DNA of 64,000 nucleotides from an uncultured virus (IMG/VR IMGVR_UViG_3300037504_000379) (taxonomy: Duplodnaviria > Heunggongvirae > Uroviricota > Caudoviricetes > Crassvirales), in IMG/VR virus record IMGVR_UViG_3300037504_000379; one strand, written 5' to 3'. This document shows, piece after piece, positions 1-64,000 of this stretch. The notes beneath the pieces were generated by a model that did not search any database, was not told where the DNA came from, and saw only the letters and a list, made by a program, of their open reading frames with translations. How positions within the stretch are numbered: the stretch's first letter is position 1; the number at the start of each line of letters is the position of its first letter. Both the position numbers and the translations under genes were made by a program.

Positions 1-385
1 CATCTCCAAGCCTCGCTTTCCTTAATATTTCATTAAACGTATATTCATCCAACATCTTTTGTGCTTCTTCCACAAACTTAATCTCCACGAAATACATATC
101 AGGAGGGTTGTTGCGTAGCTTTACTATCCGGCTCTCTATCATCTTAAGAAGCTTTTTCTGAATACCAATAGTATGTTCTAATCTTTCCAACCAACTATCA
201 TTCACGCCTCCCACAGATTCTTTTTTTTGCTTGCCGGACTGATACTTACCTTCCAACACCTGAATATCTGTCTCCACCTTGTTGTGCCAGTCCCTCAGCT
301 GCTCCAGGTCTTCACAGACATCCACATCATTCTCTGTAAAATTATATTGCTCATTTTTTAAACACCTAATTGGTTGTCTTGTCAT
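1..385 (-). CDS. hypothetical protein, runs off window edge
   Basis: Hand-translated open frame MTRQPIRCLKNEQYNFTENDVDVCEDLEQ... starting immediately after the stop of the exonuclease gene. Confidence 0.7.
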   Translation of the reverse strand, partial: MTRQPIRCLKNEQYNFTENDVDVCEDLEQLRDWHNKVETDIQVLEGKYQSGKQKKESVGGVNDSWLERLEHTIGIQKKLLKMIESRIVKLRNNPPDMYFVEIKFVEEAQKMLDEYTFNEILRKARLGD

Positions 386-386
386 A

Positions 387-1058
387 TCACGTTCCTCTCA
401 TTATGTTATGTAACGGTCTTAATCTTTCATCTACATCATCCCTGCAATACTGGTACACTTTTTCATGTTCTCCTCTTAGAAAATGGTCATACACCTGACC
501 ACCGTCTATTCCTTCTTTTGTTTTTAATCCTAAAAAGTTACAAATACTATCGAGCGATGTATAATTTTTGAAACTACTTACTTCCCAAAGTTCTGAAGTG
601 TCAATTATCCGCTTGTCTCTCTGTCCTGTTGGAAGCATATGCAGCACCTTAGTTGCTCCATACTTCCATATGCGATGAATTATCCAGGGAAGATCAAAGT
701 TCCTAATGTTATGCCCTACCCATCCTGCTGTAGCCAAAGACCTATCATAACTTTTATAAAGATCATCTACAAACTCTTCTATCATCTGCTTCTCATCTTT
801 ATACTCAATAGTTTTGACAGGTTCATCATTCATGGCATAACATATACAATAGATTCGTCCCTCTTCACTCTTTAGGGAGCGTTTCTTGTATTCTTCTGCA
901 ATATGTTTTTCAGCCCATGCCTGAATAACTTCCTCCTTCTTATAATTCTTTGGAGCCTCTTTCTTCGCTTCCTCTATAGACATTTTCTCACCATCTGGCA
1001 ATGTCTCAATATCTATATACAGAAAATTTTCTAAATGTGCTTGCTCTAAATAATTCAT
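387..1058 (-). CDS. DnaQ/PolB-type 3'-5' exonuclease
   Basis: DEDD motifs: YIDIET, GHNIRNFDLP, YCRDDV. Confidence 0.85.
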   Translation of the reverse strand: MNYLEQAHLENFLYIDIETLPDGEKMSIEEAKKEAPKNYKKEEVIQAWAEKHIAEEYKKRSLKSEEGRIYCICYAMNDEPVKTIEYKDEKQMIEEFVDDLYKSYDRSLATAGWVGHNIRNFDLPWIIHRIWKYGATKVLHMLPTGQRDKRIIDTSELWEVSSFKNYTSLDSICNFLGLKTKEGIDGGQVYDHFLRGEHEKVYQYCRDDVDERLRPLHNIMRGT

Positions 1059-1059
1059 A

Positions 1060-1557
1060 TTACTTCAATTTAGACATTAAATCATCCTTCATCTCATCAA
1101 AACTTTTTACCATTGAACTATAAATGTCTTCATATATCTCCGTAAACTGCTTAACTTCCGTTCCACCTTTCTGTGCAATAATATCTTTGGCATAACTAGC
1201 AGCATAAGCAGGTAAGCTAGACTTATTCTTTATAATGTGTGAATAAGCAAATGCCTTAGATTTTTCCCATTCCAATTTTATTTCTTCTTCTACGCTTCGC
1301 TGTGGTTTACCACCTCCGCTGAATGATTTCTTTTGAGCCACAGGTTTAACTCTGTTATACTTCGGGTCTCCTTGGTCCTCAAAGGTGTATTCAGCCTCTT
1401 GTCCTTCTACAAACTTGTTCTGTTCCTTGTTTTTGGACAAATAGTTCCCCGCATCTCCATTTTCAAACATTATTCCATGACTATAAAATGTGCCATGTTC
1501 CAACTTTACCTCTTCTCTGTAAAATGCTTTCGTTACTTTACTCTTTTTCTGTTCCAT
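1060..1557 (-). CDS. hypothetical phage protein, possibly ssDNA-binding
   Basis: 165-aa ORF with beta-rich N-terminal half and Gly linker; replication-module context. Confidence 0.45.
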   Translation of the reverse strand: MEQKKSKVTKAFYREEVKLEHGTFYSHGIMFENGDAGNYLSKNKEQNKFVEGQEAEYTFEDQGDPKYNRVKPVAQKKSFSGGGKPQRSVEEEIKLEWEKSKAFAYSHIIKNKSSLPAYAASYAKDIIAQKGGTEVKQFTEIYEDIYSSMVKSFDEMKDDLMSKLK

Positions 1558-1651
1558 AATTTATCTCCTTATACGTTTAATATGTTAGCAAATTTTAACT
1601 CTTTTATCCTTTGTAGTGGCTTTGATCATCTTTTTAATTATTTTTATTCTA

Positions 1652-2152
1652 TCATAACACATTATAAACAACATTAAAACGATTGTTTATAATTATGTTA
1701 TAGTGCATTTGCCACCGCACTACGGCAGTTCAATATAAAAACCCCCACGCTCAACCATGACCTCCATTTCAGCAATTTCTTCTTTGTCATACCCTTCTTC
1801 AACCAGTTCCGTTTTGGTTCTAAGTTCACAAGGGTCATCATCTCCAGTCCAAATCAAATGACTGTTACTGGTTTTAGCATCACCCAGCCCACTCAATGTT
1901 TTATTACTCGCAACTACTATTAAATCTTGGTTAAGTTGCTCTTTACTCATTTTGTCAAGTTTCTTTTTTAAGTCTTTAAGTTTCATCTTTTTACTTTTTA
2001 TGCCTACCCGCAAAAAACGCACTATAACAAGCGGTCATAAAAAATTGCGGGGTCAGCGGTTAATATTTAAGTTACTACATTTATTTAAGTTTATTGGTTA
2101 GCGGAGTTTGTGCGGTTAAATCCGCAACTTTTCATACCGCCAGCCGTTATGA
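1652..2152 (-). mobile_element. hairpin-bounded gene cassette, locus A
   Basis: Minus strand: TCATAAC-GG long hairpin, GTTATAGTGC [ORF] GCACTATAAC, short hairpin with TCGTTTTAATG loop, GTTATGA. Confidence 0.8.
1720..1986 (-). CDS. cassette cargo, hypothetical protein (probable ATG at 1986)
   Basis: MKLKDLKKKLDKMSKEQLNQ...; the longer start in the ORF track lies inside the repeat. Confidence 0.7.
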   Translation of the reverse strand: MKLKDLKKKLDKMSKEQLNQDLIVVASNKTLSGLGDAKTSNSHLIWTGDDDPCELRTKTELVEEGYDKEEIAEMEVMVERGGFYIELP

Positions 2153-2446
2153 CTCTTTTTTAATACTCTTTGTCCTATAATCATCTTCACAATATTTTTG
2201 TAGATTAATCCCTAATTCACGAATTGCAAACTCACTTGCCTGGTGAATAAACATCCACAGTCGCTCTACATCCATTCCTGTTGTACTTTCTACTATATAT
2301 TCTGTTTCTGTTTCATCCACAAGAGCAAAACGTTTTAATAAAAAATTGTGTGCTTCCATAGGGGTCATTCCCGTCTCCAGGCATATGGGAAGCTTTACGC
2401 ATTTATGATAGTAACGCCTCACTCTCTCAGCCTTTGTCATACACAA
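2147..2446 (-). CDS. NinB-like protein
   Basis: RYYH...ETG...EAHNFL...STT pattern typical of NinB/YbcN-like proteins. Confidence 0.55.
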   Translation of the reverse strand: MCMTKAERVRRYYHKCVKLPICLETGMTPMEAHNFLLKRFALVDETETEYIVESTTGMDVERLWMFIHQASEFAIRELGINLQKYCEDDYRTKSIKKES

Positions 2447-2978
2447 GTAAGTTTAAATAGTCTTCTGTTATAAGCTCTACCCGCTCATCTACTTTATGAA
2501 CGCTCACTATCTCCGGTTCTATCCAATAAGCAATTCCATTCATTCCATATTGAACATCTCCATCTTCATCCTTAACCAGCCTCTCATGTTGCCTGACTAC
2601 AGCCTTAACCTTCTTTCCTGTCATAGACCTGAAACTCTCTAGCTGGCTACGTGACATTGTTGTTGTAAAGCCTTTATACCAAAGATTTTTCCAATTATTA
2701 TCGCCACTACCCACCATGTGATAACACGAAATAGGTTTATAGCTTATTTTTGTCTGCCTGTTTCCACGTTCTTCAGGAGGCTTGGTAAATTGAAAGACAA
2801 ACATTGGCTTCCCGTTTCGTGTCTTTCTCTCCTCTACGGACTTAAACGTAAGAGCATTCACCCCCACAGGAATATAAAGCATCTGTGTTTTAGACTTTCC
2901 ACTTTTAGACTTTACGTAACACATTTTGTCCGCAAACAAATCAGAAAGCTTTTCGTGTCTATCTTCGGTTAGAAACAT
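2427..2978 (-). CDS. hypothetical protein
   Basis: 183-aa ORF in operon. Confidence 0.7.
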   Translation of the reverse strand: MFLTEDRHEKLSDLFADKMCYVKSKSGKSKTQMLYIPVGVNALTFKSVEERKTRNGKPMFVFQFTKPPEERGNRQTKISYKPISCYHMVGSGDNNWKNLWYKGFTTTMSRSQLESFRSMTGKKVKAVVRQHERLVKDEDGDVQYGMNGIAYWIEPEIVSVHKVDERVELITEDYLNLLVYDKG

Positions 2979-3072
2979 ATTTAACTGTATTTAAACTAAT
3001 ATTACTGCCCTAATAGTAAATTAACTACTTATACTGTATCTTTAAGTTAAACTAACAGTATTTAAGCCGATA

Positions 3073-3765
3073 TTACTGCCTTATCGGTAACTTTACCGTT
3101 CCTACTATCTCTTTAGGCTGTACAATATAATACGTCTTATCAGAATAATATCTGTGACCCAACTCCTCAAGCTTAGGATAATGCTTAAACCTTGTGTACA
3201 CATAATCCCCTTCCTTGACAGCAGGATCATCGTAATACTTATCTACATAACGTATAGGCTCTGCTCTTTTAGCCAGCCTGTAAACATCCGAGTAATACTC
3301 GGTGGTTGGACGATGAATAATACTATCATGTTTCTTCTCTACGGGCTCTAAAAGCATATACCCATTAAGCATCTGACTCACTTCATTACGCTCCTTCATG
3401 TAAAGCCTGTGATAATCCATAACAATAAAAGTGCGATCATCTATCCTAAATAACCTCCCTTCTCGCTCACTTGTAGCAAAAGCACTGGATGAAAACCACA
3501 CCTCATCTCCCGACTCCACCTCAATGTCTGTCTCATAGTTATTTTTCTCGGTAGGTTCTACCCTGTCACATGCTGCTATCACTATGCCACTGCGTTCCAT
3601 ATGCTCACCATCTCCTGTGGCTGTCATATCACTAGCACCGATAGCCTCTCCTACTTTAACGTGTAAATTAAGACTTCCATAAGTGAGGGTAGAGTTACGA
3701 CCAAAGGTTTCGATAAGAACTTTTCCAGGAAGAGGCTTAGAGTTTAAAATATCATCTATCTTCAT
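3073..3765 (-). CDS. GroES-like protein with two tandem domains
   Basis: KPLPGKVLIE...VESGDEVWF and LNGYMLLEPV...VKEGDYVY. Confidence 0.6.
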   Translation of the reverse strand: MKIDDILNSKPLPGKVLIETFGRNSTLTYGSLNLHVKVGEAIGASDMTATGDGEHMERSGIVIAACDRVEPTEKNNYETDIEVESGDEVWFSSSAFATSEREGRLFRIDDRTFIVMDYHRLYMKERNEVSQMLNGYMLLEPVEKKHDSIIHRPTTEYYSDVYRLAKRAEPIRYVDKYYDDPAVKEGDYVYTRFKHYPKLEELGHRYYSDKTYYIVQPKEIVGTVKLPIRQ

Positions 3766-4018
3766 ATAAAAGAATTTTATCTGTGTCAACAATAGCTGTA
3801 TCGTCATCATTCATCTTAATACCTGCCGTAGATACACATATTACGTCTCCGCGTTTAAACTCTCTTTCCTCAGGCAGAGGCGTTCCTGCTACAAGAACTT
3901 CTGCCCAACGTCTTCGTTTACGGTTTTTCTTTTTAACTGTATCAGGAGTGATAATACTACCTTGTTTTTCTTTAAGAAATTTAATCATCACTTTTCCTGC
4001 CTTTGGCATTATTTCCAT
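3752..4018 (-). CDS. GroES-like co-chaperonin
   Basis: IMPKAGKVMIK, GSIITPDT, AEVLVAG, FKRGDVI, IVDTDKIL. Confidence 0.65.
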   Translation of the reverse strand: MEIMPKAGKVMIKFLKEKQGSIITPDTVKKKNRKRRRWAEVLVAGTPLPEEREFKRGDVICVSTAGIKMNDDDTAIVDTDKILLYEDR

Positions 4019-4189
4019 TTATTCAAACGTTAAGTTAAACTCATCTTTTAATTTAGCCATGGCTTGATTCTTACTTGCCATATAATGAAACCTGTCTTGT
4101 GGTGTTTTAGGAAGACAAATATCAAATGGTTTCCGCAAAGATTCAAGCCTAGCCTTTTCTTGTTCTGTATATTCTCTACGCTTTTTCAT
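4019..4189 (-). CDS. 56-aa protein resembling the Bacteroidota DnaX (tau) C-terminus
   Basis: Hand-translated MKKRREYTEQEKARLESLRKPFDICLPKTPQDRFHYMASKNQAMAKLKDEFNLTFE; fills the gap between neighbours exactly. Confidence 0.55.
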   Translation of the reverse strand: MKKRREYTEQEKARLESLRKPFDICLPKTPQDRFHYMASKNQAMAKLKDEFNLTFE

Positions 4190-4192
4190 ACA

Positions 4193-4564
4193 TCAAAAAG
4201 GGAGATCATCCTCTTCGTCAGGCATTTGTGGACTACTCTGCTGCTGACCTCCATTAACATCCTTATCCTGATGCTTCATATTAATATACTTAGCAGAAGT
4301 AAACCATCCACCATTACTGCCTTCATTACTTACTACATCAAAAGAAACTTCCACGTTATCCCCTACAGAAAAATTCTGTATAATATAATTCCAACGCTTA
4401 TCAAAGTTTTCCTTTTTAGAGAACACTTCCGTGGCTAGCTTTTTAGTAAAATACTTGTCCTTAGCCTTCTCCGTCCACTCAATAACTACTTGTCCTTTTT
4501 TGTACTGACCCTTTATTTCTTGTGGATCAACAATCTGAGCAATCTTTCCTTTTTGATTTTGCAT
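4193..4564 (-). CDS. DUF3127-family SSB-like protein
   Basis: GDNVEVSFDV..E..GGWFTS and acidic tail DDLPF. Confidence 0.8.
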   Translation of the reverse strand: MQNQKGKIAQIVDPQEIKGQYKKGQVVIEWTEKAKDKYFTKKLATEVFSKKENFDKRWNYIIQNFSVGDNVEVSFDVVSNEGSNGGWFTSAKYINMKHQDKDVNGGQQQSSPQMPDEEDDLPF

Positions 4565-4604
4565 AATTTATTCATTTACTGATTTTAAAATTTATAATTA
4601 CTTC

Positions 4605-5180
4605 GCTAACAATGCATAAACAGAATTAAAACTCTGTTTATACGGATGTTATGGCACAAGCTACTGCAAGTAACCAAGTGCCTTCGCTTTTTCCTGAATA
4701 GCTTTCATATCACTTTCAGGGTAGCCCCAGTGTGGGCAGTATAATCCACCGTATCCATTATTGTGGTTTGTGTATTCACCAGTCTTTATATATTCGATAA
4801 AATCTTTTACCAATGCCCACATTGTCCCGCCATGATGCCATCCTTTTGGTGGGTAACCGTTTTTTGTATGCAAGTACATTTTTGTTTTATTATATTCATT
4901 ATGCATGTAAAGCCCACCCGCTTTCTGGAAGATGTAAGCCATATCTGCGTCTTTTTTGTACAGGAAAAACTCCCGCCCACGTAGGGCGATTTCCTTTATT
5001 ATTTCATTTACTATACTGATTCTACCTTCTTTAGTGTCGCCAGTGCCTAACATCGCATCATACGGCATGGCCTTGGTTTCTACTTGTTTGTCACTTTCGT
5101 TTTTCATATCTAATGGTATTTACTGTTTGATAATTTCGTTCTTTGTATTCGGCCACGACCGCATATGCGTAGCCGTTAGC
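4605..5180 (-). mobile_element. hairpin-bounded gene cassette, locus B
   Basis: Minus strand: GCTAACGG hairpin, GTTAGGCAC [ORF] GTGCCATAAC, short hairpin, GTTAGC; terminal hairpin nearly identical to locus C. Confidence 0.8.
4661..5107 (-). CDS. cassette cargo, hypothetical protein
   Basis: 148-aa ORF starting inside the hairpin loop; HGGT and WGY motifs. Confidence 0.75.
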   Translation of the reverse strand: MKNESDKQVETKAMPYDAMLGTGDTKEGRISIVNEIIKEIALRGREFFLYKKDADMAYIFQKAGGLYMHNEYNKTKMYLHTKNGYPPKGWHHGGTMWALVKDFIEYIKTGEYTNHNNGYGGLYCPHWGYPESDMKAIQEKAKALGYLQ

Positions 5181-5328
5181 TCATTTACTTCACTATAAAA
5201 TCCCTTGCTATTCATATTTAAATCTTTTTAAAATAAGCCCCTGCCATTTTACTGACAGAGACTTAAACTCATTCGCTATTGTTTAACATGTCAAAAATAC
5301 AAAAACTTTCCGACAATAACAAATATTT

Positions 5329-5997
5329 CTACAATAAAATTAAAAGAATTATTCCTGCCCCAACAGCACCAAAAGTTATATTCCTCTGTAACTTAGTTTT
5401 CTTAATATGTTTCTCAAGCGTATTAATTTGTAAGTCTTTCTCTGTTATTATTGTATCTTTTAAAGCTAGCTGATGTTTATAATTAGCCATTTGCCCTACA
5501 AGATTAAATATTTCCTCATCTTTCACATCTATAATACTATCTTGTATCTGTAATTTTTCCTTAAAGATGCCAACCTTTGCTTTTAATTTTTCAAGCTTAA
5601 ACTCATTAGCTTTAGCCTTCCTGAAAAAAGCCTCTGTGACGACTACATACGTATCATTTTTAACCTTAATTATCTTTTGAGTACTATCTATCAACTCAGA
5701 CAATTTAGCTTCATATACCCGCCTTATTCTACCTCTATAGCGTTTCTCTGTTTCCTTTAACTCTTTATCTTTCTCAGCAAGTTTTTTCTCGTAATCGTCC
5801 ACCCTTTTATGTAAACTATCAATAACTAAACTACTATCTCTTATTGCCGACTCAAGTCTACCTATTTTATTCTCGTATTGCGCTATTTTCTTTTCCGATT
5901 CTTTAAGCTTACTATCTAACTCATTCTTATCCCCAAAAAGAAAAAGAGTTAACGTTACTAGCCCTGCTATAGTTATAATTTCTAATATTAATCTCAT
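5329..5997 (-). CDS. membrane-anchored coiled-coil lysis protein (spanin-like)
   Basis: Hydrophobic N- and C-termini, long coiled coil, directly after the endolysin. Confidence 0.6.
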   Translation of the reverse strand: MRLILEIITIAGLVTLTLFLFGDKNELDSKLKESEKKIAQYENKIGRLESAIRDSSLVIDSLHKRVDDYEKKLAEKDKELKETEKRYRGRIRRVYEAKLSELIDSTQKIIKVKNDTYVVVTEAFFRKAKANEFKLEKLKAKVGIFKEKLQIQDSIIDVKDEEIFNLVGQMANYKHQLALKDTIITEKDLQINTLEKHIKKTKLQRNITFGAVGAGIILLILL

Positions 5998-5998
5998 C

Positions 5999-6454
5999 TT
6001 ATCGCTTTGTTAATTCTAAGTGTGGTAAATCATCAAATTCCTGATCGTCTAAAATTATTCCATCCATATCCCAATTACCTCCCCATCTGATATTGTGCTC
6101 TATAAGCTTATCCTTCCTTAGCTCATAAGCAACGCCAGTAAAAAGTCCTGCCAAATAATTTAAGTCTCTTTCTTTCCAGCTAACTTCTCCATCAACCCAT
6201 GCATAAACATCAACAGCCAAGGAAGGAATATAATTATGTTTTCCTTTTTTCTCAACACCATCTATGTGTGTAACGATCTTGCCCGGCTTAGTCCTGCCTT
6301 TAGCATATAACTCTTGCTGCTTCTCAACTGGCCTATGCCCCTCTGCTATCCCAAAGTCAACCTTAGAGGCTTTAATGGCCTCATTCATTATCAGAATTAA
6401 ATCAGGATGACACGTCTGTAATCGCTCTCTCGATGTCCTGCTAAATTTATACAT
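5999..6454 (-). CDS. endolysin, M15-family L-Ala-D-Glu peptidase
   Basis: EGHR..EKQQELYAKGRT, KHN...AVD, WGGNW, DLPHLEL. Confidence 0.9.
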   Translation of the reverse strand: MYKFSRTSRERLQTCHPDLILIMNEAIKASKVDFGIAEGHRPVEKQQELYAKGRTKPGKIVTHIDGVEKKGKHNYIPSLAVDVYAWVDGEVSWKERDLNYLAGLFTGVAYELRKDKLIEHNIRWGGNWDMDGIILDDQEFDDLPHLELTKR

Positions 6455-6626
6455 CTTCCTTATTTCTATCCTTCCACTTATAATAAATTCCCTGCATATA
6501 ATACACTATCATAATTATTGCCAGAATGGCTCCTGCCACAAGGCTTATCTTATCCCATGCTGCAATATTTAACACAATAGCGATCGTGCTTATAAATTTA
6601 TCTACGTGCATACCTATGAATTTCAT
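6447..6626 (-). CDS. putative holin (59 aa)
   Basis: Hand-translated MKFIGMHVDKFISTIAIVLNIAAWDKISLVAGAILAIIMIVYYMQGIYYKWKDRNKEDV; hydrophobic with charged tail; overlaps endolysin start. Confidence 0.65.
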   Translation of the reverse strand: MKFIGMHVDKFISTIAIVLNIAAWDKISLVAGAILAIIMIVYYMQGIYYKWKDRNKEDV

Positions 6627-6639
6627 AGTTTAACATATA

Positions 6640-6951
6640 TTAATACCTTAACCAGAACTTCTTAATATCGTTATCTGCATGATAATAGATACGCTTCACC
6701 TTACCTTCGTCTGTTCCATCCTTAAAAGGAAAAAGAACCTCCGAATCATCACCATAAAACACAACGTCTAGCTTGCCCCCACCATCGGTGTGTACAAACA
6801 CAAAAGGAACACCAAGCTCCTCATAAACATCGTAATACCCTGTAGCGTCTGATGCACTTGTGGAATATTCAGGATAAGTAAAGTTCACCTCAACACAATG
6901 TGCTGGCTGATGTACTACCTGTCCATCTTTGTCTAACAATCTATAATTCAT
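6640..6951 (-). CDS. hypothetical protein
   Basis: 103-aa ORF downstream of a TAnnTTTG motif at 7016-7023. Confidence 0.7.
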   Translation of the reverse strand: MNYRLLDKDGQVVHQPAHCVEVNFTYPEYSTSASDATGYYDVYEELGVPFVFVHTDGGGKLDVVFYGDDSEVLFPFKDGTDEGKVKRIYYHADNDIKKFWLRY

Positions 6952-7044
6952 AATTAATATTTACGTTTTTTACCTTTCTTTTTCTTTGCCATAATGCTTT
7001 ATTTTTATGTTAATACAAAAATACTAAAAACTAATTTTGACGTT

Positions 7045-10000
7045 TTAATACTTGTCAAATGGTACATAAAATCCTGTCCTTACCATTCGCTGAAAATCAC
7101 TGCCTGCCTTATAATCGCCAACTTTCGTTTTTTCTAAAATATCATCCAATTCCCAATACCGAACTTTATGCTTTCCGGCAGCCTTATACAACTCATTTGC
7201 TTTTTGTATTGTCTCTTTTGCTGCCTGATTAGCCTGCCTGTAAGCTTTTTCTTTTTCTTCTTTTGATATACCTTTTCTTCCTTTTTTGTCCCAATAAATT
7301 TCTCTTGCACTAGCAAACTCATCTCCTATCTGCTTCATCTTAAAATAAAACGATGTTTTCATATTAACATCTGATACTCTAAATCCAGAAACTAATGCAG
7401 ATATTTCATTAACCGGATCGTAATTCTTGCCATAATACCCTTCATAATCCTTAAAGGATTTATGTATACGCTCAGCGCTAGACACGACCCCTGGTTGTAT
7501 TCCATTCCACAAATATCCTATTATTTCCTTAGCTTTATCTCCAGGTGGCAAAGCTTCATTATATACTTTATCCTCAGTGTCTCCTTTTTTATTATTAAAC
7601 ACATCATTAATTTTGCCTGCCAACAATTCTCTTCCAATAAAAGGCTCAGAAAATTCCCTGACAGCATCAATGGCTGCTTCATCAACGCTATCTCCCCTAA
7701 TAGCTGCATTAACTACTTGCTTAGTAAAGTTAAAAGGATCAGAATATCCTACATCAATATACGTATAGACTCCTCTCCCTTTATCCTTAAGGATTAATAT
7801 ATCACTATTTTCAGACCAAGGAGGCAGAAACTTCCTTATGTCCTCCATGTCATCTGCATCAAGCCCTGCTAAACTACGCATACCTATAGCTGCCATTGTA
7901 GGTATAGCATGTGCCATCATTAACCCTGCCAATCTTTTCCGTCCAATTGACTTTGTATCTGGGTCACGCATCTCTTCCACTGCAATTTTAGCTGTGTTTG
8001 CCGTATTACGTATAACTTCAGCGGGAAAAGAAACAAACGTACCAGCAATCGGATTCCTTCTTAGAGCCATCATAAGCTTAGATGTAGCAAGACTATATGT
8101 CGGCATAGTATTTCTAACCACATCAGCAGCTCTATCCATTGCCATTTGTTCTATCTCTTCATTCGTGGCATCTGGGTTTTTCTTCTTATAAATATCCCTA
8201 TAACGATCTGTTTCATTAATAAAAGCATATAGCTTATGTGCTTCATCTTCTATACGATAAGCTTTTTCAATAGACCTTAATGACTTATCCTTTATTTTCT
8301 TATAAAAATTATCGTGTTGCTTGTCAAAATTTTCTAAGTGTTTAGACGATTCCTTAATATTGTCATGCACCTCACCAGCCCATGTACTTTCAGCAGCTAC
8401 TCCTCTACGTAATGCTTCCTCATAAAATTGCTTAAATTCATCACTTTTCTTCTTGCTAAGCATTCTAGCTGCCTGTTTCATAGGCCCCTCAGAAACACTA
8501 AAAGGCATCCGACCATTAGCCACATGAAACATGTAGTTAGCAACAAAGTTTCTTGCATGTGTTTGCGGAGAAAGAATTGTCTTACCATACTTCACAGCAG
8601 AATTAACCATCATGTACCCTCGCATCAAAGAAGGAAGGGGTTCAGATTGATTAAATGTTTCAAACGCTTCAGCTAATTCCTTAGATGTATATAGCCCATT
8701 TAAAGGCGCCATCGTTACACTACCCTCTGCCGCTATTGGAGTAGAAAATCCTTTTGTTTCTGTCTCATATAAAAACGGATTATCTCCTTTTAGGCCTTGT
8801 TCTCTAACCCACGACAAAAACTTATGTCTGGAAATTAAGTCTGCCATCTTAGCCACAGAAGTTGAGTAGTTATACAATGGGTCTTTATATTCCCCAAGTA
8901 AATCACGAATAGACTGATCTTCCAATATTCGTTTCTTAAGAATGCCTAAATCTTTAGCCCCAAGCTTTTTGCTTGTATTAAGTGTTTGCAGGGGCATTTC
9001 ATTTTTTATAAGAAGAGACTCCAATCTACCTTCTACCTGATCTTGTGTTAACTCAGGAAATTCTTTGCGAATTGTATTGATTGCCCTATTTTTTATTTCC
9101 TCTGGTATATTTTCAAGCTTCCACTTACCATCATTATGTACTTTATATGTTCTGGTTAAGTAATATCCAAGATTATCATTAATCTTAGCTGCCAAGTCAC
9201 CTTCCACCAAACCTTCTCTTATCATCTCCTTAGATAGAGCATCTATCTGATTACGCATTTCAACTAAAGGTTCTCTTAATCTCTCAGGAACCTTCTTCAA
9301 CACCTCTTGTCGTGTAGGACGCTTTTCTAATTGTAATTTAAGTTGTGTTCCTTCTGGTGCTTTAAACTCTTGTATTGTCCCCAAAGATGCTAACGCTTCA
9401 TTTAGCTTTTCAAGCTGTGGTTGACTGACCTTTGGCGTTCCAAGTTTAGTTTTCCCGTAAGTTTCTTTAAGAGCTTTATTGAATTTTCCCCTCATCTCAT
9501 CAACACGCTCCATATAAACCTTAACCTCACCCTGCGTTCTAACCCATTGATTAAATACTTCTTTAGGGATATAACCTCTTGATGTCAAATATTTTCTATG
9601 CCAATGCGCCAGCTTCTTATCATTAACCTCAAATTCAATAAAGCTATTCTTCTCTAATTTTGCCATTGGCTGTTGTTCCCTGAAGTCTTTTGTAGCTTTA
9701 TTTTGTTCAGCCGTATTTCCTGGTTGAACAAACTCTGAACTGGCAACATCCTGTTCAATCTCCGGTGTTGTCTTCATACCAAAGTTAAGAACCTCACTTT
9801 TCTCTACTTCCTCGCCAAGTCCCTGTTGTCTCTGTACATATTTATTCTGCTTGTCCTTGAGTCTTATTATAAAATTCTGCCTGTCTTTCTGAGAAAGCTG
9901 ATCTTGTACCTGAGCAAACTCTCTGCCTATATCAGACACATTTTCACCCTCCTGCGTTTCGGAAAGCCTTCTCTTCAGTTCCATATATTTTTCACGAACA

Positions 10001-12069
10001 GGATCACGCATTCCTTCCCTTAAAATTTTAGTAGCACGTTTGGCTGTATTCTCGTCATTTTGGACTTCAATTTCCTCAGTGGTAGTTTTACCCTTTTGCT
10101 GTTCAACTGCCTCTAAAAACGACTCTCTAGTATCATATTGAGTATCTCCTATTCGGTATGCAGGTTCTCCTTTTTCTGTCTCCGTAAGCTGAATACCTTC
10201 CTGCTTTGCTTCTTGTTCTGTTTCCTGATCTGTCTCTTGCTGCTCAAAAGCCTCTTCTCCCAACTGCTCTTCACTGATCTGGTTAAGCCTTTCATCTATT
10301 TTATTTATCTGTAACTGATAACCTTTCTGTAATCCCTTGTCAGATTTATCCATTTGAGACTGAAGCTGATCACGTCTAACCATAAGCTCAAGGGATTCTT
10401 GCTTAGCTTCCATATCCATTTCTTGCGGAATATGACTATACACTTCCCTGAGATAATCCTTAGCTGCCTTCCTGTCTCTCGTCCCCATCAAACTGCCAAC
10501 CCTTGCCATACCATCACCAATAAGATAAGATGTTATAGCAACGTCCCCAAGTCCTTTACCTATATCACTCGGCTCTATTTGTCCTGCTGCTGCATCAGCC
10601 CATTGCTGGGTAAGTTCTGTCGCAACTTCACCTGCCGACTCTTTAAATCCAGGAGTTGTTCCTTTCGTTATTCGTGCTGCATTTTTCTCAAGAAAGTTTC
10701 TTACATTGTTTTGCATTTCACGCTGAACAACATCCCTGCCTGAACGAGATATGTTCATTCTTATACTCCGCAAAATAGGAAGAGTGGTGGCTGCTTCAAA
10801 AGCAAATTCACTTCCTGCCTTTGTAAGCATATTCATTATACGTGTACCCTCAGTAACATCTTCATCAATTAAATTAACGTATTCCTCAGCACCAACACCC
10901 GATGCTACATAACCAAGTCCTGCCTTACTCCCTATTTGTGGAGCTGCTCCCGTTCCTGCAAAAACTAAAAGTTGTGGTATTTGCTCAATAACGCTTAAGG
11001 CTGCCTTCCCTGTTGCACCTGAAACATCTCCCTTCTCAACAAGTTCTACAATGCTTTCATCATAACGCTGAGATTTATCTCGCATCTCTTCTACCGACTG
11101 ATTTTGAAACTGAGCATATTCTTGCCAATAATCACTTTCTTCCTCATCATCAACATCTGCTCCCAGCAGCTTTTTTGTTCCTTTAATCGTGGCATTATGC
11201 AGCCTCTCTGACAAGGCTAAAATATTAACAGGAACATTATACAACCTTTCAGCACTAGACGCAAGCCGCTCTAAAGCATCTTTAGTCCAAGGGTCTTTCT
11301 CTGCCTCCCTCCTCTGCCTTACTATTTCTTTCAGATTGCTTTTAAAAGTTTCCCGATAAGTCTCTTTCTCTACATCATTAACTGTAAACTTACCCTCTTC
11401 ATCCCTAAAGAGACCAATGTCATCAGCAATAACCTCTATTTCCTTCTCATACTGTTTCTGATATTGCTCTTGCTTGGTAGGGTCATTTTCGATAAGATCA
11501 GTATATGCTTGTTTTAAACTGTCAACTTCATTTTGAAACTTATTTATCTTCTCTGGTGGCGTTAATGCTCCTGGGTATTTTTTTGCATACTCCTTCTGAA
11601 TTGCTGTAGTAAGTTGTGTTTGTAAATCACCCTCTCCATTAAGGGCATTGTCAACATCACCCTTAACATCTTCCTTAGCAAGCTCCTCATCCAATTTCTT
11701 AACAGCACCGGATTCTACCCAAGGATGTTGCCGTTGAGCTTCTTGTTGATCTTGTTGTCTATCTTCGCCAGTTTCTCCTTCAGGTCCTTCCCATTGATTT
11801 TTGGGCGCAACAGATTCGCCAAAAACTTTCGACTGAAAATCTTCTTGGGACATTTTTTTTTTAAGTCCTAAGTTTTCCTTAAAGACAGTAAAGTTTCTTG
11901 GTATATCATCGTACCTCTGAGTGAGAAATCCATGCAATTGTTTCGCCTTCGCATCATCCTGCATGACATTTTTAAACTTATCATAATCAACGGGCGTATC
12001 ATCAAACTCCCTAAGCATAAAGTCATGAAACTCTACCAGTGGTTCTGTATTTTGATCTTTCTTTGCCAT
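7045..12069 (-). CDS. large internal virion / DNA-ejection protein
   Basis: 1674 aa, helical; C-terminal half resembles podophage internal-virion proteins (HARNFVAN, GTFVSFPAEVIRN, LPPWSEN); last of a three-gene block after the tail genes. Confidence 0.65.
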   Translation of the reverse strand: MAKKDQNTEPLVEFHDFMLREFDDTPVDYDKFKNVMQDDAKAKQLHGFLTQRYDDIPRNFTVFKENLGLKKKMSQEDFQSKVFGESVAPKNQWEGPEGETGEDRQQDQQEAQRQHPWVESGAVKKLDEELAKEDVKGDVDNALNGEGDLQTQLTTAIQKEYAKKYPGALTPPEKINKFQNEVDSLKQAYTDLIENDPTKQEQYQKQYEKEIEVIADDIGLFRDEEGKFTVNDVEKETYRETFKSNLKEIVRQRREAEKDPWTKDALERLASSAERLYNVPVNILALSERLHNATIKGTKKLLGADVDDEEESDYWQEYAQFQNQSVEEMRDKSQRYDESIVELVEKGDVSGATGKAALSVIEQIPQLLVFAGTGAAPQIGSKAGLGYVASGVGAEEYVNLIDEDVTEGTRIMNMLTKAGSEFAFEAATTLPILRSIRMNISRSGRDVVQREMQNNVRNFLEKNAARITKGTTPGFKESAGEVATELTQQWADAAAGQIEPSDIGKGLGDVAITSYLIGDGMARVGSLMGTRDRKAAKDYLREVYSHIPQEMDMEAKQESLELMVRRDQLQSQMDKSDKGLQKGYQLQINKIDERLNQISEEQLGEEAFEQQETDQETEQEAKQEGIQLTETEKGEPAYRIGDTQYDTRESFLEAVEQQKGKTTTEEIEVQNDENTAKRATKILREGMRDPVREKYMELKRRLSETQEGENVSDIGREFAQVQDQLSQKDRQNFIIRLKDKQNKYVQRQQGLGEEVEKSEVLNFGMKTTPEIEQDVASSEFVQPGNTAEQNKATKDFREQQPMAKLEKNSFIEFEVNDKKLAHWHRKYLTSRGYIPKEVFNQWVRTQGEVKVYMERVDEMRGKFNKALKETYGKTKLGTPKVSQPQLEKLNEALASLGTIQEFKAPEGTQLKLQLEKRPTRQEVLKKVPERLREPLVEMRNQIDALSKEMIREGLVEGDLAAKINDNLGYYLTRTYKVHNDGKWKLENIPEEIKNRAINTIRKEFPELTQDQVEGRLESLLIKNEMPLQTLNTSKKLGAKDLGILKKRILEDQSIRDLLGEYKDPLYNYSTSVAKMADLISRHKFLSWVREQGLKGDNPFLYETETKGFSTPIAAEGSVTMAPLNGLYTSKELAEAFETFNQSEPLPSLMRGYMMVNSAVKYGKTILSPQTHARNFVANYMFHVANGRMPFSVSEGPMKQAARMLSKKKSDEFKQFYEEALRRGVAAESTWAGEVHDNIKESSKHLENFDKQHDNFYKKIKDKSLRSIEKAYRIEDEAHKLYAFINETDRYRDIYKKKNPDATNEEIEQMAMDRAADVVRNTMPTYSLATSKLMMALRRNPIAGTFVSFPAEVIRNTANTAKIAVEEMRDPDTKSIGRKRLAGLMMAHAIPTMAAIGMRSLAGLDADDMEDIRKFLPPWSENSDILILKDKGRGVYTYIDVGYSDPFNFTKQVVNAAIRGDSVDEAAIDAVREFSEPFIGRELLAGKINDVFNNKKGDTEDKVYNEALPPGDKAKEIIGYLWNGIQPGVVSSAERIHKSFKDYEGYYGKNYDPVNEISALVSGFRVSDVNMKTSFYFKMKQIGDEFASAREIYWDKKGRKGISKEEKEKAYRQANQAAKETIQKANELYKAAGKHKVRYWELDDILEKTKVGDYKAGSDFQRMVRTGFYVPFDKY

Positions 12070-12071
12070 AA

Positions 12072-13547
12072 TTACTCAAAAATAGGTAAATTAGTGCTAC
12101 GTGTTTGTTTACCTTGTTCTGTCTTCAAGCTATTCTCAAAGACATATTGGTTTTTAACCCCAGGGTTTTTATCTACAGGAACATAGACATCAATACCTTG
12201 CTTCTCGCTATACTGAAACTTAATATCATCTCGTGTCTCTCGCCACATTCTCTTGGCTTCCTTCATATTGTCAACATAGTCATTGCTTATATATTGCCTT
12301 AAAATCTCCTTCTTCGTACCCTGAAGTCCTGTCCTTGTGTCTCTATACAGAGATTCCCCTTTCTTGTTTGTTTTCTTCTGTTCTCCCCTGTACGCTTTCA
12401 ACTGAGCATATTCTCCATCTTCAGCCTCAACAATTCCCGTAAGCTGTGCTCTGTTAAAATCTGAAAACTCTCCTGTCTTTATAATCTCTCCACCCTTGCC
12501 GACAACAACAGCATCCTGAAGAGTCTGCTCTATATCTATATTTTCATCATTAATCGCCCAATACTTTACAGATTTTCCATTGTTTAATGCTGGCGTTCTA
12601 AGTGTTTGTTTAACGTCATCCGTCACAAGTATCTTTTTCGCACCACCAACATTAACCTTGCCGTCCTTAATCTTCATCTCATCTTCATCAAGTGACTCAA
12701 CCTTCTTCTCTGTTCTCATTTTAAAGATACTATCTCTATACATATCATAAGCATATTCATGAAGATTACCAACTCCATACGTCTTCCCATTTGCCATCAT
12801 ATACCTATCATTAGGCATTGCCTTGCCATTTTCTCTGAGTTCCTGTAAGCCAGCCATCCTTAACTTATTATTCGTGGCAAGCATATTCCTGAACACTTTC
12901 TTTTGCTCCCGCTCATCTCTTACCCAACCCTCACCGTCTTGAGATGGCTTGTAATAGGCATCTAAAAACGATTGCTCGCTAGTCACCTGTTTATTATCAT
13001 ACTGATTAATCCATGAATACGTAACTTCATTTCCACCAAGAAATTCTTGTCCTTGCTCATTTACCATCTTACCAAAGTCACCAGCTTTTACTTCAATACT
13101 ATATTGAGGTTTGCCACCCTGATAGTTTTTAATACCTTCTCTTGTGTGCTCCATAAAGGAATAAGGATCGCTAAGAACCATTTGCCTGTCCTCAGCATAC
13201 TGCTTACTCCACTGCTGAACCTCTCCTATCTTCTGCTCATATTCATTAGTAATCCTGTTAGCTTCAATAATACCCTGCCAACTATCTTTATCTTCTATTT
13301 GCTTTAGCTTTTCTATAGACTCTCCGTATAACTCTGTGGCAATCCTTTGATTTTCGGAAGCAGCAAAAGAATAAGGCTTAATATTAGCCTGAGACAGATA
13401 ACTCTTCATCATCATGTCCTTACGCTGCTGCTCATGCCGCTTCTTATTCTGTCTATATTGTATTACCCGCTGACCTATTTCCTGAATATTATTTCCTATT
13501 TCGGAAAAATCGGGCACTACAGGTTTGTAAATTAATCCGTTTGCCAT
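12072..13547 (-). CDS. putative internal virion protein
   Basis: 491 aa; position in the ejection-protein block. Confidence 0.55.
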   Translation of the reverse strand: MANGLIYKPVVPDFSEIGNNIQEIGQRVIQYRQNKKRHEQQRKDMMMKSYLSQANIKPYSFAASENQRIATELYGESIEKLKQIEDKDSWQGIIEANRITNEYEQKIGEVQQWSKQYAEDRQMVLSDPYSFMEHTREGIKNYQGGKPQYSIEVKAGDFGKMVNEQGQEFLGGNEVTYSWINQYDNKQVTSEQSFLDAYYKPSQDGEGWVRDEREQKKVFRNMLATNNKLRMAGLQELRENGKAMPNDRYMMANGKTYGVGNLHEYAYDMYRDSIFKMRTEKKVESLDEDEMKIKDGKVNVGGAKKILVTDDVKQTLRTPALNNGKSVKYWAINDENIDIEQTLQDAVVVGKGGEIIKTGEFSDFNRAQLTGIVEAEDGEYAQLKAYRGEQKKTNKKGESLYRDTRTGLQGTKKEILRQYISNDYVDNMKEAKRMWRETRDDIKFQYSEKQGIDVYVPVDKNPGVKNQYVFENSLKTEQGKQTRSTNLPIFE

Positions 13548-13550
13548 ATA

Positions 13551-14345
13551 TTAAAAATTAAAAGTTGGTATATCATAATATCCACCACCAAGACGTGCAT
13601 TAAAATCAGCAGAATTAGCATAAAAATTAGCTCCAGGATTCATTTGCTGCCCAACAGAGGGTATATTAGAAAAAGGATTACTTGTATCCATTTGAGGATT
13701 AATCTGCGACAATGGATCAGGAACCCACGGTTCTGGAGGTCGCTGACTTCCATAAGCCTGATTAACACCAAACTGCGTAGCACCACTAACAACGTCACTC
13801 AATCCAGAAACCATCGTCTGCTGACCTCCTGCATATTCAGCCTGAGCCTGAGCAACCTGTGTCTGCCAGGGCATATATTCATTATACATAAACTCCTGTT
13901 GTTCATATTGAGCTTGCCCGCCAAGAGCCTGTCCATACATCTGCATAGCATTAAGCTCTTGTCTTGCCTTTTGTCTTGCAGCTTCTATCTCAAGCTGTTG
14001 TATTCCCTCAAGTTCCCTTCCTATAATGTCTGTTGTTGCCCCAAGAGCCTCCGTAGATGATCTGGCTGTCTCCCTTACCTTCTGTATGCCTGTGGCAGCA
14101 GATTCTCTTATGTTAGCTTCAATTTGTTGCTGTCCAGGGATGCCTTCTCTCCTTTGAACATCACTTAAATATTGTCCATAAAGGGCGGATAAGTCTTGTA
14201 TGCTTTGTGGAGTATCAAACTGGGGCTGATCAGCCAAAAGCCTGTCACGTTCCCGCTTAGCTCTGTTTTTCTGAATACCTCCAAATATAGACTTACCTAA
14301 GCCTACCACCCCTTGTGCTATTGCCATTGCTGTAACCGGATCCAT
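13551..14345 (-). CDS. putative internal virion / pilot protein
   Basis: MDPVTAMAIAQGVVGLGKSIFGG N-terminus; Gln/Ala/Gly-rich. Confidence 0.65.
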   Translation of the reverse strand: MDPVTAMAIAQGVVGLGKSIFGGIQKNRAKRERDRLLADQPQFDTPQSIQDLSALYGQYLSDVQRREGIPGQQQIEANIRESAATGIQKVRETARSSTEALGATTDIIGRELEGIQQLEIEAARQKARQELNAMQMYGQALGGQAQYEQQEFMYNEYMPWQTQVAQAQAEYAGGQQTMVSGLSDVVSGATQFGVNQAYGSQRPPEPWVPDPLSQINPQMDTSNPFSNIPSVGQQMNPGANFYANSADFNARLGGGYYDIPTFNF

Positions 14346-14393
14346 TTCTTATATATTTTACTCACAAATTTAACAATAAGAACGCTTTACATT

Positions 14394-17300
14394 TTACGTA
14401 GCATACGGGTCTACATATACATCAACTTTAAAAAGCTCAAACTTTTCGCTATCACTGCTGCGAAGCTTAAATTTCATAGCATATCCTCTCATGCTCTCCC
14501 CGTTATAAAGCTCCCTAGACTTAGCCGTATCGCTAGTTGTTTTCATATTACCAAGTATCTCGCTCTTATACACTCCATCCTGTAATACAAAATGATTTGT
14601 GTTAAGCTTAGAAAACTTCTCGTTTATTGTCGTACTGTTCTTCGCTATAGTCATCTCAGGAACACTAAATTGAGTGGTGGCATGAATAGCCATAGCATCA
14701 AACACCTTTTGTATTCCAGGCATTATATTAGCCACAAACTCAGCCTCAAAGTTCTTTTGTGTACCATAAAAATTATTGTAATTGGCTGTACCAGATGTAT
14801 CCTCTCCTCTGCCATGTAAATAAATATTACCATCCGATTCATTGCTAGAGAGAAGGGCATTGTACCCATAAGCATATCCTGTTGGCTGTATATCAAGAAA
14901 CCCCACCCAACGATTCGAGGGTTCATGAAACATTACTGTCCTATATGGAACAACACTGGAATCAAGATTGTCTTGCAGGAATGAAAAATATACAAGTTCA
15001 TACTTCTCATCATAGGCTGCTATCACATCATCACTACCTTTTAATATACCATTATCTCTCACCTCTTTGGCAACATCCCTAAAGTATTTACCCATCTTAT
15101 AATCCGATACGCCACCACGAACTACAGACTTGCCCGAAATATTATATACACCATTGTTTGTATCACGCCAAACAACACCATTATATACGTCAAATCCATA
15201 CCTATATCCATAAGGAGAGTCAACCATTGACTTTGGATAAACAGTGCCAAAATCAGTCTGAGATTGTCTCATGCGTCCAAACATTTCATTTCCTTGCGGA
15301 TAAAAACTTGTTATCTTTTTAGCCTGTACAACCTTAAGCGTATTGCCACTCTTCCATATCCCATATATATCACCATATTCTTCTGTAAGATATATTACAT
15401 TATTCAAGTCGGCTTGCGATAATCCATTTATCTCCGTTCCCTCAATATGATTGTTTGTATATACGAGATTAGATTGCTTAATTCCTTTCTCTGTGGTTGT
15501 TTTTACAAATACATTACCAATATCATAACTATCACTCTTAAAATCATGGGTTATGTGAGAATCCTCCACCCAATCCACCACTTTGTTGCCTGTATCGTTT
15601 ATGGACTTGCCTGTATAAAATGGTCTTAGCTTATACCAACAATCATTAGGAGTAATCGTAAAGCTAGTATCGGAATGAGCACCAGCAGTAATAGGATAAA
15701 TATAGCTTGTCTCATAAAATATATTACCCCCATCGCTATAACTAGGTCGATACACTTCAATAAGAGCATTATCCCACTTACTCTTTTGCACCACTTCCGT
15801 AAAGCCATCTTGGTTTGGAGGCTTAACCTTGAGCCATAATCCCGAATACGTTGTTGGGGTTTCTGTTGTATAATCATCAGCATAATCTATACTATCTAAA
15901 ACATCCTCCACCTGTAAGTCCAAGACATCGTCAACATAATTAGTACTATCATAATCTGCTATAGAGTCTGCATTTGTATTACCCGCCTTAAGCAGTCTTA
16001 TTCGATCGTTCTTACTAAACTGATATTGCTTAACATTTTGCAATGCCCGCTTATACAGGTTAGTTAGTTCATATTTTTTAAGCTCTACCTTTCTCTCCAA
16101 GCTTCTTATCTCCTCATTTGCTCTGTCAACTGCTCCCTGGTCTAAATTATTTTGATCTCCCCATAAACCAAGTAATCTGCCTCCCTCCTGAATAGCTGTA
16201 AACGGACTAACTAATTTCCAGGGCTTTATGCTTTTGCCTGCGTTTTTAAATAAATTATTTTTCTTTGTTTCAAGTTCATTAATCTCTTTCTCTAACTCTT
16301 CTATATCTTCCTCTACAACATCTTGCAACACACTCGTAGTTAACCCTAATAATAAAGCAATATATCCCGTAGAACTGCCCTTCTCATCCAAATAAGGCAT
16401 TGAATACAATATAGGTACTTGTATAAACTGATGATCCTGATAAGACATCAATATTTGATAATAACTAGCCCATGAAGGAGGACTGTGATTGATTGCCACA
16501 TCTAATTTCACCTGACCCTTGCCTATACCAGGATCAGACAAATCCTTTACCCTAAACTCACACGCACTATTTGTGAGCGGCTCTCCACGTCTTCCATAAT
16601 CATCTATATACTGAATAGCACCCTGTCTTGTCCTACCCCTCTTTAACGAAGGCTTAACACTTTCAGACAATATCCACGCATAACTATCAGTCTTTTCCGG
16701 CGTAACAACTTGTCCTGGCAATGTTATATTTTCAGAAATATCATAAACATAAGTCATCGTAACAACATCAGTTGTACTGTTGTAAGAAGCACTTGTCTCA
16801 CTACCCGTTTCCCCACTATCCAATGTCGTAATAGGACTCTTGCTTACATTTTTTTCATAATCAAAGCCATCATTTTCATCAAAAGCAATATAGGTTAATA
16901 TATTCGTACCAAAAGTATCCTTTGCAACATCAGTATCCAATACTATAAAATCATCCACAATATTATCTACACTATTACTTCCCAACCCACCAGGATCAGG
17001 AGCATACAGCGTGCCATCACTGCCATCAGCATCTCTGGTAAAACTAACACTTGTGTACGCTTTAATATTGATAATCGTTCCAGCAAGTATTGTTGCTGGC
17101 AAATTAGATAAGTCAAATTTATAATCTACAGCAATTTGACTACTATTCTGAAGGGCTACATTATCAATAGATATTACAATCTCATAAGGCTCATCTGGGC
17201 GTGCAACATAACGAGGTGACATAGACATATCAATATCTATGTCATCATAATCTGTTTGATTTTGACCAAATATTAAACTATTATTGCCATAAGCACCCAT

Positions 17301-18380
17301 GTGATTACTTGCGATAGGAATGTTCTCATAAGGCTTTGCAATTTCTTCATAGGGAATTGATCTATACCCCCCTGTATTATAAAACCTGTAATAATAATCT
17401 GTATCATCTACAAGAGATGTTTCCTCAACAGAGGCAGACACGCTTCCAGCATCTACAGCAAACACATTGTTTGGGTTCGTTTTATCAATAATAGCAATTT
17501 CATACCAATCCTTCTTATTGCCCTCTCGTGCTGCTATTCTAACTTTTTCCACTAAACTACTGCCACTGTTAAACAATATGTCAATATAATTATCCATTGT
17601 GGAAGACCCCAATGTATTTCCGTCATAAGAAAACATTGAAACATTGTAGTTAATATCACTTATATTGCCAAATGCGGATTTTAAACTATCTTCATAAATA
17701 TATTGTTCCCGAAACTGAAACACCTTCCTATAAACATTGCTGCCAGTAAAATCAGAATCATACCCATACTCTGTCGTAATTCTATACAACGGGGGCTTCT
17801 TAATCAAAGACAGCGTAGAAGGTAATATTGAGCTATAAGAAGGTTCTCCTTTATTGTGGGTGTAATTGTACGCCTTAATAATATTTACTGTCTTTGGAGA
17901 GCCACCCCTCTCAAGCCAACAAAGCCTATCACCAATTACTGTTGCATCTATAACATCACTAGAATAATCCAAAGCTTGCTCAGCTTTTAAAATAGGAACA
18001 TATATTTGACCTGCTACAAAAAACTCATATATACTTCCCCTATCCTGTTCAGCTAAAAATAAAATAATACCATTTCTCTTGGGGTCTTTACAATGCCCCA
18101 CTATTTTTGACGCAGGAATATTGCCATCTTGCTCGGTAGTTGTTACTGTATCTAAATCATCTACTACATAGCTGCCTGAATTATCCACAAGAAAAGTAGA
18201 GGCTACGGTTTCTACGTTCTCGTTCCCTGGTGAATTAAGAATTACTCCATCTTCACCTACACCAATCTTTATACCGTTGACTATATAGTGATAATCTCCC
18301 TCCTGAATATATTTATCATCACTATCATAATCCATGCCTCCTATACCCGTGAGACTTTGTATTTGTTTACCATTTGCCAT
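14394..18380 (-). CDS. tail stabilization / nozzle protein
   Basis: 1328 aa, beta-rich, GGMDYDSD start; crAss-like order after the ring proteins. Confidence 0.7.
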   Translation of the reverse strand: MANGKQIQSLTGIGGMDYDSDDKYIQEGDYHYIVNGIKIGVGEDGVILNSPGNENVETVASTFLVDNSGSYVVDDLDTVTTTEQDGNIPASKIVGHCKDPKRNGIILFLAEQDRGSIYEFFVAGQIYVPILKAEQALDYSSDVIDATVIGDRLCWLERGGSPKTVNIIKAYNYTHNKGEPSYSSILPSTLSLIKKPPLYRITTEYGYDSDFTGSNVYRKVFQFREQYIYEDSLKSAFGNISDINYNVSMFSYDGNTLGSSTMDNYIDILFNSGSSLVEKVRIAAREGNKKDWYEIAIIDKTNPNNVFAVDAGSVSASVEETSLVDDTDYYYRFYNTGGYRSIPYEEIAKPYENIPIASNHMGAYGNNSLIFGQNQTDYDDIDIDMSMSPRYVARPDEPYEIVISIDNVALQNSSQIAVDYKFDLSNLPATILAGTIINIKAYTSVSFTRDADGSDGTLYAPDPGGLGSNSVDNIVDDFIVLDTDVAKDTFGTNILTYIAFDENDGFDYEKNVSKSPITTLDSGETGSETSASYNSTTDVVTMTYVYDISENITLPGQVVTPEKTDSYAWILSESVKPSLKRGRTRQGAIQYIDDYGRRGEPLTNSACEFRVKDLSDPGIGKGQVKLDVAINHSPPSWASYYQILMSYQDHQFIQVPILYSMPYLDEKGSSTGYIALLLGLTTSVLQDVVEEDIEELEKEINELETKKNNLFKNAGKSIKPWKLVSPFTAIQEGGRLLGLWGDQNNLDQGAVDRANEEIRSLERKVELKKYELTNLYKRALQNVKQYQFSKNDRIRLLKAGNTNADSIADYDSTNYVDDVLDLQVEDVLDSIDYADDYTTETPTTYSGLWLKVKPPNQDGFTEVVQKSKWDNALIEVYRPSYSDGGNIFYETSYIYPITAGAHSDTSFTITPNDCWYKLRPFYTGKSINDTGNKVVDWVEDSHITHDFKSDSYDIGNVFVKTTTEKGIKQSNLVYTNNHIEGTEINGLSQADLNNVIYLTEEYGDIYGIWKSGNTLKVVQAKKITSFYPQGNEMFGRMRQSQTDFGTVYPKSMVDSPYGYRYGFDVYNGVVWRDTNNGVYNISGKSVVRGGVSDYKMGKYFRDVAKEVRDNGILKGSDDVIAAYDEKYELVYFSFLQDNLDSSVVPYRTVMFHEPSNRWVGFLDIQPTGYAYGYNALLSSNESDGNIYLHGRGEDTSGTANYNNFYGTQKNFEAEFVANIMPGIQKVFDAMAIHATTQFSVPEMTIAKNSTTINEKFSKLNTNHFVLQDGVYKSEILGNMKTTSDTAKSRELYNGESMRGYAMKFKLRSSDSEKFELFKVDVYVDPYAT

Positions 18381-18382
18381 AA

Positions 18383-19147
18383 TTACCTCTTAGGGGTTTG
18401 TTTGAATGTACTATATACGACATCTTTCCATTCCTCAATAGTAGGAGCTTGGAATGCTTTTAACCTTCTCGATTCTGTCTTGTAATTCTTCCAATAAAGC
18501 TGCACTAAATTCTTGTTTACATCTTTGTGCTTTAATGCTTCCTGCCACAACATATACGCCTCTATCAACTCCTGATACTCGACAGGCACTACGGTATTTT
18601 CCGCAAGAGATTGAGAGATGCCAGTAGAAACATAGCGAAGCCATATTTTTTCATCTGCTGTCCGGTCAAAAATTAGCCTACGCTCCTGTTTATCGTCATA
18701 AACATAGTATTCATTTTTGCCTCCGCTTACACCATAACCAGGAAGACCTGTGGCAAGATAATAATAACCATTTTCCTCATTCCAATAGACAAAATCATCT
18801 ATCTCATCAACATCTGACACACTGCCACTCTCATTCTGATGATAAACTATATCATTCCGCTGTGTCACAGGGAAAAGTGTGTTACCCCTGTCATAATAAA
18901 CATTAACTATCCCAACACAATCACTTGGATAATGAAGCACTCCGTTAGTCAGATTTGATAAATTATATTCCTTTGTCGTTACAACACGGGTAGCATGAAA
19001 CTTATTCAAATCCACAAGCCCACGAACAGCCAAGTGAAAAAGTCTCCAATAATCCTTATCTCCCCTTCCACTTATGTGTTGAAAATCTTTAACTATGCTA
19101 TCCAGTGTTGTTGTAGCTGATATATTACTCATTATCCCTGTTTTCAT
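18383..19147 (-). CDS. tail ring / adaptor protein
   Basis: ~250 aa, YPSDCV and VPVEYQELIEAY motifs; position. Confidence 0.6.
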   Translation of the reverse strand: MKTGIMSNISATTTLDSIVKDFQHISGRGDKDYWRLFHLAVRGLVDLNKFHATRVVTTKEYNLSNLTNGVLHYPSDCVGIVNVYYDRGNTLFPVTQRNDIVYHQNESGSVSDVDEIDDFVYWNEENGYYYLATGLPGYGVSGGKNEYYVYDDKQERRLIFDRTADEKIWLRYVSTGISQSLAENTVVPVEYQELIEAYMLWQEALKHKDVNKNLVQLYWKNYKTESRRLKAFQAPTIEEWKDVVYSTFKQTPKR

Positions 19148-19823
19148 TTGTCATAAAATCTGCACTAATACCTAGCTTTCTTAATAGGAATTGAGTAACA
19201 GAATCCACAAGTGTATTAACGCCCCCGACAACACTAGGCACAACCACCTCCTCAGTATCTCCATGTGCATAAAACCTGACAAGAAGCTCCATATCAACAG
19301 TATCATTAGTTGTCAAATTTGTGCCATTCGTTTCATACCACACTACCTGCTGATAAGGATCAAGGAGAGTGGCATTAGCAGCATCGGAAGCCGATACATT
19401 GCTTTCTTGCACTCCACTGTCAAACCAAAACCTTACGGCATCAGCAAAATTAATACTAAGCCTATTCCAGCTTCTGCGCTCAAAGTGTCTTGAATATGGC
19501 TCAAATTTCACCGTTGAATCCGAAGACTTCCATATCTTAGTAACTCCACCCTGAACAGGAAACAGGGGTACTACCTCTTTAGGAAGGATACTAAAAAGCC
19601 TGTTGGTTTGCGTATCGCCATGTACCTCTACATCATAAGATGTTCTCTCACACCCCTCGATACTATCAGGATCAATCTGATAATACGCCCTGTGCATTAG
19701 AAACTCATAATACTTATCAAGCGTATATGCTATAATCTCTGGATGAAAATGTTTCTTTGCCTTATTCAATGGAATTTCACCCATCTGATCTTCTACCAAT
19801 TCTATTAATGCTGTTCGTGTCAT
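19125..19823 (-). CDS. tail ring / adaptor protein
   Basis: Size and position between the other ring-like genes. Confidence 0.55.
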   Translation of the reverse strand: MTRTALIELVEDQMGEIPLNKAKKHFHPEIIAYTLDKYYEFLMHRAYYQIDPDSIEGCERTSYDVEVHGDTQTNRLFSILPKEVVPLFPVQGGVTKIWKSSDSTVKFEPYSRHFERRSWNRLSINFADAVRFWFDSGVQESNVSASDAANATLLDPYQQVVWYETNGTNLTTNDTVDMELLVRFYAHGDTEEVVVPSVVGGVNTLVDSVTQFLLRKLGISADFMTNENRDNE

Positions 19824-19834
19824 ATTATTATGTA

Positions 19835-20584
19835 TTACTGATCTTCTCGCTTCATCATTCCGCTATATTCAAACAAACTTACTTTATCAACACTAAGCCC
19901 ATACATAGCTGCTATCCGTGCTGCTATCTCCAGCTTATCCTCAAGGTTCCACTCCAACTCCACTGTCTGTGAATTGTACGTACCTGAACTTGTCCCGTCT
20001 AAAGCTTCCCCGCTTGTAGAGTTTAAATCCACACTACCTCCCGCCTCAAGATAAACAAACTCATTGTTGCTGTTCAATATATACCCATCCAAATAAGGCT
20101 CTGCTGGATAACGCAAATAACTAAATTCTACACTATCTATTGTAGTAGGGGCTATCCTTAAATAACCATCCCCAAAGACACAAATAGGATTTTTGGTAGT
20201 TGGTTTTTTTATAATTTGCGACAAACGCTCATACCACTCCGCTTCTGTAACCTTCTCTACCGGATAACCGCCATCAGTCTTTATGCTACCAGGCACAAGA
20301 TGAGCATAATCATCAGGCAACAACACATAAGCATCCATATCAAGACTTAAGTCATCTGCCACGCTACCACTCTGAGAAAGCGTACCTTGCTTTATCTTCT
20401 TAAAGGGAGCAAGCGTATCGGTGCTTTTCTGATTCTTTTCATAAAACTTCCAATGATAATCAAAGTGATTGCGGTTAGCTGCCTTCAAAAACCTATTAAA
20501 CTGAGGAAAGCGTAATGCACCCTGCCTATCTTTCTTGGCAAGGTCATTAACAAACTGACGAATATCATTATTGGTAAAACTCAT
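19835..20584 (-). CDS. tail ring / head-tail adaptor protein
   Basis: LPDDY and SYLRYP motifs; position downstream of the capsid gene. Confidence 0.6.
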   Translation of the reverse strand: MSFTNNDIRQFVNDLAKKDRQGALRFPQFNRFLKAANRNHFDYHWKFYEKNQKSTDTLAPFKKIKQGTLSQSGSVADDLSLDMDAYVLLPDDYAHLVPGSIKTDGGYPVEKVTEAEWYERLSQIIKKPTTKNPICVFGDGYLRIAPTTIDSVEFSYLRYPAEPYLDGYILNSNNEFVYLEAGGSVDLNSTSGEALDGTSSGTYNSQTVELEWNLEDKLEIAARIAAMYGLSVDKVSLFEYSGMMKREDQ

Positions 20585-20642
20585 TGACTTATATTTACCA
20601 CAAATTTAAACATTTTCAAACTATGAATTTTACAAAAAGAAA

Positions 20643-20686
20643 AACCCGCACGGGTGCGCTGTTCTTACGAGAAGCGTTGCGGGTCT
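20643..20686 (-). terminator. putative intrinsic terminator
   Basis: ACCCGCA...TGCGGGT stem followed by a T-run on the minus strand. Confidence 0.5.
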
Positions 20687-20710
20687 TATTTGACTACAAA
20701 CCAATAAACA

Positions 20711-21886
20711 TTACTGGTAATCTTCCGGTATCTCTCCCTTATCCTTCAACACATCAATCAATTGTTCTCTCCACTTTTCCTTCTTCACTCCTGCTGTTCG
20801 TAGCCCAAAATATTTACATACATTCTTTGCTTGCGTCTTATAATCATACTCAAAGAAGTTATCCAACAGATCAATATAGTCCACTTTCTTGCTTGCATGT
20901 TTTTCTTCTCTCTCTGTTGCAATGCCAAGCTCTGACTTTATGGAGTTAAGTATCTGCTCATTATCCATCAGATGATCAGCAAGCCTTGTCCTCCACGTAT
21001 CAATCGTTTTGCCTGTCAATCCAAGAATCTTACCCGCATGATCATTGCCTTCCTCGTTAAGCCAATATACACCCATCTTATTAGGTTTCATTGTCTCAAT
21101 ATCAATCAACCTTTCTTCGTATGCCTTCTGGATAATAGCCATAATCTCTACCATCGTTCCCATATTGCTATCTTCCATAAACTCCTTAATACCTCTGGCA
21201 GATGTTCTTCCTCGTTTCTTGGCATTCTCACCAGACATCACTTTATCTTTCAGTCTCTTAATAATTAAAGGAATATCTGTCTCTGCATTAACATCTTCTA
21301 CGCCCCATGCTTTAGCAACAACTCTCAGTTTAGACTCATCTTGTCGAAGTGGTGAGTTTTCTGAATAAAGCAAGAACTTAAACTCAACCTCGTCTCGTGA
21401 ATCTTCTACTTCTTTCTGTGCCTCGCTTCTCTCGTCAATCAAACAATAACTTACCTTTCTGCTATCATCCCCAAACCTGGGATGAACAAAATATAAAAAA
21501 AAAGCCAGTTCTTCATCATCAATGGTCTCATAAATTTTTCCGTCTCCGAACATTCTCCTAAGGCCTGAATACTTCCTTATATTTACTCGTCCGTTCTCTT
21601 CGTCTAAAGGCTCTTCACTATAAGCAAAATTAACTTTCTTAATTCTACCCTTTTCATCCGGTACATCTACCGTTCTTTCCAGCCTGACAAACTCTGTTCC
21701 CGTGGTGTTAATCTCCATACCATTAGTAGTGTACTGTGTTACAATCTTCTTTGGAGAAACCCTAAAAGTTACATTAAACCTGTTTTTGCTCGTACTCGCT
21801 TTCCATAGGCGATCAACAACCTCCTCATACTTCCTTTGCCAATACTCACTAGCCTCTTCTCTTCGTTTACCATCAATGTATAACAT
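20711..21886 (-). CDS. hypothetical protein in structural module
   Basis: 391-aa ORF with its own TAnnTTTG motif (21918-21925). Confidence 0.7.
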   Translation of the reverse strand: MLYIDGKRREEASEYWQRKYEEVVDRLWKASTSKNRFNVTFRVSPKKIVTQYTTNGMEINTTGTEFVRLERTVDVPDEKGRIKKVNFAYSEEPLDEENGRVNIRKYSGLRRMFGDGKIYETIDDEELAFFLYFVHPRFGDDSRKVSYCLIDERSEAQKEVEDSRDEVEFKFLLYSENSPLRQDESKLRVVAKAWGVEDVNAETDIPLIIKRLKDKVMSGENAKKRGRTSARGIKEFMEDSNMGTMVEIMAIIQKAYEERLIDIETMKPNKMGVYWLNEEGNDHAGKILGLTGKTIDTWRTRLADHLMDNEQILNSIKSELGIATEREEKHASKKVDYIDLLDNFFEYDYKTQAKNVCKYFGLRTAGVKKEKWREQLIDVLKDKGEIPEDYQ

Positions 21887-21954
21887 GCTATCAATTATTA
21901 ATTTAACGTTATCCCTACAAATATAAGAAATTCTAAATAAATGACTCTAAACAA

Positions 21955-21991
21955 CAAAAAGCCGTAAGATTTTATTTTCTTACGACTTTTG
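21955..21991 (-). terminator. terminator after major capsid gene
   Basis: AAAAAGCCGTAAGA / TCTTACGACTTTT inverted repeat with T-tails. Confidence 0.6.
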
Positions 21992-22015
21992 TATTTATGA
22001 GAAAATTATAATTCT

Positions 22016-23434
22016 CTACTCATCACGAACTTGCAGACAGAAATTAGCTCCCATCAAGAAAGCCAGTAACTTACTTCTGAAGAACCACTTATCTGAACTG
22101 TATTCAGAACTTACAGTACCTCTTTGTCTGGTCATACCAGGATACTGATTAATTATACGCTTCAGCGAAATATCACCCTTTTCCTCGTATCCAATACCAA
22201 TGTTATTATAAACATTACCACTAGAAGGATCAGCAATATTTTGTAGGGGCAGTAAAATACCACTATTATTAAGCGCATCACCAAACATTGTCGGGTCCGT
22301 AAAGGCTGTAAGAGGCTGATAAGCTATCATAATATCACCATGTTGAATAGCTTTAATATTAGACTTAACCGCCATCTCAGAATCACCTCCAAAAGCTGCA
22401 TCAACAAAACTGGTTCCTGAGTCATACTGTTGTATAAAGTCAAGACCTGCCTTATGAATCTTTCGCTTTAATCCACTACCACCAAACAGTGCCAGGTTCT
22501 TAGTCGTTACGCTCCAGCTCTCAAGGAAATTCTCAACCTCATCAAGATACTCCACGTCAAAGTCCAGTCCATAATCAAGCTTTCCACCAAGCTCATCAAT
22601 CCACTGCCAGTAACCTTTGGTAGAGTGATAAGAAACACTATTGCTCTCACCATCTGCTCCAGTAAGGCTATTATCGTTTTCTTCACCCATCAGAAGCTTC
22701 ATGTCTTCAGCGATATTCATTCGAGCCTCGGCCTCTAAGAAATGCTTATTCCATACAGAAGTATAACCATTTCTCTGCTTCTCAAACCAATATTCCTGAG
22801 CCATAGCATCACCTGTCAGGTAAACAGTATCTTTAGACTCAAATGGATAGAAAGACCGCTTAACCATCTGACTGGTCATACCGGCAGGTTGACCCATATT
22901 CTCGCCTGAGTTAATAGACCCAAGCATCACAACGGTTCCGATAGAAATATCATCAAGGTCTACATCCTGGAAGGGCTTCACTGTTATATCTACATCAGTA
23001 GTAGAGTTTTTAGTAATAGCCGTTACAAGTAATTCTGGCATTGTGCCATCAGCTTGCTTTATCCATGCAGACTGACCTACTCTTACAGGCACATTGCCAT
23101 TCTCATCCACATCATCCGTGGAAATTCTAAACTTAAGTTCAGTACCAGTAGATGACTGCGTGGTTGTTGGCCCCGCATCAGAGGCATGAACCTTAATATT
23201 TTTCTTTACTCTATTATCATTCTCATGCGCTACAAATGGATAATTACCCTTAACAGGAAACATCTTTCCCATCAATTCCATTGCCAAGCGCATAGTATTT
23301 TGTCCGTATTTATCGTAAAATACTTCAGCAATATTCGGAGTAGTGAAATAGTCAAAAAGTGAATCTACATAAGTAGGTTCATTTGACGCTGACGTTCCTG
23401 AATTTACTGCTGCACTTCCTGAAACAACACTCAT
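22016..23434 (-). CDS. major capsid protein
   Basis: 472 aa; follows a scaffold-like gene and precedes a terminator; crAss-like features (D.YG start, K....TGDA, KG.W..I...GG). Confidence 0.75.
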   Translation of the reverse strand: MSVVSGSAAVNSGTSASNEPTYVDSLFDYFTTPNIAEVFYDKYGQNTMRLAMELMGKMFPVKGNYPFVAHENDNRVKKNIKVHASDAGPTTTQSSTGTELKFRISTDDVDENGNVPVRVGQSAWIKQADGTMPELLVTAITKNSTTDVDITVKPFQDVDLDDISIGTVVMLGSINSGENMGQPAGMTSQMVKRSFYPFESKDTVYLTGDAMAQEYWFEKQRNGYTSVWNKHFLEAEARMNIAEDMKLLMGEENDNSLTGADGESNSVSYHSTKGYWQWIDELGGKLDYGLDFDVEYLDEVENFLESWSVTTKNLALFGGSGLKRKIHKAGLDFIQQYDSGTSFVDAAFGGDSEMAVKSNIKAIQHGDIMIAYQPLTAFTDPTMFGDALNNSGILLPLQNIADPSSGNVYNNIGIGYEEKGDISLKRIINQYPGMTRQRGTVSSEYSSDKWFFRSKLLAFLMGANFCLQVRDE

Positions 23435-23447
23435 ATCTTAATATTTT

Positions 23448-24692
23448 TTAGCGTTTAATACTAGTTGTCCGCAAAGACTTTAATGCCTTGTCCTCCTGCT
23501 CTTTATTGTACGTCTCTGAATCAGAAGGCCCTTGACGTTCTGTGCGGTTATTCTCTTTGGGATTATGATTTTCTTTGTAATTTTGCTCTTGAATCCTTGT
23601 CGTTATAGACTCCTCAAGATCATCAATAATCTTATCCCTTTTATTATTGAAGTAAACATTCTTCAAATAAGTAACCACTTCATCAAAATTCTGATTACTG
23701 GAATTAGGATCATACTTAGAGGCTAGGTGTCGAGCCAGGTGATCGTTTTCTTTGAGCCAATCTTTGAACCCTTTGTCGATCTCATACTCGTAACCATTCT
23801 TGCCAATCGTAATCTTATCCAGCTTCTCATCTATGATTTTTTCCGCTTGCGGACGAAATTGTTCTATCTTTTGTTTGTATTGTTCTTCAACATCAACCTT
23901 CTCCGGTGTCTGAACATCTGCCATCTGCTTCAGGCTATCTCTTGCTTTCTTTGCATCAGCTTGTTTTTTAAACTGATTCATCTGAAGCATCTGCTTAGTC
24001 TGCTCATCCATGTCCTCCTCGTCAATATTCTGGCTCAATCCATATTGATTGTTAATAATCTGCTTAAGCATCTGATCATTGCCTGCATAATACGGATTTT
24101 CCATTTGCTCCTTAAAGGCTAAAACATCATCATCTGACATCTGGTCGAAGTCTGTGGTGGCAAGTCGTATCGCCATATCATCAGACATTCCCTCATTTTT
24201 CTTTAATATCTCATTAGCCTTAAGCAACTTCTTACTTGCAAAACTCTTATAAGGATCACCAATGCTCTTTAACGCCTCGTTTTTTTGTTGCAATTGAGAC
24301 TCGTATTCGCTCACCTTATCTTTATAAGATGTAAGATTTTTTACATCTTCCAGCGATTTAAATTGAGTGCCTAAATCTTTATTTAGACGACCCAGAATAG
24401 CTTCTTCTGTCAACGTTGATTCATCAGTCAGCTTTTTATTTTCATTCGGTTTTTGAACTTCTGTCAGCCCATCACCGGAGTCTTTTTTACCAGTGTCTCC
24501 TTCACTGTTTACTTCCTCTTTATTTTGTGCAGAAGCCGCCTGCTGATTTTTGTCAGACGACTTCGTTTCTGTGCCAACACTTACGCTATCTGGTTGGTCA
24601 GATTTGTTCTGTTCTTTATCCTGTACAGCCTGCTTCTCCTTTTCTGCTGCACTTATTGCTCCCTCATTCTGCAATGCCTGTTCTAAACCCAT
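23448..24692 (-). CDS. scaffolding-like protein
   Basis: Acidic low-complexity N-terminus, helical; immediately upstream of the capsid gene. Confidence 0.6.
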   Translation of the reverse strand: MGLEQALQNEGAISAAEKEKQAVQDKEQNKSDQPDSVSVGTETKSSDKNQQAASAQNKEEVNSEGDTGKKDSGDGLTEVQKPNENKKLTDESTLTEEAILGRLNKDLGTQFKSLEDVKNLTSYKDKVSEYESQLQQKNEALKSIGDPYKSFASKKLLKANEILKKNEGMSDDMAIRLATTDFDQMSDDDVLAFKEQMENPYYAGNDQMLKQIINNQYGLSQNIDEEDMDEQTKQMLQMNQFKKQADAKKARDSLKQMADVQTPEKVDVEEQYKQKIEQFRPQAEKIIDEKLDKITIGKNGYEYEIDKGFKDWLKENDHLARHLASKYDPNSSNQNFDEVVTYLKNVYFNNKRDKIIDDLEESITTRIQEQNYKENHNPKENNRTERQGPSDSETYNKEQEDKALKSLRTTSIKR

Positions 24693-24746
24693 AACTATCT
24701 TTGTTTTCGTTTACAAATATAAATGTTTAAAATATACGTATTTTGC

Positions 24747-24911
24747 CTATTCTTCTTTAGGCTTTTCTTTTACCTTGTCTTCGCTCATAAGGTCTTCAAG
24801 AACGCCAATAGCTCCTTTGAGACGTTCTATGTTTCTCCCCAAAGCATCAAACCTTTGGCGTTGTTCCTGAAGTTCCCTCTTTAATTCATCCCTCTTTTTC
24901 TCAAGATTCAT
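24747..24911 (-). CDS. small coiled-coil protein (54 aa)
   Basis: Hand-translated MNLEKKRDELKRELQEQRQRFDALGRNIERLKGAIGVLEDL... Confidence 0.6.
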   Translation of the reverse strand: MNLEKKRDELKRELQEQRQRFDALGRNIERLKGAIGVLEDLMSEDKVKEKPKEE

Positions 24912-25179
24912 TCTTACTCCCTTTTTGGAGTTGTCCTGCCAAGCCTTTAATAGCAGTAATATCTTTCAGGGCCTTAGGTGTAGCCGAATAAAGCAAAAAT
25001 ATAAATACTATTGCCACAAACCCCCAATCCTGAAAGTTACCACCAACATAAAGCTGTCCCGCTACAATCAAAAAAGCCATAAAAAGAGCTATAATAGACT
25101 TTAATCTATCACTACTCTTCTCAACTAATCCTGCTTCCTTGTTGTACGTCTCACAATAACCAATCTTCTTCTGTTCCAT
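24901..25179 (-). CDS. two-TM membrane protein (holin-like)
   Basis: KSSDRL followed by two hydrophobic helices. Confidence 0.6.
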   Translation of the reverse strand: MEQKKIGYCETYNKEAGLVEKSSDRLKSIIALFMAFLIVAGQLYVGGNFQDWGFVAIVFIFLLYSATPKALKDITAIKGLAGQLQKGSKNES

Positions 25180-25183
25180 TTTT

Positions 25184-26173
25184 CTATCGTTTTTGTATTT
25201 GATAAATTTTTAAACCTGCCTCATTGTCTGCAACATAAATATACGTACCATCGTACCAAACTCCACGCCCCTCATCTCCCAAATTAACCGGAGTAACTAT
25301 ATTATCATAAGGGTATGTTCTTTCTCTCACATAAACTTTGGAACCTGTGCTATATATTCGATCATCAACATAAACATCATATAGATTCTCTGTCGTTATT
25401 GTTGTGTCTGTATTCCACGTGTAAAAAACTTGAAATTCTTCGTCAAGTCCCCAATATAATACCGAATAATCTTGAGCTGCATAGTAAACAGTATCCCCTT
25501 GCGTAAGACCCAATCCCGCATTTGTCTGTGTTGACACAGTCTTATATTCTCCCCCCGTAAAAGCCGTGTCATACTGCTCGAATTTTGATGTAGAAATAGC
25601 AACTATAGTATCATTCGCATACACATCGTTGCCTCCGGTTGCACTGTGAGTTAACGTACCTTCGTTGTTTGTGAATGAACTTAGATCGCTACGTAAACTA
25701 TCCCTACCATCGAAATACCTAACAGTCTTACTGGCAGATCGACTTATAGCATACACATAAGTTCCATTCCCCCAAACTTCAACAAACTCAGTCCCGCTTA
25801 ACCCTGCATAATCTAACTGCGTATAAGAACTACCATTAAAAGTCAAAAGCCTCAATCCTAAGCCTGTTGCTGCATATATCCTACCGTCATTATAATACAA
25901 CCCCCTATTAATATTGCTTGTGGTATATTTCCCTTCTTGTGTAATAGTAGAACCATTAAAACTATAAGCAATAATGGAATCATCTACTCCAACATGTATA
26001 TAAGTGCCATCAAAACAGACATCATAACACTGATCTCCACCGCTAACCATATCTAAAGAACCAACTAATATTAGTGTATCAACTTCTCCTCTTTCTTCCA
26101 CCATCATAAACGGCACTTGTCCGCTTACCTGAAACCCTACAAATATTAATAATATCGTTATTAACTTTCTCAT
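25184..26173 (-). CDS. signal-peptide-bearing LVIVD-like beta-propeller protein
   Basis: MRKLITILLIFVGFQVSGQ; repeats DGTYIHVG, GNGTYVYA, DGTYIYVADNEAGLKIY. Confidence 0.7.
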   Translation of the reverse strand: MRKLITILLIFVGFQVSGQVPFMMVEERGEVDTLILVGSLDMVSGGDQCYDVCFDGTYIHVGVDDSIIAYSFNGSTITQEGKYTTSNINRGLYYNDGRIYAATGLGLRLLTFNGSSYTQLDYAGLSGTEFVEVWGNGTYVYAISRSASKTVRYFDGRDSLRSDLSSFTNNEGTLTHSATGGNDVYANDTIVAISTSKFEQYDTAFTGGEYKTVSTQTNAGLGLTQGDTVYYAAQDYSVLYWGLDEEFQVFYTWNTDTTITTENLYDVYVDDRIYSTGSKVYVRERTYPYDNIVTPVNLGDEGRGVWYDGTYIYVADNEAGLKIYQIQKR

Positions 26174-27891
26174 AAGTCACTCAAATTTTGTATTTCTGTT
26201 ATTACCATTCTGCTGTTCATATCATTGTAGAAACAACTTAAAACAGTATAATCATTTGCATCTGAATCAATCGTAACCGACCCCCCAGATGCCTGCCAGC
26301 TTGAAGCCGCCCAGCTTACAGTTCTACCCCCTGTTGCATCTTGTTTCAAAACTATGATATAAGTGCCCGTTGTGGCATTAGAATAATCAAGCGTTACATC
26401 ACCTGTCATGGTAAGTTCAAATACCGATGCTGTTGACAAATCAAAAGTAACTGTCCCTGATGTTGACTGAGAATTTTCCACAAACTCAATATTATCACTC
26501 ATCTTAACTGAATTGACAATATCTAATTTTGCTGTATCCGCCTTAATATTACCGCTCACTTCTAACTTTTCAGAAGGTGAAGTTGTTCCTATTCCTACGT
26601 TGCCAGTTGCATCAATCCGCATCCTTTCAGTGTAATCAGTACCAAACCTTAAAGGTTCAGCACTTCTTGTGCGCATATAAAAACCTGCTGATGTGTGAAA
26701 AAGTTCTGTTTCTGATGTTAATGAACTTCGTAAAATCAAGAAAGGTGCATTATCTTCAATTACAAGTGTATTATAACTACTGTTTGTCTGATTTGTGGGG
26801 GTTGTTGTCCCTATTCCTACGTTGCCGCTAAAATACGAATCTCCTGTTCCATCTACTTGTAATTCGTTGTCTAATTGTAAGTTGCCAACACCTACAAAAA
26901 CAGGATCACCGTAGAGAGTCAACTGATTATATGTGTTATCAGATTGGTCAAACGCCCGTATAACTCCAGCATCACCGCCAGCAGTGGCATATAACTCAAC
27001 ACCCTTGCCTGATGTTGGTTGATTATTGTTTCCTGTTATTTGTACAAAATTAGGTGTACTATTACCCTGATCCGTCACATTTTGCAGGGTTGACTGGTGT
27101 GGGTTTGAAGTATTTGAAAAGTGGGAATAAGAAGTCCTCACCAAATTACTGTCCTGCTCATAATTATATATAGAATCCCTAACCGAAGACTTAAAAACAG
27201 GATCAGTTTCTGTACCTCCTCCATTAGCATCTACATAAGCTTTTATAGCTGACTCGGAAACAGCCGTTGTTGTGGAACTATCCGTAAAATTTTCATCTGT
27301 TGAAAACTCATTAAAGATAGTACCGTTTTTCAAAAGTATATCCCTGTCTGTTTCTATTGTCAAAGCAGGCATATCATCTATTGACAACCTCAAAGGTCTT
27401 GTGGTTCCCGTTCCCTCCGAAGTTGAATTAATTCGATTAGCCGTATCAGTTGCCTCCAGTTCAATTGCATCATAATTTGTAGTGTTTACATTATCCGAAA
27501 CAGTAAGCCTTGCCGTGGTAGCTGATCCAGTAGGATGAAGAAACAATTCGCTTGCCACATTAGCTCCCGCATTTGTCAAGGTCAACCTATCAAGACCGCC
27601 TTCTGTTTCATTCTGAAAAAGCCAATCTTGATCAACCTTTACCTGTCCACGTAAATCGCTATTACCTGAAACAATAAAGTTATCCTTGATAAATCGGTAA
27701 CCTAGACTATCATTCGTAACAATAATTAATGTATCGCCATTATAATGTAATGCTGCTGTATCTTTTGCATCCATGCTTACAAAATATCTTACACCATAAA
27801 AAGGCTGTACTCCACTGTCAGGTATAGTGTCTTGTCCCCAAAGAGAAAAACCAAACAAAATAAACCCAATTAATAATAATATCCTTCTCAT
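26170..27891 (-). CDS. tail-fibre-like protein with N-terminal signal peptide
   Basis: GNVGIGTTTP and GNVGIGTTSPSEKLEVSG repeats, ETDPVF, QDATGGRTV; N-terminus MRRILLLIGFILFGFSLWGQ. Confidence 0.7.
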   Translation of the reverse strand: MRRILLLIGFILFGFSLWGQDTIPDSGVQPFYGVRYFVSMDAKDTAALHYNGDTLIIVTNDSLGYRFIKDNFIVSGNSDLRGQVKVDQDWLFQNETEGGLDRLTLTNAGANVASELFLHPTGSATTARLTVSDNVNTTNYDAIELEATDTANRINSTSEGTGTTRPLRLSIDDMPALTIETDRDILLKNGTIFNEFSTDENFTDSSTTTAVSESAIKAYVDANGGGTETDPVFKSSVRDSIYNYEQDSNLVRTSYSHFSNTSNPHQSTLQNVTDQGNSTPNFVQITGNNNQPTSGKGVELYATAGGDAGVIRAFDQSDNTYNQLTLYGDPVFVGVGNLQLDNELQVDGTGDSYFSGNVGIGTTTPTNQTNSSYNTLVIEDNAPFLILRSSLTSETELFHTSAGFYMRTRSAEPLRFGTDYTERMRIDATGNVGIGTTSPSEKLEVSGNIKADTAKLDIVNSVKMSDNIEFVENSQSTSGTVTFDLSTASVFELTMTGDVTLDYSNATTGTYIIVLKQDATGGRTVSWAASSWQASGGSVTIDSDANDYTVLSCFYNDMNSRMVITEIQNLSDL

Positions 27892-28511
27892 ACCATCCTT
27901 AAATTAAATTGTGTACTATCATTATATGGGACTTGTAACGTAATCTGTGCATTTAAGGTGTCTGTAAAATTAACGGCATAATTACTGTCACTTATACGCC
28001 TACCTCCCTGTTCCAATACCGTCAATACATATTTTACTCCAAGTCCATGATTTACATTTTTCGACCTATTCGTTAAATCTGCCCCTGTAAAAGATTCTGT
28101 ATAATCCTTAACAATTGCATTAGCATATATCCTATCATTATCATCATCATATACAAAGGTAACATTTCCAAATGAACCGTCATCCAGTATATTCCCAACC
28201 TCGTCCTGTATTTCCTCCCCACTCCAGTGCGCTTCTTGATCATTGGAGTGATTATAAGCCCAATTACTGCTAATTGGCTCATTAACCTCCCCTTCAACTG
28301 GAACATTATCAATACCAAGCGACAAGTCCGCATACGTATACTCAAACCGAGTAACATCTTCCTTTATAATCGTAAAGTTACCTATGTCGGCAAAATCAAT
28401 CCTTCTCCATACATAAATGCCATCATCATAATATAACAATAATAACTGATCTGTACTTTTATGTGTTGCAACAGAAGGAATGTTATTTACACTTGTTGCC
28501 TCTGTCCTCAT
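27888..28511 (-). CDS. putative structural / tail-associated protein
   Basis: PISSNWAYNH, EEIQDEVG and VNHGLG motifs of the kind seen in fibre-associated proteins. Confidence 0.55.
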   Translation of the reverse strand: MRTEATSVNNIPSVATHKSTDQLLLLYYDDGIYVWRRIDFADIGNFTIIKEDVTRFEYTYADLSLGIDNVPVEGEVNEPISSNWAYNHSNDQEAHWSGEEIQDEVGNILDDGSFGNVTFVYDDDNDRIYANAIVKDYTESFTGADLTNRSKNVNHGLGVKYVLTVLEQGGRRISDSNYAVNFTDTLNAQITLQVPYNDSTQFNLRMV

Positions 28512-28512
28512 A

Positions 28513-29085
28513 CTAATCTTTTGGTATAATATCTAATGCTTGCTGTCGAGTAATTCCTATCCTTTCCAATGCTTCATCTGTCAATCTTGTCTCTATTGTA
28601 TTCCTTAAATTTGCCCTACCTTGCTTAATAATGTTTTGAGAAAAAGAACTGTCAAGAGGTAAATCTGTTCCCAGCTTATTACGTAAAGCATCATAAGAAT
28701 ACGCTCCTCTTTCATAAAAACTCTCCGGTAAATTAGTAGAAACAGGATCACCAGGAGCAACATACCCGCCTTCACCAAGAGATTGTATTTGATTTAATGT
28801 CTTTTGATCAACATTAACCTTATTCGGATTCTTTAATGCTCTCTCAACAACATCTCTTTTAAGCTTATACTGATCTCCTTTGCGAACATAATAAGACTCA
28901 CTAGCACCTGTAGCCTCTTTGTCAAACTTCCTAAGCTCATCAACCAAAGCCACAACCTTATCCATTGTCATGCTGGTTCGTGAACCAATCCCCTTCATTT
29001 TTTCACCATAAAGCTCTTTCGTTGGATCAAAACCTTGACTCTTAATTTCCTGGAGCCTCATATATTGTTCCGTAAATATTCCCAT
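28513..29085 (-). CDS. hypothetical protein
   Basis: 190-aa ORF after the portal gene. Confidence 0.65.
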   Translation of the reverse strand: MGIFTEQYMRLQEIKSQGFDPTKELYGEKMKGIGSRTSMTMDKVVALVDELRKFDKEATGASESYYVRKGDQYKLKRDVVERALKNPNKVNVDQKTLNQIQSLGEGGYVAPGDPVSTNLPESFYERGAYSYDALRNKLGTDLPLDSSFSQNIIKQGRANLRNTIETRLTDEALERIGITRQQALDIIPKD

Positions 29086-29087
29086 AA

Positions 29088-31436
29088 TTATTGTTTTTGT
29101 AGTTCTAATGCTTTAAGACTACTTTCAGCCTGAAGCTTTTGCTCATCAGAGGCCAATCTTGCCAGAAGCTCTTCAAGGTCTTTGTTCGCCTTCAGCTTTT
29201 CTTCTGCTATCTTACCCCGAATCTCCATCTGCGTCTTCTTAAGCTCATGCTGATTATTGACCTGCGTCTTAGCCATTTCCTGCTTAAATTTCTGAGCATT
29301 TTGTTGCATCGTATGTCTATTAGCCTGCTCCTGTGTCAATAACGCATAACGTCTTTGTTCCTCTTTACGTTTCCTTATCTTATAAGAAAGCTTCAATCGT
29401 ACATCCTTAAGATTAGCACCATGCATTAGCTCACCCCGTATCATAAGAGCCTCGTCTGCCTCAAGAAGTGGCTGTCCATCCTTACCAGCACCCATAGACT
29501 GACTAACCATTGTATAAAGTTCCTGTATTTCTTGCTGTGTTGGTCTTGGCTCAAAATGAATACCAAATCTAGCTCCTCGCTTAGTAGCCATCCTCAAAAC
29601 ATCAACATCTTTCTCGCCAACAACTTGTGCATAAGACTTCCTTGCCTGCTCATTATACCTAACACGAAGCTGTATTTTATACATAACTGCCCTGGCAAGC
29701 TCTCCCTTCAAATCCATGATAGACTGTACAAGTGGACGTATAACGTTCTGACTACCTCTTATACTCATCTGGGTAGTACCAACCTGAGCCTCCTTTTGTG
29801 GCTGTGCCCCCATAGCAACATCACTAATACCAGCTATGTGTTCTATCATCTGTATAGCCCACTGTATCTTCTGTATCCCTTCTGGCAGGTTGTTTTTCAT
29901 ACCACCCATTATCTCTTGTATGGGTCGTACAGCTCCACCTTCATAACCTTCTCCTGTGGACAAATCCCAATCAGAATAAAACCAGTAACCTGTCTCAATA
30001 CCCATCTTAACAAGCTCTTTGGGATCAGCTTTTTCCCCTCCAAGATTAACATTCTCAAGCAACCTTGTATTAATAGAATAACCACTGTTGGCAGCCATAG
30101 CTTGAGCATTCTGAAACTTAAACCAGGCTATTGCCATCTGATCATAGATAGGCTTTAGTCTTTCAGTAATAGGCTTTTCTGTAATAAACATAACCCTATA
30201 AGGAAGTCTTACATCTTTCCCTTTCTGTCTATCCTGATCATAAGCCTTACCATAATCAAACACTCTCTCGCTACCTAAAACCCACTTACCCTCATAAACA
30301 AATCGTTTCCTGGTAACTCTTATTTTATCATTATTATTCTTAGATTCTTTACCATACTCTGTTGGAATTATCCGCTTCTTACCATAACGATTAACATGTT
30401 CTTTCGCATAGGTGTCCTCAAAGTCTATATACGTTCCCTCAAGTACAGAAATCCTAAAATTACTTATGTCCTCAAAGGAAATGTTCCCTCTCAGACTATT
30501 CCAATAACCCCAACCAGGATTACCCATCTGATCAACATACATCTTGGCATACTCGATAAGCTCATCCAGATTATCTATCTTAGTTCCAAGTTCTGAAATA
30601 GTCCATTGCTTTATTTGAAAAGCAAAATCTATATCTCGAAAATCATCATACTTTGAATATTGACAGGTGAAATCCATAACATCCACCCAATCCATCTTAA
30701 TCTCTTCGGTATCTACATCTTCCGTCTGGTATCCAACAACATAACCACAATCTGTAGCATCATCAATCCACTTTTTCTTCAACTGCTCATAACCACTTAT
30801 TTTAAAAGTATGATCAACAAGCTTCTCCATAGCTTTGGCAAAGTTGAGCTTAAACCCTCCGCTAGCTTCATAAAGGTCAAGCTCTGCCTCATCAGTAGGG
30901 AAAAAATCAAATCTTTCTTTTACCCCTGCCTTCTTTTGTAACTTGGCTATCTGATCCGCAAACTTAAGCCGTGTCTCCAACTCAAGCTTCATGTCTTTCA
31001 TCATCATTCCGCTATCCTCATCTATCGGATAACCAATAACATCTTGCTCCATATCCCTAAAAGTACCATGAAGGTGATCTCTTACCTTAGGAGCGTAACT
31101 AATAGGATTATTAAAATCTATATTAGCCCAACCTTCACGTCTCTGCTTTGCAAGCTCCCTGCCGCCAGACACTCCATCAACATTGGAGTCTTCATGATTT
31201 ATAAGCAAATTCTCATAATACTGTGTAGGTTGATTACCTTCACCATATTGCCTGTTTAATTCAAACCTTGCATGATCAGCAGGAGTTATAGCCGTCTTAC
31301 CATTACAATAAGCAGAATACATAGCCTGAAGTGTTGCAAGCGTATATTCTTTCTCTTTCTTTTTCTCCGGTGAAACATTCGCATCAGGAAACTTATAACC
31401 ATGTCCTGTATATTCGTCAACTAAATATGCTAGCAT
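29088..31436 (-). CDS. portal protein
   Basis: 782 aa, next to terminase, C-terminal coiled coil, crAss-like N-terminus (FPD....EKK). Confidence 0.8.
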   Translation of the reverse strand: MLAYLVDEYTGHGYKFPDANVSPEKKKEKEYTLATLQAMYSAYCNGKTAITPADHARFELNRQYGEGNQPTQYYENLLINHEDSNVDGVSGGRELAKQRREGWANIDFNNPISYAPKVRDHLHGTFRDMEQDVIGYPIDEDSGMMMKDMKLELETRLKFADQIAKLQKKAGVKERFDFFPTDEAELDLYEASGGFKLNFAKAMEKLVDHTFKISGYEQLKKKWIDDATDCGYVVGYQTEDVDTEEIKMDWVDVMDFTCQYSKYDDFRDIDFAFQIKQWTISELGTKIDNLDELIEYAKMYVDQMGNPGWGYWNSLRGNISFEDISNFRISVLEGTYIDFEDTYAKEHVNRYGKKRIIPTEYGKESKNNNDKIRVTRKRFVYEGKWVLGSERVFDYGKAYDQDRQKGKDVRLPYRVMFITEKPITERLKPIYDQMAIAWFKFQNAQAMAANSGYSINTRLLENVNLGGEKADPKELVKMGIETGYWFYSDWDLSTGEGYEGGAVRPIQEIMGGMKNNLPEGIQKIQWAIQMIEHIAGISDVAMGAQPQKEAQVGTTQMSIRGSQNVIRPLVQSIMDLKGELARAVMYKIQLRVRYNEQARKSYAQVVGEKDVDVLRMATKRGARFGIHFEPRPTQQEIQELYTMVSQSMGAGKDGQPLLEADEALMIRGELMHGANLKDVRLKLSYKIRKRKEEQRRYALLTQEQANRHTMQQNAQKFKQEMAKTQVNNQHELKKTQMEIRGKIAEEKLKANKDLEELLARLASDEQKLQAESSLKALELQKQ

Positions 31437-31485
31437 ACCTTTTCAATTTGTTACAAATTTAATCAATTCAGACTTTTACATTTTA

Positions 31486-33738
31486 CTACCCATAACTGCG
31501 CTTCCTAAATATCCCGCTAACATCCATGCCAAGGGTCTGTCCCCTCACCTCGTTTCGTTTAACTAAAATATCCTGTCCATATAATGCTCCTGCAACAGCC
31601 GTAAAAAGGTCATAGTTAGTCATATCATCAAGACCTCTTATTTCACTTACCTCTCTCAGTATTTCTTCGTGTTCACAATACAATCCATGTTTGCTAACCC
31701 AATCCCTAACATGATTAAATAATTCTTGTTTGTTTGTAGATGTATAAAAGCCAGGGACACTATTTTTCTTTCCTGTTGTTTTGTTTGTTCCATAAAGGAG
31801 ATAACCATGATACTTCCATCTTTCAAAATCTATTTGTACATGATTAACATTATTCTCTGGATAACAATAAGCTCCGTAATAAACACACGTCTTCAGCATA
31901 TCTTCTGAAAACTTGTCAGTAGAACCTGGACGTGCCAAATAAGTACAAACAAACCTCTCAGTATCCCAATCCTTCACATCCTTATCCAGCGTATCAACTA
32001 AGTTATTTTTTACTTTCAGCACAGCACCACCACCATCTGACATTCTACCACCTTCAGTTTTCTCTGCCCTATAAGCATCTGCACCTAATATATATTTATT
32101 CCCATTATTTGGTCTATAAATATTACGTTGCTTAAAAAACTTATTCGTATCACTAGACTGTAAAATTTCTGACACATTCCAACGTCCTTCTTTATTAGGA
32201 ACAAATGTTACGCCTTTCGACCAATCACTGCTGTCTTTCCATTCAAAATTGCCCCGTATCACCGTACTTTTTTCTTCCATCTGAAGCTCACCTATACGGG
32301 TCTCTACAATATGACGATCAAAAAATTCACCCTTAGCAGGAGGAGTAAAGGCTTCTCTAAAGCTCATAGGCTCTAATCTCTTATAGCTAATTAAGCCCTT
32401 AATATCGCCTTTCTTTTCAAGCTCCTTCCTTCGGGAATTAAGATATTCCTTTGCCCCCATTATGTCGCCTTTGCTATTCTTAATAGCTTTAGACATATAA
32501 GGAACCTGCTCCGGCGTTGGTGTATCTATTATACTCTCCCCAAACTTGCCAACAAAAAACTTCCCATCGTAAGCAGGAAAAAAAACATTCACAAGACCAC
32601 TAATCGTACTACCCGTATCATCTCTATCTTGAAAATGTGAGTTCTTTGAAAGTTCTAAAAATTCCTTACCAGCAGACTTATCCATCTCCTCTACTGTAGT
32701 AGTATAGAACATAAAGCCCTGTCTTACTTCCATACATTTAAGAAGAACATCATGCCTATCCTTTACACTCTCCCTAGGGTCAAGCTTACCCGCCTCATCA
32801 ACTAATATATAATTGAGGTTTTCCTTATCATAAAAATGCCTGTAAATAGTTGAGGCATAATCCAACATTGCATCAATACCATACTCAGGATTTTGACTCT
32901 TCCACTCCAATCTTTCTTGTGGATCATGGTTATAAGTCGTAGGCTTAAAAAAGAAAGGAAGCCTTTTGTGTGGAAGCACTACCTTGTTTTTAAAAATAGA
33001 AGCACTACCATCGCCACTCTCTGCCTGAATACCACTCTTCCCTTCCTGGGTTCTCATGGTTCGATTAGTAATAATAGAACAAGCTTTAGAAGTTTCTCCT
33101 ACCTGCCTACTCTTTACATTATTACTTCCCATAATAGTACGAGAACCTTTGTCCTCCATAACAAGAGTACCGTCCGAGTTATACATGAGATGTCCCTGCC
33201 TATTTCGCTTAGGAGCTTCCGTGGTGTTCATTAGATAATATTGTGCCAAAAACCACCTTCTGTCCCTGTCACGATAATCCGGCTTACCATACTGTTCTAA
33301 GTGCCAGTGGTTAATATAAAACCAATGATCTCCTGAAATCCACGTAGGCTTTCCATTAATAAAATACCACTTTCCATAAAGACGATAATACCACTGCTCA
33401 CGTATCCACTCTATCTCCTGCCTATACTTATCAAAATCGCTATAAAGCCTTTTCCAAATTTCTTCGTGAACAACCTGTTCTTTCCTATTTATAGACTGCA
33501 AATCAGTTCGTCTATAAACCTCATCGCGAATCTCCTTTTCCAAATACTCAAGCTTTCTGGGATAAACCTCCTTGGTCACTACCTGATCATTAGGCATAAG
33601 TCCATATCCATGAACTTTCTCTATCTGCTTTGGCATAGGTAGCTTAACCCTAAAAGGAATAAGGTCTTTATCATCAACATTGATATAAGCATATTGATCT
33701 GGTTCCCTGTATTGTCTTACTGCTCCCCGCTTAACCAT
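31486..33738 (-). CDS. terminase large subunit
   Basis: KSRQVGET Walker-A-like motif, ILVDEAGK Walker B, LGADAY RNase-H motif, YYGA..YPENN. Confidence 0.9.
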   Translation of the reverse strand: MVKRGAVRQYREPDQYAYINVDDKDLIPFRVKLPMPKQIEKVHGYGLMPNDQVVTKEVYPRKLEYLEKEIRDEVYRRTDLQSINRKEQVVHEEIWKRLYSDFDKYRQEIEWIREQWYYRLYGKWYFINGKPTWISGDHWFYINHWHLEQYGKPDYRDRDRRWFLAQYYLMNTTEAPKRNRQGHLMYNSDGTLVMEDKGSRTIMGSNNVKSRQVGETSKACSIITNRTMRTQEGKSGIQAESGDGSASIFKNKVVLPHKRLPFFFKPTTYNHDPQERLEWKSQNPEYGIDAMLDYASTIYRHFYDKENLNYILVDEAGKLDPRESVKDRHDVLLKCMEVRQGFMFYTTTVEEMDKSAGKEFLELSKNSHFQDRDDTGSTISGLVNVFFPAYDGKFFVGKFGESIIDTPTPEQVPYMSKAIKNSKGDIMGAKEYLNSRRKELEKKGDIKGLISYKRLEPMSFREAFTPPAKGEFFDRHIVETRIGELQMEEKSTVIRGNFEWKDSSDWSKGVTFVPNKEGRWNVSEILQSSDTNKFFKQRNIYRPNNGNKYILGADAYRAEKTEGGRMSDGGGAVLKVKNNLVDTLDKDVKDWDTERFVCTYLARPGSTDKFSEDMLKTCVYYGAYCYPENNVNHVQIDFERWKYHGYLLYGTNKTTGKKNSVPGFYTSTNKQELFNHVRDWVSKHGLYCEHEEILREVSEIRGLDDMTNYDLFTAVAGALYGQDILVKRNEVRGQTLGMDVSGIFRKRSYG

Positions 33739-34363
33739 CTATACCTTCTTCAAATAAATCAGGATTCTGACTTAACTCTTTAGCTATATTATCTGGATGT
33801 AAATTCTCTTTCTCCATATCAAGAGCACGATACAACTGTTTCTTCAGCTCCATTGTCTCTCTACCACCAAATATTTTCTCCGTAAGTTGACTAATCGTCT
33901 CCTTAATATTGTTTAAAGCATTCACGGATTGCGGAGAAATACCTTTTATGAATTGTTCTCTACCAAATCTACCAAACATCTCCCAATAAATGATAAGTTG
34001 TAAATAATCTTCATTATAAAAATTCATAACATAACGAACAATCATCTTATTTACAACATCGTTGTTCCCTATCATTGCATCTGCAATCTCTTCTTTAAAC
34101 TTACCAGTCTTAGCGTTTCTCTTGAATCCAGCCATCATGGCTGCATTAGCCTTACGCTTAAAATAATCGCTATATTCAATCCGCAAAGGAGACTGAATGT
34201 CGTATTGCAGTACGATAAACTTTAAGAGCTTCTTACGATAATTATTCAGCTTTTCCAAGTCTTCCTGAAAATCAGAATGACTGTTTTTCAACTTTTCTAT
34301 CTCCGTGTCTTTTGTAGGATCATACAAAAAAACACTCCCGTCAATATCGCCTATCTTTTTCAT
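33731..34363 (-). CDS. putative terminase small subunit
   Basis: Overlaps the terL start; ATG at 34363 lies downstream of a TACCTTTG motif (34387-34394). Confidence 0.5.
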   Translation of the reverse strand: MKKIGDIDGSVFLYDPTKDTEIEKLKNSHSDFQEDLEKLNNYRKKLLKFIVLQYDIQSPLRIEYSDYFKRKANAAMMAGFKRNAKTGKFKEEIADAMIGNNDVVNKMIVRYVMNFYNEDYLQLIIYWEMFGRFGREQFIKGISPQSVNALNNIKETISQLTEKIFGGRETMELKKQLYRALDMEKENLHPDNIAKELSQNPDLFEEGIDG

Positions 34364-34456
34364 ATATGTGTAAGGTTTCTTACAGACAAAGGTAATAAAA
34401 ACTAAAAAGCCAACTATCAATTAAGACAGTTGGCTAATAGTTAGTAGATTTGGAGA

Positions 34457-34897
34457 TTATGCAGAAGCAGAAGTTGAGCTTTCAGATTCAATATCAGCTA
34501 TTTTCTCTACTGTAAGATATTGTAGTACACCAAATGCACCGTTCTCAAAGAATACCCTACCATAGCTTCCATCATCATACGCCATAACCAATCGGTTGGC
34601 ATCAATATTAACATCTTCATCCCATGCTTCATCATTTACGCCTCTAAACTTAACCCTTAAATTAAGCCTGCGCTTTGCCATAGCTTCATTGAAGTGATCT
34701 TCAAAGGTCGTATAATTCTCCGCAGTTTCATACTTCACTGCCTTGCGTCTTCGGTCTTCTGTCTCAATGTAATAAAAGACCGTTCTGCTGTTGTCACTGT
34801 CATAGTAAAAATTACCAACCTTCTCGGTATTGAGAAGATATGTTCTACTGTGCGCTTTGTCATCACGGTAAGTTACCGCTACACTAAATAATGCCAT
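34457..34897 (-). CDS. hypothetical protein
   Basis: 146-aa ORF with TAnnTTTG at 34930-34937. Confidence 0.7.
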   Translation of the reverse strand: MALFSVAVTYRDDKAHSRTYLLNTEKVGNFYYDSDNSRTVFYYIETEDRRRKAVKYETAENYTTFEDHFNEAMAKRRLNLRVKFRGVNDEAWDEDVNIDANRLVMAYDDGSYGRVFFENGAFGVLQYLTVEKIADIESESSTSASA

Positions 34898-34949
34898 AAT
34901 TTTATGTTTTTAGGAGTTAAACCTATCCGCAAAGATAAAGACTTAACAC

Positions 34950-35627
34950 TTACCTATTTTGCCTCCAGTATTCAAATAACCTATCTGTGCCCCCCCGCTG
35001 TTTTTTCTGATAAGGTCGCCACACATTCTGTGTTATAGGATCAAACACACTACCTATCTCTAAAATAGTAAGAGAATCATCAAGCTCAAACCATTCCTTA
35101 GCAAGTATCCTTCCAAGTGGGCCACAAGAAATAAGCACCAAACTACCCGCTGGTATCTTCTCGTTTCTTATTTTATTATACTCTTTAAAGCTATCTCTAT
35201 GCAATGTAACAATATGCTTGTCTACATTAAAAGGTAGCTTTTCTATCTTATGTTTACTGCTACCAACCCACGCAACACTGTCAAATTTATCGGCATTACC
35301 AGTTATTCCCCTCAATGCATTAATCCAATTATCGTCATGGAATACCACCGATGAGGTAATATTCTCATAGTCTCCCACTATCATCTCTGCATTCTTATAA
35401 GCTTCCTTAAACTTCTTATCCGGCATTCCCACAAAATAATCATGATGTCTGTAAGTCATTGCTTCAAGAAGCTTTATTTTTAATCTGGAAGATGCTCTTT
35501 GATCTCCACGGCTAACAACACTATGAGTCCCCAGGATAACACCCATCTCCCCATCATTAAATCTACTGACAGCAAACGGTTCTCTCTTGCTTAATTTATT
35601 CACAAAATATTCTAAACTATAATTCAT
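34950..35627 (-). CDS. GT-D fold (DUF1792-like) glycosyltransferase
   Basis: SRFNDGE, LISCGPLGRILA, LEIGSVFD. Confidence 0.7.
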   Translation of the reverse strand: MNYSLEYFVNKLSKREPFAVSRFNDGEMGVILGTHSVVSRGDQRASSRLKIKLLEAMTYRHHDYFVGMPDKKFKEAYKNAEMIVGDYENITSSVVFHDDNWINALRGITGNADKFDSVAWVGSSKHKIEKLPFNVDKHIVTLHRDSFKEYNKIRNEKIPAGSLVLISCGPLGRILAKEWFELDDSLTILEIGSVFDPITQNVWRPYQKKQRGGTDRLFEYWRQNR

Positions 35628-36309
35628 ATATCTTTGGTCTTTTTATTAAATCAATTCTATCTCTAAACACTTTCTTTATATTCTTAGACGCTCTCTTCTG
35701 CCTGTAAATATTAAACTTATCCAACACATCCCTTTGATATGTTATCCAATTCTCTGGTTTTTTAATAAGCATTACAGGAAACTTCTGTCTTTGAGTCTTA
35801 TGAAAAACACTTACATCAACCATATTCCTATACTCTAACTCGTCCGTAGAAAGATTAAATGTTGGCTGATGAAAAGCCATAACACCCGTTCCACCCATCA
35901 TAATAAACCTATCTTCGGGATGCCACTGATCAAACCTATTGCGTTGCTTCAATACCCTCACCCTGTCAAAAGGCTTGATGTTTCCACCATGAGAAGTAAG
36001 AACAACACGCCTTCCATACTTTTCAAATTTATCCATATACGCCTTAACATAATTATCTGGATAAATAAGATCATCATCGCAGCTAAAATAATGCCCTCCA
36101 CACTCCTCTACTTTATAATACTTCATTCTTGCACCCTGATTTCGTTCTAATAAATAAAAATTGATTTTGCTATCCATAAGAAATCCGGGAACCTTGTCAT
36201 ACCCATTCAATACAATATGAAAACAATCAAACTGATCATAAAGACTGTCAAGCGTAACTTTCAAGTTTTCCTGTCTCTCAAACAAACTTGCTATTCCACA
36301 TTCTACCAT
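35617..36309 (-). CDS. GT-A (GT2-like) glycosyltransferase
   Basis: FSCDDDLIYPDNYV, GGTGVMAF, NMVDV. Confidence 0.8.
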   Translation of the reverse strand: MVECGIASLFERQENLKVTLDSLYDQFDCFHIVLNGYDKVPGFLMDSKINFYLLERNQGARMKYYKVEECGGHYFSCDDDLIYPDNYVKAYMDKFEKYGRRVVLTSHGGNIKPFDRVRVLKQRNRFDQWHPEDRFIMMGGTGVMAFHQPTFNLSTDELEYRNMVDVSVFHKTQRQKFPVMLIKKPENWITYQRDVLDKFNIYRQKRASKNIKKVFRDRIDLIKRPKIYEL

Positions 36310-37022
36310 TTAAATTGATTTATCATTTTATCGTTATAATCTACCTTAGCTCCCTTCTTCCAATTAATCTTTGTAAGGGAGTCTACCCTATGAAGGGGTC
36401 TTCTATCAGTCAATTGAACCGTTCTTACATCTGCCCCCAATATACACAATCTCTCTATCCCTTTGCTGTGAAGATAACCACTTGTCCATATATCATCTAC
36501 GTATCTACTATAATCATAATATCGATAATTGAAGAAATCATCCCCAAAGAATGAACGTCTGTAAAGCACTCCGTGAACACCTGTTGCAATATCTACAACA
36601 CCTCGATTCTTCCCCCTAACAAGAATTGACCTCCTGTACGAAAGTCTTCTGCCTTTATCGTACCTAAACTTTCTTCCCCGATAACATATAGCCTTATTGG
36701 GATGAGCATGTGATGCTTCCAATAGCCCCTCTGCCCATCCATCTGGGTAAATCATATCATCATCTGCCGTAATAATTCTGTCTACATCATAAAGACTAAG
36801 TGCCGGATAGAGCTTCGTAATACTACCTTCATCCTCTACCCTTCTTATCCTTATCCTATCATGTTTTAGAAATTTAGGAAAACTATCTATTGATCCTTGC
36901 GGTCTGTCATAATCTTTCCCTATCCACAAATAGATAAGCATATTTTGCCTCAGTAAGCTATCTATACAAGGCTTTATATGCTCAATCCTTTTAGGGATAG
37001 TTGTTAAACTAATAATATCCAT
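36303..37022 (-). CDS. GT-A (GT2-like) glycosyltransferase
   Basis: ISLTTIPKRI, ITADDDMIYP, GVHGVLY, DDIW. Confidence 0.8.
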   Translation of the reverse strand: MDIISLTTIPKRIEHIKPCIDSLLRQNMLIYLWIGKDYDRPQGSIDSFPKFLKHDRIRIRRVEDEGSITKLYPALSLYDVDRIITADDDMIYPDGWAEGLLEASHAHPNKAICYRGRKFRYDKGRRLSYRRSILVRGKNRGVVDIATGVHGVLYRRSFFGDDFFNYRYYDYSRYVDDIWTSGYLHSKGIERLCILGADVRTVQLTDRRPLHRVDSLTKINWKKGAKVDYNDKMINQFKW

Positions 37023-37728
37023 TTTTCAAATCCTCCAAATTAAAACCAAACATTTCTTTATTCAATTCATCCACCTCCTCGGTAATGTGCTTGTCAAATA
37101 ATTTATGACTACGATAATCCCGCCAGCGATCTAACACATCAAGATTTCTGGCATCGCTAACTTTCTGGAAAGAGCTTCCTCCCCCAAATTTAGTCACATT
37201 CTTTATGCCATAGTCCTTATTTTCAAAACCAAGCGACCTGCCAATAAGATCACGATATTCCCTGTCAATAAACCAAAGGTTGTAATTAATAAAATGCAAT
37301 TTGCTCGCTGTAACGTAGTCCGTCCTGCCTAATACCTCCAGACAATATTCTTTCCACCTGTCAACTCTTTTGCGGATGACAGTATCAGTATTTTTAGGAG
37401 TTGACTTAATAGAACTAGCCACCATATTATATACATCCCTAAGTGGAATAAGGGTTTTGATATATCCTGTCGTGAAAGGAGACTGGAGAATATTCATATG
37501 CTGATTTATATTAATATCCTCAAAGTTGTAAATGGTAAGGTCTTTCTTTGTTTTGCCTCCAAAAACAATCTCTTTCCGCTTACCCCTATACCGCTTAATA
37601 CCCTGAACAAATAATCTCCACTGAACATCATTATGGAAAATAAGCCCATTATCCATATTTCTCCCTATCCACTCTATTATAGCATGATGTCCGCTTCTCT
37701 TTGTACTAAAAACCAATATTGTTTTCAT
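37009..37728 (-). CDS. sulfotransferase-like P-loop protein
   Basis: KRSGHHAI (5'-PSB-like) and LRDVYNMVASS (3'-PB-like). Confidence 0.6.
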   Translation of the reverse strand: MKTILVFSTKRSGHHAIIEWIGRNMDNGLIFHNDVQWRLFVQGIKRYRGKRKEIVFGGKTKKDLTIYNFEDININQHMNILQSPFTTGYIKTLIPLRDVYNMVASSIKSTPKNTDTVIRKRVDRWKEYCLEVLGRTDYVTASKLHFINYNLWFIDREYRDLIGRSLGFENKDYGIKNVTKFGGGSSFQKVSDARNLDVLDRWRDYRSHKLFDKHITEEVDELNKEMFGFNLEDLKNGYY

Positions 37729-38555
37729 TTTTCAAATTTAGACTTTTCTGCAAACTTCTTCCCCGTCCATTGTTTTATAGGATTGGCTCGCATTCCCATG
37801 TCGTTATAGTTCATCCACAACTTGTCCTCTGCAAACCTGTCAATCTGTTCTACTGTTTTTGCCTCAAATGAGCCTGGTTGCTTACTCCTTCCTTCTCCAT
37901 AGAACCCAAGCTTAATATCATTTTTCTTATCCATCGTATATAATGGCTCATCATAATACAGGTTTCCATAAAGAGTGGAGGGAGCGTAAGGTATTATCTG
38001 TTGCTTTACAGGATAAGTCTCAAACATCTCTCTTAGCTTAGTCTTACTAAACATACGTGGAAGATGTGTCTCATAATCATATAGCGGTCTTCCTTTTTCT
38101 CTTAAAAGTTCAAAAGCCTTATTGACCGTCCTACTCCATTTATTCCCCCTTCGATCATAAGACTTCTTATAATCGTAATAGTTTTTCATAGCCACCCATT
38201 GTGATATGTCCGCAAAGGAATAAACATCCTGGAGCAAAACCTGATCGTCATAGCACCATAAAACATCCTCGTCAACTTCATCATCCCTTGACACCATATC
38301 CAACTTATTGAGCGTATCAAAATAATTCTCATACTGCTTCTTCCCTTTCCAATATTTAAGGGCTTTACCAGGATACTGTCTTTTTACCTGCCTACTGTTA
38401 ACACTGTCAGGATTAAGCCAGTCAGGAAAAACATTATAATAAATCTTAACATTAAAGGGAATTTTCAGGTGCTTGTCCAGTGAACGAAGGAAGTATTTTA
38501 GCTCTTGGTGTCCTATCCATTCACTTTCTTTGTGGAGCGGAATTGCTATCGTCAT
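37725..38555 (-). CDS. Stealth-like sugar-phosphotransferase / glycosyltransferase
   Basis: ELKYFLRSLDKH, PDWLN, YDD, YETHLP motifs. Confidence 0.6.
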   Translation of the reverse strand: MTIAIPLHKESEWIGHQELKYFLRSLDKHLKIPFNVKIYYNVFPDWLNPDSVNSRQVKRQYPGKALKYWKGKKQYENYFDTLNKLDMVSRDDEVDEDVLWCYDDQVLLQDVYSFADISQWVAMKNYYDYKKSYDRRGNKWSRTVNKAFELLREKGRPLYDYETHLPRMFSKTKLREMFETYPVKQQIIPYAPSTLYGNLYYDEPLYTMDKKNDIKLGFYGEGRSKQPGSFEAKTVEQIDRFAEDKLWMNYNDMGMRANPIKQWTGKKFAEKSKFEK

Positions 38556-38595
38556 ATTTATCTTATTTAATACAGCATGAATGTACTTTCAGTGA

Positions 38596-38603
38596 CAAAT
38601 ATA
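38596..38603 (-). promoter_or_regulatory. Bacteroidota -7 promoter element (TAnnTTTG), representative of a set
   Basis: Same octamer sits upstream of operons on the minus strand at 7016, 14365, 20601, 21918, 24714, 31454, 34387, 34930 and on the plus strand at 38671, 39011, 41919, 49430, 52140, 56905. Confidence 0.75.
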
Positions 38604-38814
38604 AAGATTTCTGAATAGTTTTTTTTTTAGATATTATTGGATAATATTTGGATATTTGATTATTTTTTATTATATTTGAATCGTGTTTTCATAATTAAGT
38701 AAGTTTTATGGGTTTAAGCAGTTCGCAGATTTCATATTGTATAATTCTTTTCTTTTGTAATTCATTCTCTGCGGGCTGCTTTTTTATAAGACAATCAACT
38801 TTAAACTACACATA

Positions 38815-38991
38815 ATGAGAAAAAAGAAAGAAACATTTGACAAGTATTTAGTGGTTTACCTGTCAAAAGACAAACAAACCAAACAGATGGTTAACCCATC
38901 AGGAGAGTTTGAGCCAAGTATGAGCAACTGGCAAGGACTAGTGTCAAGTATTAATGGTGGCGTTAATTATGGTTTTAAAATTAAAGGATAA
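38815..38991 (+). CDS. hypothetical protein (58 aa)
   Basis: Hand-translated MRKKKETFDKYLVVYLSKDKQTKQMVNPSGEFEPS... Confidence 0.5.
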   Translation: MRKKKETFDKYLVVYLSKDKQTKQMVNPSGEFEPSMSNWQGLVSSINGGVNYGFKIKG

Positions 38992-39036
38992 TCAATTAAT
39001 TTTATTTTTGTATATTTGTAGCTGAATCATAAGCAC

Positions 39037-39147
39037 GAGGGGCGCGAAATGTTAATAAGCAAAAATTTTAGTACAACAACAATAATCGCCAATTGGCTAA
39101 AGGCTCAAGGTTTTTTAGGTTCGCGCCTCTCCCTTGGGTCTTTTTTT
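39037..39147 (+). ncRNA. candidate structured RNA / attenuator
   Basis: Two interleaved 12-bp stems plus a U-tract, just downstream of a TATATTTG promoter motif. Confidence 0.4.
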
Positions 39148-39794
39148 ATGCTTATCCAGGCAATCGTGCCACAACAACCAAACTTTACACCGCCCTAACA
39201 TACAGCTTCAACCACAGTGAAGAGAAATGCACTGTGGAACTCGTTTAGCTGTATTCATAGAGTATAAACCAAACAGCCCCTTCAGTTGAGACAACCTGAA
39301 TAGCCGTTTAAGCACATTGGCAACTTGGTGCTTAAACATCCTGATGCGACCAAGAGAGCAACTCAGGAAGGCAGGGGCGAAGTTGCAAGGGCTTTTGTTC
39401 TTCGAAGACTTGTTTGTTGAGCCTAACCGAAAGGTTAAATTCAAAAGACGTAAACATCAGTTCTTTCTTTTCTTTTTTTAGGGGGTAGGGGGTTGTTTTT
39501 TTCTTTTCTTTCTTTCTGACTTGTTTACTTTGTGTTGTAATTAATAGAGTATAATAGTGAATTATATAATGTCCCCAAAGGAATAAGAGATAAATACACA
39601 TAATAGATTAATATATAAAGAAAAGGTATGATAATAGCTTTTCTTCCTTTGTGGACTATACAGAATTAATAATATTATTAACAGACTTATATATAATTAG
39701 ATAATATTATTAATTAGTAATAATAAAATTAAAGATAAGGGGGTGATATGGAGTTAACTGGCGTAAAACAAGATAAATTTTAAACACTTAAATT

Positions 39795-40136
39795 ATGATG
39801 ATAATTAATGCAGGTTCTGAAAACAAAGGAGGAACATTTAAACAAGCACAAATAAATGCTCAGGAGTGGCTGGAATTGATTCATGATGATGGTTTTCCTG
39901 AAGTTGAAATGAAATATATTAAAAGATATGACGATGGAGATTGGCTATTTTATTTTATACATCCGGTGACTAACAAGGTTGCCACATTAGAGATACATGG
40001 TTTTACGGAGGAAGAGTGTAATCAGTTTATGTTTCATCCGAGAGTTTATTGGAATGGTTCGTCAACTGCAAATCCTCGAATTGAAGATTGGCTGGAAGAA
40101 GGGTTTAAATTTAAAGTACAGTATTATCAGGAGTAA
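39795..40136 (+). CDS. hypothetical protein
   Basis: 113-aa ORF. Confidence 0.7.
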   Translation: MMIINAGSENKGGTFKQAQINAQEWLELIHDDGFPEVEMKYIKRYDDGDWLFYFIHPVTNKVATLEIHGFTEEECNQFMFHPRVYWNGSSTANPRIEDWLEEGFKFKVQYYQE

Positions 40137-40144
40137 TAAATAGT

Positions 40145-40351
40145 ATGATGAACAAATATAAACGAAAAGCAATATTCACAGAACTTGAGGGCTTTTGTCC
40201 TTTTGCGGATAAAGGAGATTATATAGAGGTAACAGAGTGGCACAACGGCGAAGGGTTTGATGTAGAAGTTTGTGGTAAACTGAGTTCAAGATTCCAACTT
40301 ACTTGGGGAGAATATGATGCTTTAAAAAAGGTAATTAAAAAGCTAAAGTGA
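40145..40351 (+). CDS. hypothetical phage protein
   Basis: DYIEVTEWHNGEGFDV motif. Confidence 0.7.
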   Translation: MMNKYKRKAIFTELEGFCPFADKGDYIEVTEWHNGEGFDVEVCGKLSSRFQLTWGEYDALKKVIKKLK

Positions 40352-40770
40352 GCTAACGGCTACTTATATGAGTAGTAGCCGATTTGAAATGCGAAACTTT
40401 AAAATAAATATAAATGTTAAACCGAGTGATAAGCCCTAATAATTGCACTACAACGGCTATTACTTATATAAATTGTTGTAGTGCGTTTTTTATATGAAAA
40501 CTTACAAATGGCACACACCAGAGGCACACTCTGATAATACCGAAACAATGAACGACTATTTAGATAACCACCTACCCGAATGTTTTAAGCCGATATTCCA
40601 AGATGGGACTTACGCTGAAATATGCAATAAAAACACAGGACAGATATTTGCAGTACACGCCTCTGGTGACGGTGATTTCTGCAACCACAAAGTAGAATTT
40701 GAGTTTATTCACTAAATGCACTACAACATCCGTATAAACAGAGTTTTAATTCTGTTTATATATTGTTAGC
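40352..40770 (+). mobile_element. hairpin-bounded gene cassette, locus C
   Basis: GCTAACGG 17-bp-arm hairpin, GTTGTAGTGC [ORF] GCACTACAAC, short hairpin, GTTAGC. Confidence 0.85.
40494..40715 (+). CDS. cassette cargo, hypothetical protein
   Basis: 73-aa ORF exactly filling the space between the inverted repeats. Confidence 0.75.
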   Translation: MKTYKWHTPEAHSDNTETMNDYLDNHLPECFKPIFQDGTYAEICNKNTGQIFAVHASGDGDFCNHKVEFEFIH

Positions 40771-40805
40771 GAACAATAATAAAATAATTTTTAAAAGGAG
40801 TAATT

Positions 40806-41288
40806 ATGAGTTTTAGTAAATTTACAAGACAAGTTATTTGGTTTGTTGTTCTTACTGGTGTATTAATAACATCATTTCTTTTGAATATGGGTTCTAATTT
40901 TAATGTTATAGTTTGGACAAGAGTTATACAGGTTATTGTTATTGCATCTTTGTTTATTTGGAGCATTGGTTTTACTGAAACGTTGAGATATGTTACTGCA
41001 TGGAGATATAAGATTGTAGTAGATCGTTTTGATGTTAAAGCAAAATACCTGACATCTTTTTGGCTGTTTATACCTTATTGGAGGCCTATTAACGAAAAAT
41101 TAGAAAGTATGGATATGCAAAACTTGTTTGGGGCAACACGTACCAGTTTTTATTCTACGGAGGTCACATATAGGAATAGGGATGATGCTATTCAGGCAGT
41201 CAATGAACATAAACAAGAAATAAAAGAAAATAGAGCTAAATGGCTTAAAAAGCCAAAGCCTGAAAAGAAAACAGTAGAGTATATGTAA
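40806..41288 (+). CDS. membrane protein
   Basis: Two N-terminal hydrophobic helices. Confidence 0.7.
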   Translation: MSFSKFTRQVIWFVVLTGVLITSFLLNMGSNFNVIVWTRVIQVIVIASLFIWSIGFTETLRYVTAWRYKIVVDRFDVKAKYLTSFWLFIPYWRPINEKLESMDMQNLFGATRTSFYSTEVTYRNRDDAIQAVNEHKQEIKENRAKWLKKPKPEKKTVEYM

Positions 41289-41294
41289 TTATAT

Positions 41295-41370
41295 GGGGTA
41301 TGTAGCTCAATTGGCTTAGAGCACCAGGTTGTGGTTCTGGAGGGTGCGGGTTCGAGTCCCGTCATACTCA
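41295..41370 (+). tRNA. tRNA-His (GTG)
   Basis: Cloverleaf: GGGTATG/CATACTC acceptor stem, TAGCTCAATTGG D-arm, CCAGG-TTGTGGT-TCTGG anticodon arm, GGTTCGAGTCC T-arm; G-1 present; no encoded CCA. Confidence 0.9.
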
Positions 41371-41393
41371 CAAACTTTTAAAAATAAGTTATT

Positions 41394-41858
41394 ATGAAAG
41401 TGATATTTACAGATAGTTTTTGGAAGAGTTTAGATAATATCCGCAAAGCAGAAAACCCCTGGTATTTTAAATATTGGGAACACAAGTGGTATGATTTTAA
41501 ACATGCCGTTAAAATGCTTTGGGTGTACTGTCCTATGGTTGTTAAAATGAGAGATTGGGATTATGCTTATATGGTGAGAATGATGCGCTTCCAGCTCAAA
41601 AGACTGCGAGATCATATCGAGAAATATAGTATAGCCACTGATGAGTATAAATATCCTAAAATAGAGGCTATTGATCAGGTGCTTGAGTATATGGATAATC
41701 ATCTTGAGGATAAATTTCTGATGAAAGCTGATTATGATAAATGCGAAACAGAGGAAGAAAAACTTAAGCTTACAGAGGAGATAAATCGCAAAGACCAAGA
41801 GAATTGGGATAGAATGTTTGCAATGATGAGAGCTAATATGAGAAGCTGGTGGGACTAA
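41394..41858 (+). CDS. hypothetical phage protein
   Basis: RDWDY motif and C-terminal SWWD. Confidence 0.75.
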   Translation: MKVIFTDSFWKSLDNIRKAENPWYFKYWEHKWYDFKHAVKMLWVYCPMVVKMRDWDYAYMVRMMRFQLKRLRDHIEKYSIATDEYKYPKIEAIDQVLEYMDNHLEDKFLMKADYDKCETEEEKLKLTEEINRKDQENWDRMFAMMRANMRSWWD

Positions 41859-41943
41859 TTGTTTAAAACATGTTAATATTTATTTCTTGTTTTCCTTTTT
41901 ATTTGCGGATTAATAGCTTATATTTGATTTAAAATAATTTAGT

Positions 41944-42939
41944 ATGGCTAAAAAGAATACTTCCACAAAAGGAGAAAATCTTCAGAAGGCAATAGATAAT
42001 CTCAACAAAACTTATGGTCAGGGAACAATAATAAAGTTAGGGGATGCTCCGGTGAGCGACATCCCCTCTATTGATTCTGGTAGTATTGCGTTGAACCAGG
42101 CATTAGGTGTTGGTGGTTATCCAAGGGGGAGGGTTGTAGAAATTTATGGTGCTGAATCGGCTGGAAAAACAACATTAGCCTTACATGCCATAGCACAGGT
42201 ACAGAAAAATGGAGGCAGGGCTGTAATCATTGATGCGGAACATGCATTGGATACAGAATATGCAAAAAAACTCGGTGTTAATGTTGGTGAACTATTTATT
42301 AGTCAGCCTAGCGATGGTGAGAAGGCATTGGAGATAGCAGATCAATTGGTGCGTTCTGGTGAAATTGATATAGTTGTCATTGATAGTGTAGCAGCATTAA
42401 TTCCTAAAGCTGAATTAGAGGGAGAGATGGGTGACTCTCGCCTTGGGTTACAAGCTCGATTAATGTCACAAGCTATGAGAAAATTGTCTGGAAGCATAAG
42501 CAAAACGAATACGTGCTGCATGTTTATTAATCAACTTAGGGAAAAAATAGGCGTTATGTTCGGGAGTAACGAGACCACAACAGGCGGAAATGCCCTTAAG
42601 TTTTATGCATCAGTACGACTTGATATAAGAAGAATTGGTCAGATAAAGAATGGCGAACAGGTAGTGGGAAACAGTACAAGAGTGAAGGTGGTGAAGAACA
42701 AGGTTGCTCCTCCTTTTAGGAAGGCTGAATTTGATATTATGTATGGAGAAGGAATAAGTAGGGCAGCAGAGTTGATTGATTTGGGAGTGCAACATGGAGT
42801 GATTAAGCAGAGTGGCTCTTGGTATTCTTATGGAGAAACCAAACTTGGTCAGGGGAAGGAGACTGTTCGCCTTTTGTTTAAAGATAATGAGGAGTTAGCT
42901 GAGGAGATTGAAAAGAAAATATTGGACAAAATGAGCTAA
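41944..42939 (+). CDS. recA: recombinase RecA
   Basis: [47 protein letters not shown]. Confidence 0.98.
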
Positions 42940-43568
42940 CGGACAGCAATATGAAACGTGTGGAATTTAGCACTAACTTTACTATGAAAAACAACAGTAA
43001 TAATTAAATATTTTGAGCGTGGGATATATTAGTAAAAAACAAAGAGAAGAAATTAAGCAAAAGTATGATGGGCTTTGTGCTTATTCAGGAACGCCACTTG
43101 AGGATGATTGGCAGGTTGACCATGTAAAGCCACTTGTTAGAAATTGGTATGATGGCACTTCAATGTTTCCAGATGCTCATTGTGATGAAAACCTGATACC
43201 ATGCCAAAAGATAATAAACCACTACAAGGGTTCATTGGACTTGGAAACATTTAGAAACTGGTTTTTAGGTGGATTGCACGAGCGAATGGATAAGCCAAAG
43301 AATCCGAGAACCGAAAAATCAAAACGCAAAAAAGAATACTTGCAAAAAGTAGCTTCTTATTTTGGCATAACTCCAACAAAGCCCTTTAACGGAACTTTCT
43401 ATTTTGAGAGCGTGGGAAAAGAAAAAATTTAATTATGGTGAATTTAGCACAAACGATACTACGAAGCACAGCACTAAGCATGTTTTATATTGCATGTTGT
43501 AGTGTCGTTTTAATGCACTACAACGCTTGTGTAAACAGTCGTTTTAATGCTGTTTACACTGTGTTAGC
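42935..43568 (+). mobile_element. hairpin-bounded cassette locus D (cargo in loop plus empty cassette)
   Basis: GCTAACGGACA-GCAATATGAAACGTG [HNH gene] CATGTTTTATATTGC-AT-GTTGTAGTG-TCGTTTTAATG-CACTACAAC, short hairpin, GTTAGC. Confidence 0.85.
43013..43432 (+). CDS. HNH endonuclease (cassette cargo)
   Basis: CAYSG...WQVDHVKP...NLIPC...NHYKG; start codon uncertain (TTG). Confidence 0.8.
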   Translation: MSVGYISKKQREEIKQKYDGLCAYSGTPLEDDWQVDHVKPLVRNWYDGTSMFPDAHCDENLIPCQKIINHYKGSLDLETFRNWFLGGLHERMDKPKNPRTEKSKRKKEYLQKVASYFGITPTKPFNGTFYFESVGKEKI

Positions 43569-43592
43569 GAATTATAACTTAAAATATATTGT

Positions 43593-44390
43593 ATGAGAGA
43601 AAAAGGAGATAGATATAATGAGGGAAAATTAAGGCTTGATCTTATTACTCCACAAATGATGAAAGGGCTTGGGAGAGTTCTTACACACGGGACACGCAAA
43701 TACAGTGATAGAAATTGGGAGATCGGGTTGGAGTGGACGGGTGTCGCGGCTTCCCTTAAAAGACATCTATTAGCATTTGAGGAAGGAGAAGATTATGATA
43801 GTGAATCAGGACTTTTACACATAGAACATGTGTTGGCTAATGCAGGATTTTTGGCTACATATTATGAAACAAGACCAGAATATGACGATCGCATTAAAAG
43901 ACGATTTAAAATAGCTCTGGATATAGATGGTGTACTAGCAGATTTTAAAGGAGCTTATTGTAAGAGACATAACATACAACCAAAAAATAATCATTGGCAT
44001 TTTACCTATCTATGGAAGCAGGAGGACGGGTTGTTTGAAGATAAAGATTTTTGGACCAATAAGATACAACCGTTAGTTGATGGAACTAACTTATCAATAG
44101 AGCCTGTATGTTATGTAACTTCCAGGAGATGTTCTGTAGAATGGACGAAAGAATGGCTTGAAAAGCACGGATTCCCTTGTGAACCTGTTTATACTAATCA
44201 AGCCAGCAAAGTAGAGGTGTTGAAGGAGATGTTTGAAAGAGGAGAGGTTGACATCTTTGTGGACGATGCATATAAACATTTTGTGGAATTAAATAACGCA
44301 GGAATCCCTACGTATTTATTTGACCGTCCTTATAACAGGAAGTATGATGTAGGGTATAAAAGGATTTATGATTTAAGAGAACTAGCATGA
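43593..44390 (+). CDS. dATP/dGTP diphosphohydrolase (DUF5664) fused to a HAD 5'-nucleotidase
   Basis: GKLRLDL, G.RKY..RNW, D.ESGLLH..H; then DIDGVLAD, VTSR, FVDD, PYN. Confidence 0.8.
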   Translation: MREKGDRYNEGKLRLDLITPQMMKGLGRVLTHGTRKYSDRNWEIGLEWTGVAASLKRHLLAFEEGEDYDSESGLLHIEHVLANAGFLATYYETRPEYDDRIKRRFKIALDIDGVLADFKGAYCKRHNIQPKNNHWHFTYLWKQEDGLFEDKDFWTNKIQPLVDGTNLSIEPVCYVTSRRCSVEWTKEWLEKHGFPCEPVYTNQASKVEVLKEMFERGEVDIFVDDAYKHFVELNNAGIPTYLFDRPYNRKYDVGYKRIYDLRELA

Positions 44391-44635
44391 AATCAAAGGA
44401 TAGGAAAATAGCAGAGCTGTTTTATTATAAGCTTAAAGAATATTCTTCAACAGGGAAAGACCTAACGCTTACAGAGATGGCGGGATTTAGGAGATGGATG
44501 ATTGACTATTTGAGGTCACATAAAGGGGATAGAAATATAGTTATGAAGGGCGAGGGTAAAGATAAAATAGAGTCATTTGTGGACGCCTACATAAAGAGTA
44601 GTGGTTTACCCCTTCGACCAGATAAAAAGAGCTAA
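44387..44635 (+). CDS. hypothetical protein
   Basis: ORF in operon. Confidence 0.65.
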   Translation: MKSKDRKIAELFYYKLKEYSSTGKDLTLTEMAGFRRWMIDYLRSHKGDRNIVMKGEGKDKIESFVDAYIKSSGLPLRPDKKS

Positions 44636-44646
44636 AAATTGAGCAT

Positions 44647-44937
44647 ATGGATAATTATAGGACAGAAAAATTAAAGCAATATCTTGTAGGATTAGGAGTG
44701 CAGTACAAAGATGTTGATGCTGTAATAAGTAATTATACGAGAGATATTATGATGGACTCGTACAACAAGGGATTCAGCAGGTGCAAACGTATTAACCAGG
44801 CGTGTAGAATATTTAATCGTAATTTGGCGATTAATGATTTTGAGGAATTTTATAATCGCTGGGTAAATACTGTTTCGATAGATATGCTGCATGAGTTTCA
44901 GAATATGTATTATGATAACCTTCCCATTATAAGTTAA
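44647..44937 (+). CDS. hypothetical protein
   Basis: ORF in operon. Confidence 0.65.
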   Translation: MDNYRTEKLKQYLVGLGVQYKDVDAVISNYTRDIMMDSYNKGFSRCKRINQACRIFNRNLAINDFEEFYNRWVNTVSIDMLHEFQNMYYDNLPIIS

Positions 44938-44952
44938 ATTAAAATTAAGTGT

Positions 44953-46125
44953 ATGGATAAATTAACACCTGAAAAGATAAAGCAGGCAAAAAAACTGTTT
45001 GAAAAAAATCCTGGTATAGGGAGATATAAGTTAAAGGATGAACTTGACGTAAGTGAGATGACAGCTAGGATTTTGGCTTTTGCCTTAAATAATCCTGATC
45101 TTATGTCTGAAGATACAGATATGGCTATTAAATTCCGCAAAAAAGAAGTGGAGCTTAGGCAGGTAAAGTCTAATTACAGGAAGCTGCTAGATAGATACGA
45201 TGAAAAAGAACAGCAGAACGATATACTTCTTGGCATTCAGCCAGAGGATGACATTTATCCTGAAATAAAGGAGGTGACTGATGGCAGTAAAGGAAGTACC
45301 ATTGCGATAGCGGTACATAGTGATGTTCATGCTGAAGAAAAGGTGGAACGAGATGTTGTCCTTGGGGTGAATGAATATAATCCTGATATTTGTAAGGCGA
45401 GAGAGGAATTGTTTTTTCAAGACCTCCTTAAAATTGTAAAGCATCACAGGAAAAACTATAAGATAGACACTCTTGTGCTTGGTCTTCTTGGGGACATGAT
45501 AAGTGGTTATATTCACGAAGACCTGCAAGAGAATAACTTTATGTCTCCCACTGAGGCAGTAATGTTTATAAAAGAATTACTTGTTAGTGGTATTAAGTTT
45601 TTGGCAGATAACGGAGATTTTAAGAAGATTGTTATTCCTTGTGCTAAAGGAAATCATGGAAGGACGACAAAGAAAAAAAGGTTTTCTACTGCTTATAAGA
45701 ACTCATATGAATGGATGATGTATCATGATATGAAGCAAACATTTAAGTCGTTTGGCGGATATGAGCATGTAGAATTTATTATTCCTAAAAGTGAGTTTAC
45801 CTACGTTAATTCATTTGATAAGAGCCTGCTTTTTTCTCATGGAGATCATTTTGGTTTTGCAGGGGGTGTTGGTGGTTTTCAGGTTCCTTTGAGGAGATGG
45901 GCTTTAAATCAGCAGATGGTACAGCACTTTGATATGGCTTTTATTGGTCACTGGCATCATGTCATAAACCCCACAGAGAATGTATGGGTTAATGGTAGTG
46001 TTGTAGGTCATACGCCTTATGCTTCTGGTCATAGTATTCAACCTACTACTCCGGCACAGTTATTAGTGTTACAGCATCAGAAGTATGGCTTTATAGCACA
46101 TAATAAGATAGTGTTGAATCGCTAA
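44953..46125 (+). CDS. calcineurin-like metallophosphoesterase with N-terminal HTH/coiled coil
   Basis: SDVH, LGDMISG, GNHGR, HGD, GHWH. Confidence 0.85.
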   Translation: MDKLTPEKIKQAKKLFEKNPGIGRYKLKDELDVSEMTARILAFALNNPDLMSEDTDMAIKFRKKEVELRQVKSNYRKLLDRYDEKEQQNDILLGIQPEDDIYPEIKEVTDGSKGSTIAIAVHSDVHAEEKVERDVVLGVNEYNPDICKAREELFFQDLLKIVKHHRKNYKIDTLVLGLLGDMISGYIHEDLQENNFMSPTEAVMFIKELLVSGIKFLADNGDFKKIVIPCAKGNHGRTTKKKRFSTAYKNSYEWMMYHDMKQTFKSFGGYEHVEFIIPKSEFTYVNSFDKSLLFSHGDHFGFAGGVGGFQVPLRRWALNQQMVQHFDMAFIGHWHHVINPTENVWVNGSVVGHTPYASGHSIQPTTPAQLLVLQHQKYGFIAHNKIVLNR

Positions 46126-46265
46126 CGGACAGCGGTATGATGCGGGGCTTTGGATGTGTGTCGGCCTTGTGCGGCACTGCATTATGACCGCATGTTAGCT
46201 GTCTGGGCGGTCAAGTTGGTACACCGCTGATTAAAAGTACCAACGTAGTAATTTATTTTTTAGGG

Positions 46266-46931
46266 ATGGCAAAAATAGAACTTTTAAATTTATACGCTGG
46301 ACTTGGTGGTAATGTCAAGAAATTGGATAGAAACAAATACAATATTACATCAGTTGAGATTAATCCTAAGATTGCAAAATTTTATCAGGACAACTACCCC
46401 CAGGATAAAGTGATTGTTGGCGATGCTCACGAATACTTAATTAAACACTATAACGAGTATCGCTTTATCTGGAGTTCAATTAATTGTCCTACCCATTCGA
46501 GAGCTAGGTATTGGGCCTCTAAAGGAGGAAAGTATGAACCCGAATATCCAGACATGGGTTTGTACCAGGAAATTATTTTTCTTAAACATTTTTTTAATGG
46601 TGATTGGGTTGTGGAGAATGTAAAGCCATATTATGAGCCACTTATCAAGCCAACAATTGAAATGGATAGACATGTTTTTTGGTCAAATTTCACAATCACC
46701 CCTTTCCAGGTTGATAGTAATTATGTTTTTTCAGGAAATGATATGAAACGAGTTTCCGAAATGCTTGGTATTGAAATAAACAAGTATTCATTTGGAATTA
46801 GAAAAGATAAGCTTATTCGTAATTGCGTTAACCCTAACCTGGGTCTTCACATCCTTAACTGCTTTGAAAAAGCAGAAGCGGGCGGGCAAAAAATAAATTA
46901 CGGGCTATTTGCACAGGATTCTATTAAATAA
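46266..46931 (+). CDS. DNA cytosine-5 methyltransferase-like protein (cassette cargo)
   Basis: LNLYAGLGG, WSSINCPTHS (PC motif variant), VVENV, RH.FWSNF. Confidence 0.8.
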   Translation: MAKIELLNLYAGLGGNVKKLDRNKYNITSVEINPKIAKFYQDNYPQDKVIVGDAHEYLIKHYNEYRFIWSSINCPTHSRARYWASKGGKYEPEYPDMGLYQEIIFLKHFFNGDWVVENVKPYYEPLIKPTIEMDRHVFWSNFTITPFQVDSNYVFSGNDMKRVSEMLGIEINKYSFGIRKDKLIRNCVNPNLGLHILNCFEKAEAGGQKINYGLFAQDSIK

Positions 46932-47042
46932 ACGGTCGTAGCCTTGCAGCTAACGGAAAGCTATATGCACATCGTAGCGATAGCGGAGTTGTGTATATAG
47001 CATGTTGGCACACGTTAAATTTAAAACCAAATACTAAACTAT

Positions 47043-47333
47043 ATGGATAAACAATATTTAATAAATCAAGACACTGCAGAATACAACCACGAACTTTTAA
47101 TAGAATGTGGGTGGGAATCTGAACATGAGAAAAATCATATTTACTCATGGGAAGAATATTCTAAAAGTTGGTATATTCAAGACCAAGACGGAAGTGGATA
47201 TGAGGTAAAGATTTCTCTTAGACAACATGAAAACTATGCGCTGCTTTATGTAAATGGACAGTGGGTAGGGAGAGCACTTTATTTAAGTGATGCTGAATTA
47301 GTAGTCAATGCTATAAAAACAGCTTGCACTTAA
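47043..47333 (+). CDS. cassette cargo, hypothetical protein
   Basis: 96-aa ORF between GTTGGCACAC and GTGTGCCTAAC. Confidence 0.75.
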   Translation: MDKQYLINQDTAEYNHELLIECGWESEHEKNHIYSWEEYSKSWYIQDQDGSGYEVKISLRQHENYALLYVNGQWVGRALYLSDAELVVNAIKTACT

Positions 47334-47430
47334 TGTGTGCCTAACGGACAGCAATATGAAACGTGCGACAAATACGCAGGAACGATAATACGAAGCACCA
47401 CAGTAATAATTAAATATTTTTTTTGAAGGG

Positions 47431-48276
47431 ATGGAAATAAACAAAAATTATAATGAATCAAATCTTGAAACAATGGCAAGAATGCCTGATTGTTTTGTGG
47501 ACTTAACTGTAACTTCTCCACCTTACGATGGATTAAGAACATACAACGGTTATTCTTTTCCATTTGAGGATATTGCAAAAGAACTTTATAGGATAACTAA
47601 AGAAGGTGGTGTAGTGGTATGGGTAATTGGTGATGCAACAACCGATGGAAGTGAAAGTGGCACAAGTTTTAGACAGGCTTTATTTTTTCAATCTCTTGGT
47701 TTCTTTATACACGATACAATGATTTATGAAAAAAATGGTTCTGCTTATCCCGCTAATGATAAAAGCAATAGATATAGCCAAGTTTTTGAATATATGTTTG
47801 TGTTTAGTAAAGGGAAACCAAAAACACACAACTTAATAAAAGATAGAAAAAATAGATGGGAAGGAAGTAAGACTTTCGGCAACCAAAGTAACAGAAAACA
47901 AAATGGTATTTTAGAAAAAAAAGGAAGTAGGGAAACTCCTGAATTTGGTTATAGATATAATATTTGGAAATACAATAATGGTTATGGTTATAGTACAAAA
48001 GATGAAATAGCATTTAAACATCCTGCAATATTTCCTGAAAAATTAGCATACGACCATATAAAAACCTGGACAAACGAAGGTAATTTGGTTTACGATTGCT
48101 TTATGGGAAGTGGAACAACGGCAAAGGCAGCTATAAGTGCAAATAGAAATTGGATAGGAAGCGAAATAAGTGAAGAATACTGCCAAATAATAGAACAAAG
48201 GCTTGAACCATTACGGAACAATCTTTTTTCTAATTGCTTTGAAAAAGCAAAAGCGGGCGGGCAAAAAAATATTTAA
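47431..48276 (+). CDS. DNA N4-C/N6-A methyltransferase, beta class (cassette cargo)
   Basis: VTSPPY, HPAIFP, DCFMGSGTT, GSEIS. Confidence 0.92.
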   Translation: MEINKNYNESNLETMARMPDCFVDLTVTSPPYDGLRTYNGYSFPFEDIAKELYRITKEGGVVVWVIGDATTDGSESGTSFRQALFFQSLGFFIHDTMIYEKNGSAYPANDKSNRYSQVFEYMFVFSKGKPKTHNLIKDRKNRWEGSKTFGNQSNRKQNGILEKKGSRETPEFGYRYNIWKYNNGYGYSTKDEIAFKHPAIFPEKLAYDHIKTWTNEGNLVYDCFMGSGTTAKAAISANRNWIGSEISEEYCQIIEQRLEPLRNNLFSNCFEKAKAGGQKNI

Positions 48277-48444
48277 TTATGGTCAAACTTGTAGAAACAT
48301 TGAAACGAAGCACTACACTAAGCATGTTTTATATTGCATGTTGTAGTGTCGTTTTAATGCACTACAACGAAGGCATAAACAACGTTTTAATGTTGTTTAT
48401 GGCATGTTAGCGTCTCCAAAGAAGAAAACCCTAAAACTCTATCT

Positions 48445-49422
48445 ATGATAAAAACTGATGATATTCTTACTCGTACCACCACTTATGACATCTTAGAATT
48501 TTATACAAGAGATGTCCGTAAAGGGAAAACGCTTAAACCAATGGATAATTTTCAAAACCCATTAATATCACGGACACAGAAAACACCTTCATTCAATGTA
48601 TCGTATTGGAAAGATGCTTATTATTATAAAGACTATGCTACAGGACATAGCGGCTCTGCCTTTGACCTCGTGATGAACCTTTATGGACTTGATATAAAAC
48701 AAGCATGTAATAAGATAAATGAGGATATGGGGTTGGGATTAGATGGTGAACACGTAGAGGCAGAGAGGCAATATAAACCAGAACCACAAATACTACCTGA
48801 TACACGTAATTATGATTTTAGTGTAAAGCCTAAGCCATTTAATAAAAATGATAAGGCATTTTGGGGACAATACGGAATAACGGAGCGTATCCTCAGGATG
48901 TATGAATGCTTTCCTATTTCGGAGTTTCATGCTTATAACAAAGAGAATAAGCCCTATCAAATAAAGGCAAGATTTGACAATCCACTTTATTTCTATCAAC
49001 GCAATGGTTGGGGGATGGTTTATCGTCCCTTGTCTAAGTATACAAACAGGTTTTATAATATAGGCAAAAAACCTGATGGTTATTTGTTTGGACTAGAGCA
49101 GCTTCCTCAAAGTGGAGAAAGGCTTTATTTTGTTGGTGGGGAGAAGGACGTTATGTCAATGAGAGCGCATAGTTATTATGCTGTGTGCTTTAACAGCGAA
49201 GAAGCTGACCCTGCTAATTATCCTGATTTCTTACAGCTTGTTAGTTCGTCTAGGTTTGGTGAGTATATTTTTATGTATGATAATGATAGGACAGGGGTAC
49301 GTAATATGGAAAATAATGCTTTGAGATTTGGGATTCAATATACTGTTTTGCCTAATATGGGGGAAGGGAGAAAAGACATATCAGACTTTTTCTTTTTGCG
49401 GAGACAAAAATTGGTAGCATAG
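48445..49422 (+). CDS. DNA primase (Toprim)
   Basis: NPL...KTPSF, YKDYATG, GGEKDVM, YDNDRTG, KDISD. Confidence 0.85.
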   Translation: MIKTDDILTRTTTYDILEFYTRDVRKGKTLKPMDNFQNPLISRTQKTPSFNVSYWKDAYYYKDYATGHSGSAFDLVMNLYGLDIKQACNKINEDMGLGLDGEHVEAERQYKPEPQILPDTRNYDFSVKPKPFNKNDKAFWGQYGITERILRMYECFPISEFHAYNKENKPYQIKARFDNPLYFYQRNGWGMVYRPLSKYTNRFYNIGKKPDGYLFGLEQLPQSGERLYFVGGEKDVMSMRAHSYYAVCFNSEEADPANYPDFLQLVSSSRFGEYIFMYDNDRTGVRNMENNALRFGIQYTVLPNMGEGRKDISDFFFLRRQKLVA

Positions 49423-49456
49423 AAATTAGTAATTTTGTCTGTAAATAAGCAAAAAA

Positions 49457-50239
49457 ATGAAAATAGCAAACACAAATACGATAGGAGCAAAAGGTAGGGG
49501 GGTGCTTCCAGAAGTTTTAGCCTATAAAAACACGGTAGAATCTGATGGGGGTGTAATTGGGGATATTAACACATTCAATGATAACATTCAATGGGACAAG
49601 AACAATGAACTATACAGCAATCTTATGTTCTATAACTCTGTGTATGGAGGTTTCAAGAAAGATGCAAGTGATTATGTGAACAAGATATATGACATAAAAG
49701 AGAATGACGGTGTGCAGAACACAGGAACCAACCAGCCTCTATTGGCTGCTAAGGGGTATGATTTTGATGCAGTAAACGATTATTATGAATTAGAGCAACT
49801 ATTGACAGGAGGAAGCGACCCTTTTTCAATAAGTTTTTGGCTTATGATTGACGATATTACTCGAACTGGCGATGTAATTGGGCGTTTTGACACTGGAAAA
49901 CATTGGAGATTTAGTCAAGCTGAAGATAAGGTGGAATTTAGGGTTAGAACATCAGGAGATAGCAACAGTACGATTTATGGTAATATATCAACGGGTATGT
50001 ATCATGTAGTTGGTGTCTACACGGGAAGTGATCAGAAATTATACATTAATAAAACACTTACCTCAGAAGCAAGTCCAGGAGAGTTATTGGTTGAATCAGG
50101 TCCATTTTATATTAATACTTTTAATGGTAATATAGGCTTTCTTGGTATGACAATTAACGAAATTAAAATCTACAACACAGCCCTAACTAATACACAGATA
50201 GAATCCCTATACAACTTACAAAAACAATATATGCTATGA
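49457..50239 (+). CDS. LamG/concanavalin-like lectin domain protein
   Basis: FSISFW, YHVVGVY, KLYIN, INEIKIYNTALT..QI..LYN. Confidence 0.85.
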   Translation: MKIANTNTIGAKGRGVLPEVLAYKNTVESDGGVIGDINTFNDNIQWDKNNELYSNLMFYNSVYGGFKKDASDYVNKIYDIKENDGVQNTGTNQPLLAAKGYDFDAVNDYYELEQLLTGGSDPFSISFWLMIDDITRTGDVIGRFDTGKHWRFSQAEDKVEFRVRTSGDSNSTIYGNISTGMYHVVGVYTGSDQKLYINKTLTSEASPGELLVESGPFYINTFNGNIGFLGMTINEIKIYNTALTNTQIESLYNLQKQYML

Positions 50240-50493
50240 AAGTAATATTAACAAACACCATATCCGAGTTTGACAGCTTGCTTAATCAAATTCACACAGA
50301 ACTAAAAGCAAGCGATACAGACTATATCGCAACAAGCTGGCAAAGCGATGTAGTAGTAACTACTGATGACAGGTATATTATTTATACTGATGACAGAGTT
50401 GAAAATCACTGCTCACAAGAGATAACATCAAAGATACAGGAAATTGACGAAAGTCTAATCTATAAACCGCCACAGGATGAGGAAATTGTTTAA
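50236..50493 (+). CDS. hypothetical protein
   Basis: 85-aa ORF coupled to the LamG gene. Confidence 0.65.
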   Translation: MKVILTNTISEFDSLLNQIHTELKASDTDYIATSWQSDVVVTTDDRYIIYTDDRVENHCSQEITSKIQEIDESLIYKPPQDEEIV

Positions 50494-50603
50494 TATATGA
50501 CCGAGAAATCAAAAACACAGATAAATTGATTAATAAATCTTAAAATGTTGAATATCTTTATATATACGATCTATGTTTGAATTTATGAAAGAAGCTTTTG
50601 ACC

Positions 50604-50853
50604 GATGAGTAATTTAATTTTACATACCGACCCACTATTGTTGATACTTATAATAGCATTGATTAATTCCATAATGGATAAAATACGGTTTCGGTATGAG
50701 CTAACGGTGTTTTCAAGGTTGGGAGCTGATTGGTGGTTTGATCCATCTGTAAGCTGGAAAAACAAACATAGGTAGAAGCCTACATGGTTATTTAAAACTG
50801 TACTTGTGTGGGTGACAGATCTATGGCATTTGTTACAATTTATAATAGAATGA
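50604..50853 (+). pseudogene. disrupted phage membrane-protein gene, 5' part
   Basis: MSNLIL...IMDKIRFRY...WWFDPSVSWKNKHR*KPTWLFKTVLVWVTDLWHLLQFI; in-frame TAG; a plausible C-terminal remnant WLFWGIVFEINYSIKF follows the IS at 52058. Confidence 0.55.
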
Positions 50854-52057
50854 AGCAAATACACAAGTCATATAAGTATCGAATTTACCCAACAAAGGAA
50901 CAAGAATCCTTGTTGAGTAAACACTTTGGGCATTGTAGATTTGTGTTTAATAGGTTCTTGAATGAACGTAAAGAGAAATATCTAAATGAAAAAACTTCTC
51001 TTAACTATTACGATAATGCAAGAACTTTAACCGAATTAAAAAAAGATGAAGAGTTTGTTTGGTTAAAAGAAGTTAATTCTCAATCATTACAAGCGTCAAT
51101 TAGGAATTTAGATATTGCATACAAAAACTTTTTTAACAAGCAAAATAAATTCCCAAGATTCAAATCAAAGTACGATAGACAGAGTTTTAAAGTACCACAA
51201 AACGTGTTAGTTGAAAATGGTAAACTTGTAATACCTAAATTCAAAGAAGGAATTAAGTTAAACCTTCACAGAGAAATGGAAGGTAGCCCTTTGTTTGCTA
51301 CCATATCTAAGTCAACAACTGGTAAATATTATGTTTCAATTACTTGTGAAGTTGAACATAAGTCATTTAAAAAGACTGGTAAATCGGTTGGGGTAGATAC
51401 TGGTATTAAAGAACTTGCTATACTTTCAGATGGGAGTAGTTATGAAAATATTAAATCACTTAAAACCAAATTAAAGAAACTCAAATACGAGCAAAGACAG
51501 CTTTCTAAAAAACAAAAAGGAAGTCAGTCAAGAAATAAACAGAAAATAAAACTTGCTTTAGTACACGAACAAATCACAAATATTAGAAAAGATTACCTAC
51601 ACAAAATATCAACTGAAATTGTCAAAAACCACGACATAATATCAGTTGAGGACTTGGCGGTTAAGAATATAATGAAAAATCATTGTTTAGCACAAGCAAT
51701 GAGTGATGTTTCGTTGGGTGCATTTTACACAATGCTTGAATATAAATCTAACTGGAATGATAGGCAATTTGTAAAAATTGATAGATTCTTTCCAAGTAGC
51801 AAGACCTGTTCAGGTTGTGGTTGGATAAAACAAGATTTAACTCTTTCAACGAGAGAATGGACTTGTGAATCTTGTGGTGAAATCCATGATAGAGATGTGA
51901 ATGCAGCAAAAAATATATTAAAGCAAGGTATAAACATATTGTCTGGTTGTGGGATGCAGTCGGACACCAAACAAAAACGGGATAAGGCGTTACCATTAGG
52001 TGAGTCTGCGACCCCCGAAGCCCAACCTATCGGCTCTGCCGTGGGTGGGTAGTTCAC
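50840..52057 (+). mobile_element. tnpB-only IS200/IS605 element
   Basis: tnpB followed by right end GAAGCCCAAC...GTGGGTGGGTAGTTCAC; no tnpA; left end not identifiable. Confidence 0.75.
50850..52052 (+). CDS. tnpB: RNA-guided nuclease TnpB (IS200/IS605 family)
   Basis: YKYRIYPT, GVDTG (RuvC-I), VEDL (RuvC-II), SSKTCSGCG/CESCG zinc finger, DRDVNAAKNI. Confidence 0.95.
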   Translation: MKQIHKSYKYRIYPTKEQESLLSKHFGHCRFVFNRFLNERKEKYLNEKTSLNYYDNARTLTELKKDEEFVWLKEVNSQSLQASIRNLDIAYKNFFNKQNKFPRFKSKYDRQSFKVPQNVLVENGKLVIPKFKEGIKLNLHREMEGSPLFATISKSTTGKYYVSITCEVEHKSFKKTGKSVGVDTGIKELAILSDGSSYENIKSLKTKLKKLKYEQRQLSKKQKGSQSRNKQKIKLALVHEQITNIRKDYLHKISTEIVKNHDIISVEDLAVKNIMKNHCLAQAMSDVSLGAFYTMLEYKSNWNDRQFVKIDRFFPSSKTCSGCGWIKQDLTLSTREWTCESCGEIHDRDVNAAKNILKQGINILSGCGMQSDTKQKRDKALPLGESATPEAQPIGSAVGG

Positions 52058-52151
52058 TGGCTGTTTTGGGGAATAGTGTTTGAAATAAATTATTCTATTA
52101 AATTTTAATTAATTATTTGTTTTTGTTATTAAATTTTCTTATTTTTGAAGT

Positions 52152-52349
52152 ATGGATGTTATATGGATAGATGAGCATTTAAAAGATGTCCGCAAAGAAT
52201 ATAAGGAAACATATGGGCTTTATATGGAGGCTGAAAGGTATGAAGACAGGCAAAGCCTCTACATTGATCTTTTACGCATAAGAGACTATTATAATCGTTT
52301 TAAACTATCCCTATATAAGAACAATTTTAAATTTTACCATTTAAATTAA
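52152..52349 (+). CDS. hypothetical protein
   Basis: 65-aa ORF after TATTTTTG motif. Confidence 0.6.
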   Translation: MDVIWIDEHLKDVRKEYKETYGLYMEAERYEDRQSLYIDLLRIRDYYNRFKLSLYKNNFKFYHLN

Positions 52350-52355
52350 TTAATT

Positions 52356-52931
52356 ATGCCACACAAAAAACAACACATCACCTCAGACTTTATGTCTTGG
52401 GAAGAAAGTAAACGAGTTATTAACTTGCTTTATCGGGACGAAGATTATTGGTATTGTCTTCTTTTTACTATCGCCACACATTTTGGGCTTCGCATTAGTG
52501 ATGTCAAAAAATTAACTTGGGATGATCTTATTCGCAAAGAGAAAGTAGTGCTTAATGAGAAGAAAACTGGTAAGAAGAAGATTATTGAGACACCGGAAAA
52601 CATTAAAGATTTTGTACTCACCCTTTATGGAAAAATAAAACCAAAGGGTAAATATATTGTCAGTGTTAAACACACGCAGACAATAAATCAAAAGCTAAAG
52701 AGACTTAAAGAGAAGTATAACATAGACATAGGTAATTTTTCTACCCACACATTTCGCAAGACGTTTGGAAGGCATTATTGGGAGAAGAATGGCAGGAGTG
52801 AATACGCCCTGTTTATGCTTATGCAACTTTTTAATCACAGTAGCTTGGATACAACCAAGGTGTACCTTGGAATCAGGCAGGATGAATTTAATCAGATATA
52901 TAGTAATATAGCAGAAGAGGCAATTGTATGA
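52356..52931 (+). CDS. tyrosine recombinase (catalytic domain only)
   Basis: GLRISD, EKKTGK, HTFRK, FNHSS, TKVYLG = R-K-HxxR-H-Y. Confidence 0.92.
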   Translation: MPHKKQHITSDFMSWEESKRVINLLYRDEDYWYCLLFTIATHFGLRISDVKKLTWDDLIRKEKVVLNEKKTGKKKIIETPENIKDFVLTLYGKIKPKGKYIVSVKHTQTINQKLKRLKEKYNIDIGNFSTHTFRKTFGRHYWEKNGRSEYALFMLMQLFNHSSLDTTKVYLGIRQDEFNQIYSNIAEEAIV

Positions 52932-53332
52932 AAGGAATTATTAAGCAGAACATTCGTTTAGCACCGACAAGGTTTTTTCTTGACGTGGTGCTTGGAGATT
53001 ACGAGTTTTTTAAGGAAGTGCTGAAGAGTGATAAATATTATGAAGAAGGGGCTTTCGACTTTGAGGAAGTAGAGATAAGTAAAAGTAGTGAAGGAGCTAT
53101 TTGGACTTTAATAGATAAGGTGAGCGAGGAAGATGACAAAAACGATGTTACCAAGTTTCTGATGTGGGTAAAGGATAAGGATGACGTTATCACTATAAGT
53201 CATGAGGCAATACATATAACGTGGGAGATAAATCGTTATACGAATATTAGGATAGCTGAAGATGCGCAGGAGTTTCAGTGTTATATGCATGATTATATTA
53301 TGGAACAAGTGCTTAGTTTGTCTAAGGGCTAA
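52928..53332 (+). CDS. hypothetical protein with HExxH motif
   Basis: ISHEAIH...QEFQCY. Confidence 0.65.
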   Translation: MKGIIKQNIRLAPTRFFLDVVLGDYEFFKEVLKSDKYYEEGAFDFEEVEISKSSEGAIWTLIDKVSEEDDKNDVTKFLMWVKDKDDVITISHEAIHITWEINRYTNIRIAEDAQEFQCYMHDYIMEQVLSLSKG

Positions 53333-53776
53333 CGGAAAGCTATATGCGCCTGTTTTAATGGCGTATATAGCATGTTGGCGCAAGTACGGTTTTATAAACA
53401 AAAAAATATTGATATGAAAAAAATAAATCAAAAAAAATTAAGCCGCAATGCCTATAAATATAATAGGCGTAAGTTTAAAAAAACAACAAAAAACTTTATT
53501 AAGGAATTAAAGAAACATTTGAAAAAGAGAAGTAAAAACGGTGATACTTCCTTTAGTGCCGAAATTGATGCTGATAAAATTTATGCAGAATCATACATGT
53601 TAGCTGTTAGATGGTTAAAACGTTATACAGATTTAGATATTACAATCTATGAAAATTCTGATGTAAATGTTCATGGAAAAAAATATGTAAATAGTATGAA
53701 CGTACACATATATTGGTAGTATTTGCGCCTAACGTTGGTATAAAATGCGTTTTAATGCATTTTATAGTATGTTAGC
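53328..53776 (+). mobile_element. hairpin-bounded gene cassette, locus F
   Basis: GCTAAC-GGAAA-GCTATATGCGCC/GGCGTATATAGC-AT-GTTGGCGCAAGTAC [ORF] GTATTTGCGCCTAAC, short CGTTTTAATG hairpin, GTTAGC. Confidence 0.85.
53414..53719 (+). CDS. cassette cargo, basic hypothetical protein
   Basis: MKKINQKKLSRNAYKY...; the upstream ATG in the ORF track is part of the repeat. Confidence 0.7.
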   Translation: MKKINQKKLSRNAYKYNRRKFKKTTKNFIKELKKHLKKRSKNGDTSFSAEIDADKIYAESYMLAVRWLKRYTDLDITIYENSDVNVHGKKYVNSMNVHIYW

Positions 53777-53841
53777 ATTATTTAATTTCCTTTACATAAC
53801 AAAGCTGCTTGGTTAAGAAAATGATAAAAAACTTAAATAAG

Positions 53842-54111
53842 ATGAATAAACATTTAGAACACATCCTTAAAACAATGTGTATGTATGCCAGTGTTGATTT
53901 TAATAAACTGGACGTAAGTGAACACTTGTGGCAGGATAAGCACGTGTGGAGCAGTAAGACACAAGATGAGTTTAAAAAATGGTTTGAAGGTTATATGTCC
54001 TCAAATAAGGAAGCCAGAAAAGACCTTATGAGAATTCCTACAACAAATAAGAAAATGATTCGTAGATTTGTAGAACAGTTTGTATTTAATTATGGATTTA
54101 AAGCGGAGTAG
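53842..54111 (+). CDS. hypothetical protein
   Basis: MNKHLEHILKTMC...; start uncertain. Confidence 0.6.
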   Translation: MNKHLEHILKTMCMYASVDFNKLDVSEHLWQDKHVWSSKTQDEFKKWFEGYMSSNKEARKDLMRIPTTNKKMIRRFVEQFVFNYGFKAE

Positions 54112-54113
54112 TT

Positions 54114-54230
54114 ATGCCTAAGAAATTAAAGAGAAAGCTTAAGAAACAAGCAAAGAAGAAGTTTGGGACAGCAAAGTCAAAGAGAGCTAAGCGTTACATT
54201 TATGGGACGCTAAACAAGAAAAAGAAATAA
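54114..54230 (+). CDS. highly basic 38-aa peptide
   Basis: MPKKLKRKLKKQAKKKFGTAKSKRAKRYIYGTLNKKKK; fills the gap between neighbours. Confidence 0.55.
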   Translation: MPKKLKRKLKKQAKKKFGTAKSKRAKRYIYGTLNKKKK

Positions 54231-54233
54231 ACT

Positions 54234-54512
54234 ATGTCAGGGTTAGGAGATTATCCTCCAGGGGCAGAAAATGATCCTCGCGCTCCCTGGAATCAGCATG
54301 ACGAAGAAGAAGAGTGTAGCGAGTGTGGCAAGCCAGCCATGTACGTTCAATCTTTGTGGAGTGAAACACCTCTTGGTACACCAATAGAATATAATTATTA
54401 TTATTGCGATGAGCATTTCCATCAGGCCTTTGAGAACTATCTTGAAGACGTAGAGGGTTATGTGTGTACAGAAGAAGATTTTATGCAAGAAGAAAATATT
54501 GAGTTGTTGTAA
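54234..54512 (+). CDS. hypothetical phage protein
   Basis: YPPGAENDPRAPWNQ motif plus CxxC. Confidence 0.7.
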   Translation: MSGLGDYPPGAENDPRAPWNQHDEEEECSECGKPAMYVQSLWSETPLGTPIEYNYYYCDEHFHQAFENYLEDVEGYVCTEEDFMQEENIELL

Positions 54513-54588
54513 AGTTTTAAGGTTTTCTTTTGTTTAAACCGATTTAAATTTGTATATTGTCCTTAAAATTAGAAAGTGATGAATTTAA

Positions 54589-54996
54589 ATGTTAAAAGCA
54601 ATAGATGTGAAAATAACAGAACAGACAAAGATTAAAGATTTAATACCGGAAGGTATGTCCTTAAAAGATTGTGAATCTACCGAATGGAGTATTCATATTG
54701 ATTTTAAGCCCAAAGAGAAAACGTTTGAGGATTACGAGAAGGATTATTATAGAGATCGTCTTCCTAAAGAAGCAGAAGATCTTCTCATGCTTAATGTTGA
54801 TGCTGAAGATTTGAATATAGAAAATAGGCTTGGGTTGCTTTGGTATATTGTAAAAGATAAAGGAGGAACCCTTGAGGATTTATCAGATTTATTATTTCGT
54901 ATAGCACAACCAAATGAAATGAGTGAACCGGATATATCTAGTAGAGTATGGAAATTACTTCCACAATCATTTATTGAATCATTTAAGGAGGAATAG
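54589..54996 (+). CDS. hypothetical protein
   Basis: 135-aa ORF. Confidence 0.65.
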   Translation: MLKAIDVKITEQTKIKDLIPEGMSLKDCESTEWSIHIDFKPKEKTFEDYEKDYYRDRLPKEAEDLLMLNVDAEDLNIENRLGLLWYIVKDKGGTLEDLSDLLFRIAQPNEMSEPDISSRVWKLLPQSFIESFKEE

Positions 54997-54999
54997 ATT

Positions 55000-55167
55000 A
55001 TGAAAGATATGGAGAAGCATAATGCCTACGTGTGTCCCCAATGTAGAGAGCCTTTGGTTGGAAGAATTTCTGTATTGGGAGATTACTTGTATTGTCGTAA
55101 ATGTAAAAACCTTTTTACTCTTGAATACATACAATCGTATTGGGGGTTTGATTCTTTGGGGACATAA
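55000..55167 (+). CDS. small zinc-ribbon protein (55 aa)
   Basis: Hand-translated MKDMEKHNAYVCPQCREPL...YCRKCKNLF. Confidence 0.55.
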   Translation: MKDMEKHNAYVCPQCREPLVGRISVLGDYLYCRKCKNLFTLEYIQSYWGFDSLGT

Positions 55168-55948
55168 CCATCACATACCCGTCAAATTTCAATTAAAATA
55201 CAAAAGAAGGGGTAATACACCAGAAAATAAAATAAAGGCTTTAAAATGGATAATTATGGTTAAAAAGAAAATATCAATATGGGGTAATCCACATCTTATT
55301 AAAGATCACATAAAGGAGCTTAGGAGATTTATTCGTGAACAAAAAGACCTTGATCCTGAGTTTAATGAGATAATTAACGAACTTATATGGGAGCTTGTAG
55401 ATAATAAACCTCAGAAAAAGAGATTTGATGATGAAGGTAGATAAGATTTTTTTGTGATAAAATTAAATAGAAAGACATGAAATATTTCTTATGGTTTGTG
55501 TATAGTGTAGCGTATTATGTGTTGTTGGGGCTGTATAAAATATTTAGGCTTATTCCTTTGAGGAAACAAAAATCTGGCAGCAAATAATATTTAGTGCCGT
55601 AAATTAGTAAGACGATTATTAATAATATTCAATGCAAAAGATAAGGCAAATAACCCCTCTTAGAGCTTTATATTTTAACTTAAACAGCTTTCGAGGGGTT
55701 TACTACTTGCGGAATATTTTAAAGCCTAAAATGGAAGAATATGAATGTACATACTAATAGATAAAAACAATCATTATGGGTGGCTTAAGAGTAAATATTA
55801 GAATAGGATTGTACCACTTACAGGTACATTGGAACTGGAAGGTTGAGATAAAAAGGAATAATATGCATATAGGACTACCTTACGGGTGGTTTAGTGTGTA
55901 TGAGTTTAAACCTTTTAAAAAGTTTTGATTGTATTTTAAGGTAGGTTC

Positions 55949-56479
55949 ATGGATAAGAAAGTCTGTATATATGCCCTTGTATCATCATATGATTGCTATG
56001 TTCAATATATCGGCAAAAGTATTAATCCAATACAAAGATTAAATACACATATTGCCAATGCAAAATACAATCGAAAAAATAAGTATTTGTCTTTATGGAT
56101 AAATGATGTATTGCGTCAAGATCAGCAGATTCATATTATAGTTATTGAGGTGTGCAATGAGGATCAATGGAAAAATAAAGAAAGAAAATGGATAAAATAT
56201 TTTGGTTTAAACAATTTGCTTAATATTGATGAGGGAGGTGACGCTTGGCTAGAACAGGGACTATCAAAAAGACATGAGCATAAAAACAAATCATCTGAAG
56301 AATTTTTATTAATATTATACGATAAAATAAACGACCGATATTATACTGCCAACAAATATGCTCCACTGGCACGTATTGTAGGAGTAGACAGGAGAACCAT
56401 GAAAGCATGGCACGAAGATGGTGTTAAAGGCAAATATAAGAAGCAATATCATTTATTAGAAGGAGAATATGTTAAATAA
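55949..56479 (+). CDS. GIY-YIG endonuclease with C-terminal HTH
   Basis: CIYAL...YIGKS.NP..R...H, E..WI, LLN...GG. Confidence 0.8.
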   Translation: MDKKVCIYALVSSYDCYVQYIGKSINPIQRLNTHIANAKYNRKNKYLSLWINDVLRQDQQIHIIVIEVCNEDQWKNKERKWIKYFGLNNLLNIDEGGDAWLEQGLSKRHEHKNKSSEEFLLILYDKINDRYYTANKYAPLARIVGVDRRTMKAWHEDGVKGKYKKQYHLLEGEYVK

Positions 56480-56494
56480 TCCACAAAGAAAGGA

Positions 56495-56773
56495 ATGGTT
56501 ATGACAAAGTATAGGAAGAAACCAGTAGTAATAGAAGCTAAGCAGATAAAGCCGGGAACAGAAGAAGATATTAAAAGGTGGTCTAATGGAAAGGTTTATG
56601 CCTCTCCTGTATTAGAACCGACAGAAAATAATCCGTCAGGAGTATATTGGCAAATTAATACTTTAGAAGGAGTAATGACTGCTACTATAGGTGATTATAT
56701 TATTAAAGGCGTAAACGGGGAATTTTATCCTTGTAAACCAGATATATTTCATAAAACATATGAGAGAGTTTAG
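56495..56773 (+). CDS. conserved phage protein (YRKKPV...TLEG...GDYII family)
   Basis: YRKKPVVIEA, INTLEG, GDYIIKGVNGEFYPCKPDIF. Confidence 0.8.
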   Translation: MVMTKYRKKPVVIEAKQIKPGTEEDIKRWSNGKVYASPVLEPTENNPSGVYWQINTLEGVMTATIGDYIIKGVNGEFYPCKPDIFHKTYERV

Positions 56774-57190
56774 TTTGTGGATGTTTTTCTATATATGGGC
56801 TTAATTATACTATTCAGGGGGTGTGTTCGTGCGCCTGAATCGTCAATCCGCAACCCCGCCCCCGTCTTTATTTTGAACTTTTATAGTATCTTTTTAATTT
56901 TTTGTATATTTGTAAAGCAATCAGACAAATAAAGTACAAACTATAAACTAGCCAGGAGGACAAAATTATGACTCAGACAAAGAAACCAGGACAAATTGAT
57001 AGCCTTAAAACCTGCATGGCTAGGGCTGATAGTGCTAACATACTTCAAAAACTGGATAAATGAAGTATGAGTATAATCAGACAAACAAAGAGTGTGTAAT
57101 TTCTCACACTTTTATATATTTCTCTGCATTTGAAATAAATAATAGTGTTCCATTTTGAAACAATATTAAAACCTACTAAATCAAACTATC

Positions 57191-57646
57191 TTGCCAGTAC
57201 AACCAATAAGATTATATGAGCGTCTGTTTATATCCCTTCCGTTTGCCCTGGATAAGCTTTCTAATAATCATAATATCAATCAAACAAAACTTATTATATT
57301 AATGTGTATTAATAACGCTTACAGGGCTAACAGCAAGATAAAACGCAAAGATATTATTCAAGTCTTACAGATTGATGCTATATATACTAGTAAAATGTTA
57401 GTGCAATTAAAGAAAGATGGTTATATTATACAGACGAATACTTATCTTTTAACAGGCAAAGGGACAAGACTTTTAAATACGTTCTCTGTTCTTACCAGTA
57501 ATTATTTAACCAGGTTAGAAAAGAATTCTATTTATTCCTTTGCGGATTATGCTAGTAAAAATACAAGAGTTAATTCATACAAGTATAAAAAGAAGAAAGG
57601 GATAATAAAAGAGCCTGAAAAGAGTAAATATAATAAGTTGTTGTAA
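57191..57646 (+). CDS. MarR-like winged-helix protein
   Basis: L.QLKKDGYI...YLLTGKG; start uncertain. Confidence 0.55.
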   Translation: MPVQPIRLYERLFISLPFALDKLSNNHNINQTKLIILMCINNAYRANSKIKRKDIIQVLQIDAIYTSKMLVQLKKDGYIIQTNTYLLTGKGTRLLNTFSVLTSNYLTRLEKNSIYSFADYASKNTRVNSYKYKKKKGIIKEPEKSKYNKLL

Positions 57647-57829
57647 TATATATAGTGTTGTTTGTCCACAAAGAATAAAACCACCGGAATTTAATTGCCT
57701 TCCAAAACCCTTACTAATCCTACAAAACTAAAATTAATTGTAAATTTTTTGGTCTAAAACTTGACTAGTGTTATTTTTTTTACGTACTTTGTAAACAAGT
57801 TCAAACGTAAAATTTAAAATTTATCAATT

Positions 57830-58033
57830 ATGAATTATCAATATCAAGTTATGCTGTTCAATGCGAACGAGTACAATAAAAGTTTAGATTGTTTAAGTAT
57901 TGATACTTATTACACAAACAAAAAAGATGAAGCAATTCAAACAGCAAAAACAGAGTGTAAAAAGCATAATTATGTAGCTGTTATCAGTGACTTAAAAAAT
58001 AGAACGAAAAAGAATATTGTCATAAACCATTAA
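57830..58033 (+). CDS. small hypothetical protein
   Basis: ORF with AT-rich leader. Confidence 0.6.
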   Translation: MNYQYQVMLFNANEYNKSLDCLSIDTYYTNKKDEAIQTAKTECKKHNYVAVISDLKNRTKKNIVINH

Positions 58034-58044
58034 AATTTAAAGTT

Positions 58045-58263
58045 ATGAATTATCACAAAAAAGAACTAAACAAAGTTGATCCGTTGAATTCAGAGTATGC
58101 GCCTACCTTTAAGGTGATGAACGAAAACGGAGAGTCAAAATGGATAGACTTAAAAACTGAAAGTGCAAAAGAACTGATTGTCTGGCTAGCTGAGAACTAT
58201 TATGAGGCTTATGTATTAGCAAAAGATTATATTGAATCAGATAATTTTGAGTTAAATGTATAA
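58045..58263 (+). CDS. small hypothetical protein
   Basis: ORF with AT-rich leader. Confidence 0.65.
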   Translation: MNYHKKELNKVDPLNSEYAPTFKVMNENGESKWIDLKTESAKELIVWLAENYYEAYVLAKDYIESDNFELNV

Positions 58264-58459
58264 CCTCTATTCAACTGAAACAACAAAGGATGTTAAACGT
58301 ATAATGTTTAACGTTGCTGAGGCAGAATACCGGACTAAACTTGTTCTTTTAAAATATAGAATTGAGCCGGATAAATTTAAACGAGCTGCTTCTCTTTTGT
58401 GGAGACTTGTATTAAATTATTATAGTCCGCAAAAGGTAAAACCAACGAATTTATTTTAA
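58256..58459 (+). CDS. small hypothetical protein (paralog at 59887-60042)
   Basis: Lies within the 214-bp duplication. Confidence 0.6.
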   Translation: MYNLYSTETTKDVKRIMFNVAEAEYRTKLVLLKYRIEPDKFKRAASLLWRLVLNYYSPQKVKPTNLF

Positions 58460-58490
58460 ACACTTAAAACCCATTATTATGAAAACACAA
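58277..58490 (+). repeat. 214-bp imperfect direct repeat, copy 1
   Basis: Matches 59860-60073; the 3' ~70 bp are identical. Confidence 0.9.
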
Positions 58491-58634
58491 ACAATTAAAA
58501 AAGACTTAGTAATTTACAAAATAGTAGCCTTTGCGCTTATTGTTGCGGCTACTACGTTTTTAATGATTGCCTTTTAAACCATTCTAAACGGGGGTTCGAT
58601 TCCTCCGTATGGTTCTAACCAAAAACCAACGCTT

Positions 58635-58856
58635 ATGGATTACATTTATAAAAACAAGCCTAGAAAATCAAATAAGTTTGGAGCGATGAGTTTATATTAT
58701 GACGGTATTTATTATTTCCCTTCTGATATAAAAGAATCTGACAAACGAAAAGACAAGCCTTTTGAAATACAAGGCGTTTATTATAGAGGTAAATGGTATC
58801 AAGATACTTTTTATATAACAAATGAATTTAGGGAGTTTCTTTTAAATGCCCTATAA
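58635..58856 (+). CDS. hypothetical protein
   Basis: 73-aa ORF whose TAA is part of CTATAACGG. Confidence 0.65.
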   Translation: MDYIYKNKPRKSNKFGAMSLYYDGIYYFPSDIKESDKRKDKPFEIQGVYYRGKWYQDTFYITNEFREFLLNAL

Positions 58857-58974
58857 CGGGCGAGTGTATGGCAATGTAAGCCACGCACTAAACTTTGAAT
58901 TGAAACAATAACCTAACTGGCTTATTTGCTATACACATTGTTAGCAACTGGGCGGTTTTAAAAACGAAAATATT

Positions 58975-59268
58975 ATGATGTACGCAAGTAAAATAGAAGT
59001 AAAGTATGAGCCACAAAAAGTCAGATATCAACGAGAAGTAGAGCTACCCGATAGACTACTTACACTTGAAGATATAGGTAAGCACCTAAAGGAAGGTGAA
59101 AAGTTTGTATTCTTCCAACGTGAAGAGGGTGGGCTTGGACTACCTGTTGATTACATAAGCATACATGGTTACAGGCTTGAAACTGATGAGGAAGTAAAAG
59201 CAAGGGTAGCGAAAGCAGAAAAGTATAACGAAAACTACGAGAAGTTTCATGCGAAGTACAGAAAGTAG
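58975..59268 (+). CDS. cassette cargo, hypothetical protein
   Basis: 97 aa; YRLETDEE motif. Confidence 0.7.
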   Translation: MMYASKIEVKYEPQKVRYQREVELPDRLLTLEDIGKHLKEGEKFVFFQREEGGLGLPVDYISIHGYRLETDEEVKARVAKAEKYNENYEKFHAKYRK

Positions 59269-59383
59269 CCTTGTTGCTAACGGCACACAGCTATGAGTAG
59301 TGCGGGAATTACAGCACTGACTTTGATACGAGTATTAACCGCTCCCGCTTCTTTTTTAAGCGTGGGCATAAATATAAATAAAG

Positions 59384-59716
59384 ATGAAAAAACAGATTAC
59401 AGTAAAAGAAAGAAACAGTTGGGAAGGCGAAACATTTAATTATGTAATATATGTTATTCCCGAAGAAGAAAACCAAATTCGTGAAAAATGCGAGAAATAT
59501 GGCGATGGTAGTTTAACGGTGCAAGAAACCAACTACACCGATGAAGAAATAAAAAAGATGAATGCAGCATCCAGCAACTTATATATGGACTTTATAGCAC
59601 CGTATGAATTAAAGGGAAACGCACTAAAAAAATGGGAAGAATTTGGTGATTGCTTTTACAAAGGTGTTGGTTTAACAAAATTAAAAGCGTTGGAAGAAAA
59701 AGAAGCACAGCACTAA
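59384..59716 (+). CDS. cassette cargo in hairpin loop, hypothetical protein
   Basis: 110-aa ORF. Confidence 0.7.
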   Translation: MKKQITVKERNSWEGETFNYVIYVIPEEENQIREKCEKYGDGSLTVQETNYTDEEIKKMNAASSNLYMDFIAPYELKGNALKKWEEFGDCFYKGVGLTKLKALEEKEAQH

Positions 59717-59859
59717 CCTTACTACGAGCTACGACACCCGCATTACTCATAGCTGGTGTTGTAGCATCGTTTTAATGTACTACAACATATGAATAAAGAA
59801 AGGTGTTTTTAAAATTGCGGTAAAATGAAACAGAAAATTATTGACAGAATAGAAGAAAC

Positions 59860-60073
59860 GAAACAACAAAGGACGTTAAACGTATAATGTTTAATGTTGC
59901 TGAAGCTGAATTTAACAGTAAGCTTGTTCTTTTAAAATATAGAATTCAACCGGATAAATTTAACAGAGCCGCCTCTCTTTTATGGAAACTTATATTTAAT
60001 TATTATAGTCCGCAAAAGGTAAAACCAACGAATTTATTTTAAACACTTAAAACCCATTATTATGAAAACACAA
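59860..60073 (+). repeat. 214-bp imperfect direct repeat, copy 2
   Basis: Matches 58277-58490. Confidence 0.9.
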
Positions 60074-60232
60074 TCTAAACAAACAACTATCCAGGTTATA
60101 TTCTTGGCTGAATTTAAAACAGTGATCCATGCAAAACGCTTTTATCTTTGCGGAGAGAAGTATAATCTAAGCTTCTATTTAAATTAATCCGCAAGTAAAA
60201 AAAACATTTATTAATTAAAAAACTTAATTATT

Positions 60233-60430
60233 ATGTATAGATATAGACTATATTCAACCGGGCACAACTCAAAAGTCTATGGGAATTGTGAGGTTTGCAA
60301 AAAACATGTTTCTGAAGTATATATCCAGAATGAAGAAAAAATGTTTTTCATGGATGGGCAGGAATATTGGGCCCACAGTTCTATAGTTTTTGGCCATAAA
60401 CAATGTTTGAGGAACATACGGAAAAATTAA
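60233..60430 (+). CDS. small hypothetical protein (CxxC...HxxC)
   Basis: YGNCEVC...FGHKQCL. Confidence 0.65.
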   Translation: MYRYRLYSTGHNSKVYGNCEVCKKHVSEVYIQNEEKMFFMDGQEYWAHSSIVFGHKQCLRNIRKN

Positions 60431-60499
60431 TGAAAAAAATTTGACATTGTAAAAAATTTATCATTATTTTGAATTATAAAACTTTAAAACTTATTAGTT

Positions 60500-61177
60500 A
60501 TGAATACACAAGACTATCAAAGAACAGTAAAATTTAAGGATGACAATAATAATTTTGTCATTGCAGAAATAGAAGTAACTCATAGAAATGGTTATCCAGA
60601 GTTTACTATGAGTGGAGAATACGAAGGAGCACACGGACAAGTTTTTGACCGTGTAAAGCCAGCCAAAACAAGTCAAAGAGAACTTATTGAGCTGTGGAAT
60701 AAATGGCATATGGAACAAATTAATGATCTTGGCTCCTTTGTGAAAAACTTAGATGCGTTACTAGACGACATTGAGGACGAACAAATAAGCAAACAAGTAA
60801 CTGAAGAAGATTCAGAATATTTTGAATTATTTGATGAGCCGGAAACCGTTCACGCTCTTTCTCTAATGCTTGATTTGACTATTGAAGATATTGATACAAT
60901 AGAAGAAGAAGGAGATAATCGTTTCTCTATTGGTGGTATGGAATATCTTTGCGGCACTGGCGAGGAGATGGATGTATTATGGGATAAGGAGCTAGACCGT
61001 TGCTTAGAGGAAATTGTTTATCCCGATTTGCCTGACTATATGCAAATTTATTTTGATGATGAGGCTTGGAAAAGGGACGCGCGTATAGACGGCAGAGCAC
61101 ACATTTTAAATCGGTATGATGGTTCAGAACTTAAATACAAACTAAATGATGTTTGGTATTTTGCATATAAACAATAA
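60500..61177 (+). CDS. hypothetical phage protein
   Basis: 225 aa; LWNKWH and YFD..AW.RD...DGRAH.L..YDG. Confidence 0.75.
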   Translation: MNTQDYQRTVKFKDDNNNFVIAEIEVTHRNGYPEFTMSGEYEGAHGQVFDRVKPAKTSQRELIELWNKWHMEQINDLGSFVKNLDALLDDIEDEQISKQVTEEDSEYFELFDEPETVHALSLMLDLTIEDIDTIEEEGDNRFSIGGMEYLCGTGEEMDVLWDKELDRCLEEIVYPDLPDYMQIYFDDEAWKRDARIDGRAHILNRYDGSELKYKLNDVWYFAYKQ

Positions 61178-61261
61178 AGGGTATTAATTTACCCTTTTCT
61201 TTCCTTTATGGAAAATCCGCAAATAAGAAACAAAAATGTATAATCTTTAAATTTATAAATT

Positions 61262-61564
61262 ATGAAAACAATAAATTGGCACAATGCTAAAAACAATGAA
61301 AAAGGATATTACAAAGATGATAACGGAAAAGTCTTTTATTTTAATCCTGCTAGCTATTTAAATTTTACAAGTGATAACGATCAGGATTCATATGATTTTT
61401 GGATGACAAATACAGGAACTTTAGTAAGAGATAAAAACGATTATTTTGTTTTCTCAGAAATTGGCATTAAAGACGCTTTACGGGATGCAGCCGAACATGA
61501 AACTGATATTTCTAACCTGGCTAAGAAGATGAAAGAGTATGCAGACGAAGTTTTACACGATTAA
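61262..61564 (+). CDS. hypothetical protein
   Basis: 100-aa ORF. Confidence 0.65.
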   Translation: MKTINWHNAKNNEKGYYKDDNGKVFYFNPASYLNFTSDNDQDSYDFWMTNTGTLVRDKNDYFVFSEIGIKDALRDAAEHETDISNLAKKMKEYADEVLHD

Positions 61565-61658
61565 CGGTCACAATCCGTATAAATTCAGAGTGGAACGGAG
61601 CGTAAAAAGCTCTTTTAATGAAGCTAATTAAATGTTAAACTAAAAAATTAAATGCTTT

Positions 61659-61856
61659 ATGGAACGACAAAACAGACAATTAAAACAATTTCAAGAAAAG
61701 TGGCAACAGAATTATAATGTTTCTTCAGAAGTAAGAAAAGCTATTGATTATTTTCTGTCTTTAAAAGCAGTCGGAGAAAGAAACGCCAGACAGAAAGTAG
61801 AAGAAAAAGGATATATTGTTCCTTTTGCCCTACTGAAAGATATGAATAAACTTTAA
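61659..61856 (+). CDS. hypothetical protein
   Basis: 65-aa ORF. Confidence 0.55.
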   Translation: MERQNRQLKQFQEKWQQNYNVSSEVRKAIDYFLSLKAVGERNARQKVEEKGYIVPFALLKDMNKL

Positions 61857-62095
61857 TTATCGCATATCGCAATATGAAATACTAACAGTTAAAATTTAGT
61901 GGTTATGGAAACGATTGAGACAAAAGTGAAACAAATAACTGACATTAATCAGTTAGCAGCACAGAAAGAAATGTATATCAATGCAGGTTATAAAACCTGT
62001 AAAAGATATGAAAACCCAAGCTTAAAAGTAGTATTTAAACAACACTCTCCGTCTATACAAAAGACAGTGTATTTTAAGAAATAAACTTAGTAATT

Positions 62096-63148
62096 ATGGA
62101 AACAAAGGAATTGAGAAAGTTTTGCAAAAAAGCAAACAAATTAAAATCAACACTGCCAATAACAGACAATGTATTGATAAGTAAAGGGCAATTAATTGTA
62201 ACAGACCTAAAACATTTTATTGTTTATAATCCGCCCGAAATTGACCCAGACATTAAATGCTTAATCAATTTTAAAACGTTTAAAAAGATTGTTGACAAGG
62301 TAAAAACTGTTGATATTATTCCTGGTGATACGGTAGAGCTGGAAACAGATAAAGGAATATACAGCCTAAAACAAGATCAGGGCGTTAATGATTTTCCGGG
62401 TTTTCCGAATGATAAGATGAGTAGAAAAGACATTTTGTCAACTGAGGATGTAAAGACAATCAAGAGAGCCGTTAATTATACGTCCAGCGATGAGCTGAGG
62501 CCAGTAATGGAATGTGTGTTAATTGATGGTAACTATGTTGTTGCTACAGATGCACACAAACTTCTATATAAGAAAAGGAAGGGAAACGGACATAAATTTT
62601 TAATTAATAAGCTTGTTGCTTCTCTTTTTGAGGATAAACAACATGAAGTTTTTGCAGATGACAAAGATCAATGGATAGGTATTTGGGATAATTTATACGA
62701 ATATTGGTATATGCAAGAACAAGGAACATACCCACAATGGAAAGCAGTTATTCCAGATACAAGTAGCGTTCCGGCTACAGTAAGAGTAAAGGGCAAAGAT
62801 TTTAAAGAAGCCCTGGAAGCAGCCGAACCAGTTTTGCCCCCTATTCCAAAGATGAGAATGTATGGCAATGTAAAGCAAAACAAACTCAATCTTTACACCA
62901 AAGACCTGGATTTTGATGTTAGTTATAATACAAATATTTCGGCCAGGTGCAAAGGTGAAAGCATGGTGATTGGAATAAATCAAAATTTTATGCTTCAGAT
63001 TTTGAAAACGGAGAAATACGAAGAAGTAGAGATAAAAATGTTTAATCCAGACAAAGCAATGATTATTAATGATGAGTTATTGCTTATGCCTGTTATGCTT
63101 GAGGAAATGGACGAAGAACCAACGCCAAATCAACTGGCTGAAGCATAA
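62096..63148 (+). CDS. dnaN: DNA polymerase III beta sliding clamp-like protein
   Basis: STLPITDNV, S.DELRPVM, VATDAHKL, YPQWKAVIP, IGIN, LLMPVML. Confidence 0.85.
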   Translation: METKELRKFCKKANKLKSTLPITDNVLISKGQLIVTDLKHFIVYNPPEIDPDIKCLINFKTFKKIVDKVKTVDIIPGDTVELETDKGIYSLKQDQGVNDFPGFPNDKMSRKDILSTEDVKTIKRAVNYTSSDELRPVMECVLIDGNYVVATDAHKLLYKKRKGNGHKFLINKLVASLFEDKQHEVFADDKDQWIGIWDNLYEYWYMQEQGTYPQWKAVIPDTSSVPATVRVKGKDFKEALEAAEPVLPPIPKMRMYGNVKQNKLNLYTKDLDFDVSYNTNISARCKGESMVIGINQNFMLQILKTEKYEEVEIKMFNPDKAMIINDELLLMPVMLEEMDEEPTPNQLAEA

Positions 63149-63474
63149 ATAAATGTAGGGCTTATTATTGTCATATAAGACAATTTTAAGCCCTTTTTTA
63201 TCTTTGTGGATGTTTACCCCTCCGCAAAGAATTAAAGCCCTAAAAAAGGCTAAAATATATATTCATTTTTGTAAAGATTGTCAAAAAAAATAAGCCTCAG
63301 GGGTTATAATGAGCGAATATAAGTCAATAGACTTATTAGTTTGTCACAAAAATAGGTTGTTAATGTGACAGACGTGAAAAATGATTATAAACCGTGAAAA
63401 ACAATTATTTTGTCCCCTATTTTGTGAATTTTAGGGACAAAACACTACAAAATTAATAGTAAAGTGCAAACATT

Positions 63475-63687
63475 ATGAAACAAGAAGATCAAGACAAATT
63501 AATTAAATTAAGCAGGAAAGCCGCTGATTTAGAAAGAAAGGCGAACATTGAAGGATACTTAGACGGGTTAAAGGTTGCATATAATATTTTAACTGTTAGG
63601 GAGAACAACGAGACAATAAAACTAATTAGAGAAGAAATTAAAAAAGTCAGAAAGGCTAATCCAGGAATAGAACCAACTATTAAATAA
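63475..63687 (+). CDS. hypothetical protein
   Basis: 70-aa ORF. Confidence 0.6.
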   Translation: MKQEDQDKLIKLSRKAADLERKANIEGYLDGLKVAYNILTVRENNETIKLIREEIKKVRKANPGIEPTIK

Positions 63688-63712
63688 ATACATCGAATTC
63701 GATGCTTTTAAA

Positions 63713-63901
63713 ATGAAATACGAGAAGTTTAAAAACCAGTGTTTAAGAAAGAGACGCTACACATACAAACAAGCAGTAAACGAGCTTAAAAAGCTTAATA
63801 AGAACAAAACTGTATTTTATATGTATGCCTGTCCTCTTTGCAGAAAATTCCATCTCACTAAACAAAGCAGATGTTTAAACAAACAAAATTTAACGCCATG
63901 A
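63713..63901 (+). CDS. small zinc-finger phage protein
   Basis: C..KRRY...A...Y.CPLC..FHLT. Confidence 0.7.
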   Translation: MKYEKFKNQCLRKRRYTYKQAVNELKKLNKNKTVFYMYACPLCRKFHLTKQSRCLNKQNLTP

Positions 63902-64000
63902 CACACAAACAAATTAAGTACAATGAAATTATCACGGCTATTAAGCAAGCCGAGACACAGGATCAGTTAGATGCTATAATTAGAAAGCATCCTGAGATTA

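Follow-up and report, generated by a model that had tools for sequence, protein, structure and literature searches.

Candidate hairpin docking sites and gene cassettes dispersed over an uncultured phage genome

Introduction

Can a phage carry mobile gene cassettes of the integron kind at sites scattered among its own genes? The window analyzed here, a stretch of 64,000 nucleotides from an uncultured virus, raises this question: 10 small accessory genes lie as cargo behind seven genes of the phage, bordered by hairpins and short words. Integrons are regarded as bacterial systems that need IntI with its special domain. We favor, with moderate confidence, the reading that the seven loci are docking sites plus cargo of an integron-like, site-specific phage gene-cassette system of a non-IntI kind.

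Results

Seven loci with one grammar

Every hairpin arm was verified by coordinate, and one grammar was common to all seven loci, on the strand of the local genes (Table 1), as the initial annotation had proposed. The sites of these loci spread across 58 kb and lie on two gene blocks. A covariance model trained on 19 sites matched eight sites in the window (E 6.5e-14 to 1.1e-5), all on the local-gene strand. The word CTAACGG occurs 11 times in the window (3.0 expected), with 8 of the 11 copies inside the loci, and GTTTTAAT occurs 16 times (7.8 expected), with 10 of the 16 copies inside; none of 100 shuffles reached either count. At five of the seven loci (A, D, E, F and G) the TAA within TAAC is the stop codon of the upstream ORF, and at locus C the TGA of the upstream ORF abuts the TAAC word; at locus B no ORF of at least 50 aa ends there.

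The start of a unit pairs with its own end in 9 of the 10 window units, B being the exception. The nine cargo-closing stems (six perfect, two with one bulge and one with one A·C) bear out the earlier claim that cargo ends are mutually complementary, and the mutual pairing of the outer words (TAAC and closing word) was likewise supported. Some loci are irregular: B has no start arm, C is rearranged, and G lacks, as first described, both the closing (resident) hairpin and the closing word. At locus E four sites lie within 2.3 kb; a CALIN would be two or more neighboring attC sites that lack an integrase, and whether these four rank as attC depends on the attC model.

Table 1. Positions of the loci, their hairpins and their cargo in the window
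Feature	Position	Strand	Remarks
Locus A	1653..2149	-	TAAC word 2149-2146, whose TAA ends ORF 2147-2446; model E 6.5e-14
A, long first hairpin	arms 2140-2129 and 2044-2031	-	
A, cargo-closing stem	2028-2019 with 1706-1697	-	
A, resident hairpin; closing word	1693-1661; 1658-1653	-	model E 6.5e-14
A, cargo gene	1720..1986	-	~88 aa, no family match
Locus B	4605..5180	-	word 5180-5175; local hairpin 5174-5151; model E 3.4e-12
B, cargo end word; resident hairpin; closing word	4657-4648; 4643-4614; 4610-4605	-	cargo-start arm absent
B, cargo gene	4661..5107	-	148 aa, phrog_14313 (unknown function)
Locus C	40352..40770	+	word 40352-40357, directly 3′ of TGA of ORF 40145-40351
C, split first hairpin	arms 40363-40378 and 40457-40473	+	
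C, cargo-closing stem	40475-40484 with 40718-40727	+	cargo ORF 40494-40715 (73 aa)
C, resident hairpin; closing word	40732-40761; 40765-40770	+	
Locus D	42935..43568	+	one type II unit; word 42935-42940 is the stop of recA
D, hairpin around HNH gene	arms 42946-42957 and 43482-43493	+	
D, closed R-side hairpin; resident hairpin; closing word	43496-43524; 43527-43561; 43563-43568	+	
D, cargo gene	43013..43432	+	HNH endonuclease, phrog_2118, E 2.8e-22
Locus E	46121..48411	+	three units in series, 3′ of exonuclease gene stop
Unit E1	46127-46954	+	type I; C5-methylase-like gene 46266-46931
Unit E2	46955-47345	+	type I; ORF 47043-47333
Unit E3	47346-48368	+	type II; N6/N4 methylase 47431-48276
E, resident hairpin; closing word	48372-48403; 48406-48411	+	
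Tyrosine recombinase gene	52356..52931	+	191 aa; catalytic domain only; carries R, HxxR, H and Y; one gene upstream of locus F
Locus F	53328..53776	+	single type I unit; ORF 52928-53332 stops within word 53328-53333
F, hairpin; cargo-closing stem	53337-53373; 53374-53383 with 53723-53733	+	cargo ORF within 53372-53719
F, resident hairpin; closing word	53736-53769; 53771-53776	+	
Locus G	58854..59786	+	two units, resident hairpin absent; word 58854-57 is the stop of ORF 58635-58856
Unit G1, hairpin	arms 58864-58882 and 58920-58936	+	type I; long; model only E 0.39
Unit G1, stem	58940-58948 with 59273-59281	+	ORF 58975-59268
Unit G2, hairpin	arms 59288-59306 and 59737-59755	+	type II; around ORF 59384-59716; closed hairpin 59758-59786

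Proposed docking site and two forms of unit

An empty docking site consists of (G)CTAAC, a linker of 1–5 nt, a stem of 11–13 bp, a GTTTTAAT loop, (A)T and GTTAGC, and it lies at or adjoining the stop codon of the upstream gene. Its layers are an outer stem of 4–6 bp (..TAAC with GTTA..), an asymmetric internal loop, a covarying inner stem and a conserved loop; DNA folding gave this two-helix shape at -6.8 to -12.4 kcal/mol. Across the 19 sites, two-sided changes were found at 8 of 11 inner-stem pairs, the covariation score was 0.348 versus 0.148 after shuffling (0 of 500 shuffles reached the observed score), and 83.5% of the cells were paired versus 30–44% with the partners slid. The short hairpin described earlier as closing the loci is the resident docking hairpin. 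Resident and cassette hairpins in the window are of different sequence types, the cassette hairpins being of the TATG type.

The cargo lies beyond a GTT/AAC stem in type I units (A, C, E1, E2, F and G1) and inside the first hairpin in type II units (D, E3 and G2). The initial annotation placed some cargo in hairpin loops; a second topology of the same two-stem rod fits this better than nesting. D, with an HNH gene, and E3, with a methylase gene, share flanks that have 100% identity over 25 nt and 83% over 119 nt, and the same flanks surround other genes in L005 and L009.

Such repeats of 25–119 nt, common to different loci, could point to an exchange of modules through homologous or microhomology recombination at dispersed repeats, aided by phage RecA, in the manner of the PeSL cassettes of T4-type phages. 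The phage does encode RecA, near-identical hairpins of ~50 nt flank units in IMG/VR arrays, and mini-circles arise from PeSL exchange too, as described in part of PMC2839356. We regard this explanation as quite unlikely, since resident and cassette hairpins differ in sequence type and cassette-specific paired ends would be unexpected; moreover, promoter-like (57 vs. 57.0 expected) and terminator-like sites (6 vs. 6.9) were at the expected level in a scan restricted to non-Bacteroidota promoters.

Strand bias of the stems

Watson-Crick pairs number 257 in the 24 stems of the window, next to 17 G·T, 2 A·C and 4 mismatches of other kinds; the ratio of G·T to A·C suggests that the sense strand folds. 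The G of TATG sits in a G·T pair in 8 of 9 cassette-type hairpins, and the model gave 34–67 bits on the gene strand versus 15.6–21.6 bits on the opposite strand at the same places. The GC skew switches sign at ~38–39 kb; in each of the two gene blocks, the lagging-strand template would then be the sense strand.

G·T pairs and co-orientation with the genes fit RNA structure equally well. The hairpins might be structures in polycistronic transcripts (e.g., processing or stabilizing stems that bracket genes), with flanks that travel with the gene and a DNA exchange that is ordinary phage recombination. The location of every site on the sense strand, the conserved loop above covarying stems, as in protein-bound RNA hairpins, and the enclosure of whole ORFs by stems are all consistent with such a role. 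We nevertheless consider it improbable. The hairpins matched no Rfam family, whether gathering scores were applied or hits were admitted up to E 5, and an RNA role leaves unexplained that the same core would be rebuilt from unit ends only after circular joining. We infer that single-stranded DNA, rather than RNA, is what folds.

Gain and loss in related strains

Loci C, D and E were skipped by related-strain contigs from two other runs (X2 and X4), in a comparison of assembled contigs with one or two per joint, a likeness of 90 and a shorter side of 21–36 letters, a range flagged as error-prone. One X2 contig and one X4 contig skip locus C (40358->40725); locus D is skipped in X2 and X4 (42941->43527) and locus E in X4 (46123->48366), where only four letters are shared by the two sides. 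Every skipping contig retains the TAAC word and the last hairpin of the locus. Circles and excision junctions were not seen among the contigs. Empty and filled alleles were thus found for C, D and E, with borders that coincide with the TAAC word, in agreement with the earlier proposal that units are individually gained and lost by an integron-like logic.

These joints suggest that (i) the entry point of units is TAAC|G, to the left of the hairpin, because the skipping contigs join the TAAC word to the last hairpin; and (ii) a unit carries its hairpin at the 5′ end, because the hairpin retained is the last one of the locus. The crossover at G|TT that was first postulated was rejected: the contigs place it within AACG at TAAC|G and not at the top-strand G|TT on the right side of the hairpin. 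Breakpoints within four shared letters at the TAAC word have no explanation if the hairpins are RNA elements, and so short a shared stretch at locus E also argues against recombination between repeats. In an X3 contig a closed small-loop hairpin stands at the place of the HNH gene, and in an X2 contig the end of the F cargo precedes a hairpin arm of the D/E3 type. Gene-sized indels free of hairpins occur next door (40772->41291 and 41374->41856), the region being plastic anyway.

Elements of the IS200/IS605 family insert 3′ of a fixed tetranucleotide, and their ends are not inverted repeats of each other. The units likewise insert 3′ of a fixed tetranucleotide, inverted repeats of 9–19 nt flank the cargo, and a TnpB gene (50808-52052) and HNH and GIY-YIG genes are present, as might be expected of non-autonomous transposons bounded by terminal inverted repeats or by hairpins (MITE-like or IS200/IS605-like) moved by a transposase or by nearby homing nucleases. 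We give this explanation very little credence. No HUH/TnpA or DDE transposase was found in the window, target duplications were not seen, the inverted repeats vary between units while the adjacent hairpin is the conserved part, and only 1 of 10 cargo genes encodes a nuclease. An IS200/IS605-type element was rejected on the absence of TnpA and on unit ends that, unlike those of this family, are inverted repeats; the TnpB gene is a separate element.

The site family and neighboring recombinases

The site family is widespread in uncultured phages. The exact 30-mer hairpin was found in 10 IMG/VR contigs and the resident-type hairpin in at least 132 stretches, the covariance model gave 148 matches in 90 sources, and only 2 of ~185,000 species genomes contained the hairpin. 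Own-end pairing in other phages was moderately above controls (15/40 vs. 82/1520 and, in a second test, 19/47 vs. 415/2060). The genome of Polaribacter phage P12002L (NC_028924) contains model sites at 30000-30061 and 30901-30962 (E 2.6e-8) and a further one at 38871-38941, between methylase genes.

PF00589 genes lie beside the arrays in three of five hairpin-rich contigs. Sites were present at 10 of 17 loci of relatives of the array-linked, Xer-like recombinase of ~266 aa, a count that includes one contig that supplied two training sites, and all lie upstream of the recombinase gene and on its strand. Such arrays directly upstream of a recombinase are a further observation that an RNA role does not explain. 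The ~266-aa protein scored 157 bits on TIGR02249 (cut-off 265). Its gene was not found in the 64-kb window, where tblastn gave only the 191-aa gene (23% identity); the phage extends beyond the window.

Of the 79 window ORFs that were scanned, the one for the 191-aa protein (P0001) alone belongs to PF00589. Its gene lies 400 nt upstream of F, the only locus near a recombinase gene. With 26.1 bits on TIGR02249 (cut-off 265) it is not classed as IntI; the earlier statement that an intI/attI platform is lacking therefore holds for IntI, yet a tyrosine recombinase is present. As a partner of the sites this protein is unsupported, a site being found at 0 of 80 loci of its homologues (922,776 bases).

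Discussion

A candidate mechanism

In the site-specific cassette system that we favor, the mobile unit would be a two-stem rod, closed at one end by the small conserved loop and at the other by the cargo gene. Its core would run from the end arm ..yyyyAAC through GG, the first-hairpin stem and AT to the start arm GTTyyyy..., an order that would be continuous only in a circle, and a circular intermediate would probably be formed. The enzyme would be a tyrosine recombinase of the Xer/IntI kind, which would act on the folded sense strand, cleave it in the 5′ ..TAA|C word, the presumed cleavage point, and exchange this word for its counterpart in a docking site or in a different unit; units would thereby stack head to tail behind the stop codon of the host gene. 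The acting enzyme would be encoded outside the 64 kb, unless it is the 191-aa protein.

A broader picture, which we put forward tentatively and which may well prove wrong, is a "distributed integron" of lytic phages. Sense-strand docking hairpins would be seeded at core-gene stops genome-wide, and cassettes shaped like dumbbells would offer two loops, either of which can hold the gene. The recombinase, a minimal one of the Xer type, would come from elsewhere in the genome, from a co-infecting phage, or be the 191-aa catalytic-only protein. The conserved terminal loop would be the entry point of new genes into the chassis, which, if true, bears on how cassettes are born.

The findings suggest that gene capture on folded DNA may have evolved, or been simplified, in phages. 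Relative to integrons, the new elements would be another type of recombinase, a mirrored strand logic and docking sites genome-wide. The window adds population evidence, with whole units present or absent at one fixed word, and a form of cassette whose gene lies within the hairpin. Methylase and nuclease cargo is relevant to the arms race with hosts, and current integron finders would miss or mislabel such a system.

Comparison with known systems

The PeSL cassettes of T4-type phages, as part of PMC2839356 presents them, consist of a sigma-70 promoter plus terminator and act via recombination between repeats. Both systems have accessory genes bordered by recurrent stem-loop modules in plastic regions, and in both these modules bring about the gain and loss of genes. 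In contrast to PeSL, promoter and terminator signals are not enriched in the window (by a non-Bacteroidota promoter model), the hairpins are without T runs, and the borders are site-specific.

The sites resemble integron attC, in the features taken from sections of PMC8946536, in being imperfect palindromes that fold into two helices around an unpaired spacer, with a variable terminal stem, conserved AAC and GTT cores and a unit start that pairs with its own end. Co-oriented stacked arrays, whole-unit gain and loss and DNA methylases among the cargo are also shared with integrons. In contrast, no IntI is present in the window; the hairpin is placed 5′ to the gene and folds from the sense strand, in mirror image of attC, which is 3′ to its gene with the antisense (bottom) strand as folded substrate; the sequence of the terminal loop is conserved and the gene may sit inside the hairpin; and docking sites are dispersed at gene ends rather than gathered in one attI.

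The initial annotation knew of no named system of this architecture. A family member had, however, already been published: Qi et al. (2023) predicted attC sites in virulent phages, including P12002L, and the portions of PMC9892861 considered here class the P12002L sites as integron attC/CALIN, with one family member called by HattCI. The P12002L_attC1 primer in the supplement corresponds, on inspection, to the site at 30000-30061. It is the sole family member tested with IntI1, and no recombination was obtained; section 3.4 and the Figure 2 legend cover six sites, of which this one alone lacks verified recombination by IntI1. Within section 3.4, parts of the Methods and Results and the P12002L supplement rows, no phage recombinase, cassette end pairing or strain-level gain and loss is described.

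As far as literature searches reach, no printed description of phage Xer-like cassette arrays was found. One site model fits both the window and the IMG/VR arrays beside the ~266-aa Xer-like recombinase, with TAAC/GTTA borders and own-end pairing in each. Whereas the IMG/VR examples form a single array that ends at the recombinase gene, the window has seven scattered loci and no such gene in 64 kb, and it differs further by cassette hairpins of the distinct TATG type and by the presence of type II units.

Seven loci built on one grammar

All seven loci were read and every arm was checked by coordinate. This bore out the observation in the initial annotation that the loci share one grammar. The words common to them exceed chance by far. 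CTAACGG was found 11 times in the window against 3.0 expected, 8 of them inside loci, and GTTTTAAT 16 times against 7.8 expected, 10 of them inside loci; neither count was reached in 100 shuffles. Blind counting of long-range GTT...AAC stems (289 vs. 199–261 in shuffles) was judged too noisy, as was a permissive hairpin scan.

The docking site is self-contained and consists of the last (resident) hairpin of a locus and its outer words. It reads, 5′ to 3′, (G)CTAAC, 1–5 unpaired bases, an 11–13 bp stem with a GTTTTAAT loop, (A)T and GTTAGC. Folded as DNA, it gives an outer 4–6 bp stem, an asymmetric internal loop and an inner stem (−6.8 to −12.4 kcal/mol). The CUGAUGA-like motif of the common hairpin was rejected as a hammerhead core, because it is a portion of the stem.

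The units (a cargo gene with its hairpin and paired end arms) sit between the first word and the resident hairpin, and the cargo ORFs are bracketed by 10–19 nt inverted repeats. A unit runs GG, a hairpin with TATG in its 5′ arm, AT, an arm starting with GTT and, at its end, the complement of that arm, ending in AAC. In type I units the gene lies between the GTT and AAC arms. In type II units the first hairpin encloses the gene, and the same small conserved loop caps the GTT/AAC stem. The cargo inside hairpin loops that had been taken for nesting is covered by the type II form. In both types, joining the end of a unit to its own start would give one rod and rebuild the core of the docking site.

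A third inverted repeat, AT-rich, hugs the cargo gene in type II units, with G-rich boxes directly within it. Locus G is flanked by a direct repeat of a small gene; in one contig of X1, the likely source run, the first copy runs directly into the DNA beyond the second, either because a variant lacks the intervening 1.6 kb or, alternatively, through an assembly fork.

Cassette loci and neighboring features in the window
Feature	Position (nt)	Strand	Remark
Locus A	1653-2149	-	Type I unit
Locus B	4605-5180	-	Departs from the grammar: no start arm
Locus C	40352-40770	+	Type I unit; departs from the grammar: first hairpin split by ~85 nt
Locus D	42935-43568	+	Type II unit (HNH gene)
Locus E	46121-48411	+	E1 and E2, type I; E3, type II (methylase gene)
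Locus F	53328-53776	+	Type I unit
Locus G	58854-59786	+	G1, type I; G2, type II; departs from the grammar: no resident hairpin
Seemingly empty hairpins	43496-43524, 48340-48368, 59758-59786		Accounted for by the type II form
25-nt direct repeat	42936 (D), 47341 (E)		Identical
119-nt direct repeat	43419 (D), 48263 (E)		83% alike
AT-rich inverted repeat, D	43000-43014 / 43422-43436
AT-rich inverted repeat, E3	47406-47423 / 48263-48280		18 nt, 100% complementary
214-nt direct repeat	58277-58490, 59860-60073		90% identical
25-nt repeated motif	39005-39029, 56899-56923		Contains Bacteroidota-type TAnnTTTG promoter box
Candidate replication origin	38000-40000		GC skew −0.30 to +0.26
Genes flanking tRNA-His	40806-41288, 41394-41858		tRNA-His at 41296-41371
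Stretch of recA replaced in an X4 contig	42149-42574
tRNA call in recA	42376-42469		4-base anticodon (ARAGORN)
TnpB gene	50808-52052		OrfB_IS605, Cas12f-like
191-aa recombinase	52356-52931	+	Tyrosine recombinase

The sense strand folds

Eight sites of the window were aligned with 11 from other phages (19 in all). Changes on both sides were found at 8 of the 11 inner-stem pairs. The covariation score was 0.348, compared with 0.148 after shuffling (reached in 0 of 500 shuffles), and 83.5% of the pairing cells were paired against 30–44% when the partners were slid. A covariance model built from the 19 sites recovered the 8 window sites with E-values of 6.5e-14 to 1.1e-5, each on the local gene strand; the opposite strand reached at most 21.6 bits, and G1 scored only E 0.39. 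An Rfam search of the window returned one tRNA and nothing else.

In 24 stems of the window we counted 257 Watson–Crick pairs, 17 G·T, 2 A·C and 4 other mismatches, and in 8 of 9 cassette hairpins the G of TATG lies in a G·T pair. The excess of G·T over A·C and the G·T pair at TATG therefore argue that it is the sense strand that folds, whether as DNA or RNA.

The two divergent gene blocks of the window meet at ~38.7 kb, and the GC skew flips at 38–39 kb, within a candidate replication origin. If this origin is real, the lagging-strand template would be the sense strand of both blocks, an assignment confounded with transcription. In integrons, attC folding is favored on the lagging-strand template (PMC8946536).

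Units are gained and lost between strains

The stretch is present in X1 and in the other tidal-flat runs X2–X4, and their contigs were compared over 40001–60000. The empty alleles sought in related contigs were found at three loci. Locus C was skipped by a joint 40358 to 40725 (a single contig in X2, another in X4), locus D by a joint 42941 to 43527 (X2 and X4) and locus E by a joint 46123 to 48366 with just 4 shared letters (X4). At each, the TAAC word was linked to the resident hairpin and every unit of the locus was gone. Among the joints listed, each rests on one or two assembled contigs, with a shorter side of 21–36 letters and likeness set to 90. A joint 46120 to 53328 (7 shared letters, side 23) was set aside as ambiguous, because several units start with the same word. 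An X3 contig carried a closed small-loop hairpin in place of the HNH gene of locus D, and in an X2 contig the end of the cargo of F was followed by a D/E3-type arm.

These data suggest that (i) units enter at TAAC|G with their hairpin carried in front, since the hairpin retained is the last one; and (ii) units are shuffled, as the F-to-D/E3 junction indicates. Entry at a top-strand G|TT, as first proposed, was not borne out, and the unit borders drawn with it had to be moved so that the hairpin stands in front.

Other differences between strains were also seen. The genes flanking tRNA-His were missing from X2 and X4 contigs, with breakpoints devoid of hairpin words. One contig of X4 carried 1480 other letters in place of 424 nt of recA, and this could be an intein, intron or homing-gene insertion in a related strain. 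The tRNA called inside recA is probably spurious, as it has no Rfam support.

The site family is spread over unrelated phages

The 30-mer hairpin recurred exactly in IMG/VR, in 10 contigs from unrelated phages, and the resident-type pattern was found in at least 132 stretches, often in arrays whose units have paired ends. The model scan proposed in the initial annotation gave 148 matches from 90 sources. Only 2 of ~185,000 species genomes held the hairpin; therefore, it is not a host repeat. By BLAST only 3 GenBank phage records matched, all from uncultured huge phages. The D/E3 chassis surrounds other genes in two further phage stretches (L005 and L009). Pairing of a unit's own ends was enriched in other phages, against imperfect controls (15/40 vs. 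82/1520; 19/47 vs. 415/2060).

The window encodes a muzzle-protein domain, RecA, an exonuclease and a primase, and is a fragment of a crAss-like phage. Among GenBank phages, DNA searches for close and for remote similarity revealed no relative, the matches being methylase genes only. For the exonuclease gene no close relative was found in IMG/VR (one locus at 26% identity), and the best match in JGI metagenomes (62%) lay on a 1.4-kb contig. G001 and G002 have one small gene and hairpins in common with the window, and nothing else. None of the sequencing runs listed as containing the stretch was an RNA run. The TAnnTTTG promoter-like repeat, together with a copy of the hairpin in a contig of Aequorivita, points to a probable host among the Bacteroidota.

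A candidate recombinase

The sole tyrosine recombinase of the window has 191 aa and is a bare catalytic domain with its catalytic residues present. Phage contigs often carry members of its family: bare-domain recombinases of 186–207 aa form 75 protein clusters at 228 or more viral loci, many on contigs of ~100 kb. None of 80 loci of its 36–43% relatives had sites, and the protein was absent from 5 hairpin-bearing records and from all the hairpin loci examined for it.

A recombinase of 266–270 aa lies 0.3–2.4 kb downstream of the array in 3 of 5 hairpin-rich contigs. Sites accompanied its relatives at 10 of 17 loci, all upstream and on the recombinase strand; the 10 include one training contig, and several of the remaining 7 loci extend only slightly upstream or not at all. 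Judged by its sequence, the ~266-aa protein is Xer-like: it scored 187 bits with the XerA model (cut-off 220) and 157 bits, over two stretches, with the integron-integrase model (cut-off 265), and in the PDB it matched XerA-type 4a8e at 7.5e-40 and IntI4 at 4e-29. It was not found within the 64-kb window, and the phage extends past the window. In an IMG/VR array (L249, 4270–4333) the TAAC word of the last unit adjoins a hairpin-free segment of ~60 nt that immediately precedes the Xer-like recombinase gene and is a candidate attI-like site.

The TnpB gene has no TnpA nearby, and its 3′ end (52015–52057) is common to other contigs in X1 and X2, as loose ends. It probably belongs to an IS element that has a guide-RNA region. 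Upstream of TnpB, the GCTAACGG at 50701 was discarded as chance (3 background matches vs. 3.0 expected).

Comparison with known systems

Searches of the literature outside subscription journals yielded no account of a phage cassette system that has an Xer-like recombinase of its own. For shuffling, the closest analogue among phages is the PeSLs, whose basis is promoter-terminator repeats (PMC2839356); such signals are not enriched in the window. attC clusters in virulent phages, Polaribacter phage P12002L among them, were described by Qi et al. 2023 (PMC9892861). Our model located family sites between methylase genes in P12002L, and by our reading the P12002L_attC1 primer of that study is one of them. 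In the same study, P12002L_attC1 was the sole site of six without IntI1 recombination.

The integron-like reading of the initial annotation is upheld in outline, with its crossover point, unit borders and "nesting" corrected. By membership the system falls outside the integrons, because it lacks IntI, mirrors their strand and gene order and has a conserved loop, yet the evidence supports, in outline, cassettes that work like those of an integron. The window adds the gain and loss of units between strains, docking sites scattered over several stop codons, and units of type II.

Follow-up and report, generated by a model that had tools for sequence, protein, structure and literature searches.

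How one hairpin scaffold comes to hold unrelated genes in its loop, and whether these genes are exchanged at a dedicated second site inside that loop, is the question raised by two loci, D and E3, of a crAss-like phage with a genome of 76,618 bp (G000). Both loci lie on the + strand of the window, the 64,000-nucleotide stretch that was analysed, as do all the features located in the next two paragraphs. D and E3 each contain a copy of the same cassette, an attC-like AAC…GTT hairpin whose loop encloses a gene and which is followed by an empty spacer of 29 nt; a third copy is found at position 65463 of G000. A base-for-base check located every sequence word quoted by the original prediction at its given position, and the four words common to D and E3 are nowhere else in the 76,618-bp genome: an exact-word search places the left arm word at 42936 and 47341, the inner left word at 42995 and 47401, the inner right word at 43427 and 48271 and the right arm word, of 54 nt, at 43472 and 48316. 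Chance does not account for exact D/E3 repeats as long as 25 and 54 nt. Among the G-rich words, GAGCGTGGG occupies 43015 and 43408, GCGGGCGGG 48253 and 46878, and GAAGGG, a common 6-mer with many further copies, 47425; AAGCGTGGG (59358) and AAGCGTTGG (59685) are both enclosed by GCTTCTTTTT (59347) and AAAAAGAAGC (59697).

Cassette D extends from one AAC to the next (42938–43521), comprises the filled hairpin (42938–43498) and a minimal spacer, and its relatives break right after AACG. The outer left arm (42938–42961; AAC core 42938–42940, stem 42946–42961) is followed by an A-rich first loop segment (42962–42999), the left arm of an inner clamp (43000–43014) and a left G-word (43015–43023) that supplies the likely GTG start, at 43019, of an HNH endonuclease (43019–43432; phrog_2118, E 2.8e-22; reading frame 43013–43432, with no Pfam match at 1e-3). 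The right G-word (43408–43416) lies within the reading frame and the right clamp arm (43422–43436; the inner repeat of D has a single mismatch) provides the TAA stop, as it also does in E3. The remainder (43437–43498) holds the second loop segment to 43477, the outer right arm (43478–43493) and the GTT core (43496–43498), from which the gene-less GTT...AAC spacer hairpin of 29 nt (43496–43524) begins. Cassette E3 (47343–48365; filled hairpin 47343–48342 plus minimal spacer) repeats this layout, with the outer left arm and first loop segment at 47343–47405 (stem 47351–47366) and the left clamp arm (47406–47424) and G-word at 47406–47434, the ATG at 47431 opening an N4/N6 DNA methyltransferase (47431–48276; PF01555, E 2.4e-47) that ends in the right clamp arm. 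A 6-bp mini-hairpin with a GAA loop, found with compensatory variants in L006, L045, L090 and L013, precedes the right G-word (together 48235–48262); the right clamp arm (48263–48280), second loop segment, outer right arm (48322–48337) and GTT core follow (48263–48342), and the gene-less spacer hairpin of 29 nt closes the cassette (48340–48368). Both stems pair continuously with G-T wobbles, the asymmetric spacer adjoining the AAC. The idea that one scaffold carries unrelated cargoes, an HNH nuclease in D and an N4/N6 methyltransferase in E3, was thus confirmed.

The interval between D and E (43593–46125) holds ordinary phage genes. Directly upstream of D lies the phage RecA (41944–42939; PF00154, E 4.5e-131), a candidate for homology-guided exchange, and the sole tyrosine recombinase found in the genome, of 191 aa (52356–52931), is a candidate for acting on the hairpins. 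The genome also carries a gene-less hairpin of the standard 123 nt (40355–40477), a filled hairpin of another arm family (59279–59760) with a 110-aa ORF, an 11-bp clamp (59347–59357/59696–59706) and a flank sum of 122, and a body-type unit between hairpins (46193–46954), in which a clamp (46248–46261/46888–46901) and G-words frame a C5 methyltransferase (46266–46931). G-words and inner repeat had been taken as features of the loop, and this last unit shows that they frame genes between hairpins as well.

The principal finding concerns size. Measured from AAC to GTT, gene-less hairpins fall into classes of 44–47, 82–92 and 109–125 nt (about 46, 86 and 123), with exactly 123 nt in 16 of 62 clusters formed at 75% identity. 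Of 45 filled hairpins found blind, a clamp is present in 39, the other six having none that scored at least 12, and in 38 of these 39 the sequence outside the clamp totals 114–128 nt (23/23 for the D/E scaffold, 15/16 for other arms; chance rate 149/465), so that the unclamped part of a filled hairpin has the size of an empty one. Clamp arms match their own partner better than foreign arms (median 15.5 vs 8.0), and the inner repeat around each of the 22 unrelated cargo families in the D/E hairpin measures 12–19 bp. The inner repeat likely clamps the gene aside, probably by folding it out of the single strand, which would leave the hairpin at its standard size. Target duplication of 4 bp (AATT; 119 to 123 nt) was rejected as a general cause, as clamps with other bases also give 119. 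The loci share ancestry, and the size rule may partly reflect descent.

Searching with the scaffold arms returned 22 cargo clusters among 29 distinct loops of the D/E hairpin, so the scaffold does not always carry the same gene; likewise 24 clusters occur among 33 modules bearing the D/E inner repeat, and cargo, clamp and outer arms are met in many combinations. The cargo families enclosed in this way, at least 42 and unrelated, include DNA methyltransferases, PAPS-reductase-like proteins and the anti-Thoeris protein Tad3. These counts exclude, as chance matches, L014 (of 14 rows) and 44 of 47 rows of another search, and also L074 and L086 of 35 modules and, in one seed search, loci lacking a matching right arm; left arms with no such partner numbered 18 of 56, mostly at contig ends, five having more than 1400 nt available. 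Nested hairpins and cargo swapping, as the original prediction proposed, are therefore real and common, and the attC-like hairpin is likely a gene-shuffling site in this phage and many relatives. A gene-in-loop unit accompanied by the 29-nt spacer is also present in Cellulophaga phage phi39:1, a cultured phage.

Where the exchanges fall is informative. E and L039 are 92–100% identical in the last ~115 nt and about 50% in the middle, L183 has a left flank as in D but an HNH gene diverged in its last quarter, and the HNH module is also found inside other matched arms (L221) and chimeric arms (L222). Junctions occur where arm meets loop (L221, L222), 28–37 nt into the right arm and 100–115 nt into genes (L039, L183), giving exchange points at no fewer than four places, some within genes, rather than the one fixed crossover position that had been expected. 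In most cases, the similarity shared by unrelated cargoes stops no more than about 20 nt from the clamp. Most outer arms remain matched, a point against homology-guided replacement, since free crossing should yield more chimeras. A test for mosaicism between the HNH of D and that of L223, which has no shell, fell short of significance (p 0.14), and the tree, having no strongly supported branch, gives no order of gain and loss of the frame. The coding sequence of L223 itself has a G-word-like 3' end.

Based on these data we propose, at about even confidence, that D and E3 are attC-like hairpins in which an unrelated gene is clamped away, leaving a standard size for a probable tyrosine recombinase, and in which cargo is replaced by homology across short flanks. 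The gene-sense strand would fold, with the inner repeat clamping the gene off from the rest of this single strand; a protein, for which the phage SSB (4193–4564) is a candidate, would sense hairpin size, and strand exchange would take place at the 5' AAC. Cargo would be replaced by RecA or annealing using 50–60 nt per side, the G-word forming a conserved inner edge at which microhomology may start the first capture, and selection would keep the in-frame products. Replacement is preferred to insertion because no empty clamp or scaffold was found, L039 and L183 match E and D in part of their length only, L221 and L222 carry other or chimeric arms and RecA is adjacent. Homology alone leaves the first entry of a new ORF unexplained.

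The original prediction placed a second exchange point inside the loop, and such a point would call for a dedicated recombinase that reads the G-word atop the folded clamp and inserts or swaps bare ORFs; the swapping stood, a single dedicated site at the G-words was not supported, and we regard such an enzyme as a minority possibility. In its favour, of 42 cargo clusters 30 have the word G-S-G-N-N-G-G on their left side and 29 on their right (both or neither 38/42; as classified by cluster, 28 carry it on both sides, 4 on the right alone and 10 not at all), against a background in G000 of 0/77 gene starts and 4/77 gene ends, and ATG is followed by G in 32 of 35 cases vs 30 of 81; this strong departure from randomness counts against the homology-guided account. 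The frame fits gene starts in 35/42 and stops in 36/42 clusters. The usual arrest of sharing so close to the clamp also suits such an enzyme, as do run X1, in which a different cargo in the frame of the 46193–46954 unit begins to differ precisely at 46261, the edge of the clamp, and the 7 of 25 inspected methyltransferase relatives (of 80 loci) that are enclosed by other clamps, G-words being present every time. Modules without the word still prefer ATGG and could be decayed. The word may resemble relaxase nick sites, a likeness that carries no weight in this comparison.

Against a dedicated enzyme, an empty site was absent in five tests: the empty inner site of the D/E clamp had no match in viral contigs, another clamp type gave two matches, both of them unrelated hairpins, genome contigs had none, the one match in 713 kb of fetched DNA was due to chance, and a right arm lay within 200 nt of a left-arm match in 0 of 68 cases (duplicates included). 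The X2 joint from 47432 to 48231 was not counted as an empty site, its insert being unread and its side just 29 letters. Of 27 pairs of left and right 7-mers just 2 are identical, and agreement of their first three bases (17/27, p 0.017) falls to p 0.11 after collapsing one subfamily; moreover, the word is absent from ten clusters and junctions lie at several other places. G000 has a single tyrosine recombinase, the 191-aa protein (2 weak relatives among 64 candidates), and no Y1 transposase; its only transposase-type gene is TnpB. Neither ERF nor RecT was found in G000, and an AAA_24 match was RecA. Homology-guided replacement fits the cargo swapping better than a dedicated second site. An IS or MITE-like insertion is unsupported, given the same 2/27 identical flanking 7-mers and the lack of a Y1 transposase.

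A broader version, to which we give only a rather small chance, sees a two-tier, inverted-polarity integron-like system of Bacteroidota phages, in which one recombinase would move AAC-to-AAC cassettes and gauge loop size by steps of ~37 nt while a second enzyme would capture bare ORFs at the G-word. Quite unlikely is that size rule and matched arms merely record common descent plus fold-back repair, in which template switching would keep inverted repeats perfect and delete loops, the clamp having no selected function: all loci were recruited through two seed motifs, left and right linker lengths each vary little and no empty scaffold with D/E arms was found for direct comparison, but the rule spans 23 clamp sequences and more than 10 arm families, empty loops of widely different sequence still keep 123 nt, and the hairpin at 59279 reaches a similar sum with linkers of 68+54 rather than 56+63. 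Three-base GNA loops are a preference of DNA hairpins. Least probable is a clamp acting in RNA, where pairing of 5' leader and 3' end would limit translation or stability of risky cargo (nucleases, methyltransferases): the G-T pairs favour the sense strand and the start codon directly follows the left arm, but GNA loops with compensatory stems suit DNA, the D clamp is absent from the best fold under RNA parameters, an Rfam search gave tRNA matches only, and the AAC-to-AAC unit, 29-nt spacer rule and size classes are left unexplained.

The extent of the unit also speaks for the proposed reading. The unit starts at an AAC and conservation stops at the next one; the 29-nt spacer follows 28 of 37 filled hairpins, precedes 1 of 38 and follows none of 74 gene-less hairpins of 86 or 123 nt. 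Contigs of runs X2–X4 break at AAC cores in three places, the short sides of these joints (21–36 letters) being placed at 90% likeness and their inserts unread. The better fold is on the gene-sense strand at 70 of 76 sites. Read along the strand of their gene, units span AAC to AAC, a polarity opposite to that of integrons.

Integron attC sites measure 57–142 nt and have AAC/GTT cores with little sequence conservation (Bouvier et al. 2009, PMC2727003). Going by passages of that paper, the phage sites resemble them in the palindrome with inverted AAC/GTT cores, unpaired spacer, paired inner stem and variable terminal loop, in the G after AAC on the likely reactive strand and in their low conservation, and the empty sites of 86 and 123 nt fall within that range. 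Unlike the attC sites described there, they hold a whole gene in the loop (D 561 nt, E3 1000 nt), their loop sizes are quantised and restored by an inner clamp, the unit is bounded by AAC on the gene-sense strand and its hairpin precedes the body, and the D/E stem seems to lack an extrahelical base. The attC heptamers (RYYYAAC, GTTRRRY) are mostly absent (YYYAAC 9/76, GTTRRRY 6/76 sites), the phage recombinase scores 26 bits against the IntI model TIGR02249 (cut-off 265) and, by sequence inference, the sites depart from the integron rule of bottom strand, crossover in R' and site downstream of the gene. CALINs have been described from virulent phages, Polaribacter phage P12002L among them (Qi et al. 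2023, PMC9892861), and as there we find attC-like rows with no integron integrase, a Bacteroidota phage and methyltransferase cargo; the main text of that paper, however, lacks 'nested', 'loop' and 'variable terminal', and its passages contain no gene-in-loop design, clamp or G-word. The nearest known analogue of the cargo swap is the PeSL cassettes of T4-type phages, promoter and terminator units between genes (Arbiol et al. 2010, PMC2839356), which are likewise short repeated stem-loop modules through which recombination adds, removes and exchanges accessory genes, whereas our genes sit inside a long-range hairpin with attC-type cores. No published account of a gene-in-loop hairpin layout was found in the literature searched, and this layout differs from textbook integron cassettes.

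The first making of gene cassettes, 'cassette genesis', is still an open question of integron biology. At least 42 unrelated cargo families take their start codon, their stop codon and a clamp from one short frame, which offers a concrete substrate for testing capture. From the fixed loop sizes a protein able to measure single-stranded DNA is to be expected. Models of attC built on short sites likely miss genes hidden in loops and reversed strand polarity. If the two-tier reading were true, the clamp supplying start and stop codons would be a working cassette-building machine.

The cassettes D (window 42938-43521) and E3 (47343-48365) share one order of elements, in which AAC, a 16-bp outer stem, an A-rich segment, a 15-18-bp inner repeat and a short G-rich word (G-word) precede the ORF, and a G-word, the inner repeat, an A-rich segment, the outer stem, GTT and a gene-less 29-nt GTT...AAC hairpin (the spacer) follow it. 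All the words quoted in the original prediction were found where it had placed them, the cargoes it named matched an HNH nuclease (phrog_2118) and an N4/N6 methyltransferase (PF01555), and the nesting it described was confirmed. A third copy of the scaffold, i.e., the outer arms, lies outside the window (G000:C1 65463-65962) and encloses an unrelated gene of 112 aa; its outer stem carries a compensatory change and its inner repeat differs from that of D and E. Fold prediction with DNA parameters included both the outer stem and the inner repeat for D; the best predicted fold of E3 contains the inner repeat and lacks the outer stem, and the whole-locus z-scores were only -1.4 and -1.2.

Scanning with the left arm returned 14 loci in viral sequences, 47 in genomes and 38 in metagenomes; 13, 3 and 38 of these, respectively, were accepted as real. 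Counting G000, the virus record that holds the window, there were 56 left arms, 38 of them with a matching right arm, and the 29 distinct loops carried 22 cargo clusters, bearing out the claim that cargo is swapped under one scaffold. The inner repeat was present in 28 of the 29 loops, in about seven sequence types. Scans with the inner arm (110 and 9 loci) gave 33 modules in 24 clusters once two chance rows had been removed from the modules, and the combined sets hold 61 modules in 42 clusters. Pfam matches were obtained for 10 of 40 cargo representatives: four methyltransferase families, two PAPS-reductase domains, DUF5131, DUF7448, an ExoX-like protein and the anti-Thoeris protein Tad3 (PF25185, E 1e-25, in the loop of L129, with L200 in the same cluster). 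A module enclosed by a hairpin in one genome may stand between hairpins in a second one (L083 versus L015 and L217; L059 versus L042; L210 versus L046).

The inner repeat is best explained as a clamp that keeps the size of the hairpin. Gene-less hairpins, whose loops are A-rich, measure 44-47, 82-92 (mode 86) or 109-125 nt (mode 123), a step of ~37 nt, and exactly 123 nt in 16 of 62 clusters formed at 75% identity. When scaffold copies with a gene in the loop were compared with the 123-nt profile, the first segment ended at columns 54-63 and the second began at columns 59-65, the second matching best at zero shift and the first weakly, at +2. Among loci that share ancestry, with two seed motifs behind the searches, a blind search gave 45 filled hairpins. 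In 39 of them the inner repeat reaches a score of at least 12, and the sequence outside that repeat sums to 114-128 nt (mode 119) in 38 of the 39, including 15 of the 16 with other outer arms. Six filled hairpins are exceptions: three have long arms and lack loop segments, one has lost an arm, and two have weaker clamps, one of which nevertheless sums to 122. When flanks were paired with foreign ones, 149 of 465 combinations reached such sums, and the stems were weaker. As a duplex bridges about the distance of 3-4 single-stranded bases, 119 nt plus the stem comes to ~123, and since the outside sum thus matches the gene-less size, the inner repeat likely works as a clamp.

The original prediction also placed a second exchange point at the inner repeat and G-words. 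Swapping is real, yet a dedicated site was not established: five tests gave no empty inner site, and the crossovers observed imply that at least four junction positions are in use. Unrelated cargoes mostly share 0-20 nt inside each clamp arm, and in one subgroup the shared stretch on the right reaches 28-37 nt and takes in a mini-hairpin whose stems are compensatory; between related cargoes the crossovers fall within genes (E versus L039, D versus L183). In two of the 12 HNH relatives (91-92%) the clamp and its G-words persist inside different outer arms, which match each other in L221 and are chimeric in L222; a third, at 90%, lacks the frame but ends its coding sequence in a G-word-like stretch, and the other nine, at 56-72%, show neither feature. 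The frameless 90% copy (L223:1201-1629) directly precedes a terminase-like gene, recognized from its translation, in a phage of higher GC. Of 80 methyltransferase relatives 25 were inspected, and seven of these lie within clamps of four other types that carry different G-words; in the metagenome run X1 the frame of the C5 methyltransferase, in a copy absent from G000, carries another gene from inner edge 46261. The G-words therefore move with the gene in some cases and with the frame in others.

The G-word consensus, G-S-G-N-N-G-G in the same orientation at both ends, occurs on the left in 30 and on the right in 29 of 42 clusters; a stricter pattern was found on both sides in 28, on the right only in 4 and on neither in 10, against a background of 0/77 gene starts and 4/77 gene ends. 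Left and right words are identical in only 2 of 27 clusters, and a three-base agreement between them was not robust. The start codon usually comes from the left G-word and, among 24 clusters with the D/E clamp, the stop is the right-arm TAA in 14 and an earlier codon in 10, with no read-through; thus both codons are supplied by the frame, and products that stay in frame are retained.

We propose that cargo replacement would be guided by the 50-60 nt of flank common to each side, which would explain both the varied junctions and the lack of empty sites. The RecA gene adjoins D. Such replacement does not explain first capture, which may have proceeded through microhomology at the G-word or at A/T runs, followed by selection; a dedicated enzyme for gene capture is a possible alternative.

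Conservation among 19 scaffold copies spans from AAC to the next AAC. The spacer follows filled hairpins in 28 of 37 cases, precedes them in 1 of 38 and follows gene-less 86- or 123-nt hairpins in 0 of 74, so that the cassette consists of hairpin plus body, a gene in the loop going with an empty body. The loop of the spacers (window 43496-43524, 48340-48368, 59758-59786) is constant, and their arms occur in many covarying variants; several bodies filled by a gene (L196, L210, L007) keep the two spacer ends, hinting at another insertion point within the spacer loop. In the cultured Cellulophaga phage phi39:1 (L316, about 690-990), a hairpin without an inner clamp encloses a small gene, and a 29-nt spacer and then a short hairpin come after it. 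Three other runs contain contigs that break at AAC cores, joining window 42941 to 43527 and 40358 to 40725 (X2, X4), 46123 to 48366 (X4, with four letters that fit either side) and 46128 to 48365 (X3); with sides of only 21-36 letters and possible inserts, these joints show points where relatives depart and not clean deletions.

G000, a 76,618-bp record with direct terminal repeats whose bases 1-64000 form the window, is a crAss-like phage, since its genes include those for a crAss-type muzzle domain, portal, terminase, RecA, SSB and primase; this nature and the hosts of related elements point to a Bacteroidota host. The runs containing most of the window are tidal-flat metagenomes, among which X1 may be its source. 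A tRNA-His (window 41296-41371) has joints at both its ends in relatives; a second ARAGORN call, at 42376, falls within recA and lacks Rfam support. A TnpB of IS200/IS605 (50808-52052) scores above cut-off, with no Y1 transposase found in the genome, and a 214-nt direct repeat (90%; 58277-58490 and 59860-60073) brackets a hairpin array.

The gene-sense strand folds better at 70 of 76 sites and bears the conserved AACG. Hairpin units on the minus strand (window 1583-1710, 4599-4650, 5162-5196) lie among minus-strand genes, thus hairpin orientation follows gene sense. In integrons, as described in PMC2727003, the bottom strand recombines in R', where AAC is mostly followed by G, and removing the extrahelical bases moves top-strand recombination to R''. 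From these sequence features we infer that the phage site would be attC-like with a polarity opposite to that of integrons. The one tyrosine recombinase of G000 (191 aa) has the catalytic residues and scores far under the integron-integrase cut-off; a search among 64 candidates yielded two weak relatives and no link to the arrays. This short recombinase (region 52356-53780) is separated by one gene from a hairpin array downstream (sites 53331, 53731).

The phage cassettes resemble an integron array in the way they work but depart from it on several defining features. The supplements of PMC9892861 list phage CALINs, among which gene-in-loop sites may occur. A literature search, mostly of open-access papers, found no description of genes clamped inside attC-like loops or of quantised loops. 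The arrangement seen in D and E3 is real and is a new variant among attC-type cassettes.

Follow-up and report, generated by a model that had tools for sequence, protein, structure and literature searches.

The question raised by this locus is what a short hairpin represents when it holds no gene and is found repeatedly, closed by the same loop, in a phage genome. We will call the window the whole stretch of 64 kb which we have analysed. It belongs to a crAss-like phage: its minus-strand ORF 14397-18380 matches the crAss muzzle-protein family. Large minus-strand genes occupy positions 1-38.5 kb, the sign of the GC skew flips near 38.5 kb and a plus-strand replication module starts at 39.7 kb. 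This module has genes for RecA, an HNH nuclease, a dATP/dGTP pyrophosphohydrolase, an exonuclease, two DNA methylases and a primase, together with TnpB, a 191-aa tyrosine recombinase, a GIY-YIG nuclease, a sliding clamp and tRNA-His. We found no near-identical phage record of the window, and a distant search gave Cellulophaga phage phi39:1 only. A scan of the window against Rfam at the gathering thresholds detected only tRNA.

The hairpins of the window and their common loop

The repeat is a 29-mer, GTTGTAGTG-TCGTTTTAATG-CACTACAAC. It is made of a GTT-arm, 11 nt and an arm'-AAC, with no gene between them. The first-pass annotation had reported its two exact copies and a variant; all three are confirmed at the following positions, with no exact copy in 100 shuffled sequences:

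43496-43524, plus strand: 29-mer copy 1, GTT-arm (read as R'), 11-nt TCGTTTTAATG, arm'-AAC (read as R''); closed cargo position
48340-48368, plus strand: 29-mer copy 2, identical to copy 1
59758-59786, plus strand: near copy, the variant hairpin GTTGTAGCA-TCGTTTTAATG-TACTACAAC, arms paired in 8/9 positions

The 10-mer CGTTTTAATG, which had been described as the loop of neighbouring hairpins as well, is indeed found exactly at seven positions: 1672 (minus strand), 43506, 43540, 48350, 48383, 53748 and 59768, against 0.25 in shuffled sequences. All seven copies are in hairpin loops, and they include those which cap the adjacent hairpins 43530-43558, 48374-48401, 53739-53766 and 1662-1692 (minus strand). 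We also considered a leader peptide starting at the ATG of the loop. It was rejected, since frame and stop differ among the copies at 40713, 43512 and 48356.

Our answer is that the 29-mer probably represents both end-sites of a gene cassette of the integron type, which belongs to an attC-like family present in Bacteroidota and their phages.

Organization of the window in units

The small-gene regions of the window are divided into units which end in ...AAC|. At least 12 intergenic sites have ...YAAC, a spacer, a stem-loop, a second spacer and GTTR.... Their plan in the coding strand is ...YAAC, 2-5 nt, L'' stem, loop, L' stem, 2-4 nt, GTTR-arm ... arm'-YAAC. The stop codon of the upstream ORF is often the TAA within CTAAC, as in RecA, and YTAACGG is found 17 times in the window, 7.7 being expected. 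When ten sites of the window are folded as DNA, they give an R stem and, beyond an asymmetric internal loop (5 nt versus 2-4 nt), an L stem of 9-12 bp which ends in a loop; the stems vary from site to site by compensatory changes. The smallest sites, which have a mini attC-like form, and the other attC-like sites are:

43516-43569, plus strand: mini attC-like site, CACTACAAC, 5-nt spacer, 9-11 bp stem, TCGTTTTAATG loop, 4-nt spacer, GTTAGCG
48360-48412, plus strand: mini attC-like site, stem CATAAACAA/TTGTTTATG, loop CGTTTTAATG
40719-40771, plus strand: mini attC-like site 3' of ORF C
53724-53777, plus strand: mini attC-like site, GCGCCTAAC ... GTTAGCA
1652-1705, minus strand: mini attC-like site in the minus-strand gene block
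4604-4657, minus strand: mini attC-like site, GTGCCATAAC ... GTTAGCG; its L hairpin is identical to 40733-40760
46119-46202, plus strand: attC-like site, CGCTAAC-GG-L''...L'-GTTAGCT
46946-47012, plus strand: attC-like site, AGCTAAC-GGAAA-12 bp stem-AT-GTTGGCACA
53325-53382, plus strand: attC-like site, loop TGTTTTAAT
58849-58948, plus strand: attC-like site, CTATAAC-GG ... GTTAGCAAC

Each GTT-arm is complementary to the next downstream ..AAC arm and not to its upstream neighbour. The pairs are GTTGTAGTG/CACTACAAC, GTTAGCGAA/(A)TCGCTAAC, GTTAGCTG/CAGCTAAC, GTTAGCAAC/GTTGCTAAC and GTTATAGTG/CACTATAAC, to which GTTGGCACA/TGTGCC(T)AAC and GTTGGCGCA/TGCGCC(T)AAC should be added, each with one bulged T. 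In the window four arm pairs match in 9/9 positions, three in 8/9, one in 7/9 and one in 6/9; the two pairs with a bulged T are otherwise complete. What is found between paired arms may be one small ORF, several genes or just the 11 nt. Filled hairpins, in which an ORF is placed between the arms, and multi-gene units are the following:

40475-40727, plus strand: filled hairpin C, arms 9/9, leader CGTTTTTTAT, ORF 40494-40715 (73 aa), TAAATG
47004-47345, plus strand: filled hairpin E, GTTGGCACA ... TGTGCC(T)AAC with one bulged T, ORF 47043-47333
1697-2028, minus strand: filled hairpin A, GTTATAGTG-CGTTTTTT ... AAATG-CACTATAAC, ORF 2022-1720
53374-53733, plus strand: filled pair GTTGGCGCA ... TGCGCC(T)AAC, ORF 53372-53719; the start codon overlaps the site
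58940-59281, plus strand: filled pair GTTAGCAAC ... GTTGCTAAC (9/9), ORF 58975-59268
40765-42940, plus strand: multi-gene unit GTTAGCG ... GAGCTAAC, with two ORFs, tRNA-His and RecA (stop TAA inside CTAAC)
43563-46126, plus strand: multi-gene unit GTTAGCGAA ... ATCGCTAAC (8/9), with the dATP/dGTP pyrophosphohydrolase, the exonuclease and two other ORFs

Loci C, E and A had been described before as filled versions of the same inverted repeat; on a new reading their coordinates, arms and borders agree with that description. The 29-mers themselves had been called empty cassettes, a name which does not apply to the window, where the three units which end in a 29-mer or in its variant all have an ORF between L'' and L':

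42941-43524, plus strand: unit ending in copy 1, GG, L'' 42943-42960, HNH ORF 43013-43432, L' 43479-43495, 29-mer (phrog_2118 HNH; repeat D2/D5/D6)
47346-48368, plus strand: unit ending in copy 2, same L''/L' framework, N6/N4 DNA methylase ORF 47431-48276 (PF01555)
59282-59786, plus strand: unit ending in the variant, 110-aa ORF 59384-59716 between L'' CACACAGCTATGAGTAGTGCGGG and L' CCCGCATTACTCATAGCTGGT

One contig (L009) has both flanks of the methylase unit in common with the window (89-95% identity); the ORF is not common.

Boundaries of the units

The limits of the units are apparent when different contigs are compared. Of the 13,203 pairs formed by 163 unique 'empty' sites, 121 have a similarity of at least 30 nt on the upstream side and 8 on the downstream side. 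In 116 of the 121 upstream-similar pairs the similarity ends within 5 nt past AAC. Three contigs (L053, L061 and L066) have a common block which extends exactly from -120 to +398, that is from AAC| to AAC|. A noncoding element upstream of GTTGTAGTG behaves in the same way:

40352-40490, plus strand: noncoding element of about 130 nt, from GCTAAC|GG to GTTGTAGTG-CGTTTT; 87-94% identical where flanking genes differ

Contigs which carry this element have a mutual identity of 82-95%, which starts just past the upstream AAC and reaches +15..+28. The group to which the window belongs has 87-94% identity with it, and the flanking genes are unrelated. Since homology blocks begin and end at AAC|, the unit boundary is AAC| in the phage coding strand and G|TT in the other strand. 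By sequence comparison, exchange of whole units with a crossover at G|TT is indicated with a resolution of about 3 nt. The proposal that the arms are boundaries of a cassette type is supported.

Covariation of the arms

We have scanned IMG/VR with the pattern GTT-N6-TCGTTTTAATG-N6-AAC, in which the arms are unconstrained, and found at least 124 viral loci. Among the 124 viral matches listed, the free arms pair in 6/6 positions in 99 cases, in 5/6 in 22 and in 2/6 in 3, and at least 17 arm types are present. The same pattern gave 129 matches in GTDB genomes: 61 have a pairing of at least 5/6 and 68 of 4/6 or less. Most of the latter 68 have an unrelated context, which in part is not from Bacteroidota, and represent chance background; a few have flanks of the family type and are hairpins with mixed arms.

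In 368 kb of family loci there are 324 perfect 9-nt GTT..AAC pairs at a distance of up to 1.5 kb, against 54 in shuffled sequences. There are also 72 unique arm pairs which each enclose one ORF filling at least 80% of the insert. In 202 kb chosen without regard to the loop, TCGTTTTAATG is present in four of the seven perfect short hairpins, with three different arms.

Related arrays in bacteria and an adjacent recombinase

The chromosome of Formosa sp. A9 and a 470-kb contig of Gillisia contain tandem units with homogeneous sites of about 130 nt which belong to the family of the window. Their cargo includes CdiI and WapI immunity proteins, and their ORFs are in the opposite strand as compared with phage ORFs. 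The Formosa array also has one unit of the phage type, which ends in GTTGTAAAA-TCGTTTTAATG-TTTTACAAC. DNA folding favours the same strand of the site in seven of ten sites in the window and in eight of nine bacterial sites. The favoured strand is the same though genes run in opposite directions, so the asymmetry follows the site and not transcription; this argues for a structure at the DNA level and against one at the RNA level.

A recombinase of 375 aa adjoins the Gillisia array. It has 236 bits with NF040815, above the cut-off, and 207 bits with TIGR02249, below the cut-off of 265. When it is compared with VchIntIA (2A3V), chain residues 186-246 remain unmatched against 18 residues, so the IntI-specific insertion is absent from the array-linked recombinase. 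Homologs of this protein adjoin hairpins or arrays at ten further loci in nine contigs (L324, L117/L013, L055, L292, L125, L124, L198, L184, L164 and L231; L117 and L013 are one contig). In six viral loci the recombinase gene begins 40-110 nt past AAC|, behind TA(T/C)nATATAT(C/A)AAC; the order in the canonical strand of these loci is recombinase, attI-like site, array.

No integron integrase was found in the 64-kb window, nor a complete integron with an adjacent intI carrying the IntI-specific extra domain. The 191-aa tyrosine recombinase of the window shows no more than a remote similarity to the array-linked enzyme, and we found no close relative of it beside other arrays. Of three complete relatives which were searched, two have no tyrosine recombinase and one has the array-linked type. 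The lack of an integron integrase in the window and of the IntI-specific insertion in the array-linked recombinase are features which we count against the cassette reading, as are the remote similarity of the 191-aa protein and the two relatives with no tyrosine recombinase.

A probable cassette with two positions for its cargo

The cassette reading takes up features which are directly observed: the anatomy of the units, the covariation of the arms, the AAC| boundaries, the bacterial arrays, some of them beside an Xer/IntI-like recombinase, and the strand bias. In the phage coding strand a unit would read AAC|, spacer, L'' (loop or ORF) L', spacer, GTT-arm (loop or ORF) arm'-AAC|. The other strand would be the canonical cassette |TTRRRY, cargo, R'', L'', loop, L', G|, so that the phage ORFs would be antisense to the usual orientation in a cassette. 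The 29-mer would then be made of R' (G|TT-arm) and R'' (arm'-AA|C), which pair with each other across a gap of only 11 nt. Arm and border would form a stem of about 13 bp, with C-G, G.T, T-A and T-A inside the 9-bp arm, which we take as the R box of a folded single strand; when there is no gene between R' and R'', the stem would close on TCGTTTTAATG. Units would move by single-strand exchange at AA|C (G|TT), carried out by a tyrosine recombinase of the host or by an Xer-like recombinase carried by the phage. This reading is based on the comparison of sequences. Integrons do not typically have essential genes such as RecA and primase inside their units, nor a cargo placed between L'' and L', and both features are also counted against it.

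Most of what is known on cassette arrays comes from bacterial integrons, and in phages only a few predicted attC sites have been reported. Here much of the replication module of a crAss-like phage, including RecA and primase, is arranged as units of a cassette type. Sites of this family were also met in chromosomes of Flavobacteriaceae, and the viral contigs which have them number well over a hundred. Gene turnover in these phages would thereby be linked to integron-type recombination. The family is regular and abundant, with a fixed loop, covarying arms, a conserved leader and tail and many unrelated ORFs; it can be used at the bench to test the origin of cassettes, for which the isolates phi39:1 and P12002L, which carry it, are available.

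Are genes captured in the loop?

The first-pass annotation had proposed that the hairpin is a preformed blank slot, which bare ORFs enter or leave at CGTTT|TAATG, so that empty and filled hairpins would be two states of gene capture or loss. We consider this model rather unlikely, in spite of several observations which agree with it. It predicts discrete inserts: in a scan selected by the right border alone, four of the unique inserts with perfect arms have 11 nt and eight have 153-380 nt, with nothing between and no continuum. Inserts of about 103-107 nt form a further class, which begins with CCGAAGGGAAC and has arms with one mismatch. One loop sequence is found in 'empty' hairpins of at least 17 arm types and also in L hairpins. 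Five hairpins (L126, L186, L304, L341 and L287) have arms of mixed type, as expected from joining in the loop.

The most striking case is the slot of locus C, which we searched in metagenomes by its upstream element and left arm only. In the 17 loci found, at least 14 unrelated ORFs of 46-140 aa lie within one slot of one conserved framework, which is 87-95% identical. They come directly after the leader CGTTTTT(G/A)AGCG and are followed by a tail ..GCGnnGGC(T/A)AATG; its full form (T/A)G(T/A)GCGnnGGC(T/A)AATG is present in 11 of 12 slot C loci. Leader and tail have in common a direct repeat of about 10 nt, TGAGCG(A/T)(T/A)GG. Another scan, with the 15-mer GTTGTAGTGCGTTTT, gave 106 matches which are mostly due to chance in coding DNA; about 17 family members recognized by their flanks were used. 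Chromosomal integrons, on the other hand, have as a rule many unrelated ORFs behind one homogeneous attC, which counts against the capture model.

The borders had been predicted to be CGTTT and AATG in filled copies. They are largely kept: the left border of the eight filled perfect-arm cases selected by the right border is CGTT in seven and CATT in one, CGTT follows the left arm in all 17 metagenome loci and the right border is AATG in 15 of 16 filled copies. However they are only one of two complementary classes. In 63 ORF-filled pairs which were not selected, 21 have CGT/AATG, 16 have AGT or ATGT/ATT and a few are mixed. Both classes fit N-G-T...A-T-N', a stem extension of 4 bp with G.T. 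Since the borders come in complementary classes, CGTT/AATG reads as an extension of the stem, and we regard the borders as belonging to the recombination site itself. CGTTT|TAATG is not supported as the point of breakage and joining: the borders resemble a stem and not a fixed junction, and breakpoints between contigs are found at AAC| and not in the loop. Some ORFs even extend from an ATG inside one arm to a TAA inside the other. Nor did we find an empty allele at the slot C element, either in three IMG/VR loci or in 17 metagenome loci, and a search for the loop of a single-repeat intermediate gave no match. For the loading of bare ORFs the discrete inserts and the variety of ORFs in one slot are favourable, whereas a pair of empty and filled versions at one locus was not found.

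Capture at the level of the loop may occur. In its strongest version the hairpin closed by TCGTTTTAATG would be a blank cassette, which offers a recombination site in advance and takes up or releases one ORF, and only one, in its loop; the leader would end in ATG and the tail would give the stop. The 14 or more ORFs would be direct products of a cassette-forming reaction in Bacteroidota phages, with an Xer-like recombinase which has no IntI domain. This version appears unlikely to us; if it were true, the long-sought reaction by which cassettes are formed would be running in Bacteroidota phages.

Regulatory elements and insertion sequences

The hairpins might instead be regulatory, i.e. terminators, RNA-processing sites or PeSL-like modules, while genes would be shuffled only by homologous recombination between conserved short sequences. 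The sites are intergenic and run in the direction of transcription in each half of the window, the conserved leader could aid translation, and the conserved flanks, about 140 nt at the left and about 25 nt at the right, would permit allele swaps driven by homology; the PeSL of phages (PMC2839356, PMC4122927) give a partial precedent. However no T-run follows the hairpins. Terminator-like sites (6 versus 6.9) and sigma-70 promoter-like sites (57 versus 57) are found as expected by chance, in a scan which covers sigma-70 promoters and not those of Bacteroidota. Arms match within a unit and differ between neighbouring units, and complementarity is kept between arms 150-2500 nt apart. The favoured folding strand is also the same in bacterial arrays with the opposite gene direction. 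We judge a purely regulatory role to be quite improbable.

Finally, there is very little chance that the repeats are non-autonomous elements of the palindrome-associated IS200/IS605 type, tied to the TnpB gene at 50808-52052: TnpB lies within the array region, and elements of the IS200/IS605 type have hairpins at their ends and move in single-stranded form, but the ORFs of the window which were scanned have no Y1 transposase by Pfam (no match to PF01797), arm sequences differ between units, the site family is present in phages and bacteria with no TnpB nearby, and the ends of units are GTT/AAC core sites which are not of the IS605 type.

Comparison with known systems

The integron-type cassette thus remains our preferred reading, and we will compare its sites with systems already described. 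The literature which we searched on the motif, on crAss-like phages and attC and on stem-loops of Cellulophaga phages has nothing on this site family.

The PeSL of T4-type phages are described as promoter/stem-loop modules (PMC2839356, PMC4122927). As far as these descriptions go, they also are short conserved intergenic modules around small variable ORFs, associated with gene replacement. They differ in being direct repeats with a promoter and a terminator, whereas here we find unit-specific inverted repeats with GTT/AAC cores, which are also found in bacterial arrays. The flanks in the window are inverted, and there is no excess of terminator-like or sigma-70 promoter-like sites, the only promoter type covered by the scan.

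ORF-less or gene-less integron cassettes have been assayed for promoter activity (PMC6557892; bioRxiv 10.1101/2023.11.21.568050). As reported, they have in common with our hairpins that no gene is found between recombination sites. In contrast, the cargo position is here one fixed loop of 11 nt, and the units of the window have their gene elsewhere in the site.

In phages, CALINs have been found in virulent species (Qi et al. 2023, PMC9892861). According to that work, two attC sites were predicted in Polaribacter phage P12002L, one of which was recombined with IntI1: the site is P12002L_attC2 and recombination took place at G|TT. We find that P12002L carries the site family of the window, for example GCTAAC-GG-stem-TCGTTTTAATG-stem-ATT-GTTAGGC beside its methylase genes. 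The correspondence with Qi et al. holds at the level of the phage. Cellulophaga phage phi39:1 has an empty hairpin followed by an L hairpin.

The likeness to integrons and CALINs starts with the inverted core sites, with an end ..AAC and a start GTT... AAC and GTT are invariant, and the fourth base of the GTT-arm is A or G in the 17 arm types listed. The full consensus RYYYAAC/GTTRRRY is present only in part, which we count against the cassette reading: GCCTAAC at 47339 and 53727 and GTTAGGC in one locus (L119) agree with it, GTTGTAG does not. An inner L''/L' inverted pair lies behind an unpaired spacer; its structure is kept and its sequence is variable. The cassette start is complementary to its own R'', with at least 5/6 pairing in 121 of the 124 viral hairpins listed, and the ORF stops within R''. 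Arrays are in tandem and run one way, with many small unknown ORFs and a unit boundary at G|TT. The bacterial arrays add cargo of immunity proteins and an adjacent tyrosine recombinase.

There are also differences. Phage ORFs are antisense to the canonical orientation of cassettes, and pairing of the R box reaches about 13 bp and includes a conserved G.T. The hairpin which holds no gene, whichever of the two it is, always has TCGTTTTAATG as its closing loop; phage units may hold cargo between L'' and L', as well as essential replication genes. Extrahelical bases were not seen in the folded L stems, and their absence is counted against the cassette reading; what we find are conserved G.T mismatches and, in two R boxes, a bulged T. 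The IntI-specific insertion is absent from the linked recombinase. To judge from its sequence and from its position beside an attI-like TAnnATATAT, this array-linked recombinase may represent a separate lineage of integron-like systems.

Cassette forms

In some cassettes the complementary arms contain the ends of the gene which they enclose. Arms of the form GTTATGnnn...nnnCATAAC are found in cassettes of several loci of this site family (L001, L010, L066, L130, L145); they place the ATG start within the left arm and the TAA stop within the right arm, so that the gene is an exact fill of the unit. The slot represented in the window by the filled hairpin at 40475-40727 hosts unrelated ORFs in different loci. 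There the variable ORF is bracketed by an imperfect direct repeat, about 10 nt long, with one copy in the leader (..TGAGCG-ATGG) and the other in the tail (TGAGCG-TAGG-CAAATG) (window 40484-40718; L427-L443). The unrelated ORFs therefore have their first four bases and last few codons in common.

A different form is an insert of about 100-107 nt which begins with (C)CGAAGGGAAC and recurs between GTT/AAC arms of several types (L384, L402, L412, L417; L013, L002, L061). Being too short for most ORFs, it may represent a cassette for a small RNA or a peptide.

Other features of the window

39030-39460: noncoding stretch between divergent gene blocks, G+C-rich and strongly self-complementary
50706-53333: AAC-bounded unit enclosing the next two features, with a 65-aa ORF between them
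50808-52052: full-length TnpB (NF038281, 438 bits)
52356-52931: tyrosine recombinase of 191 aa, catalytic domain only

The noncoding stretch has no Rfam match at the gathering threshold. It adjoins a promoter-like motif of the Bacteroidota type, TAnnTTTG (39005-39029), and may encode a non-coding RNA of the phage. Within the RecA gene (42376-42469) ARAGORN also reports a tRNA-like fold whose anticodon has 4 bases; this call is most likely false. A direct repeat of 214 nt with 90% identity (58277-58490 and 59860-60073, spaced 1.6 kb) overlaps small ORFs.

Recombinases

No close relative of the 191-aa recombinase was found among the other loci. The cassette arrays are adjoined by a Xer-like tyrosine recombinase:

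L286, 7499-8623, minus strand: Xer-like tyrosine recombinase
L013/L117 (one contig), L124, L125, L164, L184, L198, L231, L292, L324: further Xer-like tyrosine recombinases

In six viral contigs the recombinase gene starts 40-110 nt past the last AAC boundary and is preceded by a common sequence, TA(T/C)nATATAT(C/A)AAC, which looks like an attI. The array-adjoining recombinase is devoid of the insertion specific to the integron integrase IntI, and may represent a distinct integron-like lineage.
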